Shown in pieces: positions 1 through 64,000 of a stretch of DNA of 64,000 nucleotides. Both the position numbers and the translations under genes were made by a program. Positions within the stretch are counted from its first letter, which is position 1; every line of letters begins with the position of its first letter. The notes under the pieces were generated by a model, which was given only the letters and a program-made list of their open reading frames with translations, was not told the origin of the DNA and made no database searches. The stretch covers positions 62,001 through 126,000 of the forward strand of contig OZ237770.1 of the NCBI GenBank assembly GCA_965178125.1, read 5' to 3'. This DNA is from Bilabrum cf. latius (taxonomy: Eukaryota).

Positions 1-2
1 AA

Positions 3-2012
3 TTCCCCACACGAGGCCCCGCTATCAAAGTGCTCTTTGACGCACTACTCGCTATGCCAGCTCCGCCTGAACAACCTAGGGTTTCAAAACCGGTCTCGCC
101 ACCAGAGGTTTCACACCGCCTGTCCGCCGCCCCCTCCCCGGCAGCCAGACGTACGTTGCTGTCCCAGTTAATCTTCCGGTCGCTCCCTCAAGGTGCGTAG
201 CTGGCCAATACAAAAGATCGTCCCGCGCACAGCCTCTGCCCACTAGCCATGGCATCTACCCTGGCCTCTGCGGCACGTCAGGCGGCAGCGGCACGCAAGG
301 ATCAGCCCCCAGCGTGGGCAAGAGCATCACTACCAGAGGTTGGAGCTCGTGTCGGCTAGCCTTTTTCCTTCGGCTCATTCTCGGAGATTACTGGCTCAAT
401 CAGATAGAAAAATCAGGCGGCCGCAGGGGCGGCGGCGCTGGCGGTGGAGACGGCAACTAGCATAGAGGGAACTGTGCCGCGCAGATATAGAGAAGCTGAT
501 GATGTCGCTGCTGCTGCCGTTGAACAGAATGGCGCGGCCAGCAAGACGGTTGCACTGGGGTACGCTGTGCCGCGTGATGCGCCTGAAGAAGCTGATGCTG
601 TCGCTGCTGCTGCCGTTGGGCAGAGTGGCGCGGCCAGCAAGACGGTTGCACCGAGGCACGATGTGCCGCGTGATGCGCCTGAAGAAGCTGATGCTGTCGC
701 TGCTGCTGCCGTTGGGCAGAGCAGCGCGGCCAGCAAGACGGTTGCTCCGGGGTACGCTGTGCCGCGTGATGCGCCTGACGAAGCTGATGCTGGCGCTGCT
801 GCTGCCGTTGGGCAGAGCAGCGCGGCCGGCAAGAAGGTTGCTCCGGGGTACGCTGTGCCGCGTGATGCGCCTGACGAAGCTGATGCTGTCGCTGCTGCTG
901 CCGTTGGGCAGAGTGGCGCGGCCAGCAAGAAGGTTGATCCGGGGTACGCTGTGCCGCGTGATGCGCCTGACGAAGCTGATGCTGTCGCTGCTGCTGCCGT
1001 TGGGCAGAGTGGCGCGGCCAGCAAGAAGGTTGCTCCGGGGTACGCTGTGCCGCGTGATGCGCCTGACGAAGCTGATGCTGTCGCTGCTGCTGCCGTTGGG
1101 CAGAGCAGCGCGGCCAGCAAGAAGGTTGCTCCGGGGTACGCTGTGCCGCGTGATGCGCCTGAAGAAGCTGATGCTGTCGCTGCTGCTGCCGTTGGGCAGA
1201 GCAGCGCGGCCAGCAAGAAGGTTGATCCGGGGTACGCTGTGCCGCGTGATGCGCCTGACGAAGCTGATGCTGTCGCTGCTGCTGCCGTTGGGCAAACTGG
1301 CGCGGCCAGCAAGGAGCTCCCGGCTACATCTCCAGGACTCGAAGTACCGGAGGCCCACTTACCGGCACCAGAAGCGAACTCTCACCCTCCCAACCTCCTT
1401 CGCACGGAAGATCTTCGCTAGTGTTGGACCACGCACCTCACCAGGTTGAGCTAGATTCGAAGGGTGGTTCGGGTGCAGGTCAACCCGCACGGCAAGCGAC
1501 CTGCCCTGCACACGAACATCATTGCCATACATAGACTCCGATGCCCTAGTTGTAAACAACCCAAGAGCTGTATCGTGCTTTCAGCACTGTAGCAGCTTGT
1601 GGAGAAAGGTGTACCGCTTCAAGACTTCATTACCGCCCAACGACCAAAAGCACTAGCACACCGATGGACCAGACACGCCCAACCCTCCGATGCTGTCGGT
1701 ACCATGGTGTCAGACTTGTTGTCAGAAGGTGTAGCTCGCCATGTGCCGGCTGAGGGCCTCATTGGGGAACCCCTGCGACATTTCATCGTCACGTCTAAGG
1801 ACTACATCTTGAGCGAGAGCGGCCTTCGCAAGGAAGAAGCAGGCGACGGTAGGAAGCCACGGCTTGTCATGGACGGTCGGCCTCTCTCCGCTATATCCCA
1901 ACGAGCTCCGTTCTCAATGGCGGGCATACATCATTTTGCTGCCAACCTTCAGTCCCGCAGTCACATGTTCAGCGTGGATATCAGCGCTGCGTACTACCAC
2001 CTCTCTGGGTGA
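3..2012 (+). CDS. Retrotransposon pol-like ORF (repeat region plus N-terminal half of reverse transcriptase), truncated before YxDD
   Basis: One frame with no TAA/TGA from 3 to 2009. Six in-frame TAGs (198, 357, 405, 1419, 1452, 1590) join track ORFs 444-1421 and 1599-2012. Confidence 0.7.
472..1313 (+). repeat. 96-bp coding tandem repeat, about 9 copies (YAVPRDAPEEADAVAAAAVGQSGAASKKVAPG)
   Basis: Units start at 561, 657, 753, 849, 945, 1041, 1137 and 1233, with a degenerate first unit before them. Confidence 0.95.
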
Positions 2013-2078
2013 TACATGCGATTAGCTTTATCACTCTATGCGCGCGTCTCTATCAACCAGGCCAGGCACCGTACAGAA
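2003..2078 (+). repeat. Terminal repeat B1 (5'-truncated), identical to 2333-2408
   Basis: 76-bp exact match, ctctgggtgatacatgcg...gtacagaa. Confidence 0.92.
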
Positions 2079-2186
2079 TTGGTAATTCGAAGCGAAGGTT
2101 CGCGAAGATAGAGGGTTCTAAACGGAACTACGGCCGTTGATGCTCAGCTCAGTTGTGAGCAGAGCTATAGAGACGTACTTTGTTTC
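2079..2186 (+). repeat. Terminal repeat A2, identical to 35077-35184
   Basis: 108-bp exact match, ttggtaattcgaagcg...tactttgtttc. Confidence 0.92.
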
Positions 2187-2408
2187 CCCACCCGCCCAAT
2201 ACACGGCTGCGGGGCTTCACTTTGGTCTAGTTTATTGCGTGTATTGATTACCCATTGCCCACCCGGGGGACGGCCCCCAGATCCCCAAGATCCAGGGAAC
2301 CGCGCCCCGGAGTGGCCCGTTTTCACCACTCACTCTGGGTGATACATGCGATTAGCTTTATCACTCTATGCGCGCGTCTCTATCAACCAGGCCAGGCACC
2401 GTACAGAA
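2187..2408 (+). repeat. Terminal repeat B2 (inferred full length)
   Basis: The last 76 bp match 2003-2078. The left boundary is inferred from the end of repeat A. Confidence 0.65.
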
Positions 2409-4314
2409 ACAATTATCTGGCGGAACTGCAGATCCGGAATCCGGATCAGGTAGTTGCTCGTGCTATCAGCACCATTTCGGCTAATGCATTGCTCCAAAAG
2501 GCGCGCACCACGTAATTTTGGAATGCAGAGCCTACCTGCTTGCTGGTACCCCGCACGGTACCACCAGTGCCAACATGGGACAGTGGATCGCGCCTGCCGT
2601 GATACGAGGCCGAATCTATACGTCCAGGATCTACAGCTCCTACCACAACGGGCACTCTTTGCAGATCACAACTTCCACCCTGTGAATTGCCAACCATGTT
2701 TCGTAGATATCATGCCTGTCTCAATGCCGAAGTCTAGGCTGGCTCGGCAGACTTGCACTAGGTTGGCCTGATGCAGCTGGTATAAACCGCTCGATAATCA
2801 GGCTCTGGAGCTAAATTGTCGCTTGGGAGGCTAGACTTAACTTGTTCAGCTTACTCGATGCATGTTGAGATATTGCGGCACCCTACAAGTCCCACAGCCA
2901 TCCATCGTATCGAGTCCATTTGCGCGGTGCTCTACCCATCGCTTGCAGCATTAGAAACCAAAATGGCTGCCACACACTAACAAGAACTAATGAAAAAGGC
3001 AGATTAAATTTCGCCGTAACGCATGTGCGTATTCATCAATGAATATCCAGGTGCGGTGCGAATTCCGCCAGATTCTCTAACGACATGGTGATGCTACTAG
3101 TAGCATCATGCTACTAGTACTCCGCAAGTCACCGTGACGTCTTCAATTAGTCTGCACCAGCACGCCTGCCCCTGATAAGTTTAATTACACATATTGCAAC
3201 GTGCGGAATGGATTGATGGACGAGCACATAAACTGCCAGACATCGTGGGGTGCTTCTTGACTGCCTCGTCACCCCATCAGCAAGTTGGTGCCCGTACAGC
3301 ATCCGCTACCCCGTCTCCGTCAAAAGTAGGCTTGCATTGCGCCTCAATCGATTCCATGCTGGAGGTACGATATACATCCATAGGAGTCACTTTACTGCCC
3401 TGGATATGATACCATTTGACTGCACTGCGTCTCGCCTCGGTTGTCCGAACGGCAGTTGCAACAATAGTGAGCACCTGCAGGTACACCATATTAAGCGCGG
3501 CAACCTTCCGGCACAGAACGTTACTCCAACCATATTGAAGCTTCCCCCACCGCGTCACGCGTCGACCAATCATCTCATGAGCAGTGCAGGATAATCATGT
3601 GAACCTGTGCCTAACCACGAATCGAAACGAACCATGCCAGTGAAGACCCTCTGCAGGGAATTCTATGGTGATGAACGATGTAGGCGGGACCAGTTATCAT
3701 ATTTATGCTATGCGAGCGATAGCAAGCCACGCACAGCGCCCGTGCGCCCCCGCCGATCTTGCAGCACGGCTGCGGAGAGGCCGCGCGACAGCCGTGACTA
3801 CTAGTACTTGTAGTACCCCACAAGCCAAAGCTTGTATGAAACAATGCACAATGCTACATCGCTCACTAGGCAGGTTCCCATGATTCCCGGCATAAGTCGT
3901 GCCAATTTGCTCGCGCGCGCCCTGATTGCGCATTTGGATGTGGCCGCTTCGGCATTCACGCATCTCGCTGTTACTGGCAGTGGGGCCGATAGCCGCGCAT
4001 TAGCTGGACCTTGCAAGGATCATGTAGAGGTTGGCAAGTCTTCCATCGATAGCCGGGTCTGTCCGATACCTGTGATCCTTCCTACTGGATCAAACGCAAT
4101 CGATGGCCCTGCAACATCCTAACTTGGGCCTCACGCGCTGTGAGCGAATGCCTGGGTGCTCTGAGCACAGCTTCACTCGATGCAACTGGATAGCAATAGA
4201 TCACACGCGTGCACACATCTCACACATCTGCACGGCACTACTTTAGAGCTGCAAATCCTCATGCAAGCCAGCTCCTCTTCTGCATCGTCATGCAATCTCA
4301 CACTTGTCGTCGGG

Positions 4315-5080
4315 TCATTTCAGGATCTCATACCGAATCAGCTCGTCCACCAGCTGCAAGATTTCTTCATCTCCATTCGGGTCGGGCGAGGTGACGCTCC
4401 TCAGCTTGGCGCAGATGGACGTCCTCGCCTCCGTGCCTCCCCTCAGGAACTTGGTGCAGGAGACGCTCCTCCGGATGGTGCCTCGGTAGGGTTTGGACCT
4501 GCCCTCGAGCCCTCCCACCGGCCGGAAATTCACCTGCACCTGGAAGCCCCGCACCTTCCCCAGGTCGTGCTCTGCGAAGCCGATGCTGCCGATCTCACCC
4601 GCGAACTCTTGGTCCTCCCGGTGCACCGCCCACTTCCCATCGCCGAATGATGCCTGCCAGCCGCTGAGGTCCGTGTACATGAAATCCCGGTGTAGCCGCA
4701 GAGCCACCTTCCGGTTGGACAGCCGCACCACAGTGACGGCCCCGCCGCCCGCTTGCTCGAGTAGATCCATGGCGCACTGCCTAGCGTACACAGGCTCTTC
4801 CAGCAGCCGGATGATGTTGGCCGACCGCTCCATCCGGGTGGTCTGTGCCGCTCTCCCGCCCCTCCTGCTGCTGAGGATCCGCACCAGCCAGCGGGCCATG
4901 GTGCCCTCGGGGGCCCACCGATCCGGCACCATCCCTCGCAGCGCAGCCTTGCTGGTGGAGGGACCACCCCTGCGGCCTGCAGTGCGGCCCCGCGCTCCCC
5001 TAGCACCAGCACCAGCACCAGCACCAGCACCAGCACCAGCACCAGCACCAGCACCAGCACCAGCACCAGCACCAGCACGG

Positions 5081-5112
<32 letters not shown>

Positions 5113-7350
5113 CGGTGCAGTGGATACTGCGCCGCCCCTTGCGGAACCGGATGGGGATGACATCGACCGGCACCGAGCAGACGGCGGCGGCAGAACGGGT
5201 GAAGGAATGGACTCCATCGCATAGGCGGCATCGTGCAGTGCACGTGCACCATCGTGTAGTGCACCTTGAGGAGTGTTCTGTGCAGCCTCTGCTGCGGCAG
5301 CCGCCACCGACAAGCCATAGATGCCAGCCAGCGAGCCTAAGGCTGAGGCTGAGGGAACAGATGACGATGGTGGCCCCAGGGCAAGCGCAGCATCAGTGGT
5401 GGCTTTTGCGGCCATAGCCAACGCCGGGAGGCCAGATCCCGACCCTGCGCCCCGCCCATGCTTCGTCCCCCTGCTGCTGGCACCTGTCCTTCTTGCGACT
5501 CGGCTCTTGCGCCGTGTGGAGGGTGCCGACGGGGACGGGTGCGAAGATGAGGCACCAGCTGCGTTGTTTCCCATGGCCATCGCGCCGTCAGTAAGCCAGT
5601 CCAGCGAGCCCCCAGCCCGTTGTGGGGGGCGCGCCCGTTCCCAGGAGGACACACCCTGCTGGACCTGGGGTCCACCTTGGAACTAGTTCCCATGGTGGCC
5701 AGGGCCGGGGCCATGGCCGGCCATTTCCGCACCGTGCCCATGGAAAGGCAGCTGCCTGCTTGGATCCTGGCCCTGCATCGCTGTTGGAACCGATGCTGGG
5801 CTGAGTGACTGCAGCACATCGCGGCGTCTCTCGATTTCCGCCTGGAGCGCATCGAGTTCTCGGTGTCTCTGCTGCATCAAGCCCTGCTGGTACTAAAGCA
5901 GCTGGTCCTGCCTCCTGAGCTGCTCGTCCTGTTGCCGGATCTGCAGCTACCTCTGCCCTTGCTACGCCATCCACTGCTGCTGCTGCTAGTTCAAGTGCCA
6001 CAGCTGCTGCTGCTACACCTGCTGCTGGTACAGCTGCTGCTGCTGGTCTAGCTGCTGACTTAATTCATAGTCTGGGTGCATATCAGAGTTCTATGCTGCC
6101 ACAGTGGGCTGCACCTACTCGCGCCAAGCAATGCTAGCCCCGCTCATCGCCTGTTCTGACCCAGCAGAAGCAGATCCTGCCAACGCTGCCGGCCACCTGC
6201 GGTCGGGACCAGCACGGAGCAAGGCTTTGCCGACATCGTCAGTGTCCCAGGTACCCGCATGATCAAGTGCAGCGCCGGTCACGGTGCTTTGGTGCTGCCC
6301 TAGGAATGCACGCGTTGCACTGCTGGCGGCGCCGTGCGTGCTGGCGCTGGTCACATGGTTGGCATGGGCTTGACGAGGAGCCTCGGCGCTCTAGGCCTAC
6401 AGCGGCTCGTACGCGGCACCGTCGCGGCCTAGTGGAATCTGCCGGCTCAGCAGCTGCGTCCAGTTGATGGCGGGGCCACCAGGCCTCCCCGCCGCATGCC
6501 GCATCTCATCCTGGCCCCAGGTCACGGCAGTCGAGCCCTGGTCGCTGACATCCTAGGACGCTTGCTGCTGTATGGTCCGGGGCGGGTGCATCGTTTGTCC
6601 CGCGGCGGCTGGTCCTGTGCTGGCGGCAATCGACCCGCCCAGCCCTCTGAATGCCCCCACTGGCATCGGCACGCTGATGGCTGGCACGGGTGGCAGCGTG
6701 GCCCTGCCCAGCTACTGCTTGAGAGCGTCCACAGTCACTGGAGGCGTGTCGGTTTCGGGTGCAGGGGCAGCGGATTGGGTTTCCGTAGTCGTGTCTGCCT
6801 GTACCGGCCGCTGAATCGCAAAAGAAAAAGTGACCGGAGCGTCGTTGGATCGCATGAATCCGGTTGAATGCACCATGCTCCGCTGTTTGTTGTCGGTTGA
6901 CTGCACCATGCTCCATTGGGTGTTGATAGTTTCAGCATCGTGCTGTCGTTGTTGTGCCTCGCTCCCTCGCAAGCCAAAACCAGAACCAGACCTAATGTAA
7001 GGACCAGGGCCACCAGGCGGAACCACGGACAATGACGCGACCGCTGCGGTAGATCTTGTCTGTGTAGAAGCTGTTTTGTCTCGCCATGTTGGCCCGGTTA
7101 CAATGGTAGCGCTGGTAACGTGGTCGGGAACGGTCGGCGGCGCAGCCGCAGTATCCACAATCCCCGTCAAAGTGAGCGCTTCTTGTCTGTTCCTGCCGGA
7201 CACACCCCCGAGTAAACCGGTATCGCCCCTTGTCATTGAATGAGAGCTGGCTTCATTCTCAGTAGCAGGGCCGTTTCCTAGCCTTGGGCGCGTGGGCTCC
7301 AAAAGTGGGCTTGCAGCTGGCGCAGAAGCGGCGCCATTGCGCACTCCCAT
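4315..7350 (-). CDS. Gln-rich low-complexity hypothetical protein (about 1,010 aa; may have an upstream exon)
   Basis: Track ORFs 6712-7440, 6115-6354, 5683-5880 and 4315-5652 share a frame and are separated only by 12 TAGs. The gene ends at TGA 4315-4317. An acceptor-like TTTTGCAG lies near 7358. Confidence 0.8.
5003..5113. repeat. (GCACCA)n and (GATGAC)n microsatellites encoding poly-GA and poly-S
   Basis: Directly visible. Confidence 0.9.
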
Positions 7351-9703
7351 GGAATCCTGCAAAAGTAGTAGCACAATAAGTTTTTCTTGAGATACACATA
7401 CTGATGTAGCTACTAAGAAACAGCAGTTCATGTACATCAAGCGTTCGATTCATAATGTTGTGTGTGTGGCATGCGCTGACCATCATGCGCTCAAGCCAGG
7501 AATACGGAAGGCTGAGATCCTGATCTACGGTCTGCAGGAAGTCAATTGCCGTAGTAGGGCATATATATGCGAATTCTGCGGTACGCGACTGCTCTGCTCA
7601 CATCAGCCCCGTCAGCTTGGCGCATCTAGTGACGGATCGGTTTACCGTGCAAGGCGTGCTTCTAATCACGTGGATCTGCAGTGATACTAAAGAGATGGCA
7701 CACACTATGCAGTACTGTACATACCTTTATTGTCGTGTGCGTATCAATGGGAGCCCGACTTGGATTCTGATCATCCGAAGCATCTTCTCCAGATCGCCAG
7801 GATGTATGGAACAGATTCCACGGCTTGAGATCGACTAAGACAAGAATGCCAAACTTGTTGACTAATATCCAGTACGAAAGTAAGCAAACATCGTTTCACA
7901 CCAACAAAACACAACGTTCTCACCATCCTACTGTGGGACGTACGATTCCGTCCTTCGTTGCGTCCGAGCTGGAGGCGCGTCGTCATCGTTTGGAGCAAGC
8001 TCTGTGGCGTCATCCCTCCGCCGTTTCATCGAAACTTAGGATCTGTTGGATGTGATGGGTCAAGCGGCACCGTTTGCCGGAAGGCTCCTCAGTATTGCCT
8101 TGGTTCGAAGAAGTGTATGTCGGTCTTGACTACGGAGCGTGTCGGTCTCAGTAAGGGCTTCTTCACCAGTGGTTCAAATGAGACTGGTTTATATACACCA
8201 AAACTAGACACATGCGGCCAAGACAGTTCCAGCAAGGGTAGCAATTGGTCACTGAATGGTCCTGATGTGCTGATTGATGAGGTCCAATGGAAGTGCGCGG
8301 CGCCGCCGGCGCGGTGGCACTGGACGACGCGATCCAAATGCCGACGCCAGAGTCGAAGCACCTCAACCGCGAACGCGCTGGGAATCGGCGGAGAACTTGC
8401 AATGCTCATGATTGGCGAAAATGTGCAGATACATAGTCAGGACAATTTTGCGTGAAAGAAGGCGATCCATCCCCATACTTCATGCTTTACGTCTATTTAG
8501 CCAGAAGTAGAAATGACACCACATTCAATGGCGTGCTCATGTGCTTAATAGTGTGAATGCGGGACGTGTGTGATTCTGCGGCATGTGCGCTGTGTAACGC
8601 AGAGAAGATAGGCCTGTTGCGGCTCAGAATCATGTTCGCAAGATGGACAGCACACAACACAGGTCCTGCAGTGCTATAAGTATGCGCGTTAACATGACCT
8701 CGGGTGGAGTGGTGTTGTGATTGTTGTTATGATATTCGTAAGGGTATCGGATGCATGAAATTGCAAGTCGAACCATTCAAAGTCGCGCGTCGAGTAGAAT
8801 GGCAAGAATGGGCGTGCCCCCCACACGGGCCCTTATCATATCAGGCCACACACTCAGGCATTAGAACGGCAGCCGTTTGGTTGCGCAATTACTTTTCTGT
8901 GCCACGTTTCGTGCACCCACTCGAGAGGTTCCGCAAGAGCCTAAGTAGACGAGCGCGCACCAACATCCATGGACAGCAGCGAATGCATGTTTTTCTGCGG
9001 ATGAACTGAGTCCTGGACCCGTTGTCAATTTAATAATCAATGCAGTGACGCAGCTGGTGCTTGGCATGCATGGCCCGGGATCCATGGTCCGCACATGCAG
9101 GATGCCATCAGCTCGACGCACCGCGTTGTCAGCAACATCAGTCTGGAGGTCCGTTCTCCACGACTTGCGGCGACATGGAAATAAACCGATTCGAGTGCAG
9201 ACCTTTCCGCGACACCAGCGCACGCCACTGCTGCGGTCCATCCGGATTCCATGGTATGACTGCTTGGAACTGGCACCGTCAGAGATTCGATCCGTCCTGC
9301 TGCGCCGTGCATCGAAATGCATCGCCAGCGTGCTGCCAATGCCGCATAATGCACCCCATTGAAACAGTTTGCTCGGCTCGTGACCTATAATGGCACCAGC
9401 AGACGTCACAGGTGATTGGAGGCGTCCGGTCCTCGCCAAACGCCCTCACAAATCTCTTCGTGCATTATGGCCCGAAAACCTGCCCAAAAATGACTGCCTC
9501 TGCGTAGCCCTACCCCGAGGCTATCGGCTCGTACCATTCAAATCCCCCGGATATCAGGCAACTACAACATGCTATTGGTGTCCGATGCATGCTTCTAGAT
9601 TGTGATGCCTCACTGTGACCTTCCGATGTCTCCGCACTACTACAGCCACGGGGTGTTGCAACACATTCCAGGGATGTCAGCTGTGCAGCTGCAAGCCTTC
9701 TGT

Positions 9704-12700
9704 TTACCTGCACTTCTGCAGCGCGGTCCCAACCACCTTGCCGAGGACATCCACCGCCTCCTGCTCGGAGAGAATCAGCCCTTTGGAGGGGCGCACACCC
9801 ACGAGCACCCGAGTCGATGAATCCTCTACTACCATCGATGCGTCATCGCCAGCCGCCACAATCATGCCCGCTGTCGATGGCCCAGCTCCGGGCCCCGAGA
9901 GCCACACCGAGTCCTGGCACGACTCCCCAGCACCTGCTGCCAATGCCAGTCCACCCGTGGATCCATCCGCTCCTTCTGCGTGGACGCCAGCACCAGCACT
10001 GGATGCATCTCCTCCTGATGTCGGTCTCGGCTCGCCAACCGCCATTTCACCAGGCAATCGAACTGCAACGCCGTCGGCAGGCACCACCACGCTCTCCAGC
10101 CGGAACCGGGCTTGCACCGCCTGCCCCCAGGCGTCTGAAGTCGCATGCGCACTTCCGTCGCCCCCATTGCCGGCACCAGCCCCAGCATCCCCGCTCCCGC
10201 TCCCAGAGGCACCCGCACCCGCAGCCCCTGCGACAGACAAGGGCGGGCTCACCAGTGCACCCAGCCAGCCCGCAGCCCGCCGTAGCATGCCACCCTCGCC
10301 GATGCTCCCTGATTTGTTCCCTGGTTCAGGCCGTGCGTCTGTTTCGGACCCGCCTTCTTCGGCACTTCGGTGCGATGCTCCCGAGCGAGCCGCGATCTTT
10401 CTGGCAGCCTCCAAGGCGTCCGAGCTTCCACCAGCATGCGATGCATCTGTCCCAGCCGATAGTGTCGAGTCCTGTGACTGGCGCTCGGCATCGGGTGCCG
10501 CGGTGATGCGTGGTTCCGCAATGGCCAGCAGCACCGGCTGCTACTCTGACGGCTTTGAGGCTGCCGCGTTCTTGCCGTGCGCAGCAGCACTGCCAGTGGT
10601 TGTTCCCCGGGCGACTCCGCTGGCGCTTGCACCACCTTGCGATGCACCCTCATCGTCGCTGCTTTCCCCGCCGGACAGCATCCCGGCCGCCGCCGAGCCA
10701 GGTCTGAAATGTGGTGTGACGAGTGCGCTGCGCTACACCATGGCCCTGGCACCGGGCCCCACGATCAGCAGCAGCCTCGGCTCCGCACTCGCCACACCTG
10801 CATCGCCGACCCGCGAGGTCCTCTTCACCGGGACGATGCCCACATGCTGCGGCAGGCCAGCGATCCAGGGCCCGCCCAGCCGCACCCACACAAGCCCCCG
10901 CGCTAATGTGGGTTGGCTGCCAGGCACCGAGCAAGAATCCACCGGTGGGTACTCCAGCGGTGGGCCTCGCGCAAGTGCAGTCCCGATCTTGCGGAACTCG
11001 AGCCCGAGGGCGGTGTCCTTGACGGTGGGCAGCAGCGGAACCGACCCTTTGCTCGATTGCGCGGTGCCAGGGGAAGCCACTTTGTCCACCCCTTCCACGT
11101 CCACCTTGTCCATCCCGTGCCAGTGACCCCCCGGGAGCAATCGCCTGGATTTCGCCAGAGCCCGCACAGCTCGCCTGCACCCCTTGCGGCGCTTGGCCCT
11201 GCGCGCTGCCTTCTGCTCTGGGCTTTCCTTTGCTGGCTGGTGCTTCTGCTTGATAGGCTTTGCCTTGGCGCCTTTGTGGCTTGCTCCTTGCCCGCCTACT
11301 GAGCCGGTCGTGGGTGTTTCGGTCGAGGCTGCGTTCGTCACACCATCGTTGGATTCAATCGCACCACCGTGCGATGCACCTGTGCTACTCGATGTGGACC
11401 ACGTGGAGGGTGGTGGGTCTGCGGCGCCGCCGAACCAGTTGGAAATGGTGCGGAACCGGCGAGCCGCCGCCTCGCGGCCGGCCTCCAACCGGTGCTGCAG
11501 GGACTCCCGGATGGTCGTAGCGCCTGCACCACCGTGTGATGCACCTTCGGGTGCTGCGGAGGAACCCGAAGGTGCGAGGCCAGGTACCGCACCGGATTGC
11601 GCGGCGCCATCACCCTCTCCAAAGAGCAGACGGCCGAGCACCGTGGTGGACGACGATCTGGGACGGGACTCTTCACTCGTCACACCAGACGACCCCACGC
11701 TGCTTCGAGACCCGACCCTGTTACGCTTCAGCGTTCTTCCCTTCCCTGCACCTTGCTTGTTCCCTGGCTCGATCCATCGCGCCCGCGGCATTGGAGCCGG
11801 CTCGTCGGCGTAGTCTTCATCCGATCCGATGTCATCCACGTCATCTGCAGCGGCGTATGCACTACTCGAGCCGCCCTATGATCCGGTGTGACCACTATCT
11901 CCGGTTTGACCGCCCTTGTTCTCTCCTCGCACCAGCGCCTTGCCTCCCTGCAGACGGTGTGCCGCTGCCCCTCGTACTCGCATTTCGTCCAGCAGCCACG
12001 GCCAGGGAACAGCTCGGAGAGAACGTTCGCTGCGGGTATTTCTATGAGTTCCCTTCTCAGCATCATCGACAGACACTCCAGGGCCAGCCCCAGGGCCACC
12101 ACCTCCGCCCTCGGTCTTGGTCTTGGCTGTCCCAGCCGATGGAGCCTCGAAGCTTTGCCCGCTATCCTCGTCCCTGCCGCATTCATCGATGCCCTCTTGT
12201 TCCTTCTCCTTCTCATTCTCCCCCTCCTATTCCTGTTCCTTCTCTATCTTATCCAACTCCAGCCCCTCGCCGTGCAATGACACCGCCAATGACTCGCGGT
12301 CACCAGCACCCATGCTGCGGTACGCCGCCACCACTCGTGCAAACCCACCCGCCACCACGCTAACTCTCTAGAACCCCCTTTGCAGCAGGTACAGCGGCAG
12401 CAGCTTAGATGCCTCACCGCTGCTGTACGCCGCCTCCGGGCCGGCAGACATGTCCGTTGAGTTCCCGCCCAGCGACCTTCCCGTTGACATCACCGCAACG
12501 TGAGCCCCGGCCTGGTTCAGATCCCTGAGTCCTTGGAGCGCGGCTGCCAGCGCGTCAGGACTCTCCAGAAGGCAAGGGTCTAGGTTCACAGCGCCCTGGA
12601 TCCGGAGCCCGTCTGCCAGTGCGGCGTGGGGCCGGCAGTCTAGCAGCAGGTACTGGGGGGCTGCTGGGGCGGCGCGTGATTCGGATTTAGCTCTGCCCGT

Positions 12701-14678
12701 GCTTGCGCCAGCACTACTAGTGCCAGGTGTGGCCGATTCGGCCGCAGGCTCTTTGCCCTCGCCAGCCCGCGATCCTCCATTCTCGGGGTCATCCCCATCA
12801 CCAGCAACAGGGGTTTCATCTGCAGGCGCACTGTCACTCGGTACTGGCTCGCCATTCGACCCCTCTCCAGTGCCCAGCACGGCCACCCCGGTGTCCGCAC
12901 CACCATGCAGTGCACCCTCAGATCCCGCCATCTGGGCCAGCGCCTGCGCCCCTGCGGCCCTCTGCAGCGCCTCTGCTGCCGTGATCCGGACCACGTGCCT
13001 CTTCTCTAGCCGCTGCAGCAGGTCCGGATCAGGGGCTTTGGTTTCGTAGCAAGCCCTTTCAATGGAAGCCACAACGGACCAGGGAGTGGCCGCGCGCAGC
13101 CGGATCGCCTCTTGGAGCACCTCCTCGAGGTCCTCTTCTGTCCGTATGGCCAGCCGACTCACAATCTGCGGGAGCTCCGCGAAGATCATGTCCATCCCGC
13201 CGCTGCTGGCGCTGGCCCGTGTGGGCCTCGTGCTCATGATTTGGTCCCGCCGGGAGAGGAGCAAACCAAGCGACATGAAGTGGAGGATGGAGGGGCCAAG
13301 GGCGTAATCCACCGGTGGATTCGAGGCACCACCAGCAGCCGGCGAATCGTCGGCCTTGGTGCCTGAACCGTGCGATGCACCAGCACCACCGTGCGGTGCG
13401 CCCATCCCCGCCGTCCTCGGCCTCCTCCCCGCGAAGAACAAAAAGTCCCACGCGCGGAGCACCAGCGGCAGAGGGGTCCCCCTCGCGAGTAGGGTCAGCA
13501 GCCAGGGAGTGGCATACAGCTCGGGCGGGACACCGTACTGGTCCAAAGCGAGGCACAGCCCCGGGTCATGATACTGGATCAGCAGTCGCAAGTGCCTCAG
13601 TGCGCACTGCAGCCCCACAAACCCGACGTCCTCGCCGTACGCCTGTGGCTGGAATCGCATAATGACACGCTACAACATCTGGTATATGACCCCATCCGAG
13701 AGTGTGACCGGATCCGCGCCCGTCCCAGCCCCCGCGACTCCTGCTGCTGCCCCATCTGCCGCAGCGCCCGCCGGTGCCCCTGCCCCTGTCCCTGTCCCTG
13801 TCCCTGCCCCAGCTGCTGCTGATCCCGATCCCGACAGTGAGGCGCCCCCACTTCCACTGCCGCTAGTGTCCCCCGCATCGCCGGCACCCTGCGGGGCCGT
13901 GCTTATGATCCGATCCTCTGCTTCTGCTCCCCCACCCCCGTGCCCATCGTCGCCCTCGATGTACGGGTCCTGCACCCCCGGCGACTTGTAGGATTCCAGC
14001 TCCGAGTCCAGCCGGGCGCGCTGGGCCAGGGTGAGGTCGGGGTGCTGCAGGGTCATGAGCGGGGCCAGGCACTCGTTCATGCCCTGCTTGTAGGAAGTGC
14101 CGTGCACCTTGCAGTAGAAAGTGAGCAGCCTCGCAACCCGACGGCGGATGCCCGGGCGTCTGAACAGCACCAGGCCGGCGCGCGTCTGCATGGGATGAAA
14201 AGATAAGCTAAGTGCACGAAGACTAAAATGCAATGGAATACGCGGCATTGATCATGGTCCAGAGTTGCGGGCATTGCAAGGACCGCATAAGCTGAATGCA
14301 TTTTCTCACACGAATAGTGTCGACGCGAACTACCCTCTGGTTCGGCAAGTCAAGCTCTGTATCGTGTATTGCTTCGCTCATATGGCCCGCGACGTCGGCA
14401 GGTATAGAGGAGCCCTGTTTCGGTGAATGGGATCGAACGCGAACGCCAAGCAAGACGCCCCAGATCTAAGCTCGAAGCTCAGGCGGGACCCACGGAATCA
14501 GCGCAGATTTAGATTTTCCCATGCAAGCGCCAGCAGACTGCTGCTCCCTTTGCTTGATTTCCGCCAGACGTAGCAGCAACCCTTGGATTTCTTCCGTTTG
14601 TGAAGTCCCCCCATCTTCTGCACCAAGGATGACTCGCAGCTGCTAAACTACATCAGAGAACTAGCCATCATAATCCAT
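9704..14678 (-). CDS. TBC (Rab-GAP) plus rhodanese-like domain protein, TBC1D23-like; intron 14186-14309; 3' end uncertain (TAA 9704 overlaps a possible donor site)
   Basis: Motifs VPPELRA*IWGVLLG, spliced VDTIR|TR, YKQGMNECLAP, LRLLIQYHDPGL, YATPWLLTL, LLLDCRP and LLQRGF*RVSVVAGGF. Nine in-frame TAGs. Confidence 0.85.
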
Positions 14679-14853
14679 GTAGGGAATTCAATCCACAGAG
14701 ACCCTCTTAAATTTTATGGTTGCGGTGTAGGGGACGCTAGATGTGCGATTTGTCGAGAGATTCTAAGTGCATTGCACGGTCTTGCCAATCGAAAAGTGGA
14801 CCTACGCGAGCGATCGAGCAAAGTTTGGCACGATCAGGGGCACATCCTATGCT

Positions 14854-16652
14854 TCAACGGCCCTTGCCACCAATCCCAGTACCGGCACTTCCTGTTTGAC
14901 CCCCACCCATGCCTGACTGTGATCCCGCAGCAGGCCGCCTGTCTGCTGAACCACCTCCTCTTTGCGAGGACCCTGCACTCATCACACCTAACGATTGGGC
15001 TCCGGAGGGACTGGCCCGGGGAACAGCCGCCGGCGGGGGTGTCCCCGCGACCATTCCTGCCGCGCCGGCCTGGCCTCTCGCAGCCGCTCCCGCACCCCAG
15101 CCCGTCGCGGTAGTACCTGATCGCCGTTCATTGTCGCGTGTGACGAGTGCGTCTGATCGCCCCACCGACGACGACGACGACGACGACGAAGTCGACGATG
15201 AGGACGAAGCAGCCTGACCAGATGCACTCGTCACACCTCGCTTGGCCTGCGCCTGCGTCGCTGCCGCGATAGCCAGCGCCTCTTCCTCCTCTTCGTATCC
15301 CCCTAGCTGCAGCTGGATCAGCTTGCTGGCCGGTTGCAACCGCCAGTACCGCACCCCTGCCAGATCGAACATCCGCCTGCTCGCCTTCATCGCGGTCGTG
15401 TGCCTGTACTTGTCCGAGAGGAAGATGACCTCTCTGATGCCGCTCTGGATGATCAGCTTGGCGCAGTCGTTGCAGGGGAACAAGGCGACGTACATGCGGC
15501 ACCCGCCCAGCCCGCTGGTGTTCCGGTTAAGGATCGCGTTCACCTCGGCGTGCACCACGTAAGGGTACTTGGTGTCTAGTGGATCCCCGCTGGGGGCTGT
15601 CCTGGCCCACGGGAGCTGGTCGTCGCTGCATCCCCTTGGGAAGCCGTTGTACCCGATGCCCACGATCTTGTTGGACGCGTCCACGATGCATGCACCCACC
15701 TGAGTGTTGGGGTCCTTGGAGCGCTGTGCCGACAAAAAGGCCACGCCCATGAAGTAGTCGTGCCAGGACAGGTATTCGGAGCGTTTGCGGGCGCGATCGG
15801 ACGAGGACGAGGACGAGGAAGAGGAGGAGGACGAGGACGAGGCAACGGCTGCGGAACCAGCTTGCGGAATGTGCGGCGCCGCGGCACTGCCCCATTCTCC
15901 TGCACCGGCACCGCCTGTCATCCCTGCCGCCAGCCCCTGGGCCCCAACCTGCATGGCAGCGGCTGTCATCCCTGCCGCCAGCCCCTGGGCCCCAACCTGC
16001 ATGGCACCGCCTGTCATCCCTGCCGCCAGCCCCTGGGCCCCAACCTGCATGGCAGCGGCTGGCGCTCCGGATGCCTTGGCATGGAGGATGGCAGAGGGCA
16101 GGGCAGCGGCAGCTCCCTGCCCCTGTGCAGTGCTGGCTGCGGTGCTCCCCAGACCAACACCCCATGACTGCTAGGCTGCTTGAACTCTATCCTCGTCGGA
16201 GATCATCCGCGCGGCGCCGGTTCCGCTGCCGTGCTGGTGCATCTCGCTCCTGCCGTCGGATCCGCTGCTGTTTGTGCGAGGCGTCGCGGGCGCCAGTGGC
16301 GATTCTGCGTCCGCCAAGGAAGTAAGCTGCCTCATTATCTCTCCTCGAGATCCTGTGGTGATTAATTTGTGCCAGTAGTTGTTGTCAACGTTACTTTTTA
16401 CAGTTGTCTGGGCGCTGCTGCGAAGATCCGCCCCATCTTACCTGCGCTTTCGACGGATGCTAATACTGTGCTCTCAGCGGGCATAGCACCAGAAACATCG
16501 TACAGCGATTGATTTTCTCTGCTTGTTCCGGAAGCTGATTGTTCCGATGAACTAGTCAAGTTCATCTGCGTCTCTGAAATCCTACTTCGTTTTGAAGCAG
16601 GAGGCTCACCGCCCCCTTTTTCACGTGATCGCTTAGAATGCCTTGCGGGCAT
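14854..16652 (-). CDS. DCTD: dCMP deaminase with low-complexity extensions; intron 16353-16441
   Basis: [48 protein letters not shown] and [16 protein letters not shown]. The GTAAG..CAG intron restores the frame. One TAG at 16171; stop TGA. Confidence 0.93.
15915..16060 (-). repeat. 48-bp coding tandem repeat x3 ([16 protein letters not shown])
   Basis: Units spaced 48 bp apart. Confidence 0.9.
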
Positions 16653-17827
16653 ACTGGTTCGTATGTATTTCTACTCAGACACTTCGTCCGCTAAGTGATA
16701 AATACTGCAACAATCAAATCTTGCCCTAAAACACCATTTGAAGAAGAAGATAGTCGCCGGTTAGCGATGACCCCGGGCCGTTTATGTGGAACGGCGTGGT
16801 GAAATGTGCGTAGTATCTATGGGGGTGTGAGCTGGAGGTCGATGACGTCAATATGCTCTTGGTACTTGCTACGCACAGGTCGAGCCGTAGTGCCCACCAG
16901 CACCTTGCATGTCTTGGGCCCACGTGGCAGTTGCAACGTGCCCTTACACAATAGTCAGTCTAATGTGGTTACTCTGGGTGGCTCCGCAGTGGTCGGGTTG
17001 GCTTGTGGTACGCGCATGGTGGGCCAGACGCACGGTGGGACCACACAGTGACTGCCACAGGCTGAGGCTGTATCCTGAGGGCTGCACTGGCAGCAACACC
17101 GATGCGGTACTCAAGAATAGCAAATTGTATTCGCATTAGCACAGCGATAAATGTATGTCGGGATTTGCAATGATCATCATCATCATCATCAAAGTTGGTC
17201 CGATCATGGATTCGGAGTCAAATGTGAAGATCACGTCGCCAGCGCGCTCCAGACGTTTGGGTGAAACTGGCCGTTGGAGACCTGCTGGGACTCCGGATCT
17301 CTTTCTTTCAGCCCCGAATCAAGTCTTTAGGGATTCATAGGTTGTTTGCCGTCCTATATTACCGATGATGGATGGCAGCTCGAGAGCGAGTGCCTTTGCG
17401 AGCTCGTGAGTCGGACAGGGCAGCTCCTCGGGCTGCCTTGGTGCATGTATAGCCCAAATGCAGAATAAATCTCCATTACGTGTATGCTTTACAATCACCT
17501 TTAAGTTTGCGTTTGCCTTGCAGGAGATCTGAGAGGTTTGCGTCCTGGCGCCGATGCGCTCGAGCGCTGCACGAGCAATTGACCACCGCTGCTGCCAATA
17601 CGAGAGGTGATGGGCATCTACCGCAGTGTGCCAGTCAGCCGTTGCATTGTATTTCTTCTCGTTGGGGGTGTCTGGTTTCGTTGTGGCCCAGTAGCGAAGA
17701 GCCAATGTCTCTCGAGTAGGCATGTGCAGCCGACCGGAAGCTCCTCGGTGATGCTCGAGCCGTTCTTTCTTCATTACCAGTGTACGCATTCTTACTGCTT
17801 GCGTGTATGAGAGGCCCAGGTGGCAGA

Positions 17828-20800
17828 ATGCCCCGAAAGGTTTTGTCGATTTTGAAAGGTGATGCCGACGACGACCCAGCGAGGCCAAGCATTGCCAAGA
17901 AGACAAGGCCAGTTGGGTTCAAGCACAGCAAGACCGAGAAGACGAGAAAGGGCTCTCGAAAATCCACGAAAAAATCAAAGAAGCAGCCTAGCCCGAGTGG
18001 CATGACGCCTTCAATCGCGAAGAGGCTGCAGGCATTTGGGGCCGCAGCTGGCGAGTCCGCCAGTGAGGGCGCCGAAGCAGAGGTTGCTGCCAGATCATCG
18101 CAAAGGTCAACTCGTTTTATTGGCGTTCTCGCGTGCGAAAAAGGCCGACAATCATAGTGCCGTGCCGAGGACAGCGTGGCCGGAATCAGTCTGTTGCTCA
18201 GACACACATCGCACGTGATGGCAGCAGTGGCCCTCGATTGCGCCAGAGGGATCCTCAACGCGGGAGCTGGACGGGTGTTTAACTTTAGTAGCGAGATATT
18301 AGCGGTAATGATCGCGTGTTTCTTCACTGGGAAGGGTGTTCCGACTCCAATTCAGGCCATGCTCGGCTTGCACAACGACGATCTGGTGCTGCAGCAAGTG
18401 CCTGACCTAGGACAAGTGCTGGCAGACTTAGATGCTATTGACAGAGGTGTGTAGCCCCCAAGCGCGCTCAGTATGCGCAGCATCCGAGAAATGAAGAAAC
18501 AACTTGCAGGAGCTTCTGGAGAAAGCGCAAGCAGGTCGACAAGGGCGCGAGAGCTTCGAAAGAAACGGCCGGGCTCTGGCGTAGTGGAGCAGGGCCCCGG
18601 CAATCCAAAAATGAACGCAGTCGCGGCTGCTGTAGCTGCAGCCGAGGCAGCCATGAAGGGAATGGCTAAGGGCACCGCAACAGAGCAAGCAGACAGAGGC
18701 GCCGCCCATACCCGAGCACCTGCTCGAGCTGGACAGGCTCCAAGGTAGCACGGTATCTCGCCTTCGGAGGCGCCTGAATCGCCTCCTGCTGAACTGAAAG
18801 AGGCGGGTTTAGCGAATATCCGGACAGGTCGTGCGCCAGACCGGGCTGCGAGCAGCGCGCAAGGCACGTCTAGTCGCAGCCGTGCCATGGAGAGCGATGC
18901 AGCGCCCTTGTCTGCGGCAACTGCAAGCGCCGCCGAAGAACGCAAGCAGCGCGGTATGCGCACAAAACGACGGCGAGGTAGAAAAGTGCGCGAATCGGTC
19001 GATCAGCTCGAGCATTCACCAGCAGGCACAACCGACGGGAAAGCAGGCGCGAAGCAGCGCCGTCAGAAGTCGAGTAGATCTCGGCGAGGCGTCAGTGGCG
19101 CCAACTCGGCCGAATTGAGCGCAAGCGAAATACCGGATGGACGGAAGAAGAGATCAAAGTCAAGACGTCGGCATGGGACGGATGGAGTGCGGTCGTCAAG
19201 CCGCAGAGCAGACAAGGCTTCCCGGAGCAAATCGGGCTCGAACGAGGCCTCAGCGCAAGCTGCCAGTGGAGACATGATGGGACACGGAGTCACTTCTGAG
19301 GTTTTGCAGGACATACAATCTGCTATGGGCGCCCACTCGCACAGGCTGGATGGGTTTGGCGGGGGCGAGGCCGATGGGGGCAGGTTCCGCTCCGGCAGCG
19401 CCGGGTCGCTCATCTCTGCAAATGAAGAGGCACAGCTCCTCCTCGGCGTCGCGAGGCCGCAGCCTAAGGGAACGGGTCGCCATGGGTCCATTGCTATCGC
19501 TGGATTGCAGGATTTAGATCCCTCTGTCGAGCTCGCTGCCATGGAGGAGGCGGTGGGATTCTCGCAGGAAGGTGAATCGGACCAGCCATCGTCAGGGCGA
19601 GGGCGATCACAACCAAAGGCCGCAAACTGGGCTGCCACTGGGGTCAGCGGCCACGGCCGTCAAGACAGCTTCAGCTATGCCGGCGGCATCGAAACTGCGT
19701 TGGCACGCAGGGGTGGCGCACCTGGCATGTTTGTCGAGCTTGAGGCGAGCAGCAGGCCGCTTGCCACACGCGGGTCACCACCACTACCGCCACCGCCACC
19801 GCCACGGCCCGATGTTGATTCTGGCATGCGGCATCTGGACTTGCAGCCTGCCGGTGGGCAGGAGCTTGGCTTTCTCCAGGGGGCCGGTTCCATCTCAAGC
19901 GCTCCTGCCCCGGGCTCCATTGGGGGCAGCAGCGGCGGCGACTCTGCTCTGGATGAACGGCTCCTTGCCTCGAGGGGATCTGTGGCGCTGAGCCAAGGCC
20001 TTGCCTCGAGGGGATCTGTGGCGCTGAGCCAAGGCCTTGCCTCGAGGCCGCAGCCAGAGCCGCTGACGAGGCCCGTTATGCTGAAGAGAGGAGTCCTCGG
20101 GGGATCAAGGCAGTCGATACTGTCTATCCGCTCCTACTTGAGCGGCGGCGGAGCGAGCGCAATCAGCCAACCAAGTGCGACAGGGAGTGGTGTCAAGAGC
20201 GGGCGGGGAAGGCCTAGGGGCAGGGGCAGGGCAGGCTGGGCGTTGATCGACGACGAGCTCGGTGGAATGGGAGCAATGCACGATGATGACCTCGGCGAGG
20301 CCGGGAGCCAGCAGGGTGACAGCAGCGGGTCTGTGGTTTCGGGTCTGACCACAGGTATAGGGTCTGTGGCGGGTTCTGCAGATGGTTCCGCTGTCGCGGC
20401 GGGGGACGACATTGCAAGCAGCGGCACCATGAACCGCAGTTGGGTGCAAGGTCGTTCCATGCAAGCGATGTCCTTCAAGGATGCGGCAAACCATGGGCCA
20501 AGAGAAGAAGCAGGTGGCGGTCCAGTCACTGGCGGGGAGCTAGCCGGAGGCTCCTTGGGGACGGCGGTGTCATCTGCGGTGCAAAGATTCGACGCAGCTT
20601 CGGTATCCGGAGCCGAAATAAACTCGGACCAGTCCGTCGCCTCATCTTCGTCTACAATCGGCACCGGTGCATCGAGGTCTACTCCCGGATCCTCCGCAGC
20701 CGGCTCCAGCTCCAGCTCCAGCTCCAGCTCCAGCTCCAGCTCCAGCTCCAGCTCCAGCTCAAACCCTAGCCAACTGAGCGGCTCTCAACCTCGCTCCATT

Positions 20801-21892
20801 GCCTCTTCATCGTCCTCGTCATCGTCCTCGAGAGCGGCCGTGTCTGCTCCGACAACGGCAGCCGGTGGCAGCCACAGTCACAGTCACAGTGGCGGGCCGA
20901 CTATGACCTCCAGCTCCAGCTCGGCTTCGTCGGCTGCAGGTTCTAGGCCCGGACTGGCCTCCTCTGAGGCGTTTTCCGGGCCTGATCGAACGAACGGATC
21001 AAACAGCAACGAAGCTGAGGGAACAAGGCAGGGCTGCCGCGGCAGGGGGACACGTGCGGCGCAACTTGCCGGTGCAGCTGCCGGTGCCGCCGCCGCTGCC
21101 ACACCGCCACCTGCTCTAGCACGACAACCACTGGAACTTGATTCGGCCGTTCCGGGCCGTCCTGCACCCATCCAATCGAATGGGACTCGGAGCCAGAAAG
21201 AGGGCGGTGAGGACCGTACGAATCCGCAGCAGACACGCGGCGAGGTGCCCGAGCGAATGGGACCCCCCAGCAGCACAATCCCGGACTTCCCCCGGGCGGC
21301 CACCAGCCGCGTCAAATCTGGAACTAGCGTCATGACGCGGACATCACGGAGACCCTCTGTCGGCTTGGGCTCATCTCTGACTTCAGCTTCTTCGTCGTCG
21401 TCTAGTTCTGCTTCATCGTCGTCTTCGTTTGGCGGGGGCATCAACCGGCCGCCTCAGATGCTGGGTGCCATTGGGCGAAGCGACACCATGATCGTCTAGT
21501 CGTCGCGGCAGTCGCGCCGCAATGCGATGTACCCCAGGATGATGGGCCGGATGGGGACCGGGCTTCTCGGCAGGAAGCGGAGCCTCTTGGGGGGCTAGAT
21601 GAACCTGGGCCTCCTTGGGGGGCGGCTCGGTGCCGGTGCAGGTGCAGGCGCATCGGGTGGAGGTGCTGCAGGGCTGTCAGCGGAGGAGCGGTGGAAGCAG
21701 TCGATGCAGTTCGGGGGTGGGCTGGTTTCCATGCCCGCGCCAGGGGCGGCGGCCTCAGGAGGCAAGTCAGGGGATGGCACTGGCAGGGGTGGCGGCAGCA
21801 TTGCTGGGGGCACTGGTGACGGAGCTGGTTTCCACGGAGGCACGGTGCCACCGGAGGGCCCAGGGAAGGTGAAGAGGCGACGAACAGAATAA
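17828..21892 (+). CDS. Large Ser/Gly-rich hypothetical protein (about 1,350 aa; alternative ATG 17807)
   Basis: Five same-frame track ORFs are joined by TAGs at 18155, 18452, 18746, 21497 and 21596. Ends at TAA. Confidence 0.8.
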
Positions 21893-22077
21893 TTATTGTG
21901 TGATTGTGAGACTGATCATCGAACTGACTGCAATTGATACGGAGTAGACCAGATCGCCGGCGCAATCGTGCAATGAATCCGTTGGGCGAACGGACACGAC
22001 ATGATGATTGCACTTTTGTGGACCTCGTATCTCGCAATACACGTGATAGGGGACACAATTCAACTTTAAATTATATC

Positions 22078-24045
22078 ATGAGCAGCTAGGATGGGCGATC
22101 CAAGGCTGGGGCCGGACAGGGAGCAGGAGGAGGAGACACCTTGAGCGATCAAGTAACCAGTTTGCAAAGTGACCTAGAGAGGCGTCAGGCAGCTTACATT
22201 CGCAGAGAGCGGGAGTACCGTAGCCGAATTGAACAGCTTGAGCGCGAGCTGATGCGCGCAAAGGGGCAGAAGCCCCCAGATGATGATGTAGAGGTGCACC
22301 GCTCGAAGCTCCGCGGTCTTCACAGTGAGTCAAAAGCATAGTGTGATCTCGTGGTCCTTGCATATGAAGGAAACCGAATTGTGTATCAGCGTTGCTTGCC
22401 TTTCTTTCACTTACTTGTTACCGCAGCGAACATCATGTCATCGATTGAGCACGTCCAGGAGCAGACGCAACGAATCCTCCAGGAGCAGGAGCGCGACCTC
22501 TTGCGCGCATTTCGAGCGAAGCTGTTCGATGTGCAGACTGAACTAGAGCGAGCCAATGCTCGGGCCGCCAGCGGTGCCGAAGAGTGGGTCGAGAAGAGCA
22601 AAAAGCTAGAAAAGGAGCTCGAGTGGGCGAGGGAGACCGCCGACCGCCTCGACCGCCAGAACCAGGGGCTACAATCTGAAAATACCAAGCTGCGAGCGCA
22701 GTTCAAGACGCAAGAAGACGACAGAGAGTACCTGATCAGGCAGCTGGTGGCCGCGAAGAAGGACAACGCTCGCCTGAGGCAGGACCTGGCTGCCGCGCAA
22801 GACGAGATTGCCACGCTGCGAAAAGACCTCGACGAACGCGCGGACGAGGCCGCCCGAGCCATGGCCGGGGGAGCGTTCGGCGGAAGCTAGGCTGGCGGGT
22901 TGCTCGGTGGATCCGGACGGCCAGGCAGCTCCAAGCCGAGCCCTCGCGCTGGCGCCGCGCAGATCTAGAGCAGCGGAACCGCCGCCAGCGGAACCGGGAT
23001 GGGCGCCGCGGACGAGCAGCGCTACAAGGAGGTTGTTCTCCGCCTCAAGCGCCTCCTGGAGCGCGAGAAATCCGCCGCCCGGGTAGCGCGGCAGGCGCTG
23101 GCGCAGGAGATGCAGAACCGCACCGAGGTAGAGAAGCTGTTCCGGTCCTGCGTGGGGGAGGTGCAGCGCGACCTAAGCCAGCGCAAGCAGAGGGTCATGC
23201 AGCTGCCCGAGGCTGCCGCGACGGCGGGAGGCCAGCAGCAGCAGCATCATCAGGAGGAGGAGGGCAAGACCGGAAGTGGGACCGACGGCGGTGGGCTGCT
23301 GAGTCCCACCATGCACAGCAACCTGGTACCCATCGACGCGTTCGGGCCAGCAGACCGCCAGGAGATCATGAGGCGGCTGCTGCGGCAGGAGGCTGTTCTT
23401 CGTCATATTGAGGCAGTGGCGTTCCCTTCCGTGGGGGAACAATAGCAGGGGCAGGGGCAGGGGCAGGGGCCCACAGGAGGAGTCTTCGGCTCGGTGCTGC
23501 CGTCGCCCTCGCCCATGGGCAGGAGCGCCAGCGGGTTTGGCCAGCTTGGTTCCGCTGCTGGCGCCGCGAGCCCCCAGCAGTTTGGTGGCTCCGGGGCTGG
23601 GATGGTTGCTCCCGGCGCGGGAGGCCACGGCGCCGGTGGGTCGGGGCCTCTCCTCGGGAACCCGGGGGCTGGCGGTGGCGCCGCACTCTCGAAGAGCAGG
23701 TTCCTGGTGGGCGATGGGGACGGGTTCCAGAGCGGTGTGACGAGTGCTGCCGGTCGCACGGGCGGGTCTGGTCGATTCGGGTTAGCTGGCGGTGGTCGCA
23801 AGAGCGGCGCTGGGAATGGGGCTGGATCTGGGGAACAAAACGGTGGAGGGGGTGCATGGAGCCTGCCGCGGGCCCGGCGTCCCGGGGCGGGCAGTGGCGT
23901 GGTGCATGGCAGCACGGGGGGCAGCAGCAGCGTTGCTGGAGCAGGGACACCTGGCGTTGGGGAGGGTGGGCTGAATCTGGGCGTGGTGGGTGCTGGCAGG
24001 TTGGGCGCGGCTGGGCAGCGGGCTATGGGAGGTGGGCGGTCGTGA
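22078..24045 (+). CDS. Coiled-coil protein, possibly basal-body/flagellar BBOF1-like; intron 22325-22426
   Basis: Heptad-rich E/Q/K/R/L sequence with RTEVEKLFRSCVGEV and a Gly-rich tail. Phase-1 GTGAG..GCAG intron. TAGs at 22087, 22888, 22966 and 23443; stop TGA. The family assignment is tentative. Confidence 0.8.
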
Positions 24046-24960
24046 GGCTTGGGGGCACACCATGAGGTGAAGAGCGCGGTAGGCAGGCAGGTAGGCAGGC
24101 AGGCAGGCAGCTGAGCATGCATCCACGCGCTAGCTGTGAAAGAAGGTCCCGTGCTGCTGCGCCATCTTCCAGCAACCAGTTGCATGGAGGCGGTCTGGCC
24201 TCGTGGGCTGCGTAATGGCTGTAGCCAGTCAACGGCAGTCCACATGGCGATGGGCATGTCCATCGACGTGGCAATCTGCCCAGCGGCATGCGGTTTGCCT
24301 GATTTGTAGCCCCCCTGCCGGCACATCAGCAGTGCACGCCGCATCCATGGATGCGCGCGTACTCGGATAATAGGGAGGGTCCACGGCCCAGAGGTGGCTC
24401 TGTTCGTGCCACGGCTGCAAGGCCCTGGCTGGCGAACTTGGTTAGCTTGCGGCTGAGACCTCGGGGCACTGAAGCACTGAAGGGGCCATGGCAGGTTCAC
24501 CCGCTGCAATTACAGAGCTGGGAGTGCGTGCAGCATTCAGGAGTTGATCGGATCTGGTGCGCAGCGAATCCAGGTGGGGCCGCTCCGGTCGATTTGGATA
24601 TGGATAGGTGGGGCCTGCTCACGAGTCGTGAGTAGGCGTGGTAGCCATCAATCCATCCTTTTTTTGGATGCATGCTGCGGCTCGCTGGTTTCGAGTCCCA
24701 ACTTGGGACTCCCATGACTCGTACCCACAAGTCGGATCTGGCTCGTTCCCATGGACAAATTTCGGCTTTACGTAACAACAAGCAATTTTACTGGCATGTC
24801 GGATCCGGATCCTCTGGTGGATCGATCAATACTCTACCAAATTCTAGCGTTACAAATAGTTAAATTGGCATGCTCGCATCGAAATACGAATCAAGTGGCA
24901 TTGAGGGGGGCGATCTACTGGGGATTATATGAATCACCGCGGCCTGATCGCGGCACTACG

Positions 24961-27900
24961 TCAGGTCCCTTCGTCCACCTCCCTTTCGATCCTGCAACGG
25001 CTGCACCCGAGTGAGAACTTCTCCTTTGACCCATTAGGAGGGTGGTCCACACCAAGAGGACACGCATGCGCCCCTTTACACTGCTTGAAGTAGCTCTCCG
25101 GCTTATTTGTCAGGTAGTCGCTACGGACCTAGCGCGTGTGACAGGGTTCGCAGAAGTAGGTCCGGCCCCAGCAGAACCAGACTGCCGGAGTGCAGCAGAA
25201 CATGCACTTCATCTGCATGTCGTCGGGGCCGTGCTTGGGGCAGGAACGGAGGCCCACAGAAGGGCCCATGCAGGTGGGACACAAGAGCTGGTTATCTCGG
25301 TCCACGGCCCCTCTGCCCCCTTCCTCTCCTCCCTGCGGCACATCATCGTTGCCCTAGTCCTCCTAGTCATCCAGAGCGTTCCCACACTGCGCCGCCCCTC
25401 CGAAAAACGGCCTGTCGCACTCGCTGCAGCTATAGTACGCAAGCTTGGCCAGGGCGTGCTCGGCCTGCTTGCCGTGAAACCGCCCCCCTTTCAGCGCTTC
25501 CGGGGCGTATTTGAGGTGCTGGTCCCATCGCTCCAGTCCGTTTCCTCGCACGTGCTGGAACAGGGCCCAGCGTTTCTTTGCGACCTGTGAGATTAGACCA
25601 ACCGGGCTGTGAGCGGTGGTGGAAGCTAGGGAGGCATAGCTGCCTGTGCACCCGGCCTCGTGGCAATCGAGGTACCTGAACGTGAGACGGTGGCCTGCCT
25701 GTCCCACTAGCAATCTCTTTAGAGCGCAGCGCGCGTGAACCACGTGTCCGCAGTTGAGAGTCACGCACGGCGCATTTGCCAGCGACTCGGTGAAGCACAG
25801 CTTGCAGTACTCTTCGCCTTCCTCTAGTCTATCTGGTGGCGGTGCATCAAGCTCCTCGCCCCATGCGACAACGTTGGGGTCGATGGAGGCGTGCTCATCC
25901 GACTCAACTCTCTCTCCCGATGCGGCTTCCGAAGAGGATGAAGAGGAAGAGGAAGCCTTCCCGATGCTTCCCTTCGGAAACACGAGTCGAGGCAGATGCG
26001 ATTGGCTGCCACTTGTCCCACTCGACTCCCCTGCACCGCTCGCAGGACCGTCTTCTTTGCCCTCGCTGGACTCGCGCCTGCCTCGCTCCTGCTTCCTCCC
26101 CGACACGCAGTCCTCCGCCAGACACGGCGGGCATCCACCGGTGGAGTGGCAGCCCAGCGTGCCGAAGCACCGGTGCCCGCAAGGTAGCACCTCCACACAG
26201 GAATGCGTCGCCTTCCGCTGGCAGTCGCGCTCGCAGCAGGCATCCGAGAAGGGTGCCGGCGGGACGGGCATATCGAATGCAAGGGCTTCTTTGGCCGTCC
26301 TGAGCAGCTCCTGATCCTCTTCCTCCCCGTCACTGTTCTTGCCTTTTTTGCCAGACTTGCCGTGGCTCAGCACCTGCAAGTCATCGTCGTCATCGCCGCT
26401 CTCCATTGCGCTGCTTCCTGCTGCACCCTTGCCATTCTCCTTGCCGTATGCCTCCGCCCAGGATGCAGCTACAGGATCCACTGGTGCATTGCCGGGCTGA
26501 TTGGCGAATGCCCCGACCCGGCGTGCGAGGAGCCCGAGCTCGAAACCCGGGCGGCCCCACAGGCTGTGCTCCATTTCCTCGGCCTCGTCCTCGTCCTGGT
26601 ATAGGCCCCATCGCAGCATGCTGGCAGGCCACTCTCCGATCCTGAAGGCACTCCCCGACCGGTACTTTGGATCCTTTTCCAGACGTTTCTCAAGGCCCAC
26701 CATCTGCTGTGCCTCAAGCACAGTGTCCTGCAGCGCGAAACCCCTGTCCAGCTCCGCGCGCATCGAGGCTGCCCTCTGCTTATCCTTGAGAAGCTTCTGC
26801 TGGTGGATCTGGCGGTTGGACCAAGAGGCCGACTTGCGCTTTGGCTTGCGACCAGCCCCCATCGCCGATGGCTACGATACCATCATCAAGTTGCCAGTAG
26901 CGTTGGTCTTGAAGAGGTGAGGCAGCTCCAGATCCTGCCGCCTTGCAGTGCTGACGGCGTAATCCACGGGTGGAAAGCCCATGGCAGCGCCGGACCCAGA
27001 GCCAGGGTCACTCGCCGCTGCATCGCTGTGCATGTCATCCCTCTCGTCTATGTCTCCATCCTCCTTAGATTCCCCTGCTCCGGCGCCTTCCCCTCGCTAT
27101 CCCTTGCCCTGGCCCTGGCCCTGGCCCTGGCTATGCTTCCCTTGCTGGTAAGCTGCCCTGGACTCTTTGTGCGCCTGTAGCAGGAGCGAAGACATCCGAT
27201 CCGCCACGAAAAGCCGTGCCGCAGTGACATCAGGGGCAGCCGAGTCACCATCGCAGTACCTGCAGGTGGCCTCCTCTCCCGCCAGCAGCCTCGCTTCTCG
27301 GTGTGCGACCGCTTCGCACGTCTTACCGAGGTGGTAGGGAGTGCGCCTGCACAGCACACAGTATGTCTTTTCGCAGCCGCGACAACGCACCCGATATCGA
27401 TCTCGGTGCTCCTTTGCTTCAGCCGTCAGTAATTGCCCGTTCTCATCGCGATCGAGATGTCCCCCGGCCGCCCCACCCGCACCCACCTGCGACGTGTCGA
27501 TGATAACGATCTCCCCGCAGCCTGCCGTGGGACACACGCCCAGCTTCTCGCCGGGCCCTAGCGCAGCTTCAAGCGCGCTCGTGTCGATCGAATCGGAGGC
27601 TCCAAATGCACCGCCAATCGCTGCACCACCGTTCGATGCACTCGTCGCCCGGCCCGCAGCCATCGCCTCCCAATCGATCCCACCCACTGGCTCGAGCTCG
27701 CCTTCACTCCCTTCTTCGTCATCGGCCTCGTCTTCGTCATTATCATCATCTTGCATTCCCACGTGGCCGCTGGAAGATGAGGCGGCTCTGTTGCTCCTAT
27801 GCTTGCCTGCTGCGAGCTGCCCCAGCTGCACGAGTGGGCACGCCGCCCTCCCGTTTTCGCCTAGCCACAGCCTGGCTGCCTCCAGCGAGGCCCTGTCCTC

Positions 27901-29982
27901 ATCAGGAAGCAGCCTCCTGAGCACGCCCTCCGTCAAGGAGCTGCACCTGTCCGTCGAGCTGAATACTTCGTGCACGCCCGCGGGAAAACCGCCCTACTGA
28001 CCTCCGCTCGCACTCGCCGACTGGCCGCCTCTTCGCCTGGTCCAGTCCTCGTGCATGAGCCTGGTCGCGGCCCACGAGCAGCAGGGGCACGGCACTGCAA
28101 GGTCGCTCTGCATACCGATGATCCGCCTGGCCCGCTCTCCTGAGACCCAACCCATGGGTTCCGGACCAGCGAGGGATGCACCACCTGAGGCACCACCCGA
28201 TGCACCACCGTATGCCGCAGATGCTGCCGAAGAAGACTGCGAGGAAGACGACGAGGACGAGGAGGCCGCATGCGAGACTCCCTCACCGTCACCCCCTGGT
28301 CTGCCCATGCCAGGGAGCAGTGGATTTGCGCCCGCATCGCCGCTACCATGCCCCCCTTGCCCCTCTTGTTCCTCCTCGCCCTCCTCCGCTCGCTGCTTAC
28401 CCAGCTCCAGCTCCTGCCGCACCCAGGTTGGACCCACGATATTCCCATTCGCCGCGAATCCGCATCCCTCCATCCCAGCATCCCGAAGCAGCCACCTGAT
28501 CTCATCGAGCGCGCAATGGGAGCACACGTTGTGCCCACAGCTGCAGGCCTGCACCTTCCTTCCCTTTGGACCCCCCATGTCCTCGCCGAGCACCCCGCAC
28601 CCGCCGCACTGCACCATCCGCAGAGCCATCTCCTCGTCTGATAGCTGGCGTGAAGAACCCGCTGAATCTGCTGCTTGCTCCTCCGAATGGGCCGGTGGTT
28701 TGATAACATCTGGGCTGTCAGCTGCGACCGGTGGTTGCCTGCCTGCACTGCCCTGATCCTGCGATGCACCCGGGCTCTGGCTGGCTGCGGTGCTCGGTGC
28801 ACTACCGCCCGCGGCGTCTATTTCGGAGTCACTCTGCATCGGAGAAACGCTGCTGCTAGGCAGTAATGGTATTCCACTGCCAGCCCTAGCCTGCTGCTGG
28901 CCTGCCAGTGCCTGCCTTCGACGCTTGCGGCCAACGAATTGCAGAGGCATGTCTAACTCTGCTCCTGCTTCCATCCCGGAGGCATCCTCGCTGTCGCTGC
29001 AATGCAGGTCCTCAACCCCGTTATCTTCGCCGCTCGCCCCTTGCAGCAGAATGTTAGAATCGGACTAAGGTTGCCACTTCCTGCCGCGACTGCTCCTGAC
29101 CACATCCCCCTTGGAGGCGTCGGACCTTTCAGAATCACTCGCACGGTGAGAGTTTTGGCCTCGTCCAGCGCCTTGCTACTTGCTAGCGATTCTTTCCTTG
29201 CGGCGGCGTTTCTTTGGGGATGGTACGTCCTCGCTATCGCTGCCTGCAGATACGACTCCTCCGTCACGTTGCTTGCTTTCAGGCGCATTGCCTCCCTTGC
29301 GTGACTTTCTAGCCGAACTTCCACCTTGAGATATCTCCTTCGATTGTGCAAGATCTGGGTCACTAATGCTTCTTTGCAACGCCTTTTTTACGTCGTCGGC
29401 AGCAGAGCCGCCAACTTGCTCGCTCATTGATAACCGGAAAGCCCGCTTCATTTGCTCCTCAAAACTGTCGGCAGCACCACCATTCAGTTGATCGTTCATT
29501 CCAACTACTTCCGGCTCATCCATGCTGTCGTCGGGCGCACCTTCGCTGTCGGATGATATGTCAATGACTTGAGAGCCATGTGCACCGCTGGCACCAGCAG
29601 GCTTTGCTGCCGAACTCGAGCTGATTCCCGCGCTTGATGGGGGCAAAATATTACCATTACTTGAAGCATCGCTTGCAGGCGACCGCTGACCGTGCTCACC
29701 ACGCCCCGGTGAGTCCGCTCGACTACTCGATTCAAAAGAGACGCTGCTACTATCAAGGTTCACCCCCACAGCTCGATGCGCCTACTTGTCTCTCACCAAC
29801 GAGACATTTTTAACCTTACCTTGGGGATTTTCAAATTGAATTGCCTTTCGAACGCTGGATTCTGCGCTTTGATCCGGAGGAGCATCATCACCTCTGTGTG
29901 GTTTCGGTGCGCCTGGAGCTTTGCCCTTGACGCTTGATGCAATCCTAGCTCGCCGCAGATCACGTAATACTGATTCATCCAT
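24961..29982 (-). CDS. E3 ubiquitin ligase: UIM-like motifs, IBR-like domain and MYCBP2/Highwire-type RING plus tandem-cysteine C-terminus (about 1,670 aa)
   Basis: CKLCFTESLANAPCVTLNCGHVVH, LAYYSCSECDRPFFGGAAQC, CPKHG..KCMFCCTPAVWFCWGRTYFCEPCH and CPLGVDHPPNG..FSLGCSRC. Nine in-frame TAGs; stop TGA. Confidence 0.88.
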
Positions 29983-30100
29983 GTTTGGAGGATATACTCA
30001 AACCAAGCCTTTTGTGAAATCAATTAGAATCTACGACGCTGTTTTGCCCGCGCATCTCTCGGTTCCGCTGCACCTCTGCGGCGCGGCGCAAATTCACTTA

Positions 30101-33100
30101 TCAGTCATTTGCCTGACTGGCCTTCCTCTGGCTATACCAGTGCCTAAGCCACATCGCATTGTGCACGCACGTCTCCGAGTACGTGCACGGCGTGAACAGC
30201 CCGTGCGAGTCATCGGGGTACCAAATCAGGCGGGAAGGCACCCCTCGAGCCGCGAGGGCCCTGTGCATGAGCCGGGACTGGGCCGGGGGAACACGCAGGT
30301 CGGAGCCTCCGGCCATCAGCAGGTAGGGCGCCGCAATGCGATGCACCCTGGCGATAGGCGAGGCGCGCTGCATGGCGGCGAACTCTCTGGCCGTCAGGCC
30401 GCCAACCGCACCCTCCCGGCGCGCCAGCAGTCCCTTGTCTTCATCTTCGGAATCCGAGCCGGTGCCATCGGCACCCTTGGCGGATCCAGCAGCAGTGGTG
30501 GCGGATGGTCCGGTCCCAACCTATCCCGGCTCGCCGCTGGGAGCAGTCGTTTTGATCCGATCCCTGGCCATGGCCATGCTCCCGATGGCCTCGGCGAAGC
30601 ACCAGTCCGGAATATCCGTTGTTCCGACCATGCTGGCGATATCCGTGACGGGGTTCCGGCTTGCCCCGCAGCGGAACATGCGCGGCGCCGCGGCGAGCAG
30701 GTGCCCCGTGAGGTACCCCCCGTGGCTGCCCCCCCGCACGGCCAGCGTCCCCCCGTCCACCAGAGGCACCTCCAGCTTCAGCACCCGCTAGAGGGAGGCA
30801 AGGCAGTCGCTGACGTCAAGCGAGCCAGCGCGGCCTGGAAGCGACTCCAGGGCCTGTGCCGACTGCCCCACCGATCCCCTGAAGTTGGGAAGCAGGATCG
30901 CGTGTCCGCACAGGTACTGATGAGCCACCCCCGTGAAGAAGCCGCTGGGGCACGAGGCGTGGGGCCCGCCGTGGGGGTACAGCAATAGCGGGGGGAGCGA
31001 ACGTTCGCTGGGTTCCGATGGTGCCTCACTCGCGGCTGCGTCTGAGGGGCCGGACCTGCCGATGGTCTTGGAGCCCGACTCACTGGCATCCTCTTGTTCC
31101 CTGGCATCCTCTTGTTCCCTAGGATCCATTTCTTTCGGGAGGCACGCAGGTGGCAGCACCAGAATGCTGGGGAACACGTCAGGGTGCAGCGCATGGTGGC
31201 GCACGGTGCCGGCACGCTCTCCCGGCGCCCCGGCCGTCTCCGCGTCGGCCGCCGCCACGTCAGCGTCGGAGAAATCGGCCCCTCGGCGCTAGCCGGGCAG
31301 CAGCGGCGCCACCACGGAACACCCTTCGGGAATCACCTCCCGGATCCGGCGCCGCGCATCTTTAGCGGAACCTTCGCTCCCCTTCCCCACGCCGTGTCCC
31401 ATGGTCCACACGACGGCCCAGTGGGTCCGGGCCACGGCCTCGATGGGGTCCTTCACGGGGTCGGTGGAATTGCGCGGCGCCGCTGGTTCGGTTCCGCTAC
31501 CGGGAACCCTGTCCTAGTGGCGCGCGGCGAGTCGGTTCCGCAGGAGGGTGGACAGGACACCGGTGCGCCTCGTGGGCTGCGGAACCAGCGGCCCCGGCGC
31601 CGCGACGATCCGAAGGTCAGCGGCTCCCGCCGCCCCCTCCCCCATTGTTCCCTGAAACGACGCAGTCAGAACCACTGCCCTCGTTCTCTACGGAGAGGCG
31701 AAGGTAGATCCTTCAAGCATCAGCACCCCAGTCGTGGCCCGCGCGGCGCCTTCAGATGCCCCCGGTTCCGCAGCCCCTGCGTCGCCGGGTTCAGCACCTG
31801 TCCCCAAATGCACGGCTACAGTGCCTTCTCCTCCTTCCCCCGCATCCTTGTTCCCTGGCGCCCCCCTGGGCGCGGGGAAGGCTCCCAGCACCGTGAGGTC
31901 GCACGCACCGGCCGCGTCCACGCTGGACAGTCCACCGGTGGATTGAAGCGTCGCTAGCGCGCGTAGGACCCGTTGTTCCCTGGCCTCCATACCGCCTTTG
32001 CCCTGCCGGGGAGACTCATCATTTGTAGTCCCGGAGTCACCGTCGCCGGTGCCAGCGCCAGCCACAGCCACCTCGGGCTGATCGCCATCTTCTGCGTCTT
32101 CGTCTTCCTCTTCTTCTTGTTCTTGTTCTTCGCGTTCTGCCTCGAGCACGCGAGCCAGTGAACCCTCTCCGCTGCAGGGGTGGCACTCCCCTCCCAGCAC
32201 CCTGGTTGCAACCGCGAGCGGCGGTCCACCGGTGGATTCCGGCGGCTGGAAGGCGACCACCAGTGGCACCAAGCTGGTCCAGCCCTCTGCCGTCAGCGCC
32301 AGCACTAGCGGGCCCGTTTGATCCGATCCGTCCGATCCACCGGTGGATTTCGCCGGTTTCGAATGCCTCGATCTGGATGGCCCCGACAGCCAGCAATTGC
32401 GCGGCAGCACCTCGCAGCTCAGTGCCTGCACTCCCATGCGGCGGAGTGCCTCCTCGCCCTCGAGGGTCGCCGACACACCGGAACTACCGACAGTAGGGAC
32501 CTTCACTCCCCGGAGGAGACCCTCCTGGTAGATCCCGACGGCCGAGGGGACCGCTGATCGACGAATGTTCGCTGGCGAACCCTCCACAATGGCTTGCTTG
32601 CGGTCGTTTGATTCGCATGCAATGCTGTGAAGAGCCCTTGCTGCGCTCTCATCCTCTTTGTCATTGCTGGGTCGGAGCAGTCTAACCAGCCCTTCTGACC
32701 CGCCTGCGTCCCCTGTTCCCTCGAGCGGACCCCTCGAAGGGACCCAGGGCCAGAGTTCCCTCTCGCCTGGGACGCGGATGGCGGACCACGCGGGTGCATC
32801 GAACTGCAGCGCGCGGCGGGGGCCTGCCACTCGGCTCGGCCACACTGCGTCGGCCGGTGCACCGGCACAGGCAGGCACCGCTGGCTCCATCTCTGCCTCT
32901 GCCTCCGGCTGCGCCCCATCGCCGTCCCTCCCCTCACTCGGCACGGCCTCGTCCTCGTCCCTTTGGTCCTGCTTCGACTCGCTCGCTCCTGCTGCGCCTG
33001 CTGCTGATCCGATCTTGTTCCCCGATCCGATCGCCCCCGCCATGGAGTCGAGTCCCCTCAGGGTGGCACCCCAGTCCAGCACTCTCAGGGAACAAGGGCC

Positions 33101-35014
33101 GTTGTGGGGGCCCTGCACGCGGGCCAGGGCGCGACGCCGCGCATCCAGGGTGGCTGTATCGACCTCTGCCAGGGAACAAGGGAGAACGTCACTGGTGTCA
33201 GCGCCACGAGGCCGCAGCAGTCCGATGCCCGCCTGCAGGAAAGCGACGTATTTGCCGCACGGGGAGGGCCTGGGGCTCCTGCTGATCACATCAAAGGGCG
33301 ACAGCACCACGGCGAGGCCCCGCGCACTCATCACACGGTAGGCCACCGCGCCGGCCTCACCCTCACCGTGACCACTCGTCACACCTCGATCAATCGTCAC
33401 ACCCTCCCCGAAGCTGGGCATCGGCACTGCCACAAGGGAGCAGGGTCGGTTGTGGCAGGCCCGCAGCCCCAGCCTCTGGCCCCGCCCCCCATTGCCCTCT
33501 CCGCCGTGGGTCCAGCCATACCCGTAGTCAGCGTCGCTCGGCTGCCTTGTTCCCAGCGCACCGCCACTGCCGTGCGATGCACCCGAGACTCCTGGTCCCC
33601 CGTATCCCAGCAGCCCGTACGCATCCAGCAGCACCCATTTCCCGCATGGACTGACTGCGGGGCGAACCGCACTCATCACATCGGACTGCGGGCATGGTGC
33701 TCCTCCGGACTACGCCCCCGATTTCCGCTCCGGATCCCCTCCGCCGGCCCCCGCATCGACCACCCCCCAAAGCCCCGGAGCCGCCACAGCCCGAGTCTCG
33801 CCCGAGAGCAGATCCAGGCAAAACACGCCCAGCCGGCAGGTGTCGCTCATTACCTCGCCCCAGGAGGCCTCGTCTTCCTAGCGGAACGTTCGTCCAGCTT
33901 CGCCGTAGGACTCGGAGCCGGTATTGCCGGTGGCGTCGGGCTTCCGCGGCTCTGCCGAGGTTCCGTCCTCCTTGCCCTTGCCTTCACTCGTCACACGACT
34001 GCTGGTCCAGATCCCCTCTCCATCGGGGGCTTCTTCGAGAAGGTCTACCGGCCCCGCTGCCTTGCCCGACAGCGCTGCGTGAGGCACGGAATAGCTCCGA
34101 TCGTTCAGGAGGGCCGCGGACCTTCGCGCCACTCCGGGCTCGAAACCCGCTACAGACAGCGACCCTGACGCCTGGGGAACATCACTCGTCATACCCCCGC
34201 TCGTCGAGTTCTGCTCGCAGAGCTCCCGCTGCGCCTCAGCCACGTACACGAGACGAGGACTCGACTCGTCCGGGTGCCAGCACAGCCCACCATAAATGCC
34301 CCCGCACACCACACTGCCGTGAAGTTTTGCACGTTTTGCAGCGGGCAATTCTCTTGACTGTGATTGGCTGGCCTTTCCTGTTGGCCGTGATGTTGCGCCG
34401 CTGCTCCCTTCTCTGCTCGTGCTCGTGGCATCGGTGGCGACGGTCTCTTCACCCGCGGGTGCTGCCACGCCCAACTTTTCATCTGAATCCGGGCAAACGA
34501 TGCTGGCCCATCCCATTTCAACCTCGCAGCACGGAGCAGCTGCCCCGCGCTCCCACAGCTGCGCCACGAACGTTGAGGCGCTGCTCCCCGAGCTGCTCGA
34601 ATCTGCCCCTGCCTTGCCAGAGCGCTTCCTGACCACTGCAAGCAAGTCACTGCTTGGTGATGGCAGAAATCCAGCGATATCGGCCCCCCAATCGGCTGCA
34701 AAGCCTCCCATAGGACTCTTCGACGTGGGCACAAACTTGGGTTGGTGAGATAGGACCTCTGGTTCCAACATGGCGTCAAACTCCCCGGGATGGGGTCGGA
34801 GAGATAGCCTACTAGACTGCACAGACTACACTGTAGTACCACGCTTTCGCCTGGAATCCCGCCAAGCATATCTCAAGACGAAATCCATATCGTTCGTCCC
34901 AGGCCTCGTTTGAATACTGTGAACGCTAGCGACTCGCGGGGGTAGACTTCGCTCCATTGCACGATAGAGCTTGGCTTCAAAACTTTTGGATACTCGTTGA
35001 TCGTTACTCGCCAT
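30101..35014 (-). CDS. S9 family acylaminoacyl-peptidase (APEH-like) with long insertions (about 1,640 aa)
   Basis: LLLYPHGGPH, NFRGSVG, GGSHGGYL (Ser), GGSDLRVPPAQS (Asp) and YPDDSHGL (His). Eight in-frame TAGs; ends TGA followed directly by TAA. Confidence 0.92.
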
Positions 35015-35076
35015 TGCCAGATCTTCTTGTGTGCGGTCGATGGATTTCGAACGAAAGTTCGTGGAATCAACGATTG

Positions 35077-36535
35077 TTGGTAATTCGAAGCGAAGGTTCG
35101 CGAAGATAGAGGGTTCTAAACGGAACTACGGCCGTTGATGCTCAGCTCAGTTGTGAGCAGAGCTATAGAGACGTACTTTGTTTCACAGTCTTTATATATA
35201 ATTCGTTAAGAAATTTAAAGTTGAATATGGAAGGTTTAGTAGCAGAAGTGCGTAGCGCTGGCCTGCAGGCTTTGCGGGACGCAGATGCGGCTACTCGCGA
35301 GTCAATCAATCAAGCCGTGAAAAGCGAGCAAATGGCCCCGCTCTTCGCGACAGACCCGTGCAATGCGCTTGTGCACTATTCCAGTACCAATATGGCGGAA
35401 GAGGCAGCGAAACACCTCGCCGCAACAGCACTCGCAGCCCTTGGTACGGCTGCGCGCGACCAACTAGCCCCGATTTTTAGGTCGTTCTTCGACAGTGGCA
35501 CGTCAAACTACGCCTCAGCGCGCATGACTTGGTGGCTTGCCTTCGGTTTTGCGGGAATGCTTCGTTCGCCTGAGAACGTCGACGTCTTCAGCGTGTGGAC
35601 GGATGATGGTCTCCCGAGCCCCGCAGGCGCGGATTCGCCAGCACAAGAGTGCTTGGCATCGCTGTACGCTTCAGACCTGTACTCCAACTTGTTTGTACCT
35701 GACATTCCGAGCGGTCTTACAGCAAAATATCGGGCTGGACTCTTACAGCTGTCGCTGACGGCGCCGTCCGCGATCGAGGCGGCGACACTTGCAGCGGCGC
35801 AGACGTCCATTTTCAACCCGGCTCCCCACCAAGGCGAGCCAGCTCCGGCGGCTCCAGGCATACCGAACTTGCCTCAAGCAGATGCCGCAGCGGGTGGGGT
35901 CGGTCAACCCCCGGCAGGGATCGAGAACGTCGCCCCAGCGGCGGTGGCTGCGGCGGGAGTTGCCGGCGACCAACCTCAGGCGGCAGCACAACAGGGACCA
36001 GGGGAAGATCAGGCTCCGGAAGGGGCAGCAGCAGAAGATGCTGGCGACCCACCGCCCCCCCCCGCCTGCATCGGGTGCGGGCATGAGCGCCGACGAGTTG
36101 ATGCCGGACTCCCCGGCTGGCAGCCCTCTCGGCTCCGAGTAGCAAAGGGCATCTCTACTCCATTTCCTATAGGTTCACTTGTAGGCTATTACGCAAGGCG
36201 ACCTCCAGACAGATCAAGTCGCCGACATTGCCACCGAACTCGGCCTGTTCAAGGGTCTGGGTACTATGGGCACCAACAGCACCGCGACTACGGTGATCTT
36301 GCTGTTGCGTCCATTGCTTCAGCACTGTGGTCACGAAGGCTCAGTGGACTTTTTCAGCGAAGCCCTACATCGGGTCGGAGACCATGTACGCAAGAGGCAC
36401 AAGCTGCGCGAGGCCTGCATCTCAGCGGGTTTCCTCGCGGCGTTCAATGAAGATAAAAACCGAAATGCCACGCCTAGTTTAGGCCCCCTAGTAGTCAACT
36501 TAGCCCCCCGAAGCATCGCACCTAGTCTCGTATGA
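35077..36535 (+). mobile_element. Left end of a second Ngaro-like copy: repeat A1 plus putative ORF1 (35227-36450 or, with a frameshift, to 36535); no RT seen
   Basis: 108-bp identity to 2079-2186, followed directly by a long ORF. A shift at the C9 run 36055-36063 leads into a TAG-containing frame ending at TGA 36535. The gag/ORF1 role is inferred from position only. Confidence 0.6.
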
Positions 36536-37162
36536 ATGCCTCACGTTGGAACTGTGCGTTTGGCAGCATCATCGCGTCAGCTAGCTCGAGTGTCACGGAG
36601 TGCGGCGTAGTACGTGGTGTAGCACCCATCTGCCACGTCTGATTCCACTGGCACTGGTTCGGCAAATACGCCCATCTTCAATTTGGACTAGTGCATCAGG
36701 GTGCAAAAGTAGATGGCAGAAGTTCTGGATATGACCGGCAATAACCAGGAAGAGGAGCTTGCCGTTCGTTCCAACCACCACCACCTCTTCATGAATGTTC
36801 GCGTGAGAATGGGTGGCGGCTTGGTGAAAGGAGAAACCGAGCGACAGCGGTGGCCAATTTGGCTGGGTGGGGATGGTGGCTGATCCGGAGCATCCGGATA
36901 CGATCAGGCCAGAGAGGGAGGGGCCGCACGAGGCAGTCCATGGCCCATTTGATTGGCTTGCTGGTGGTGCAAGCAGTGAGGTGATGTGATGTCCATACCA
37001 GCAAGAAATGCGTGCTTAACCGAATTCGTGGGCCTACATGGATTCATCCCAATAAGGTTATAAATTGGCAGTGCCCGTTGTCCTTGCTGTCAGCCGACCA
37101 TGCCATCCCAAAGAGCGACAGCTTCGAATAATCACGTGGTATCGATCGCCCGTCAAGTGGAC

Positions 37163-40100
37163 TCACTGACCCCCACTACCATGACTCTTCCGCCTTCCAC
37201 CTCTAGACTATGCACACCGCGTGGGTCTCACCGCTTTCCATGCCCTCCCGTTCCACTCGTACTCTCTCGCTAGCCCGGGCGCAGGAACCCCATGGCATCC
37301 CTTGGCCTTCATGCACTGCTTGACTACTTCGTCCTGGAATGCTTGGAACAACCGACCAATCTCCGATAGGTCTCTAGATGTTCCACCCCCTGAATCTCGG
37401 GAAGAGTTTGGCATGGCAGTGCCCAGTAGAAGCTACTCAAGGCCAGCAGTTGGCCGCTCCGATATCGACCGACCCGAAGCCTCAGGCACGTCAAACCCTC
37501 CATCGCACTGTTCCTCGCTTGCTTGATGGGGCAGCATTTTGAGTCTTCCTGACAGGTAGTCATCCTGCAGCAGCAACAGCCCGCTCTGGTGAGCGCATGC
37601 AACTGCATGTGATCCAGCCACAGACCACCGGAGGTGCAGGCCATCACGCACCAACAGGTTCATCCTGTCTTCAATACACAATAGTTGGTTCATGCCAGGA
37701 TGATCCGCAGCTCGTGCACGTCTGATCAACTACTACGGACGTAACGGAGCTTCCCAAACCTGACGACAATTAGTGGGTCTGGCAACTTCAGAGAGCATAC
37801 CGAGCAAGTGAACTGCCGTTGTCGCGCCCCTCAGGTCCTGAATGATCACTGCAATCGGCGAAGCTTCCTCGACTCCTTTGCTGCATTCCGTGCCCGAACT
37901 GCTGGAATGAGTGGCGCGTCGTATACACCGTCCCTGCTCCACTTTAAGATCAGGCACACAGCCAGTGCTTGGCTCTTGGATGTCTCCTGCATTTCCAGCT
38001 GCCCTGATGTATGCAAACTGGAGCTCGTGAGCTGCCGTATACCATCGCAGTGCACGCTAAGCTACCAGGAGTACGGCGGCCAATTGTGGCGAGCCACCGA
38101 GCACCTGTCCTACCACTGTATCCTCGTCGACAGGAGACATTGGGTCACTTCCACCCTAAAAATACCCATTATAAGTCCATTGCGATGGAACTACGCTTGC
38201 TCGCAAGAGGTCGGTGCCGGTCGTGACAGTCTATCGTGGCTCTGGATGGGACCAAGGTGAGTCAGAAGCGGATGCCTCCCCCCATGATTCCCACTGTACC
38301 GTTCGGACTGACGTAGCGAGGTCCACTGGTCGAGTAATCCGCACATACATGCCGCCATCACTCAAACGGCCACCGGGGCCATCCAAGTGCTGCAATGCAG
38401 CCGCTGCTTGATCTGGATGCACGCATCTATTGGCTTGTCGATCGCATTCATGCAGCAAAGCCCTGCCCAGACTTGCCACCATTGTTTGAACTCTAGTACA
38501 CTGTAGCTAGTACATTTTCTCAGTTGCAGCAGCCCAGCCGAGATTGAAGGACTTGTGTCGTACTGCTGGATCATTGAGTTTACGGGAGCTCTTGCTAAAA
38601 TCCGCTGCACCAACAACATCGCTCCTTCGCAGTAACTTTCGAAGCTTGTCCCTCCCTGGAACACTAATGGCTTTGGAAATACCCAGGCTGGGCCAAGGCA
38701 ACTAATAGTATGGACGAATCAGCACTGGCAGCCAGCAGGAACATGCAGGGTATCGGCTTCTCTCACACCATGCCATGAGCCCCAGCAAGTACGCGAGCAA
38801 GCAAGTGAAAAACAAACCGAGCCACATCAACGCCCAGCTGATATGAGCAATCGTGGCTACCCCATGCAGAAACATGAGCCCAAAAAGTAGCACACCTGTA
38901 CCTACAGCAGACACCAACGACAGAACCAGAGGTGGTATGCATCCGAACAACTTCGTCTCACCGGTAAGCACACGTGCCATTCTAAGCAAAGTCTTTGATG
39001 GTAAGCTCTTGTTTGAAATCATGCGCTGGTAACGCAAAAAGAGCGGAATCTACCTTGAACTGACGACTCCATCTGGCCCCGGAGAACAAACAGACAGACT
39101 CAGGCAAACGCAACAAAAGGTGACAATCGCCCAGGCAAGACCAGCATGCTACTGGAGGTTGTCTGGTGCATCAATGTAGCGCCTGACAAACTAAACAGAA
39201 ACGAGTATGATGCTTGGCGGCGACAAAAATGCGTAGATCACAATGGTGATTTTCGCTAGTTGCACCACGTGTGGCATGCGGACATGCACAGTCTCTGGTT
39301 GATCGAAGTCCCCGTTCCCCTCTCGCATGAGGGTTACTGGATCCTGTAACCTCACTCCAAGACGCATCCTGGCGAGACCCTCGCTAGTGCGACAGTCGAT
39401 CCGCTGTATGCCGCTACTGCCATGGAAGGTGAGGCGAATTTTGGCATCGTCTCGCCTGAGCTAACATAGTATCAATTCAATGATCAGTGGCACCAAGCCC
39501 AGCAAATACCACAACCAATACACGTGTGTGTTTGACGACGAAGCCTCTGTTGATACGATAAATGACATTGCAGGAGCCTACTCAGAAGGTGTGCCAGAGA
39601 GCAACAGCTCAAGCGTTGCTCCTGCTCCCATCCACGTCAGTACTGGCATCCACGACCAAATCTCTTCCTTAAAGTGCACCTGCCTGCGGAGGAAAGACCT
39701 CATTTGAAGAGTCTCAAGTATGGCTGCTATGCTTGATTCCACGGGCGAGCGACACGGCTCTGCCTTATCAGCATACTCAGAGAATGCACCAGCGATTACC
39801 GCAACTGAGGCCAGTACACCAGCTGCACACAGCGCAATCCCCTCCAACAGGCCGTCAGATCGAAGCACAATGCCCTGTGCGCCTTGGTTCTCGCCAGGGA
39901 GGGTGTGGTTCAAAGGTGAGGCTTCACAGCGCCACGGCCAGCGACTGTACACGATCAGTTGACAACCAGTGTCGCTCGACAGCAGAGGCACGGTAGTCCC
40001 AAGTACACCCATGCAAAGTTCAAACCTCGTTGCATCTACGACTGGCCCGTCCAGATCAAAGTTGGTGTGCTATTTATCGAGCCTGACACGATCAAGAGCG

Positions 40101-41895
40101 AACCGGTCCTCGTCCGACGGCTGTCCCCAGGGGCTGCACGCCAAGCGGCCATCTTGAAGGTCAGAGGTGACTAGGACCGAAGATGCGCCGTGGGAGCTTG
40201 CTGCACCATATGCACTCCTGTATCGGAGCACTGCCTCAGAAAGACCTTCCCAGTCCAGGCCTACCTGTTTATGCATTCGCTGGCACCTAGCTCGGTATGC
40301 CCCCACGCAGCCAATGAGAAAGAGGGCAAACACACCAAACGCGAACGCCAGCATGGCCGCTCCGAATTGTACCCGGGATGCACATGCGGGCCGGCAACAT
40401 ATGCGATCCATGTCTTTTAGTCGAGCTGTTCTGTTCACACGTTCCAGGTCGCGCTTCACATCGATGTCTGCCTGCCTGCATCCTGCCCAATGGCTCTGCG
40501 CGTATTGCAGCAAGCTTTCCTGGTCCTAGGATTCTGAAGTCCGTTCCAACTCGCGCTATCGATTTGTGTTGCATACGTCAAGTTCTACATCCTAAGGTGC
40601 TCCTCTCCGAATCCTCGGTGGCTTGTCAGTGAAGCCTTGGGGATCCGTACGAACTGGACTTGCTGTAGAGCCTGTATATGCGCAGTACAGCAAAGCCAGT
40701 CGATTAGTACTGATATGGCAAGGCTCCAGCGCGCGGCTCGTTTCGGAACCCCTCTCAAAGATGCGATCGGGAGCACTTGCGCCAATCATGCCGAGCGGCA
40801 CTCCGTCTGACACAATGTCCTCGCTTCGAACCTGAGTTTCCCTGGATTCCACGCCATCATCGCTGCACTTGTCACCTCGATCCTAAACACCCGGCATGTC
40901 TTCCCTCCAGTGTATCCAATCGGTCGCCTCTGAGCACAAGGTCGCTTTGGCCCCGTCTGACGCCAGAACGAGCAGCACACACTCGTGGAGTGGCATCGGA
41001 TCCGGAGCCATTGGAGATTGTATACTGGTTGATCCCTCATTATTGGATCTCGCAGCGAATGACTTGGATGGAACTGCACCAGTGGTCTCGTTTTCCTCGC
41101 CGGTGCTGGAAACACGCCGACAAGGACTATCGCTAGTACCGTTGCTTGCATCATCGACCGGCTCGTCGGCCTGCTCGATGAGGCGCATCCTCTCAACCCA
41201 ACAGCGCTCTTCGACAAGGTCATCACCATCACGTATGATAGTCTTGGCTGCCCGCGCCTCATCCTCTTCCCGCTCCTTGGTAGGGTCTGACAGCACGCAA
41301 GCAGCCCTGAGGGACTCACCCACGAAAATGCTCGCCTGCAACTGAGCCGCGCGCAACACCACCTTGGCCCAGTCGGTCTGCATGCCAGATTTGGAGCGAA
41401 TCTGTGTGGCAAGCTTTGCACTGCCAGTTTCGGAATTGCGCGATGCCCGTGATGCTCCGCATAGTGCTGCAGCAGCAGCCTCCTCGAGCCCTAGCGCTGA
41501 AGCCAGGCCTCTTGGCCCTTCGACTTGACCAACTGTCGCAATTGCATCCTAAATGAGCCCAGTCTCCGACTGGCGCAGCTTTGCACAGCTGCTATTCCCA
41601 GTGCCAGCGGACTGGAACAGGGCTTGTACCTGCGGACTGCGCAAAGCGCGAAAGTTACGCATGCAACTCTCTGCTTCCGCGAGCCATCCCCCAAGGGCTA
41701 TTCCATGACCGATTGCATACTTGCTCGGGTCATCACCAGCCTGCACGATTCGCTGGACACACTGAGAGACGAGAGCCTACCTTTCCATTTGAGATCTGTC
41801 CACTCCTTGGCACGCTGTCCATGTTGCTTTCGAGGCTTGCTCGAGTGATTCAAAATCTCTCAAATGCAGGAATTGGGACACAGTCTTTAGTACGC
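37163..41895 (-). CDS. Multi-pass membrane protein of unknown function (main exon about 1,575 codons; probable upstream exon beyond 42005)
   Basis: At least 11 short track ORFs share one frame with about 20 TAGs and no TAA/TGA for 4.7 kb. Several hydrophobic segments. TGCAG acceptor at 41896 and GTAAG donor at 42005. Confidence 0.8.
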
Positions 41896-44800
41896 CTGCA
41901 TTCACTCAAGAAATCTTACAGTACTAGACGGGAGCAATGTGCAACAGCCAAGGCAGTGCACTCAGGGCACGAACATCCTGCGAAGGCCACCTTCATCTTA
42001 CTTACGATAATTGCTTGATACAACGTGGCTAAGTGCCATTGTTACGCTCAGCCGGCGTCCGTGTGAGTGGGTTTGCTTGTTTTGCAATGTTTGTTGGGAC
42101 GCCTCCAGAAATACAGAAATAAATCTACAGAAATACATTGTTGGCTCCCGGGACTTAAGTTGTACGGTGCTGTTTGGCTCGAGAAAATCTTGGTTCCATT
42201 TTGAGCGGCGCCTCAGTGCGCGCCTGGTCCACGAAAACTGGGGTTGATGGCTTGCATATAATCCTTTTAATATATTTATTGTGGTCGCTGTTGCATTTAT
42301 GTACTAAATGAGAACTGTATTGAGAAAACTGGCAAGCTTGCAAATCGCGGATCGGCACGTGAGCACTTTTTTGCTGTTTCCGGGCGTTCCAATAATAGCT
42401 GCAAAAAGGCCCAAAGGGTGTATCTTCGAAAGCCTAGTTTAAGTAGATTGATGCGGATTGTCTGCGGTTATGCGGAGAAACCGCTTGCACTGCACGTGTA
42501 GACTGCCAGGCTGCAGCGGCTTGTGGACCGCTTCAGGAACTCGCTACTCACGATGTATATTCCATGGTCGTTCGCATAATTTGATTATTGTTTGTTCATT
42601 TAGTCTGAAACTATCGTTTGAATTGAATCAGACACGCAAGTAGGCGTGCAGCGGCCTTGGAAGGTGGGGGGCTTGAACGACCTGCCAAGACGCCTACTTT
42701 CGGCTCGCCCTCTTTCGAGCCAGAGTACCCCATGCATCAAGCTAGCAACCCTGGTGTTTTTATACTATAGATTTCTGTTCTTTCGGCGAGTTTGGGTCGA
42801 TTCTGTTTTGGGCCAATGTGGCTTCTGCGCGATAGTCCGAGGGCGTATTCGCCAAACTGGGATTTTCTTTTATTGCGGGTAGCTCCCACAATCGTTGCTT
42901 GATGCCGATGCCAATTCACCATTCACATTTTTACCGAATTCATTACCTGATTTCCGATTGCAGCGCAATTTTGAGGATACGAAGCCCTGAAACGAGTCCT
43001 AGCGAGCTGAGGCGCCATGGCAGCGGCCTCCTCTTCTGACCATTTGAGCGATGCCTGCCGCTACCAGAGGCCATCATTGAATCAATTAGCAGTGGAAATA
43101 GTTACCTTGACTGCTCAACTGCTTGCTGCCAGCGAGTGAGAGCAAGCTCGCACGACATCCGGAGATTCGGGCAAAGCCGACAGACGGTCATCGACATTAC
43201 GACTAGATGATCTGATCAAGGCTGCTTTTAGAAATAGAGAATTTATCGCTCGGGACCTGATCGTCGACGATTGCAGCATAGGCCCTGTCAGGAACGTATT
43301 ACGCGTAGCAGGGCTTGGTGGCGGCCTGCCCTTGGGACGATGAGCTGAGCCGACGTGGCCAAGTCGCTGTTTTAGTTTTGCAACAGCCGGAACTCCAGTT
43401 CGTCACTTGGCATAGATGTAACTCGTGCTATACTTGCTAAACGGTATGAAATGGTCTTTAGAATATTCCAGGCATTGGGAGGCAAAATCAACGGTGCTAG
43501 CAAGTCGAGCAGCAGGGCTGCCGGCATCGTCCCAGCCTAGATCCTTTCAGCAGCAGGAGCTGCCGCCCGCATTCTCATCGGTGCAAGTCTCGAGGCGTCA
43601 TGGGTTAAGGACGTAATCGACATGGAGGAGAAAACCATGGAATCTATGGGTGCCCACCTATTGAGCCCAACAAGTACGCGTGGCCAGAATTGCGTCGCCA
43701 GACTTGCTGGGCCTAGCCAAGGTTCAAGGACCGGAACTGCATAGATGCAACGGTGCCAAGGCTGGCGGAAGTCCAGGCCTGGTATCATCATTGGAAGGTT
43801 TGTTTGCTAGGATCGTAGAATCCCAGCCAGAAGTTGTTGCCCCAGCGGCACCGCCACCAGCCCGCTCGTCGTCGTCATCATCCGGGGCATCAGCTGCACA
43901 TAGGCCCGTAGCACCGAGATTCAATCAGCTCATAGACAAGCGAGCAGGGCCTGGGCGAAGGCTGGAAAGAGTATCTTTTCACAGGGACAGGGGAGGGCGG
44001 CGGCACCCTCCTCTAGCTTTAGCTCTGCCAGTGCGTTTGGTCCATCTAGAGCTAGTAGCCTGTCAAGTACTGCGGACTAGACGCCAACAAGCGGTACTGG
44101 ATTAGAAGACGAAGACAATTAGCAGCCACCAGAGGTGAAGTAGAGCGGCGCACAGGCCGAGCAGGTGCAGGGCGGCGCGGGCGGAGCCGCAGCAGGGTTT
44201 GGCCCGGAGGAATTCAGTGTAGAGGAAATTAAGAACATATTGATCCCAACAGACATGGTTCATGGCTCCGATAGAAGGACCAGGCAGGCAGGGATGGTCA
44301 GCGCTGACCAGAGCGGTGAGTATGATGGTGCAACATCGCTTGGGCTGAGATCAATCTTGGGCAGGCGAGACAGCCATAGACGGTAGCCACGACCATCGCA
44401 TAAGCTGCGGTAGTGATATGCGCGGCGGAGGCAGAGAAATGACAGAAAGGAGTTGCGGATCACTGCAGCGAGCATGCTGCCTGCCGGCCACCACCAGTGA
44501 CATGATATCATGTGCAAGTCAGCCGGTGTATGATATTAAAAATATTCCAAAAGTACGACTCCGTCTCTCTATTATCCATTATTTGGCTTGTAGAAGGCAT
44601 ACATGGCGAAAATGTTGTCGGCACGTTGCTGTCTGTATTGTCTTCCCTGGCCCGTACCGCGCAACTCAAAACGTTCCGGAACTTTTGCAGCTGGTAAAAC
44701 GATTTTGAATGGGCATTATTATATAATTGTGCGAACAATCGCAGACCGCTTAAACCGCGTAACGATGAAATCTGCCGAGCCATGGAGGTGTGTGCGAAAT

Positions 44801-46682
44801 AGTATCGCAGCGACTGCATCGACATAAAGCCAAAACGCAGCACGTAAACCAGAATTTCTGGAGTCTTATGATTGCTTTAGAATAAATCCCTGGTGTTTAG
44901 TTCTATATCACCTCTATGTAAGCTGCTTGGGCCGGAGTTTTGAAATCCGCCCCGGACCGCGAATGTTGCGTGCCAGGAGCACCAACGTAGTTAAGACACG
45001 ATCGAAAGGAGGCATGGCATAGCCGCCGCGTGGAATTCCTGGATCCACCAAGGCGAAAGGTATGGTGCCTGGCAGCGCCACACCAGACGGGAGTGCCAGT
45101 GGCCCGCTAGCAGTAGGCCTAGTCTAGCGGTCAGCGTCCACCACTGGTCCTCTGCCCACTCGGTCTACAAGCAGTTCGTCGCCTTCACCCCCTCCTCTTT
45201 CTCCTCTTTCCACCTTACTGCCTGCTTGCTACACTCGTCCAAGGCAGAGAGCGACTTAAACGCCTGCCAGCAGAACAACACGACGAGACGGCCAGAGTGT
45301 CCTAGGATCCTAGGGGAGGCGCTGGTCCGCGGTGCTAGCATGAGGCTTGTCGCAAACGACTGACTCATTTTGGTTCTTTCGAGCAGTGATGGTGTTTTTG
45401 CGAGAGCTCTTGCGCTTCTTCAGCGCTCGTGAGGCTGACCAGCCAAGCCCCACTCTTGTACCGCGCAAATGGATGAATTGATCTATCAACTCAGGGAACG
45501 ATTATGTTTGCTAGGTCTTATTGTAAAAGATGGCCTAGCTTGCGCATCTTTAGTTCTTGATGCGAAATTTTTGCTGATCATATGCTTGGTCTGGCTTGAC
45601 CATACTTAAGAAGTGAGTGACGAAGTGTTTTCTGGCAATTAATGAAGCATGCATGAAACAGATTCCAAAACGTTTGTGCATTATGCTTGCGTTGCTCCTT
45701 CTGGTTCAAAACTTTGAAATTACTTCATGGGTTCGGGACACTCAATTGGCTTTAGCTGCTGGGCATTAGCGATGGGACTGCGCGACGCTGGAGGACCAGA
45801 TAACTACATTCGATGCTTTCGAGAAAGAAAATAAATGCTATGTCTGACCCACGAGTGATGCTACTTGTTGCGTTGGGACTAGTATTGAGGCTGGTGCAGC
45901 CCATACCCACCTGCTGGTGGCGTCCACCGACGGCAGTCATGCCAAACTTTGAAGGGCTTATATTGTGAGCAGCGAGCAGCGGAATTACCCGATATAGATT
46001 GCAGGCCTCGAGATCTAGCTCTATATTTAAATTCAAGACTCTAGTCTAGGCCTATGCAATAGCCTAGCGTGTACAAAATGAGTTCGGAGCCGGAATTCCA
46101 AGTGCAACTCGCTATCAGCTTCGACTGGACACAAAGATACAGGAATTTTACGCCTTAATTAACGAAGTTGGTAGCTTGATTGTATGGTAAGACTATATTC
46201 TTGTGTTATTTTTCACGTAATGCATTATTTGTACCCATATACAAGACGCCTGTAGCAATCTTGCCTCTGTAGGATTCTTTTTGGCATCGCCGAACTTCTC
46301 ATTATGTTTGTATCGCAGACCAACGAGTATCCAAGTATATCCAAGTAGTGGAAACAATTGAGCATCTGACTGCAAACTCCACTTTTCAGCAAACCAAGCG
46401 CATTCGGCCTTGTGCTGCTCGTGTGACCATCGTTTGATACATTGAAGTGTAAGTCTTCAGTTGCTACGGTAGATTCGATTTGATATCATGCATGTCAACT
46501 GAAGAGAAGCGGTGCAATTCTGGTTTTGATTGGGCAAAGTCCTGGAAACTTCGCATACGAGTTGCACAAACCTTTTTTCTCCTATGTGTACGTTTGGAAG
46601 AGGTACGCCATGCATCGCTCTTGCATTCTTATGGTATTCTCGACGTGTTCACAGCAGTCAACTCACATCTCGCAGTTGACCT

Positions 46683-47978
46683 GTGCACCCCTGTCGCATG
46701 AATTTATACAAGCTTGTTGAGGACGTAGGCGGCCTTGGCACTGCTGAAGTTGGCATATATGTGGCAAGGGGCGTAATCCGAGCGCTGGCATTGATGCACA
46801 AGCGGAATCGCGCTCACAAGCACCTGAGGCTGGAATCGGTTAGAATCTCAGAAGAGCAGACTATCGAGATTCAGGTTTCGCCCTCTTTTAGGCCAGGCCA
46901 AAGCGGCCATACAGACGGTACGCGAGCCTACACTGCCCCAGAAGGAACGGAGGGGAAGCATCACGATCCAATCAAGGCCGACATGTGGAGCCTTGGCGTA
47001 CTGCTATGCTGCATGGTAATGGGAAGGCCCCCCTGCGGCAAAGCGGACGAGTCCGATCCTTACTTCCGTGTTATCAAAGCAAGGAGCATCACAGGGATGG
47101 ACGAGTTCTGGGCCGATCATATTCGGAAGTGCAAAATTCGGATTCGATTCGACTGGGATACTGCTCGGTTCCAGTCTCTAATTGTAGGGCTTCTGCGAGT
47201 AGATCCAAGCCGACGCCTCAGCATGCAGGAAGTGTTGGATCACCCATGGGTGTGCAGTGCGTGCCCCCTAGAAGACCACTGCAGAGGCTACTTGTAGGAG
47301 GCGTGCAAGCGACTAGCTGGCCCTACCGGAGGCTCTGAGGATGGCCATATTATGGACGATTAGAATTTTGGAGCCGCTGCCGGCGGGGCTTCGACGTCTG
47401 CCGCAAGTTCAGGCTATGCGATAGGGCAGGCACCAGCGTCACAGCGTGCTCGTGGACCTGCTGCAAAGGTGCAGGGAGTTCCTAGAGCTCCGATAGAAGA
47501 TACCGGAGTCATTCAGTCAGGTGATAGGGGCGGTCAGCCTGAGCCAGTCGACAGCAAGTGCGCTGGCATTAGGGCTAAGCCTGATGCACACGGCGGGAAA
47601 TTGCAACGGCTGGGGTCGAACGCAGGCATGCTACCAGAGGCAGACGTGCAAGAGCGTGGCAGGAGCCCGGAAGTGCCTGGTGGCGTACCCCAGAATCAAT
47701 TGTTGATGCGATGTCCATCGTGCAGCCTGAGATAGCTTGCTGCCGAGCAGCAGGATGTGCTTATACACCAAGAGATGCGTTGTATTGAGTGCGGCTAGCA
47801 GCTGAAAGCAAGCCGGAGTTCTTCAGCGGTGGGCTCAAACCAACTCGACCCGTGTCACGATGCAGATGAGCAAATCGAGGTAAGTGCAGAGGATGACACG
47901 AGTAAGGAAAAACGCGAAGACGAGGGCGTAACAGCAGTCGACAGCGAGGATGAAGACGAGGACGAAGTCGAGCATTAA
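46683..47978 (+). pseudogene. Kinase-like paralogue 1, degenerate; 5' part unresolved
   Basis: GTRAYTAPE, ADMWSLG and LDHPWVC are present, but HRD has become HKH and there is no DFG. The acidic tail continues past TAA 47976 and a TGA. Confidence 0.6.
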
Positions 47979-50073
47979 GGCAAGGACGAGGATAGGATCG
48001 AAGGCGAAGACGAGGTTTGAGACAAGAATGAAGACGAAGATCATAAGGATGAATACGAGGTCACCAGTGCTAGACGAAGACGGAGACGACGAAGACAGTG
48101 CTTGTCCAGCTAAGGGCCATTGATATCCAGGACCACTGGTGGTCAGCATAGGCCTGAATTGCCCTTTGCCGTGGAGAGGCACTGAAGCTTCCGCTACACA
48201 GAACATAGCGGTGATTGGCTTGAACTGGACTGGTGGTACAAGCATGAATGTAGGGCTACGTAGCTACAGCTTGGACTCGTGGGACTATTTTAGAATCTGC
48301 TTACATCCGGATTACGATGTAGACCCCCGGATTGGTCAGATAGGCTGTAGGCTAGAGACTGGGAACCAACGGAACGTCTTTTCTACGCCAACCTGGCGAG
48401 CTCCGAAGGAATCCGGGTTCCGGATTCCGGATAACAAGGCAAAATGCCTGTGGCCTATGTACTGTATCTAGGTAGGTGCCTATAGCTTCGCTCACTCCCG
48501 CCCCTAGACATCCTTACCGCCGCTCACATTAACACATAGATTGGCCGCTCCAGTCTCTACTCTAACTCAAGCGCCTTGCTTTGCCCTAGCTTCAGCACTC
48601 GATTCAGATGAATCGTGACTCCGTGCGAGCGAATCGTATTTCCGTCCCACCGCCGCCCCGGCGCGGGCCCGTCTTGAGCCGGGAGCTCAGCAACGCCGTG
48701 TAGCAGCTGGCGAGTTGGCCAACCACCGATGATCCGAAAAATGTGTTTCCGTGGTGCCTGTCGGGATCCAGACCTAGCTATTCCATTGAGGTGCGTCACT
48801 AGTCTAGGTGTAGGTCAAGGGGGGCCAGATCTATGGAGGGCAAGAATCTACCAGCGGGAGGCATCACACCGGTAGCTGCCACCTGTGTTGGATCCTTCCT
48901 CCTGTAGTACCCCTGCAGTCGCCTAAATCATGGCCTAGCTGACTCATCTAGTCGCCTCGATACTTCGTGCAGTCACACACCAACTGTGAGCCGCTGTAAG
49001 CTTCCATTAACGCTCTTCACGCTACCATAGTCAGTGACCACACCCAACGACTGCGACACGCCCGCTGCCGGCAGTCCGCCGAGCTGCATGCAACGACTGC
49101 ATCGCTGAACCTCGCAAAGATCGTGTGTAAATCCGAGACCATCCAATAAGATCACCAGTAGACATTGTGCCAGCGTCTGACGCTGATGATGCTGTGGATA
49201 TCCGCAATACATCGTAGCGCATCCTGAACTGCACGAACGGCCGCCATCGTCATTTTATACCTGAACTCTGCTGCGAATCAATGAGTGCTCCTTCTACATG
49301 CCCAATGGCCAAATCACGGATCCACTCCCACAGTTGGAGCAGTTCCATAAAAAAAAAAGACGTCCCCTACCCCTCAGCTCCCACTCCTCCCCCTGGGACA
49401 GTCCGCCCCGAATCGACTGAGCCGCTCAGTCTCGTCTCGCACATGCTAAACCACACTCGTCACAAATGTACACGTTACCTCTGTCCTTGCACCGTCCGCG
49501 CCTCCAGGCTCGCCCCGGTGCCTCCCTGTCAGTTCCAACCCCATTCTGATCTGCTGTCATCCCCGCGCCCTTGCGAGTCAGCCCTCGTCAGAAATCCTGC
49601 CGCCTCGTGGTCTGGATCCACTTGGCTGCACCCGCTTCCCCTCCCTACCCAATGGGCCTCCACGCTCCCGAGCCTGCTGGCTTGCTCGGGCCTGTCAGTG
49701 CCCCTTCGTCGTCCCCGCCACGCGCCTGGTACCGCGCTCAGGGCCTCCCTTCCTCCCTATCCCCCGCTCATCTTGGTGTCCTTCTACTTCTCTCCTCTTG
49801 CCCTACTCGGCCCCCCCTCACTCCTACCGCCCACCGCCCCCTTCGTCTGCTCTGTCCTGACCCGTTGCCCTACTCTACCCCCCCCCCCTTTTTGCCGCTC
49901 CGTCATCTCCTTCCGTCGCTGCTGTTCTCCGCCTGCCTGCACCTTGCCGCTGTCTCCCTCCCCAGCGGAGCCCTCACTGCCGTCTCCCAGACCTCAATCC
50001 CAATGTCTTGACGACACAGATAAGCATGCCATCCACTGACACCGGCACTGGACCGATGCTGACGCCGAGCAGG

Positions 50074-50689
50074 GTGATCCTGGGATAGTCCGGCGAGGTG
50101 TCATTCCGGTTCGAGTCAACACTGGAGAAAGGGAGAGATCAGCGGGGGGGGGAGGGGGGCGGGGGTGAGCTCCAGGTGCCAATAACATGGGAGACGCCAC
50201 TAGCAGCGAGCTGCTTGGCCTGCAGTGGGTCCGCGGGACCGGGGGCAGGAATTGTCCATACTAGTCAAGGATCCTTGAATGGTCTTGTATGCACAGTGAG
50301 TACAACGAGTGATACACGCGCAATTTCCCACGGATATGCTGCTGCAAGGCTGTACCGGAAAGGCCTGCTGTTGCTACGGAAGACGACGACAGGCGCGCTT
50401 TGGCCGGACGACGGCAGGTCAAAAACCGCCGCCCCTGGTCCTCCTGCCCCCGTTTCCACAGATTCATGAGCCCTCAAGGAACTCAATCGATTTCCGCAAG
50501 AACCCATCCGACACTTCGCCCGCGCCCGCGCGGCCCCACCGCGAATCGAAACGAACCGCAAACCACTGCGCACCCGGGCAGGGTCAGCTGTTCGTTCGCG
50601 GACGTTCAGCTGATACTGGCGTGATCCTGTGATCGACCGGCGAGGTGTCATTCCGGTTCGAGTCTACACTGGGAAAGAGAGAGATCAGC
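50074..50689 (+). repeat. Pair of imperfect direct repeats of about 70 bp (50074-50143, 50621-50689)
   Basis: Shared core ccggcgaggtgtcattccggttcgagtc.acactgg...gagagatcagc. Confidence 0.85.
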
Positions 50690-51426
50690 CTCTGCGGTAG
50701 ACAGGATTCGCAAAGAAATACAGAAGCAGCCCAAGCCAGTAGCTTTCTTCTCTGGCACGGCCTGCGACACCAAGATGGGACGCAGCTCAGGGCACGTCTG
50801 TTACTGAGCTCCGAGCAAGCATTATAGGATCCTTTTCGCGTCCTCTCAGTCCCTGGATACCCATTGTATTCTTCTCCGATCCGGACGCCGAGCGAAACGC
50901 TTGCCGTAGCAAGTCAGCCTCATAGCATGCGCAGCCCGCAAAAAGGACTTCTCTTGCTGCTCGTTGCAAATCCTCCATGGCGAACTGAAAGCAACATTTG
51001 CCAGGATCCCTAGATCTATGGAAGAGCATATGGCCTGAGTGGCCTGGTCAAACCGTTTCGTCAGTAGTCATGTCACCATGCGATTTGACTCGACTAGAGG
51101 CATGATGCTTTCGAAATCCTATCTTCAAACATATCGCTGCTGCCATTCGATCCAGGATCGAGAAGACCGGGAGCACGGCACGGTCGATGCTTGCCATGCT
51201 CACCGGCATCGTGCGCTATCTCCGAGGATCCATGGCCACGGCCCCTCTGCTGGCCGTCCACATGTTCTCCTAGGCCAGGATACCGTGACATACGCACGTA
51301 GTGCTACCCTGATACTATCGGGATCAGATCGGGATAGCTTGGGATAGCACTAGTACTACAATCTATATCAGATGGAGTAGCACTAGGCCAACAGCATGTA
51401 GTGCTGCAAGTGCGCACTCACGAGTC

Positions 51427-53183
51427 ATGGCATTAGCGGATACATTCCGATCAGTCAGCACGGATATATTGCTGTTTGGTGATATTTATTCGGTGCTCTG
51501 TGTCAAACCTCTCGGATCCTAGCTAGTATTTGGAGCTCTTGGGTATCCCGGCTAGAAAAATTGCCGCATGTTCACTGGTACGGAATGCGTTCCAGCAAAC
51601 AGAGGAGGCCAGCGCAATCTTGACAAATTGATACATTTATCAAGCCGCCTGAAAGGCGCGCCTCACATTTGCAAGCCATCCGTGAGACAGCCATTGGCTC
51701 CTAATATTCTTGAAGCCACCGAGTGACATAGCAATGATACATAAGTCGCCTTTCCAAGCCTCCCTGTCCGTAAATTTCGATGTTTTAGGACATCCTGGTA
51801 AAGCATACCACAAGGAGCGGCAGACGCATCGCCATGGTGCCATACGAGCCGACCCAGCAGCCAAGCGCGTTCGACATAGTGTCTGCGTTGGGCGGCCTTG
51901 GCACATCTGGCCTTGTGACACACATTGCCAGGCAAGTCATTCTTGGATTGCAAGCATTACAACGAGCGGATGTAGCGCATCGGGACATTAAGCTGCAGAA
52001 CGTGCGGCTGAACCTGGACTATGACTGCGTGCTTGGTGGATTGGAGTATGCTGAACCAACACACGACAGTGGTCATCGGCCGCGAGTGACAAAGAATCCA
52101 GGCGGCACTAAGACATCGAGTCCTCCAGAGTTCTCAGATGGCCAGGCGCACTCGCCGGTGGTGGCAGACATGTGGGCCTTCGGTATCCTGCTCTTCGCTC
52201 TTGCGGTCGGTCGGCCGCCGTTCCGGGTCCCTGATCCGGAGCGTGACGATTGGTACAAACTGTACACGCACAAAGACAAGGTGGTGCGTGACTAGTTTTG
52301 GTCCCGGCACATGAAGGCATCCCGCATCAAGATTGACGCGCACGCGGCCCAGTTCCGCAGCTTGACCGAGGGACTGCTCAACCCGGACCCGATGCGACGA
52401 CTATAGCTGCAGGCGGTGATGAAGCATCCATGGGTGTGCGCGACGTGTCCCAGCCAGAAGATATGCCGGGGGCTGCTGACGGCGATGTGCGAAACGGTAT
52501 TGAGCGTGCGGGAAAGCCAGATGCTCAGTGTTCGACCTTTAGGTCTTGACGGGTACACAGGGATGCTGAGAGTTCATGGAACGACATAGAAACCGGGAGC
52601 ACAGCTGGGCAGATCGGGAACCCGAGGTGAAGTTGGTGCAGGAAGGCCTGCAGAAGGCCTAACGAAGGCAAGTCGCAGCGTAACGAACCATAAAAAACCG
52701 TCGCATCTGTCATGTGGTCTGGATGGCAGCGCCTGCGAGGCGGAAGGACGCGGGACTGAGAGATCTACCCGTATCCGTGGATCTACAGATGGTGCGGCTG
52801 CCTCTACACGTGCGGGTACAGATGGTGCGGCTGCCTCTACACGTGCGGGTACAGATGGTGCGGCTGCCTCTACACGTGCGGGTACAGATGGTGCGGCTGC
52901 CTCTACACGTGCGGGTACAGATGGTGCGGCTGCCTCCACACGTGCGGGTACAGATGGTGCGGCTGCCTCCACACGTGCGGGTACAGATGGTGCGGCTGCC
53001 TCTGGCGGTGCTGCATCTTCAGGTAGCGCTGGCTACCACCAGTCACGAACAGAGGGACAAGGGGCCGGAAGCGGCAACGGTCCCGGCAGTAGCTGGATAC
53101 AGTCTATGCAAGGCCTTGGAAGACATGATAGCGATGAGGAGTGTGATAGTCCGAAGGATTATACCCATTGGCTGGACATGTGA
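51427..53183 (+). CDS. Kinase-like paralogue 2; intron 51682-51788
   Basis: HRDIKLQN, GTKTSSPPE, ADMWAFG and KHPWVC. Five TAGs; stop TGA. Confidence 0.8.
52784..53002 (+). repeat. 33-bp coding tandem repeat, about 6.5 copies (TDGAAASTRAG)
   Basis: Directly visible. Confidence 0.93.
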
Positions 53184-53650
53184 ATAGTTTAGGCCAAGGC
53201 AACGTGAGTCATACGTGTAGCCTCTAGAGGAACCGGCGTTCGTGATGCTGGTGAAGTACCAAGGCAGCACTGCCTGGGACATATGGATCTATACTACGCG
53301 CGCGAGAAACCGGTTTGACCGTAGCCTCGCTGTGCTCAATAGCCTCACTCGTACTTGCTATCATGCGGTCGTGCACATTTCCGCCATACCATCACTCGAT
53401 TGGATTGTGTCGAGCCAGGCAGCCGCGATTGCGTTTAGGATGGACAGTATATGCAAGGCCGCAGTGGGTTGGGGTAGAGGCGAGTATTGGCAATGGGCAT
53501 GGATGGATGGACAGGCATATGGTCACATGCTGGTGAGTAAACTTGGACGTCAGGGTTGAAGCGACGGGGAGCAGAGGGGATCTAGACATTGACATAGGCA
53601 CCGATGGACATGAGGTGGAGAAGGACAACAGGCAGACACCAGCCCAGGCG

Positions 53651-53736
53651 ACGATAGTGCGGTGTCAATGGGAGAACACAGCGCGGGCTGCACGGCCAGC
53701 AGCACGCAGAAGAGGCCAGTAGGCGGATGGATGGAT
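53651..53736 (-). repeat. Dispersed repeat, inverted homologue of 61684-61814
   Basis: Its reverse complement shares ttgacaccgcactatcgt and ggcc.tgcagcccg with 61684-61814. Confidence 0.75.
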
Positions 53737-54511
53737 GGGAAGTATTGCAGGCCATTAAAGGTGCAAGCCCCTCGTTGGTGAGGCCAGCAAGGTCTCTGAG
53801 ATTGAGGTCGCTCGGTGGGCGCAGGGCCCGCTCGAGGTGCAGGAGCAGATGCGACGTAGCGATGCGGAGGAGTGAGAGAGAGAGCGGCTAGGGAGGGGAG
53901 GTGCAGGGGTGGGGTGGGGTGGCGAATGGGGTGGGATGGGCGAATGGAAGGGGTTGCGGAGGGCAGAGCGGAGGGAGAGGGACGACGGTTCACCGGAAAG
54001 GGGGAGGAAGTAGTGAGGAGAAGATGATTGGTGGGATCGGGTTGATGCGGCGGATTGGAAGGGGGAGGCACATGCCGGGGAAGTGGGGGATTTGGGCATG
54101 TGTGTGACGAGTGACTCGGATCAGGGGGATCGGATCACCCGACCATATGCGGATGTGGAAGTTGAGAGGTCACAATTAAACTCGAGCGGCAATCAAGCCG
54201 CGTGCTATTCGGGAGCTGAGGGGCAGTGCTCGCCAGACTTCTTTTGGTAGATCAACAGACGCAGCCCAGGGCGCTCTTTCTTCATGGGGCTGTATTTTGC
54301 CGTACATATGTTTACACTGATTTCTTTATTTTCACTGACTCTATATTGTTGTTTTCCCCCCACTACGGGCACCTTGGTAGTCTAGCTCCTATGCTCAGTA
54401 GCACTCCACGTAATTCTATCCAGGATCCGGATCCTACTACTAGTAGTAGTAGCACTAGGGATGCAGTAGGCACACTCCAGCCAGTTTTTCCTGGTTGGCT
54501 CTATTTGAACC

Positions 54512-57119
54512 ATGGCAGCAATGCATGCTTTTCGATCCATCTGTTCTGATATAAATGTATCTGGTCAAACCTACTCGGTACTTCGTGTCCGTCCTCTCGG
54601 TTCCCAGCTGCCAGTGGTAGTTGGAGCTCTTGGGAGTCCAGGATAGTATATTGTTCGTGTATTTACTGGCACGGAATGCGCCCCGGCGTACAAAAAGGGG
54701 CGATGGAAACTTGATAAATTAATTCGCTTATCAAGCTACCTGAAAGCCGTGCCTCACATTTGCAAGCCATCCGTGAGACAGGCGCAAGATGCGGCATTTG
54801 GATTGATCATGCCAACATGCGCCCGCAGAATTCTGCAATATGTTTGCCGAATGATTCATACTGCAGAAACATTTGGTGAAACACGAGACAAGGAGCGGCA
54901 GACATATCGCCATGGTGCCATACGAACCGACCAGGCAGCCAAGTGTCTTCGACATAGTATCTGCTTTGGGTGGCCTTGGCACATCTGGCCCAGTGACACA
55001 CATTGCCAGGCAAGTCATTCTTGGATTGCAAGCATTACAACGAGCGGATGTAGCGCATCGGGACATTAAGCTGCAGAACGTGCGGCTGAACCTGGACTAT
55101 GACTGCGTGCTTGGTGGATTGGAGTATGCTGAACCAACACACGACAGTAGTCGGTAGCCGCGAGTGACAAAGAACCCAGGTGGCACCAAAACATCGAGTC
55201 CTCCAGAGTTCTCAGATGGCCAGGCGCACTCGCCCGTGGTGGCTGACATGTGGGCCTTTGGAATGCTCCTCTTCACGCTTGCTGTCGGTCGGCCGCCGTT
55301 CCGGTTCCCTGATCCCGAGCGCGACGATTGGTACAAACTCTACACGCACAAAGACAAGGTGGTGCGTGACTAGTTTTGGTCCCGGCACATGAAGGCGTCC
55401 CGCATCAAGATGGACGCGCACGCGGCCCAGTTCCGCAGCCTGATCGAGGGACTTTTGGATCCATGCCCGATGCGACGACTACAGCTTAAGTCGATGATGA
55501 AGCATCCGTGGGTGTGCACGGCATGTCCCAGCCAGGAGATATGCCGGGGGCTGCTGGCGGCGATGTGTGATAGGGTCTCGAGCATGCGAGAGCGTAGTCA
55601 GAGGCGGGGGATGAGAGGAGGAATGGACCCCGAGATGGGAATGGTAGATGCCAAACAGAAGTTGCGTGATGGAGCTGCTGGTACGGGTAATGCTAACCAC
55701 AAGGGCACTGCAGCTGTTCGCCATGATAAGGGTGTTGCTGATGGCCATGGCAAGTTCGCTGGTGTTGGTCTTGGCCATGGCAAGGGTGGTGCTGATGGCC
55801 ATGGCAAGGTCGCTGGTGTTGGTGATGGCCATGGCAAGGGTGGAGCTGATGGCCATGGCAAGGTCGCTGGTGTTGGTGATGGCCATGGCAAGGGTGGAGC
55901 TGATGGCCATGACAAGGTCGCTGGTGTTGGTGATGGCCATGGCAAGGGTGGTGCTGATGGCCATGACAAGGTCGCTGGTGTTGGTCTTGGCCACGGCAAG
56001 GGTGGAGCTGATGGCCATGGCAAGGTCGCTGGTGTTGGTGATGGCCACGGCAAGGGTGGTGCTGATGGCCATGGCAAGGTCGCTGGTGTTGGTGATGGCC
56101 ATGGCAAGGGTGGTGCTGATGGCCATGGCAAGGTCGCTGGTGTTGGTGATGGCCACGGCAAGGGTGGAGCTGATGGCCATGGCAAGGTCGCTGGTGTTGG
56201 TGATGGAGACGGCAAGGGTGGTGCTGATGGCCATGACAAGGTCGCTGGTGTTGGTGATGGCCATGGCAAGGGTGGTGCTGATGGCCATGACAAGGTCGCT
56301 GGTGTTGGTGATGGCCATGGCAAGGGTGGTGCTGATGGCCATGACAAGGTCGCTGGTGTTGGTGATGGCCACGGCAAGGGTGGTGCTGATGGCCATGACA
56401 AGGTCGCTGGTGTTGGTGATGGCCACGGCAAGGGTGGTGCTGATGGCCATGGCAAGGTCGCTGGTGTTGGTGATGGCCATGGCAAGGGTGGAGCTGATGG
56501 CCATGGCAAGGTCGCTGGTGTTGGTGATGGCCACGGCAAGGGTGGTGCTGATGGCCATGACAAGGTCGCTGGTGTTGGTGATGGCCATGGCAAGGGTGGT
56601 GCTGATGGCCATGACAAGGTCGCTGGTGTTGGTGATGGCGACGGCAAGGGTGGTGCTGATGGCCATGGCAAGGTCGCTGGTGTTGGTCTTGGCCACGGCA
56701 AGGGTGGAGCTGATGGCCATGGCAAGGTCGCTGGTGTTGGTCTTGGCGACGGCAAGGGTGGTGCTGATGGCCATGACAAGGTCGCTGGTGTTGGTGATGG
56801 CCATGGCAAGGGTGGTGCTGATGGCCATGGCAAGGTCGCTGGTGTTGGTGATGGCCATGGCAAGGGTGGTGCTGATGGCCATGGCAAGGTCGCTGGTGTT
56901 GGTCTTGGCCACGGCAAGGGTGGAGCTGATGGCCATGACAAGGTCGCTGGTGTTGGTGATGGCGACGGCAAGGGTGGTGCTGATGGCCATGACAAGGTCG
57001 CTGGTGTTGGTGATGGCCCTGGCCAGGGTGGAGCTGATGGCCATGTGAAGGTCGCTAGTGTTGGTATTGGCCATGGCAAGGTCGCTGGTGTTGTACTTGG
57101 ACCCACGGGCATGCCGTGA
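54512..57119 (+). CDS. Kinase-like paralogue 3 with Gly/His-rich repeat tail; intron 54773-54866
   Basis: Same motifs and intron position as paralogue 2. TAGs at 54644, 55155 and 55371; stop TGA. Confidence 0.82.
55740..57090 (+). repeat. 54-bp coding tandem repeat, about 25 copies (DGHGKVAGVGDGHGKGGA)
   Basis: Directly visible. Confidence 0.95.
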
Positions 57120-57994
57120 CTTTGGCAAGATTGGGTTGATTGGGGCAGGGATTGGTGCTGACGCTAGTAGAGCCGGTGTTGGCGCTGGTACAGCCGGTGC
57201 TGGCGCTAGTGCTGGTGCAGATGAATCAGTGTTGATGCAGATGAGCCTAGCGTTGCGGTTGGTCCATGCGCTAGCTGTGAAACTGAAGGCACGCAGATAA
57301 CCAGGTTTGGTACCTATGAGTCAGGTAGGGCAGGCTCTAGGGCAGGCAACGGAGCTGGTTTTCGCTGATACAATGACCTACTGTTCGAACATCTGGTGAA
57401 ACTGGGCGAGGGAGCAGCCGGACCAAACTTGTCACAGGTTGATCATGTTATCTGAGAGTACGAGGCCTGAGATGCAGGAATCGAGCGCCCCGTTGGATCC
57501 GGATTGTAGGTAGACGACTGTGCACTGACCATCCGTATCAGATCCGGATTCCGGATGCCGCTCGACGTTTTGGTGGCTGCTGTATTGGTCTACATAGTGG
57601 TATTAAGGAGACAGAGTCTGATTCGTTGTTGACGTCAAATGAGATGATAAGCGTCTGTGCGATGAGGATGGCTCTGCGAAGAAGGAAAACGCGGCAACAC
57701 CTTGTCCGTCGAGGAATTGTAGCGTTAGACATCGTAATTCTGAAGAGGCAGGCCACGAAGAGTGGAAGTTGGCGTTCCTCCAGTCAATCGCCTCCATTCG
57801 AGGTGGAAGAGATAATGACTGATATCATCTTAATTTTTTTCCCAGCCCGTTCGGGCCCGGAGAATTCGTCGTGTGTTTCCGCTGGTGGACGAATCCATCG
57901 GTTTCAATAGCACTAGGATTCATACGGAAATCGAAATACGGAAGGAGTAGCACTACAACCGGACCAATCATTCCTATTTCCCTCTGCTTGAGCC

Positions 57995-59568
57995 ATGGCA
58001 ATCACGGACGCATTTCGATCGGTAAACACGGATATTATTTTATCTGGTGATACCTGTTCGGTGCTCCACGTGAAACCTCTCGGCTCGCAGCTGGTGGTAG
58101 GAGCACTCGGGTATCCCGGGTAGAAGAATATCCGTTTGTTTACCGGCACGGAATGCGTCCCGGAATGCAAAGGGGGGCAGCGTAATCTTGATAAATTAAT
58201 ACATTTATCAAGTCGCTTGCAAGGCGCACATCACATCTGTAAACCATCCGTGAGAGACCCAAATACATTTTCGCAGTCGGTTTGGTCACCTGCTTAGGCG
58301 CAGTCTCTTCGTCTTATGTACCTGATCTGTCTATTTTGCAGAAGACTGTCGAAAAGCATACCACAGAGAGTGGTAGACGAATAGCCATGGTCCTATACGA
58401 GCCAATCCAGCAGCCAAGCGTGTTCGACATAGTATCTGCTTTGGGTGGCCTTGGCACATCTGGCCTTGTGACACACATTGCCAGGCAAGTCATTCTTGGA
58501 TTGCAAGCATTACAACGAGCGGATGTAGCGCATCGGGATATTAAGCTGCAGAACGTGCGGCTGAACCTGGACTATGACTGCGCGCTTGGTGGATTGGAGT
58601 ATGCTGAACCAACACACGACAGTAGTCGGTAGCCGCGAGTGACAAAGAACCCAGGTGGCACCAAGACATCGAGTCCTCCAGAGTTCTCAGATGGCCAGGC
58701 GTACTCGCCCGTGGTGGCTGACATGTGGGCCTTTGGAATCCTGCTCTTCACTCTAGCGGTCGGCAGGCCGCCGTTCCGGGTCCCTGATCCCGAGCGTGAC
58801 GAGTGGTACAAACTCTACACGCACAAAGACAAGGTGGTCCGTGACTAGTTTTGGTCCCGGCACATGAAGGCATCCCGCATCAAGATAGACGCTCATGCGG
58901 CCCGATTCAGAGACCTGATCGAGGGACTCGTGTTGCCCGACCACAAGCGACGACTACAGCTGCAAGCAGTGATGAAGCATCCATGGGTGTGCACGACGTG
59001 TCCCAGCCTGGAGATCTGCCGGGGGTTGCTGACGGCGATGTGCGATAGGGTCTCGAGCATGCGAGAGCGTAGTCAGAGGCGGGGGATGAGAGGAGGAATG
59101 GACCCCGAGATGGGAGCGGCAGATGCTGGTAAGGGTGATACCGATCATGATGGTGCTGCTGGTGGCCATAAGGGCGATAGGGTATCAAGTGTGCGAGAGA
59201 GTCGTCAGAGGCGGGGGATGAGAGGAGGAATGGACCCTGAGATGGGAGTGGTAGATGCTGGTAAGGGTGATACCGATCATGATGGTGCTGCTGGTGGCCA
59301 TAAGGGCGATAGGGTATCAAGTGTGCGAGAGAGTCGTCAGAGGCGGGGGATGAGAGGAGGAATGGACCCTGAGATGGGAGTGGTAGATGCTGGTAAGGGT
59401 GATACCGATCATGATGGTGCTGCTGGTGGCCATGATAAGGGCATTCCTGCTGGTGGCCATGATTAGGGCATTGCTGATGGCCATGGCAAGGGTGGCCCTG
59501 GTGGTCTTGGCAAGGGTGGCCCTGGTGGTCTTGGCAAGAAGGCTGCTGCTGGAAATGGTCCGAAATAA
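57995..59568 (+). CDS. Kinase-like paralogue 4; intron 58250-58341
   Basis: Same motifs and intron. TAGs at 58121, 58630, 58846 and 59464; stop TAA. Confidence 0.82.
59044..59433 (+). repeat. 132-bp coding tandem repeat x3
   Basis: Units start at 59044, 59176 and 59308. Confidence 0.92.
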
Positions 59569-60529
59569 GGCATGCCGCTGGGGTACGTCACGATGGTGAT
59601 GCTTGCGGTACAAGTTGCGCAGTTGGGCCGCTAGCGCGACACGTATTGTCGCCTGCCTGCCTGCCTGCATGCAGGGTGCGCGCATGCCCCTCTGGCCTGA
59701 AATTCGAGCTGGCCCACGCATTCTCCGCGGGGAGTGGACTGCTTCACATTAGTGCCAACGGCCGCGTGCAGCGCCCTTACAGCTGTGCTGGTTTGGGCGA
59801 CTTCAAGCAGCGACGCGGAGTTAGCGTGAGACCAGGTGGTGTGGTGGCGACTTGAGTCCATGCATCTACGATATAGTATCCAGTAGAGCGAGTAACAGAT
59901 GTGGACTGGCCATGTTTGCGCCAGTCAGGGTCACTTAGTGGAACGTCATGCAGAAAACTAGCCTGCGGTCATGCGTTCAGTTGTTGATGGGGGCGACGGG
60001 GTGCGGGCCAGGTTAAGCGAGTCTTCCGCGAGTCCTAGAGCCTGCCACCGAGGACAGCAAGTGCGGCTGGTTCTTACAGCTGAAGCGCCTCGGGAACTCC
60101 ATCCACATTCCCTGCCTGCCACGGGGTTCGGTCATGATCCAAGGTCGAGGGCCCAAGGGGGCTCTTTGCAGGGCGGTACCAGCCAGGTGAGCACAGCACA
60201 GCACAGTCTAGCACACGGACGGACGCATCGAGTGAGTATCGGATCGAGTGGGTGAGTAGCTGTTTGACTGCAGCTAGTGAGGATGGGGGACAGGAAGCTA
60301 GGAAGCTAGGGTTCGAGGACAATCCATTCAGTGCATCGCGGGGGTGACAGCAGGCCGATAGCAGTCTATCCAGGATACGATTTGTAACGCAGCAGTTGTG
60401 TGTCAGCATCGCCAGACTCTTAGGTAAAGAGTGACTTGTCGTGGACCCCTGCAACGGCGGCACGTGTCTAGGATCTCTGCCTTTGTTTCGGCAGATTTCC
60501 ACCGTACGTTTGTTCTTGGCTGTCGGCGG

Positions 60530-60693
60530 TATGAAGAGCATCGGGCGAACATCTCTAGAGGGCTCTGCTCACAGCGAGGCCATGGAGATGTATGAGCAAT
60601 GCAGGCAGATCGAGGAGACCGCGCTTGGCAAGCAGCATCCCTCATACGCAAGTATGCTGGGCATCATGGCTGCATTCCTTGCTCCGCATGTAA
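60530..60693 (+). pseudogene. Isolated TPR repeat fragment (kinesin-light-chain-like)
   Basis: HSEAMEMYEQCRQIEETALGKQHPSYASML matches the EA..YE..L.I....LG..HP..A pattern. Confidence 0.55.
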
Positions 60694-62134
60694 ATGCACA
60701 CTTTGTGGGTGGGTGTATGATACTAGATCTAGTGCACAGTGACAGTGCAGCGTCAGTTGGCCACAAGCAGTTAGCCACACATACTGGGGAACTGTTTGCA
60801 TCGAATCGTGGACGGTGATGGGGCTGGTGTGGGTGGCCTAGCAGCTGGATGCGATGCGCTGGCGTCGCTTGGCCAGAGCAGGGCACCACTCGTCCTGGGC
60901 CTGCTACCGGTCAGTGGGAGAGTGCTTGGGCATGGAGGGCAGGGCAGCAATGGGGAGTTTCACCGTGCCGGGTTGGATTGATGCAGACTGACATCGTCAG
61001 GAAGAGGATGCAGTAAAGTGTAGTAGGTCGGTGGTTGGTGAGAATCACGTGCTAGTCCTTGCTGCTGGCTTCCAGGCCAGCGCTTGAAATGCTCATCTTG
61101 GGACACCGCGAGGGGGGCGTCGACTGTGTCAAATTTGCTCTTCGAGGCAGCGTTGAGGACTGGCCTGCTTGTGCACGGCACAGAGTGATGGATGGGGAAT
61201 GGAGTAGTCGGAGCAGTGCTCGCGAGTCACCATAATGGGTGAGTGCCCGCCTTCTGGGGCATCTGCGGAACTGTGGCGTGAATGCACAGGGGTTGATGTT
61301 TACGATGGTTTGCTTATTTGAGCCGGACAGGATGTTGTTACTAATGAGCACGAAGTACTCCAAGCTGTTCCCAGCACCCAAGGGCTTCACCTCGAACTAC
61401 TGGTCTTCTCCTAGCCCACATCTGGATCAATGCAGTATTGAATCTAGTGTACTTCTGATTCAACAAACCACTTTCCCCGTGCACTTCGATTGGCCTCGTC
61501 TATCCGGGATCTGGATGTTCGGCTCCACGTCTATCCGGAATCTGGATGTGCGGCTCCACGTTCCCGTTCCTGTTCCGAACGAGAACGTGGCTGCTCCCCG
61601 CCCTGCTCCCTGCATTGCCACCTTGGTCCCATCCCCTCAGCTTCCATGTTCAAGTCCTGGCCGGCCTGCCATGCGCCCCATATATCCACCCTCCTGTTGG
61701 CCCTCTGCGCACTGTTGGCCATGCAGCCCGCTGCCACTCGCGTCTCCCTTGTGCCTGGCACCTGGAGCCCCCCTTCCTCCCGTTGTGTTCTTCCCGTTGA
61801 CACCGCACTATCGTTGCTTTCTCCGGTGTCTTGTTTTTGTTCTTCTCCACTTCCTGTTCGCCTACGCCCATCCCGACTTCCAGCGCATCTCGGTTCCCCT
61901 TCGCTTCAATCCATGACCACGTCCGCACCCGCCGCCCAGCCCCCCTCGAAGAACGCGACAGATTTGATCCCCTGTCCCCGATCGTGTTGATGCCCATTGG
62001 ATTTAAGTGCGGAGCGACATTCGGAAGTGCAGTTAGGCTGCACATGGGGTGGCTGGAAATGCGTGGAATGAACGGAAACCGGAACTGACACATGGACAAA
62101 GCCTGATGAATCAAATTGCCTCACTTTGAAACGA

Positions 62135-63379
62135 ATGCCAGTTGAATTCGCGAATCAAGCTGACATCTATGCGTCAAAGAGTCCCATTTGGGATGGCTCT
62201 GGCGGAATACGTGCAGAAATGGTACAGGATATACAGCACAAGTCTCGCGACCTATTTACAGGACACATTCCAGCATGTGGAGAGAAGTGGCACCAAGAAA
62301 TCCTTGTTGCCACTGGAGATGCCGTAATTACTGCTGTGAAAAGGCGCATGATTGCTGTCAGACTTGGATAGCATGCCAATATCTAGCAAACCACTGTAAG
62401 GTAGTCTGGCCAAATCCGTTTCGCTACGTGTAAGTCCCGTTCACTATGCGTGCGTGCAGCGACAAGTACTTACTTATTAATTTTGCAGGGCTATTGTCTC
62501 GAGTACAAGGGAAAGCCAGCGAAGGTAGTCGTATTTGCTCCAGAACGTAAAACAGACCTGTTCTCGTTGGTGAGCAAATGTGGGGGCTTTGGTACTGTAG
62601 GTGTTTCAATTCATGTAGCACGAGAAATCATCCTTGCGCTTGATCATGTGAATAGGCGTCAGATTGCGCACCGTGACATCAAGCTGGAGAGCATCGCATT
62701 GGGTGAAGCAGGAAATATTGTGCTGAGCAATTTCATTTACAGCATTCCAACCCATGATGGCAAAATGTGCCCGCTCACCACGAAGCTGAGGAGCGGAACT
62801 AAGGCCTATGCAGCGCCCGAATCTCTAGCGGGGGCGGCGCACAACCCAGTGACGGCCGACATGTGGAGCCTGGGAATGCTGCTATTCTGCCTGGTCATGG
62901 GGAGGCCGCCTTGCCGCGTGGCCGACGATTCGGACAAGTGGTTCCGCGTGCTGAAGCGCAAGAACAAGAGGGAGATGGACGAGTTCTGGACTAAGCACAT
63001 GCGGGCCTCTAGAATCAAAATCGACGCGCACGCCGTGCACTTCCGGTCACTGATCGAAGGGCTGCTGGAAGTAAACCCCCTGCGTCGCTTGCAGATGCAG
63101 GCTGTCAAGAAGCACCCGTGGGTGTGCACGGTGTGTCCGCCGATCGACACGTGCAGGGGCATGATCGTTAAGATGGCAGAGAGAATCGAGCGACGGCGCA
63201 GCAGTGCTCCAAAGAAGCCAGCAGCAGCGCCCAAGCAGGGAGGCGTGGGCATCGCCGCCCCTCGAGAGGGCGGACAGAAGCGGGTGGTAGTGACAAAGGC
63301 TGCCACTTCAGGGCAATGCGGCCGGCCCCCTCATATAACGGTGGCACGAAAGGTAAAACAGCCGGCCATGGCCCAATAA
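62135..63379 (+). CDS. Kinase-like paralogue 5; intron 62396-62488
   Basis: HRDIKLES, GTKAYAAPE, ADMWSLG and KHPWVC, with DFG replaced by NFI. Intron at the homologous position. TAGs at 62369 and 62384; stop TAA. Confidence 0.85.
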
Positions 63380-63602
63380 TGCAGAGAGAGTGGAGGAGGA
63401 AAGGGGAGGGGGCACAGCCGGGATTGCCTGCGTGCTGCCACCCTGCAGGTGGCGGCGAGACCAGGCATGACTGCAGCAGGCGGGGTTGCCAAACTCAGGC
63501 CCTATTTGTAATGTTGAGCTTAAGAGATGTGCATTGCGACGAATTCGGCTGGTGCATGTACCCGGATGGGTGTCAAAACCTAAAAGCTAGATCCGCATAC
63601 CC

Positions 63603-64000
63603 TCAGCCCCTTTGCATCTTGTACTAGCTGTCATCGCCGCCCGCCATGCTCTCCTGATGCTTCATCACGTTGTCCACCACGTGCTGGGCGAAGGGGTTGG
63701 AGCAGGTCCACGCCGGAGACACGGCGTTCAGCACGTGCGTGGACCGGGCGTCGCCCTCCACGAGGAAATCCATCACCAGGGAGCGCTTCTCGGTGTCCAC
63801 CAGCTGTGCCCTGATGCCTGCCTTGCCATACTCTGTGAAGTTCTCAAGACCCACGCCCTTGACAAGCTCGGAGGCGCCCTGCGCCATGTACTGCTTGGAA
63901 TACTTGCGCATCTCAGACATGGCAAGTCCCCTGAAATCAAAGGAGGCGTTCACGAAGAGTCCCATCTCGGTCATGGCGATGTCAATCAGTTCCTGCGCGT
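63603..64000 (-). CDS. lhgO: L-2-hydroxyglutarate oxidase-like FAD oxidoreductase, 3' part
   Basis: AGIRAQLVD, LVMDFLVE and STHVLNAVSPAWTCS. Reading TAG 63624 as sense gives a stop at TGA 63603. Confidence 0.8.

What the first reader, a model, noticed from the sequence alone, without database searches (positions are those of the whole stretch)
1..64000. Variant nuclear genetic code: UAG is a sense codon (most likely Gln) while UAA and UGA stay stops
Seen: about 90 in-frame TAGs across some 15 genes on both strands. Frames run 4-5 kb with many TAGs and no TAA/TGA. The confidently placed gene ends are TGA (4315, 14854, 24043, 24961, 30101, 37163, 53181, 57117) or TAA (21890, 59566, 63377). Known: UAA and UAG are usually reassigned together. 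UAG-only changes are rare, with reports for Iotanema (Gln), a rhizarian (Leu) and some ciliates. Inference: this GC-rich genome with Ngaro-like elements does not look like a ciliate, so the reassignment may be independent. It predicts a tRNA-Gln(CUA) and an eRF1 that ignores UAG; neither is in this window.
Basis: partly seen in the sequence, partly recalled or inferred. Interest (0 to 1): 0.97.

Follow-up and report, generated by a model that had tools for sequence, protein, structure and literature searches.

The report
UAG read as glutamine, nuclear genes
This GC-rich protist DNA has long genes that stay open only if the stop codon UAG is read as an amino acid, most likely glutamine, while UAA and UGA still end genes; an environmental relative does the same, so it looks like a further natural case of a rare genetic-code variant.

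Summary
In 15 stop-to-stop frames (13,792 codons) there are 102 in-frame TAG, 0 TAA and 0 TGA. The +1 and +2 frames of the same DNA carry 245 and 422 TAA+TGA. Reading TAG as sense opens five frames of 1,507-1,681 codons; reading TAA as sense changes almost nothing.

Conserved catalytic domains lie downstream of in-frame TAGs in the MYCBP2-like RCR ligase and the S9 acylaminoacyl-peptidase. Both genes end at TGA where their homologues end.

A second study's DNA contigs match at 38 TAGs. Two contigs with a 110-nt GT..AG intron removed keep all 21 TAGs of one gene.

A relative from two metagenome contigs (54-56% identity) also has 8 in-frame TAGs and no TAA/TGA in 1,015 codons.

Gln is favoured. 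TAG aligns with CAG/Gln at three conserved TBC-domain columns, about 74-fold over the next residue.

All named top TBC1D23 homologues are stramenopiles, and the nearest is Cafeteria.

The variant is known from Iotanema and two ciliates. I found no report for stramenopiles.

The tRNA, eRF1 and any residual UAG termination could not be tested.

The parts
4315..7449 (-). Frame of 1,044 codons with 12 in-frame TAG, ending in TGA. No Pfam family. Seven of the TAGs lie in an 85-residue Gln-rich tract (aa 440-525).
   Evidence: Fisher test of the 7 TAGs in the 85-residue tract against 5 in the other 959 residues, p = 1e-5
9704..14251 (-). TBC1D23-like gene (RabGAP-TBC plus rhodanese), last large exon. 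1,515 codons, 6 TAG (aa 194, 628, 675, 792, 1173, 1237), ending in TAA.
   Evidence: Pfam RabGAP-TBC E = 5.9e-16; homologues; TAG columns
14854..16437 (-). dCMP/cytidine deaminase gene. 527 codons, 1 TAG (aa 89, outside the domain), ending in TGA.
   Evidence: Pfam dCMP_cyt_deam_1 E = 2e-25
17369..21892 (+). Low-complexity frame of 1,507 codons with 7 TAG, ending in TAA. No Pfam family.
21928..24045 (+). Coiled-coil-like frame of 705 codons with 5 TAG, ending in TGA.
24961..29997 (-). MYCBP2-like RING-Cys-relay (RCR) E3 ligase. 1,678 codons, 9 TAG, ending in TGA 9 codons after the alignment to MYCBP2 ends.
   Evidence: PDB 5o6c_A E = 3.1e-34, query residues 12-289 of the last 298
30101..35146 (-). 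Acylaminoacyl-peptidase (APEH_N plus Peptidase_S9). 1,681 codons, 9 TAG, ending in TGA followed at once by TAA.
   Evidence: Pfam; 173 homologues with E <= 0.001; 5 of 6 checked homologues end 2-3 residues after the alignment ends, the sixth 14, and the query goes on 8-12 residues
37163..41894 (-). Exon 2 of an orphan membrane-protein gene with 21 in-frame TAG, ending in TGA at 37163-37165.
41895..42004 (-). 110-nt intron (GTAAGT...TGCAG on the minus strand). It is absent from one contig each of runs X6 and X8 and present in the contigs of DNA runs X1 and X5.
   Evidence: joint 41894->42005; sequence
42005..42038 (-). Coding part of exon 1. The ATG at 42038-42036 is in frame with exon 2 across the splice.
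   Evidence: read; X8 record 29 covers 42005-42121
42359..42963 (+). 605-nt GT..AG interval skipped in contigs of X6 and X8. It is a probable intron of a plus-strand transcript.
   Evidence: joint 42358->42964
43349..44416 (+). Doubtful frame of 355 codons with 10 TAG, about four times the usual density. The last TAG comes directly before the TGA. It may be only partly coding.
46680..47978 (+). Protein-kinase C-lobe exon with 4 TAG, ending in TAA.
   Evidence: Pfam Pkinase E = 2e-20
51774..53183 (+). Protein-kinase paralogue with 4 TAG, ending in TGA. Its TAGs at aa 5 and aa 211 face CAG in the paralogues.
54855..57119 (+). Protein-kinase paralogue with a long Gly/His/Lys repeat tail. 2 TAG, ending in TGA.
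58243..59568 (+). Protein-kinase paralogue with 3 TAG, ending in TAA.
62072..63379 (+). Protein-kinase paralogue with 3 TAG, ending in TAA.
3..2012 (+). Frame cut by the window's start, holding a 9-fold peptide repeat. 6 TAG, closed by TGA 67 nt before a 108-bp repeat (2079-2186).

Best explanation
The window is nuclear DNA of a GC-rich microbial eukaryote, probably a heterotrophic stramenopile near the bicosoecids. Its cytoplasmic translation reads UAG as glutamine and ends proteins at UGA and UAA.

Shown here: UAG is a frequent sense codon, 7.4 per 1,000 codons and about 16% of all putative Gln codons. It stays in spliced transcript-like contigs. It is shared by a divergent relative. It sits at Gln columns of a conserved domain.

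Inferred from how other UAG-only codes work (Panek et al. 2017, abstract seen, and passages of PMC9161772 seen): a tRNA-Gln whose anticodon changed from CUG to CUA reads UAG. Because C34 pairs only with G, it leaves UAA alone. The release factor eRF1 would have lost or weakened its recognition of UAG while keeping UAA and UGA.
For: (1) Sense use. There are 102 TAG, 0 TAA and 0 TGA in frame in 13,792 codons. The off-frames hold 245 and 422 TAA+TGA. Five frames of 1,507-1,681 codons appear only with TAG as sense.

(2) Domains continue past TAGs. The APEH_N domain (aa 273-308) and the S9 catalytic domain (aa 1414-1653) lie in one frame with five TAGs between them and two inside the catalytic domain. 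The MYCBP2-type RING and tandem-cysteine domains lie after 6 TAGs and enclose 3 more (E = 3.1e-34).

(3) Not an error, editing or an intron. Contigs of a second study's DNA run (X5) cover 38 TAGs with 0 differences. X8 record 29 (5,001 nt) and X6 record 23 (4,969 nt) lack the 110-nt GT..AG intron yet match 37013/37020-41894 with 0 differences, so they keep all 21 TAGs.

(4) A relative. L001 (3,046 bp) is one open frame of 1,015 codons with 8 TAG and no TAA or TGA. L002 shows the same, and the protein is 54-56% identical.

(5) Gln.
- The TAG shared by window and relative (aa 194) faces Q in 4 of 4 members of the sister clade, including Cafeteria.
- The relative's TAGs at aa 226 and aa 238 face CAG in the window, with flanks 94% and 100% identical.
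- Among 110 homologues those columns read Q 38 / L 42 and Q 51 / E 10.
- Over the three columns Q is about 74 times as likely as the next residue, R.
- Two kinase TAGs face CAG in three paralogues each.
- 7 of the 12 TAGs of one gene lie in its Gln-rich tract (p = 1e-5).
- Summed BLOSUM62 scores over 8 partner columns are Q 25, E 18, K 8, R 8.

(6) Stops. The RCR ligase and the S9 peptidase end at TGA within 8-12 codons of the end of their alignments to homologues. After 14 of 15 terminal stops a further in-frame TAA or TGA follows within 9-49 codons.
Against: Two well-aligned columns put TAG opposite Glu. Window TAG aa 628 faces GAG in the relative. The TAG shared by three kinase paralogues faces GAG in two more distant paralogues. 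One column faces Ser and one faces Arg.

The S9 column (D 31, E 9, R 6, K 4, Q 3 of 61) and the RCR column (facing F, next to Q) are uninformative.

The Gln-rich tract and the (QG)n and (EQ)n contexts would also tolerate Glu.

No tRNA(CUA), eRF1, peptide or ribosome-profiling evidence was available. The kind of runs X6 and X8 is a guess, and the tool rates X6 as probably DNA.

Frames were defined as free of TAA and TGA, so UAG acting as a terminator in some genes could not be seen. One gene has a TAG 14 codons before its TGA, and one doubtful frame has TAG-TGA in tandem.

The sample is 64 kb and about 15 genes.
Confidence: 0.85

Rival explanations
1. UAG is a sense codon but codes for glutamate (as in peritrichs, Blastocrithidia and the ciliate PL0344) or for another residue such as Leu.
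For: TAG faces GAG in the relative at window aa 628, with flanks 94% identical. The TAG shared by three kinase paralogues faces GAG in two distant paralogues. Column aa 226 reads L 42 against Q 38 among 110 homologues. Q/E-rich low-complexity contexts tolerate E.
Against: Over the three TBC columns E does not reach the top six residues and Q is about 74-fold above the next one. The sister clade has Q in 4 of 4 at the shared TAG. TAG faces CAG at four strongly conserved ortholog or paralogue columns. Column aa 238 is Q in 11 of 12 close homologues. Q to E is a common replacement, so two E partners are expected under Gln.
Confidence: 0.06
2. The code is ambiguous. UAG is Gln inside genes but also ends some genes depending on context, as stop codons do in Condylostoma, karyorelicts or Blastocrithidia's UAA.
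For: It cannot be excluded here, because frames were delimited by TAA and TGA only. The last TAG of gene 37163-41905 is 14 codons before the TGA, and frame 43349-44416 ends TAG-TGA.
Against: The two homology-anchored ends are both TGA. TAG is not enriched in the last 50 codons: 4 in 750 codons against an overall rate of 0.0074. TAGs are spread evenly along genes, with quintile counts 20, 21, 27, 16, 18.
Confidence: 0.1
3. UAG is read with no dedicated suppressor tRNA: a near-cognate tRNA-Gln(CUG) reads it efficiently and release at UAG is weakened.
For: No tRNA gene is in the window, so a tRNA(CUA) is only predicted. C at the base after TAG is 36% against a 23% background.
Against: Up to 21 TAGs in one gene and 7.4 per 1,000 codons would need near-complete decoding. 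The base after TAG does not differ from that after CAG (p = 0.10). From abstracts only: suppressor tRNA genes were reported for UAG=Leu ciliates and for Amoebophrya Kv.
Confidence: 0.07
4. The in-frame TAGs are artefacts: pseudogenes, assembly errors, C-to-U style editing that restores CAG, or unrecognised introns.
For: None found.
Against: Only one of the three stop codons occurs in frame. An independent DNA assembly agrees at 38 TAGs, and contigs lacking the intron keep 21 TAGs unchanged. A divergent relative shows the same pattern, with one TAG at the same codon.
Confidence: 0.01

Closest known systems
Iotanema spirale (Metamonada: Fornicata): UAG = Gln, with UAA and UGA as terminators (Panek et al. 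2017, PMC5304391; abstract seen)
   Same: UAG has the same meaning, and UAG and UAA are decoupled in the same way. This is a microbial eukaryote outside the ciliates.
   Different: The lineage differs: the named nearest TBC1D23 homologues here are stramenopiles. This case rests on genomic DNA with GC of 51-64%, while Iotanema was described from a transcriptome. In Iotanema an eRF1 change (GTS motif, Thr to Gly) was reported (passage of PMC9161772). eRF1 could not be examined here.
Phyllopharyngean ciliates Hartmannula sinica and Trochilia petrani: UAG = Gln (McGowan et al. 2024, PMC11687900; abstract seen)
   Same: UAG alone is reassigned to Gln and is widely used as a sense codon.
   Different: Those are ciliates, and their abstract says UAA is fixed as the preferred stop. 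Here TGA closes 10 and TAA 5 of 15 frames, and nothing points to a ciliate.
NCBI translation table 15 (TAG = Gln; name and content recalled, not from a call) and crAss-like phages using 'genetic code 15' (PMC9523058, start of abstract seen in the listing)
   Same: The codon table is formally the same.
   Different: Those users are phages of bacteria, or a ciliate assignment that is historically doubtful (recalled). This is a eukaryotic nuclear genome with spliceosomal introns.
Rhizaria sp. exLh and three uncultivated phyllopharyngean ciliates: UAG = Leu (abstracts)
   Same: Only UAG is reassigned and UAA is kept as a stop.
   Different: The residue differs. Leu is co-major at only one of the three TBC columns (L 42 against Q 38) and is not among the ten commonest residues listed at the other two.
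Amoebophrya sp. ex Karlodinium veneficum, Blastocrithidia, Condylostoma: all three stop codons also act as sense codons
   Same: In-frame UAG occurs in essential genes.
   Different: Here there is no in-frame TAA or TGA in 13,792 codons. Amoebophrya Kv is described as AT-rich (passages of PMC12005148), unlike this window.

Membership tests
UAG = Gln nuclear code with UAA and UGA as stops (Iotanema / table-15 type) | UAG occurs in frame inside conserved protein-coding genes | tested here: met
   102 TAG in 13,792 codons. Conserved S9, RCR and TBC domains lie downstream of TAGs or span them.
UAG = Gln nuclear code with UAA and UGA as stops (Iotanema / table-15 type) | UAG falls at columns where homologues have Gln | tested here: met
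   Three TBC columns give Q about 74-fold over the next residue among 110 homologues. The sister clade has Q in 4 of 4 at the shared TAG. TAG faces CAG in an ortholog and in paralogues. Two columns face Glu.
UAG = Gln nuclear code with UAA and UGA as stops (Iotanema / table-15 type) | UGA terminates translation | tested here: met
   The RCR ligase and the S9 peptidase end at TGA within 8-12 codons of the end of their alignments to homologues. There are 0 in-frame TGA against 207 and 357 in the off-frames. Transcript-like contigs end about 145-150 nt after the TGA at 37163.
UAG = Gln nuclear code with UAA and UGA as stops (Iotanema / table-15 type) | UAA terminates translation and is not a sense codon | tested here: met
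   There are 0 in-frame TAA against 38 and 65 in the off-frames. Reading TAA as sense lengthens no long frame. Five frames end at TAA. No TAA end is anchored by homology.
UAG = Gln nuclear code with UAA and UGA as stops (Iotanema / table-15 type) | UAG is not used as a terminator | tested here: inconclusive
   Both homology-anchored ends are TGA, and TAG is not enriched near 3' ends. With about 15 genes, occasional UAG termination cannot be excluded.
UAG = Gln nuclear code with UAA and UGA as stops (Iotanema / table-15 type) | A cognate tRNA-Gln with anticodon CUA | not testable with these tools
   The window has no tRNA gene and no whole genome is held.
UAG = Gln nuclear code with UAA and UGA as stops (Iotanema / table-15 type) | An eRF1 changed in UAG recognition | not testable with these tools
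   eRF1 is not in the window and no genome is held.
UAR = Gln code (table-6 type: ciliates, hexamitins, some green algae) | UAA is used in frame together with UAG | tested here: not met
   0 in-frame TAA in 13,792 codons. The relative L001 has 0 TAA in 1,015 codons.
Codes with all three stop codons also read as sense (Condylostoma, Blastocrithidia, Amoebophrya Kv) | In-frame UGA and UAA in conserved genes | tested here: not met
   0 of each in 13,792 codons.
Stramenopiles (lineage of the organism) | Conserved genes group with stramenopile orthologues | tested here: inconclusive
   All 5 named clusters among the 20 best non-self TBC1D23 hits are stramenopiles: Cafeteria, Mucochytrium, Aphanomyces, Albugo and Bremia. 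A quick one-gene tree puts window plus L001 next to the Cafeteria clade with SH-aLRT 99, on a long branch with shared GC bias. The best named S9 peptidase hits are Closterium, a diatom and plants at 33-39% identity. There is no rRNA and no multi-gene test.

The most novel reading that the evidence does not exclude
This would be the first nuclear stop-codon reassignment in stramenopiles. A so far unrecognised clade near the bicosoecids, with at least two members whose TBC1D23 orthologues are only 54-56% identical, independently turned UAG into a Gln codon while keeping both UAA and UGA as terminators. It did so in a GC-rich genome, where UAG is not expected to be rare. That would argue against simple 'codon capture by disappearance' and for a route through a tRNA(CUA) gain with ambiguous decoding.
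Probability: 0.45. Interest if true: 0.78.

Novelty: new member of a known kind. Interest (0 to 1): 0.72.

Why it matters
Reassignment of UAG alone is rare. The abstracts I read name Iotanema, a rhizarian and a few phyllopharyngean ciliates. Such cases show that the translation machinery can tell UAG from UAA.

A further independent case would add a natural replicate for asking how eRF1 loses UAG recognition and how a tRNA(CUA) arises. This one is in a GC-rich, apparently stramenopile lineage. It has genomic DNA, transcript-like contigs and an environmental relative.

There is also a practical point. Standard-code gene callers cut these genes into pieces. P0001, P0020, P0121 and P0122 are fragments that coincide with pieces of these genes. 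P0020 ends exactly where the window gene has a TAG, and L001 has a TAG three codons before the stretch that matches P0121. Annotation and binning of this lineage in public assemblies and metagenomes are therefore likely to be wrong until the code is set.

Tried and rejected
- Whole genome: none is held, so no genome-wide tRNA or eRF1 search was possible. ARAGORN found no tRNA in the window.
I did not pursue that question.
- Homologue search for the 21-TAG gene 37163-41905 (aa 480-1580, near lengths): none, so it is an orphan.
- Word-based search for the RCR region at near lengths: none. The PDB search then identified MYCBP2, but its TAG column (aa 1623) is uninformative.
- The S9 peptidase TAG columns are uninformative. 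One is variable (D 31, E 9, R 6, K 4, Q 3 of 61) and one lies in an insertion.
- Test of stops flanked by long open stretches: uninformative, because TAGs are too dense within genes (first part).
- Search for kinase N-lobes (GxGxxG) upstream of the five kinase exons: nothing convincing. Upstream exons remain unplaced.
- Pfam on 1500-4300 in three frames, reading through stops as X: no family. The 'Ngaro-like' label stays unsupported.
- Base after TAG: C-rich against all codons but not different from the base after CAG (p = 0.10).
- Sequencing runs: no RNA holder is listed. The kind of X6 and X8 is a guess.
- Amoebophrya sp. ex K. veneficum was considered as the source and rejected. It is AT-rich and has all three stops in frame.
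- Literature searches for a stramenopile nuclear code change and for recent UAG-only reports found none for this kind of organism. The one extra hit (PMC6733595) concerns plastid codes.
- The careful tree search did not finish. The quick tree was used.

Full report
**The observation**

The window has 51-64% GC and no N. Under the standard code the longest stop-to-stop frame is 916 codons. With TAG read as sense, six frames exceed 1,000 codons: 1,681, 1,678, 1,580, 1,515, 1,507 and 1,044. With TAA as sense nothing lengthens beyond 916. With TGA as sense many short frames fuse, but none exceeds 954.

In 15 frames on both strands (13,792 codons) I count 102 in-frame TAG and no TAA or TGA. The +1 and +2 frames of the same DNA hold 38 TAA / 99 TAG / 207 TGA and 65 / 111 / 357. 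TAA and TGA are therefore excluded from the reading frame, while TAG is as common in frame as out of it.

**What the genes are**

- 9704-14251(-) carries RabGAP-TBC and rhodanese domains. Its homologues are named TBC1D23.
- 14854-16437(-) is a dCMP deaminase.
- 24961-29997(-) ends in a RING plus tandem-cysteine module that matches the solved MYCBP2 RCR ligase (5o6c_A, E = 3.1e-34).
- 30101-35146(-) is an acylaminoacyl-peptidase with APEH_N and Peptidase_S9 domains.
- Five plus-strand frames between 46.7 and 63.4 kb are protein-kinase C-lobes. Pfam's Pkinase model was run on four of them; the fifth (54855-57119) is placed only by its alignment to the others.
- 37163-41905(-) is a membrane-protein-like orphan with 21 TAGs and no homologue.

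In the peptidase and in the ligase, conserved catalytic parts lie downstream of several TAGs in the same frame. Translation must therefore pass them.

**Artefacts are excluded as far as the data go**

Nine public runs from four studies hold the 10-kb probe, under four coded organism labels. I laid four of them on 24001-44000.

Contigs of the DNA runs X1 and X5 show no difference at any TAG. X1 may be the source of the window. X5 comes from another study and covers 38 TAGs. The only differences lie in a repeat, at 36045-36163.

Runs X6 and X8 each hold a contig in which 41895-42004 is missing. This 110-nt interval reads GTAAGT...TGCAG on the minus strand. The splice joins an ATG-bearing first exon (ATG at 42038) in frame to the long frame. 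These contigs (4,969 and 5,001 nt) match 37020/37013-41894 with 0 differences, so all 21 TAGs are kept. They end about 145-150 nt after the TGA at 37163.

A second GT..AG interval (42359-42963, plus strand) is also skipped in both runs.

One caveat: the kind of X6 and X8 is a guess, and the tool rates X6 as probably DNA. The joined forms are absent from the DNA runs X1 and X5.

**A relative shares the trait**

A HMMER search with the TBC gene's first 660 residues found three fragments at 56-88% identity, P0121, P0122 and P0189. L001 shows a TAG three codons before the stretch that matches P0121, which fits a standard-code gene call cut there.

A scan of metagenome contigs gave two loci, L001 (3,046 bp, GC 0.61) and L002 (1,905 bp), from two records. 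They are 54-56% identical to the window's protein. L001 is a single open frame of 1,015 codons with 8 TAG and no TAA or TGA, and L002 agrees. One TAG (window aa 194) is at the same codon in both organisms. The code is thus a property of a lineage, not of one assembly.

**Which amino acid**

The best evidence is the conserved TBC domain.

- At the shared TAG (aa 194), the four members of the sister clade in a one-gene tree, Cafeteria among them, all have Q. More distant homologues have E, S, Y or H.
- The relative's TAGs at aa 226 and aa 238 face CAG in the window, with flanks 94% and 100% identical.
- Among 110 homologues, aa 238 is Q in 51 (the next residue is E with 10) and aa 226 is Q in 38 (L has 42).
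- Over the three columns Q is about 74-fold more likely than the next residue, R.

Within the window, two TAGs of kinase 51774 face CAG in three paralogues each. Seven of the 12 TAGs of gene 4315-7449 lie in its 85-residue Gln-rich tract (p = 1e-5).

Some evidence points the other way. Window TAG aa 628 faces GAG in the relative. A TAG shared by three kinases faces GAG in two distant paralogues. One column faces Ser and one faces Arg.

Summed BLOSUM62 scores over these eight partner columns are Q 25, E 18, K 8 and R 8. Glu is the only real rival, and I rate it at about 6%.

**Stops**

The ligase ends at TGA 9 codons after its alignment to MYCBP2 ends, which is 5 residues before the end of the solved chain. 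The peptidase ends at TGA-TAA 8-12 codons after its alignments end; five of the six checked homologues stop 2-3 residues after theirs, and the sixth 14.

Ten of the 15 frames end in TGA and five in TAA. After 14 of the 15 ends a further in-frame TAA or TGA follows within 9-49 codons.

Whether UAG ever terminates cannot be decided from 15 genes. TAGs are evenly spread along genes and are not enriched near 3' ends.

**Who it is**

The best peptidase homologues are only 33-39% identical: Closterium, a diatom and plants.

For TBC1D23 I looked up the 20 best non-self hits, and 5 clusters carry names. All five are stramenopiles: Cafeteria, Mucochytrium quahogii, Aphanomyces, Albugo and Bremia.

A quick maximum-likelihood tree puts window plus L001 (support 100) next to a clade of Cafeteria and three unnamed sequences (SH-aLRT 99). 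The branch is long, composition is skewed in many rows, and the careful search did not finish.

I take 'stramenopile near bicosoecids' as a lead, not a result.

**Mechanism**

Shown: UAG is decoded as a sense codon at a rate of 7.4 per 1,000 codons. That is 102 TAG against 383 CAG and 172 CAA.

Inferred: a tRNA-Gln(CUA) one mutation away from tRNA-Gln(CUG). It reads UAG but not UAA, which explains why UAA stays a stop. With it would go an eRF1 that no longer recognises UAG. Neither could be examined.

**Comparison and novelty**

UAG = Gln with UAA and UGA as stops is known from Iotanema spirale (abstract) and from the ciliates Hartmannula sinica and Trochilia petrani (abstract). UAG = Leu is known from a rhizarian and other phyllopharyngeans (same abstracts).

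Six full-text searches found no nuclear code change reported for a stramenopile, nor for an organism like this one. Supplements were closed and subscription papers are not in the library.

I therefore file this as a new member of a known kind. It is probably an independent origin in a new major lineage, and it is unusual in being GC-rich.

Noticed in passing
window 35077-35184 and 2079-2186: A 108-bp unit occurs twice in the window at 100% identity. It stands as a separate contig at about 10 times the single-copy depth in run X1 (229.9 against 23.4). It looks like a short dispersed repeat. The copy at 2079 begins 67 nt after the TGA that closes frame 3-2012.
   Followed up: partly
window 35155-36452: This stretch has about 4 times the neighbouring depth in X1 and X6. 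It is the only place where runs differ from the window: substitutions at 36045 and 36163 in X5, and one base left out at 36055 in X1, X5 and X6. It is probably a multi-copy element. The window may carry a 1-base error or variant at 36055.
   Followed up: no
window 46680-63379 (+): Five paralogous protein-kinase C-lobe exons lie in tandem, each followed by a different simple-repeat tail, for example a very long Gly/His/Lys/Asp repeat in 55.6-57.1 kb. The N-lobes were not found upstream.
   Followed up: partly
window 1-64000: Genes lie in same-strand blocks: minus 4.3-16.4 kb, plus 17.4-24.0 kb, minus 25.0-41.9 kb, plus 43.3-63.4 kb. Spacers are very short. Only about 100 nt separate the TGA of the peptidase gene (30101) from the upstream end of the ligase's open frame (29997), and 36 nt separate 21892 from 21928.
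   Followed up: no
window 3-1449 (+): A roughly 38-residue peptide unit (...AAAAVGQSGAASKKVAPGYAVPRDAPDEADAV...) is repeated about nine times at the start of the frame cut by the window's edge.
   Followed up: no
runs X1-X9: The same 10 kb is held almost whole by runs of four studies filed under four different coded organism labels. In X5 it stands at only about 2-fold depth in a 694-Mb contig set. The organism may be a companion, contaminant or symbiont in other organisms' samples, or it may be filed under several names.
   Followed up: no
window 30101-30098 (-): The peptidase gene ends with the tandem stop TGA-TAA.
   Followed up: no

Follow-up and report, generated by a model that had tools for sequence, protein, structure and literature searches.

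Reassignment of the stop codons UAA and UAG nearly always concerns both codons together, and the nuclear exceptions amount to just a handful in the accessible parts of two reports (PMC11687900, PMC5304391). The code in which UAG alone specifies Gln (NCBI table 15) is known from Iotanema and three ciliates, and the same portions of text describe the decoding tRNA of these UAG-only Gln cases as not found (PMC5304391, PMC11687900). In the case of Iotanema spirale, the nuclear code was described as UAG for Gln, with UAA and UGA as stops (PMC5304391, in part). UAG alone has also gone to other residues, i.e. to Leu in the rhizarian exLh and in TARA ciliate MAGs and to Ser in Scotinosphaera, and the ciliate PL0344 reads UAG as Glu and UAA as Lys (available text of PMC5304391, PMC11687900 and PMC10553269). 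The use of both UAR codons for Gln (table 6) is given for Tetrahymena, ulvophytes, hexamitins, oxymonads and Amoeboaphelidium (PMC11687900, in part).

In the genome described here, the nuclear code is very probably table 15 as well, with TAG as a third, minor Gln codon and with TGA (mostly) and TAA as stops. This reading follows from the combination of three observations, namely that TAG is tolerated in frame genome-wide, that it aligns like CAG and CAA, and that it is unchanged in spliced contigs.

Kinase-like paralogues in the window

The window, i.e. the whole stretch of 64,000 nucleotides that was analysed, contains several kinase-like paralogues on the plus strand. Copy 2 (exons 51427-51681 and 51789-53183) encodes 549 amino acids, ends in TGA and matches PF00069 with an E value of 7e-19; its in-frame TAGs, read as Gln, lie at 51520, 51553, 52293, 52404 and 52587. 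Copy 3 (exons 54512-54772 and 54867-57119; 837 amino acids, stop TGA) has in-frame TAGs at 54644, 55155 and 55371 and a tail at 55720-57081 made of a 54-bp tandem array of 25 units, and copy 4 (exons 57995-58249 and 58342-59568; 493 amino acids, stop TAA) has them at 58121, 58630, 58846 and 59464. Two more distant paralogues carry the motif DEFW. Copy 5 (exons 62135-62395 and 62489-63379; stop TAA, PF00069 with E 1.4e-24) contains TAGs at 62369 and 62384. Copy 1 (46698-47978, stop TAA) is a kinase C-lobe frame with TAGs at 47295, 47361, 47733 and 47796, and the two spliced upstream exons that were checked gave no open frame leading into it.

The initial annotation had proposed that these paralogues exchange TAG and CAG at homologous codons and conserve other TAGs, and all 12 codons it named have the positions and contexts given. 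Read directly, TAG 51520 corresponds to CAG 54605 and CAG 58088 (GS*L/GSQL, with TAG as *), and TAG 52404 to CAG 55482 and CAG 58957 (RRL*L/RRLQL). Both PG* (51553, 54644, 58121) and D*FW (52293, 55371, 58846) are TAG in all three copies. Further TAGs were found at 55155 and 58630, opposite CGG in copy 2, and in the tails at 52587 and 59464. Copies 2-4 show two TAG/CAG exchanges, one TAG/CGG and no TAG/GAG; taken by itself, this tally does not exceed what chance C-T transitions could give, and it is the remaining genome that supplies a signal exceeding chance.

After splicing, copies 2-4 are ATG-to-stop frames devoid of TAA and TGA (3/3) when TAG is read as sense, and dN/dS is 0.10-0.34 across them for both exons (6/6 comparisons). 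The paralogues are ordinary products of tandem duplication that evolve under purifying selection, and the TAG/CAG exchange in them is silent. Regarding function, HRD is retained, GLE stands in the place of DFG, no Pfam family matches exon 1, and an ESM Atlas search returned generic kinase clusters only. Lacking both DFG and a recognisable N-lobe, the three copies are, judged by their motifs, pseudokinase-like and no active Ser/Thr protein kinases. TAG 51520 was also considered as a splice acceptor and rejected, as purifying selection acts on exon 1 and the intron seen in copy 2 is the GT..AG intron at 51682-51788. The acceptor of this intron itself ends in TAG (51786-51788) and in CAG in copies 3 and 4, a difference in a splice site and not in a codon, which the initial annotation did not include.

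The GT..AG joints 51681>51789 (in X1 and X2), 54772>54867 and 58249>58342 were found in contigs of RNA type, a nature deduced from these joints alone since none of the runs is recorded as RNA, and were absent from the unspliced run X4. The spliced contigs that span TAG 54644 show 0 deviating letters there, and TAG 58121 is covered by spliced contigs from two studies, X3 also covering 58630, again with 0 other letters. TAG thus stays unedited in spliced contigs, in which rare variants are lost and minority edits are invisible. This last point, together with the missing open N-terminal part of copy 1, would favour a standard code disguised by RNA editing, pseudogenes or assembly errors. We give this explanation almost no probability, because TAG appears unaltered in contigs of two studies, dN/dS remains below 0.35, a CUA tRNA is present, and the essential genes for eRF1, Prp8 (one genome match each) and dynein-2 (one clear orthologue, 48 TAGs) hold TAG but neither TAA nor TGA in frame.

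The other genes of the window, whose GC content is 51-67%, behave in the same way. With TAG as sense, its longest frames reach 1508-1682 codons, compared to 917 under the standard code; TAA or TGA as sense was rejected, as frame length was not increased (917 and 955 codons, respectively). Five neighbouring genes within 9704-41905 have 1500-1680 open codons given TAG as sense and are open only then: a TBC/rhodanese gene (9704-14251, minus strand), a gene at 17369-21892 (plus), a RING-like gene (24961-29997, minus), a peptidase S9 gene (30101-35146, minus) and a gene at 37163-41905 (minus). Observed/expected stop counts of the window frames were discarded, being circular for TAA and TGA.

The meaning of TAG across the genome

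TAG recoding is a genome-wide code, with nothing special to the kinase paralogues. In 19 dynein stretches, 270 in-frame TAGs were counted among 61,982 codons; 11 of these stretches are open for all 3333 codons, seven end at the dynein C-terminus and one is broken at a probable intron. Another 31 TAGs were found in 30 kinesin loci, 31 in 30 DEAD loci and two in eRF1.

The initial annotation had left Glu open at D*FW, and rightly so, since this column is GAG in four of the six more distant paralogues (GTG in the other two). Apart from Gln, furthermore, no consensus residue is more frequent at TAG columns than Glu (8/34 at ≥60%), and the anticodon loop (A37, C38) and D-arm of the CUA tRNA described below are similar to those of tRNA-Glu. 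However, when TAG-CAG and TAG-GAG exchanges were counted among the 19 dynein paralogues, TAG-GAG did not dominate: opposite TAG, CAG was 4.75-fold and CAA 3.81-fold over background, against 1.59-fold for GAG and 0.83-fold for GAA, and CAG itself stands opposite GAG 1.7-fold. The alignment profile of TAG in the dyneins correlates with those of CAG (r 0.99) and CAA (0.98), with Glu codons only at 0.46-0.48 and with Tyr codons negatively. The mean Glu share is 11.4% at TAG columns and 11.1% at CAA/CAG, as against 30-31% at GAG/GAA, and none of the 15 conserved kinesin and DEAD sites is Glu. Over 157 TAG sites, the log-likelihood was +104 for Q and -41 for E, by a method that called 61/61 sense codons correctly in a control. 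The implied reading of TAG as Gln is thereby supported, and Glu is excluded as its main meaning, leaving that alternative a negligible probability. The D*FW/DEFW column is an ordinary Glu/Gln substitution.

Conserved positions point in the same direction. Against 120 homologues, dynein-2 has Q at 7/9 TAG columns conserved to at least 90% (lnL +19 for Q, -19 for E), and the organism's own dynein paralogues have it at 12/13 columns conserved to at least 80%. Conserved TAG sites are Q in 8/8 cases in kinesins and 6/7 in DEAD helicases, and a TyrRS TAG falls on the Gln of GSDQ (3/3 structures shown). Some sites are discordant: both alignable Prp8 TAG sites oppose Pro (116/116) and His (119/120), one mitochondrial TyrRS site is opposite Phe/Ala, and the eRF1 TAG at L69 is opposite Leu (113/117). 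CAG scatters likewise, with Q at 6/11 columns conserved to at least 90%.

Stop codons were then compared. Among 65 long frames, 59 end in TGA and six in TAA; dynein C-termini end in TGA (6) or TAA (1) in 7/7 cases, with no TAG within the last 15 codons. TGA is absent inside the dynein frames and TAA occurs 0 times in their 61,982 codons, so that the sense use of TAA that defines table 6 (UAR as Gln) is not seen. A dual TAG like that of Condylostoma or Blastocrithidia, meaning Gln within genes and terminating some of them at their ends, is nevertheless conceivable: eRF1 keeps T32, E55 and S70, one TAG of mitochondrial TyrRS lies 4 codons ahead of the terminal TGA and could be a stop, and TAG/CAA stands at 12/11 within the final 30 codons vs 52/66 further in. 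This ratio difference is small and based on few codons, proteasome-family and synthetase tails lack TAG ahead of TGA in 17/17 cases, and the dynein ends speak against it too. We consider a dual role improbable; overall, there is no clear TAG excess ahead of the TGA/TAA ends of long frames.

The CUA tRNA and the release factor

One tRNA gene with the anticodon CUA, nuclear and present in a single copy, was found at G000:C23:907607-907679 (minus strand), and its sequence forms a perfect cloverleaf. Searches for a UUA anticodon gave 47 pattern hits, of which about 20 distinct candidates were checked, the rest being mostly copies of one repeat; none of those checked was a tRNA with this anticodon. 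The tRNA set used for comparison is partial, 63 candidates out of 780 having been scored; Arg-ACG, Asp and Trp were gained through pattern searches, and His and Leu were not recovered.

Across the acceptor stem and the anticodon stem, a comparison chosen after the sequences had been seen, the CUA tRNA shares 20/24 bases with tRNA-Tyr; the highest count among 444 unrelated pairs is 17. Over the whole molecule the agreement is 41/59, a value reached by 6/444 unrelated pairs, and it is 36/59 with Gln-CTG (stems 12/24) and 32/59 with Gln-TTG (stems 6/24). Among the recovered tRNAs its closest relative in the genome is tRNA-Tyr, and so it does not look like a suppressor derived from tRNA-Gln. Of 32 tRNAs, only tRNA-Tyr and the CUA tRNA start with C1-G72; the latter has G73, and its D-stem, taken alone, is Gln/Glu-like. 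We therefore lean slightly towards an origin of the CUA tRNA from tRNA-Tyr(GUA) by a Tyr-to-Gln identity switch, in which G34C would create the anticodon and A73G would allow escape from TyrRS. The two ordinary Gln tRNAs have just 9/24 stem bases in common and are not alike at base 73, which suggests a GlnRS tolerant of acceptor-stem sequence that may charge the CUA tRNA with Gln. Such a tRNA would decode UAG and leave UAA, thus uncoupling the two codons.

As the putative suppressor keeps C1-G72, a Tyr determinant, TAG could be ambiguous, mostly Gln and partly Tyr, and the TyrRS site opposite Phe/Ala would fit. However, Tyr identity needs A73 in addition to C1-G72, according to the accessible text of PMC9976931, and the suppressor has G. 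Aromatic residues are also not in excess over 185 TAG columns (P 0.33), their share being 2.4% at TAG columns, 2.2% at CAA/CAG and 57% at Tyr codons, and opposite TAG both TAC (0.51-fold) and TAT (0.12-fold) are depleted. Partial Tyr decoding is thus improbable.

In eRF1, changes by the GTS loop (human numbering) are A27T, G29A, N30D, I35V and S60V, and L69, a column with Leu in 113/117 homologues, is Gln. In the portions of PMC4381064 available, L69A raised UAG readthrough slightly more than that of the other stops, and N30A was without effect in yeast. UAG recognition may thus be weakened by the GTS-adjacent changes and by L69 to Gln. The four deviations at columns conserved to at least 95% are not extreme, as 7/117 homologues equal or exceed this number. 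The gene ends in TAA and has two TAGs to be read for its own synthesis, one of them at Q44, Gln in 117/117 homologues. Autoregulation through these TAGs is not claimed, as 2/16 Gln codons in a low-GC3 part of the gene is an ordinary rate. None of 79 metagenome eRF1 loci was a close relative (best 72%), TASNIKS was present in all 76 readable ones, and viral contigs gave a single 32% match.

Placement and comparison with known codes

The organism is probably related to Cafeteria, a marine flagellate among the bicosoecid stramenopiles. The dynein-2 tree grouped it with Cafeteria (FastTree support 1.0; one gene, long branch), and IQ-TREE gave the same topology, also with other long branches removed (with branch support taken from FastTree and SH-aLRT). 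Searches with Prp8 and eRF1 left the taxon undecided, and the eRF1 tree was unresolved. Opalina may use UAR as Gln; a term search found no paper on it. The mitochondrion reads UGA as Trp and has a UCA tRNA, as in bicosoecids (PMC6723347, in part), a trait not unique to this group. In the literature searched, with most subscription papers and supplements outside its scope, no nuclear UAG change was found in a stramenopile; this included term searches of the accessible text of PMC11412368, PMC6723347, PMC8345874, PMC11008856, PMC5447177 and PMC12153298.

The code, the CUA tRNA, GlnRS, TyrRS and eRF1 are all available in one assembly of 111 contigs, and Cafeteria is a probable standard-code relative for comparison. 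Therefore, both the loss of UAG as a stop with UAA kept and a code change via a tRNA identity switch become directly testable. The genome needs table 15 annotation, as otherwise many genes are truncated, and a recoded host may be relevant to giant viruses and virophages with hosts in the Cafeteria group. Tentatively, and at somewhat less than an even chance, this would be the first case of a stramenopile nucleus in which only UAG has changed its meaning, as well as the first natural UAG-to-Gln change via a converted tyrosine tRNA (G34C, A73G, Gln-like D-arm) instead of a glutamine tRNA, in a GC-rich, TGA-stopping genome that relies on the new code to make its release factor.

E. coli tyrosine amber suppressors of the su3/supF type reportedly gave Gln-inserting mutants altered at the acceptor end. 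The CUA tRNA resembles them in its non-Gln body, CUA anticodon, G73 and putative charging by GlnRS; those mutants are bacterial and from the laboratory, whereas this change would be natural, fixed and eukaryotic. Amber derivatives of tRNA-Trp, -fMet and -Ser likewise accept Gln (PMC9976931, in part). Regarding natural codes, and as far as the text of the reports is accessible, UAG as Gln is shared with table 6, but TAA here ends eRF1 and one dynein. As in the UAG-only changes to other residues, UAG is separated from UAA, with a CUA tRNA where one was found, and L69 of eRF1 is also altered in exLh (Ala; here Gln); in the Leu, Ser and Glu systems, however, the suppressors are most like tRNAs of the inserted residue, whereas here the suppressor is most like tRNA-Tyr and would insert Gln. 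Hartmannula sinica, Trochilia petrani and Protocruzia tuzeti share table 15 (PMC11687900) but are ciliates, and the two phyllopharyngeans mainly use UAA as stop with no suppressor tRNA detected (PMC11687900), in contrast to the GC-rich, mainly TGA-stopping genome described here. Iotanema spirale has the same codon table, with UAG uncoupled from UAA. It belongs to the fornicates, stops mostly with UAA and has T32G in eRF1 and a tRNA-Gln(CUG) derivative that is only predicted (PMC5304391), whereas the present genome stops mostly with TGA, retains T32 and contains a CUA tRNA with Tyr-like stems.

Kinase-like paralogues in the window

With TAG read through, the window (G000:C36:62001-126000; G000 is the eukaryotic assembly of 48.6 Mb in 111 contigs, C-numbers are its contigs) holds five frames of 1508-1682 codons, and with TAA or TGA read through the longest frame reaches 917 or 955 codons. 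Copies 2-4 (51427-53183, 54512-57119 and 57995-59568) are kinase-like genes (PF00069) belonging to a five-gene tandem array, and further paralogues are present on C9 and C36. GT..AG joints at 51681>51789, 54772>54867, 58249>58342 and 62395>62489 are present in contigs of X1-X3, public runs from two studies that we guess to be RNA, and absent from contigs of the unspliced run X4. Spliced at these joints, and on condition that TAG is sense, copies 2-4 form complete frames (549, 837 and 493 aa), and both exons show dN/dS of 0.10-0.34.

The initial annotation held that these copies exchange TAG and CAG at homologous codons, and its twelve codon positions were all correct in the window sequence. 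The exchange count among the three copies (2 TAG/CAG, 1 TAG/CGG, 0 TAG/GAG) agreed in direction but was too small to decide, and is thus suggestive rather than decisive for the meaning of TAG. No contig differences were listed at the twelve sites, where contigs hide rare variants and no listed spliced contig covers 51520 or 51553. The TAGs at 54644, 58121, 58630, 62369 and 62384 and the four of copy 1 (47295, 47361, 47733, 47796) appeared without other letters in the spliced contigs covering them.

Because exon 2 (51789-52500, 54867-55578, 58342-59053; dS 0.29, windows up to 98-100% alike) is far more alike between copies than exon 1 (dS 0.8-1.2), the alignments suggest gene conversion in exon 2. 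The DFG position reads GLE, so that the copies would be pseudokinase-like. Each copy has an in-frame tandem-repeat tail of its own kind (52784-53003, 33 bp x 6.7; 55720-57081, 54 bp x 25, Gly/His/Lys/Asp-rich; 59042-59433, 132 bp x 3). Upstream of copy 1 (46186-46675) two introns are spliced and no open frame leads from the upstream exons into its kinase lobe, so that the gene would be truncated or these exons would form a spliced 5' UTR. Across copy 5, two CT..AC joints (62330-62777) hint at transcripts spliced on the antisense strand.

A frame at 3-2400 carries a 33-aa repeat and ends in a stretch that we take to be reverse-transcriptase-like, for which no Pfam match was found. A segment near 2100 recurs near 35100, and both regions (3-2400, 34633-36450) are probable mobile-element remnants.

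Meaning of TAG in conserved proteins

In 10-kb stretches at 19 dynein heavy-chain loci (61,982 codons; TAG 270, CAG 2262, CAA 391), 11 were open throughout, 7 stopped at the dynein C-terminus (6 TGA, 1 TAA) and one was broken, probably by an intron. Against 120 database homologues, dynein-2 showed Gln in 7 of 9 TAG columns conserved to at least 90% (lnL Q +19.2, E -19.2), with 61/61 sense codons correctly called. Among the organism's own dynein paralogues (columns with at least 10 rows, 157 of 270 TAGs usable, dynein-2 being in both sets), Gln stood in 12 of 13 columns of at least 80% (lnL Q +104, K -39, E -41). Adding 20 of the 120 homologues gave 185 TAG sites, whose mean column profile correlated with CAG (r 0.99), CAA (0.98), Glu codons (0.46-0.48) and Tyr codons (-0.14/-0.17); the protein alignments show no Tyr signal. 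At these sites TAG lay opposite CAG 4.75-fold and opposite GAG 1.59-fold over background, so TAG-GAG exchanges, whose dominance would have refuted the initial annotation, do not dominate.

Kinesins (top 30 of 95 matches; Gln at 8/8 conserved TAG sites, control 61/61) and DEAD proteins (top 30 of 43; 6/7, control 57/61) agree with the dyneins as independent families. Both alignable TAGs of Prp8 were discordant (opposite Pro and His), as was one in TyrRS (Phe/Ala); CAG scatters similarly across columns. TAG is a minor codon, with 1-25% of Gln codons, and its share climbs with falling GC3 (rho -0.84). Altogether, we are nearly certain that TAG encodes Gln.

TGA closes 59 of the 65 long coding-like frames, and TAA the other 6. 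One TAG was found four codons upstream of a terminal TGA, and TAG/CAA counts were 12/11 in the last 30 codons vs 52/66 in codons 31-300. In proteasome-family and synthetase tails, 0/17 had a TAG upstream of TGA and 17/17 reach TGA, one probably running into an intron. A dual meaning of TAG, as Gln and stop, is unlikely.

The CUA tRNA and eRF1

Scoring 63 of the 780 candidates from an Rfam search identified a single-copy CUA-anticodon tRNA at C23:907607-907679 with a clean cloverleaf fold (z -2.7); pattern searches found no UUA-anticodon tRNA. According to PMC11687900, wobble rules let a CUA anticodon read only UAG. Compared with 31 other nuclear tRNAs, which cover 18 amino acids but neither His nor Leu, it came closest to tRNA-Tyr(GUA), with 12/14 acceptor and 8/10 anticodon-stem bases shared, where 444 unrelated pairs reached at most 17/24 over both stems. 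The two share their 5-base variable loop, and no other tRNA compared has C1-G72. Base 73 is G vs A in tRNA-Tyr; eukaryotic TyrRS requires C1-G72 and A73, and E. coli GlnRS charges amber suppressors readily (both from parts of PMC9976931). Since the two ordinary Gln tRNAs have only 9/24 stem bases in common, we infer that GlnRS here depends little on the acceptor stem. Given Tyr-like stems, C1-G72 yet G73 and a presumably permissive GlnRS, we lean towards an amber suppressor derived from tRNA-Tyr whose identity would then have switched to Gln. Alternatively it would be a chimera, or descend with strong divergence from a Gln, Glu or His tRNA. The D-stem resembles Gln-UUG and Glu, and 6/444 unrelated pairs equalled the whole-molecule score.

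The tRNA searches also returned a repeat scattered over >20 contigs (loci L082-L109) whose 29-base core is identical between copies, a second dispersed repeat, and a Met-CAT-labelled family (L023, L039, L041, L047-L049) with stems like tRNA-Pro(TGG) and some mispaired acceptor ends. A tRNA-Tyr 3' half immediately upstream of the intact gene (C1:271855-271894) and tRNA-Lys 5' halves fused to other sequence (C1:248646, C7:26334-28091) are possibly tRNA-targeting insertions.

In eRF1 (C35, predicted introns), one TAG lies at Q44 (Gln in 117/117 homologues) and a second at L69. A27T, G29A, N30D, I35V and S60V introduce residues seen in 0/108-117 homologues, and T32 is retained. In yeast, L69A mildly favours UAG readthrough and N30A is without effect (part of PMC4381064). 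We hypothesize that these changes may have a role in UAG reading.

Placement of the organism and known codes

A dynein-2 tree from a query-anchored alignment (2055 columns) with 45 of the 120 homologues placed the query in a clade with Cafeteria roenbergensis and three further proteins, with support 1.0. This single-gene placement with a long query branch was unchanged in IQ-TREE (22 rows; SH-aLRT about 98-100, label placement approximate after rerooting) and retained on 18 rows with other long branches removed. The mitochondrion reads TGA as Trp, as bicosoecid mitochondria do (part of PMC6723347). A bicosoecid affinity is very probable. The Cafeteria protein and its clade neighbours are uninterrupted predictions (4196-4434 aa); should these predictions have been made under the standard code, the code change would lie on the organism's own branch.

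The mitochondrial contig (C111; L075, L115-L117; 38.4 kb, 24% GC) has genes terminating in TAA. ARAGORN found only 10 tRNAs there, which implies heavy import. Two 18S genes, 77-83% identical, were found at C95:6099-7900 (L118, 1802 nt) and in the C12 rDNA array (L119, 1700 nt). The former, on a 17.9-kb contig, is probably from a minor co-assembled second eukaryote; all code, tRNA, eRF1 and tree evidence came from contigs >0.5 Mb.

The codon table itself (NCBI 15) is already known, in Iotanema, Hartmannula, Trochilia and Protocruzia (parts of PMC5304391, PMC11687900, PMC9161772), and the genome depositors may already be aware of the code. The literature searched, with most subscription papers outside its scope, held no stramenopile nuclear UAG case, and the change is quite probably unreported for this group. 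The novel aspects appear to be the stramenopile lineage, the occurrence in a GC-rich genome that stops mainly with TGA, and the identification of a decoding tRNA whose stems are Tyr-like.
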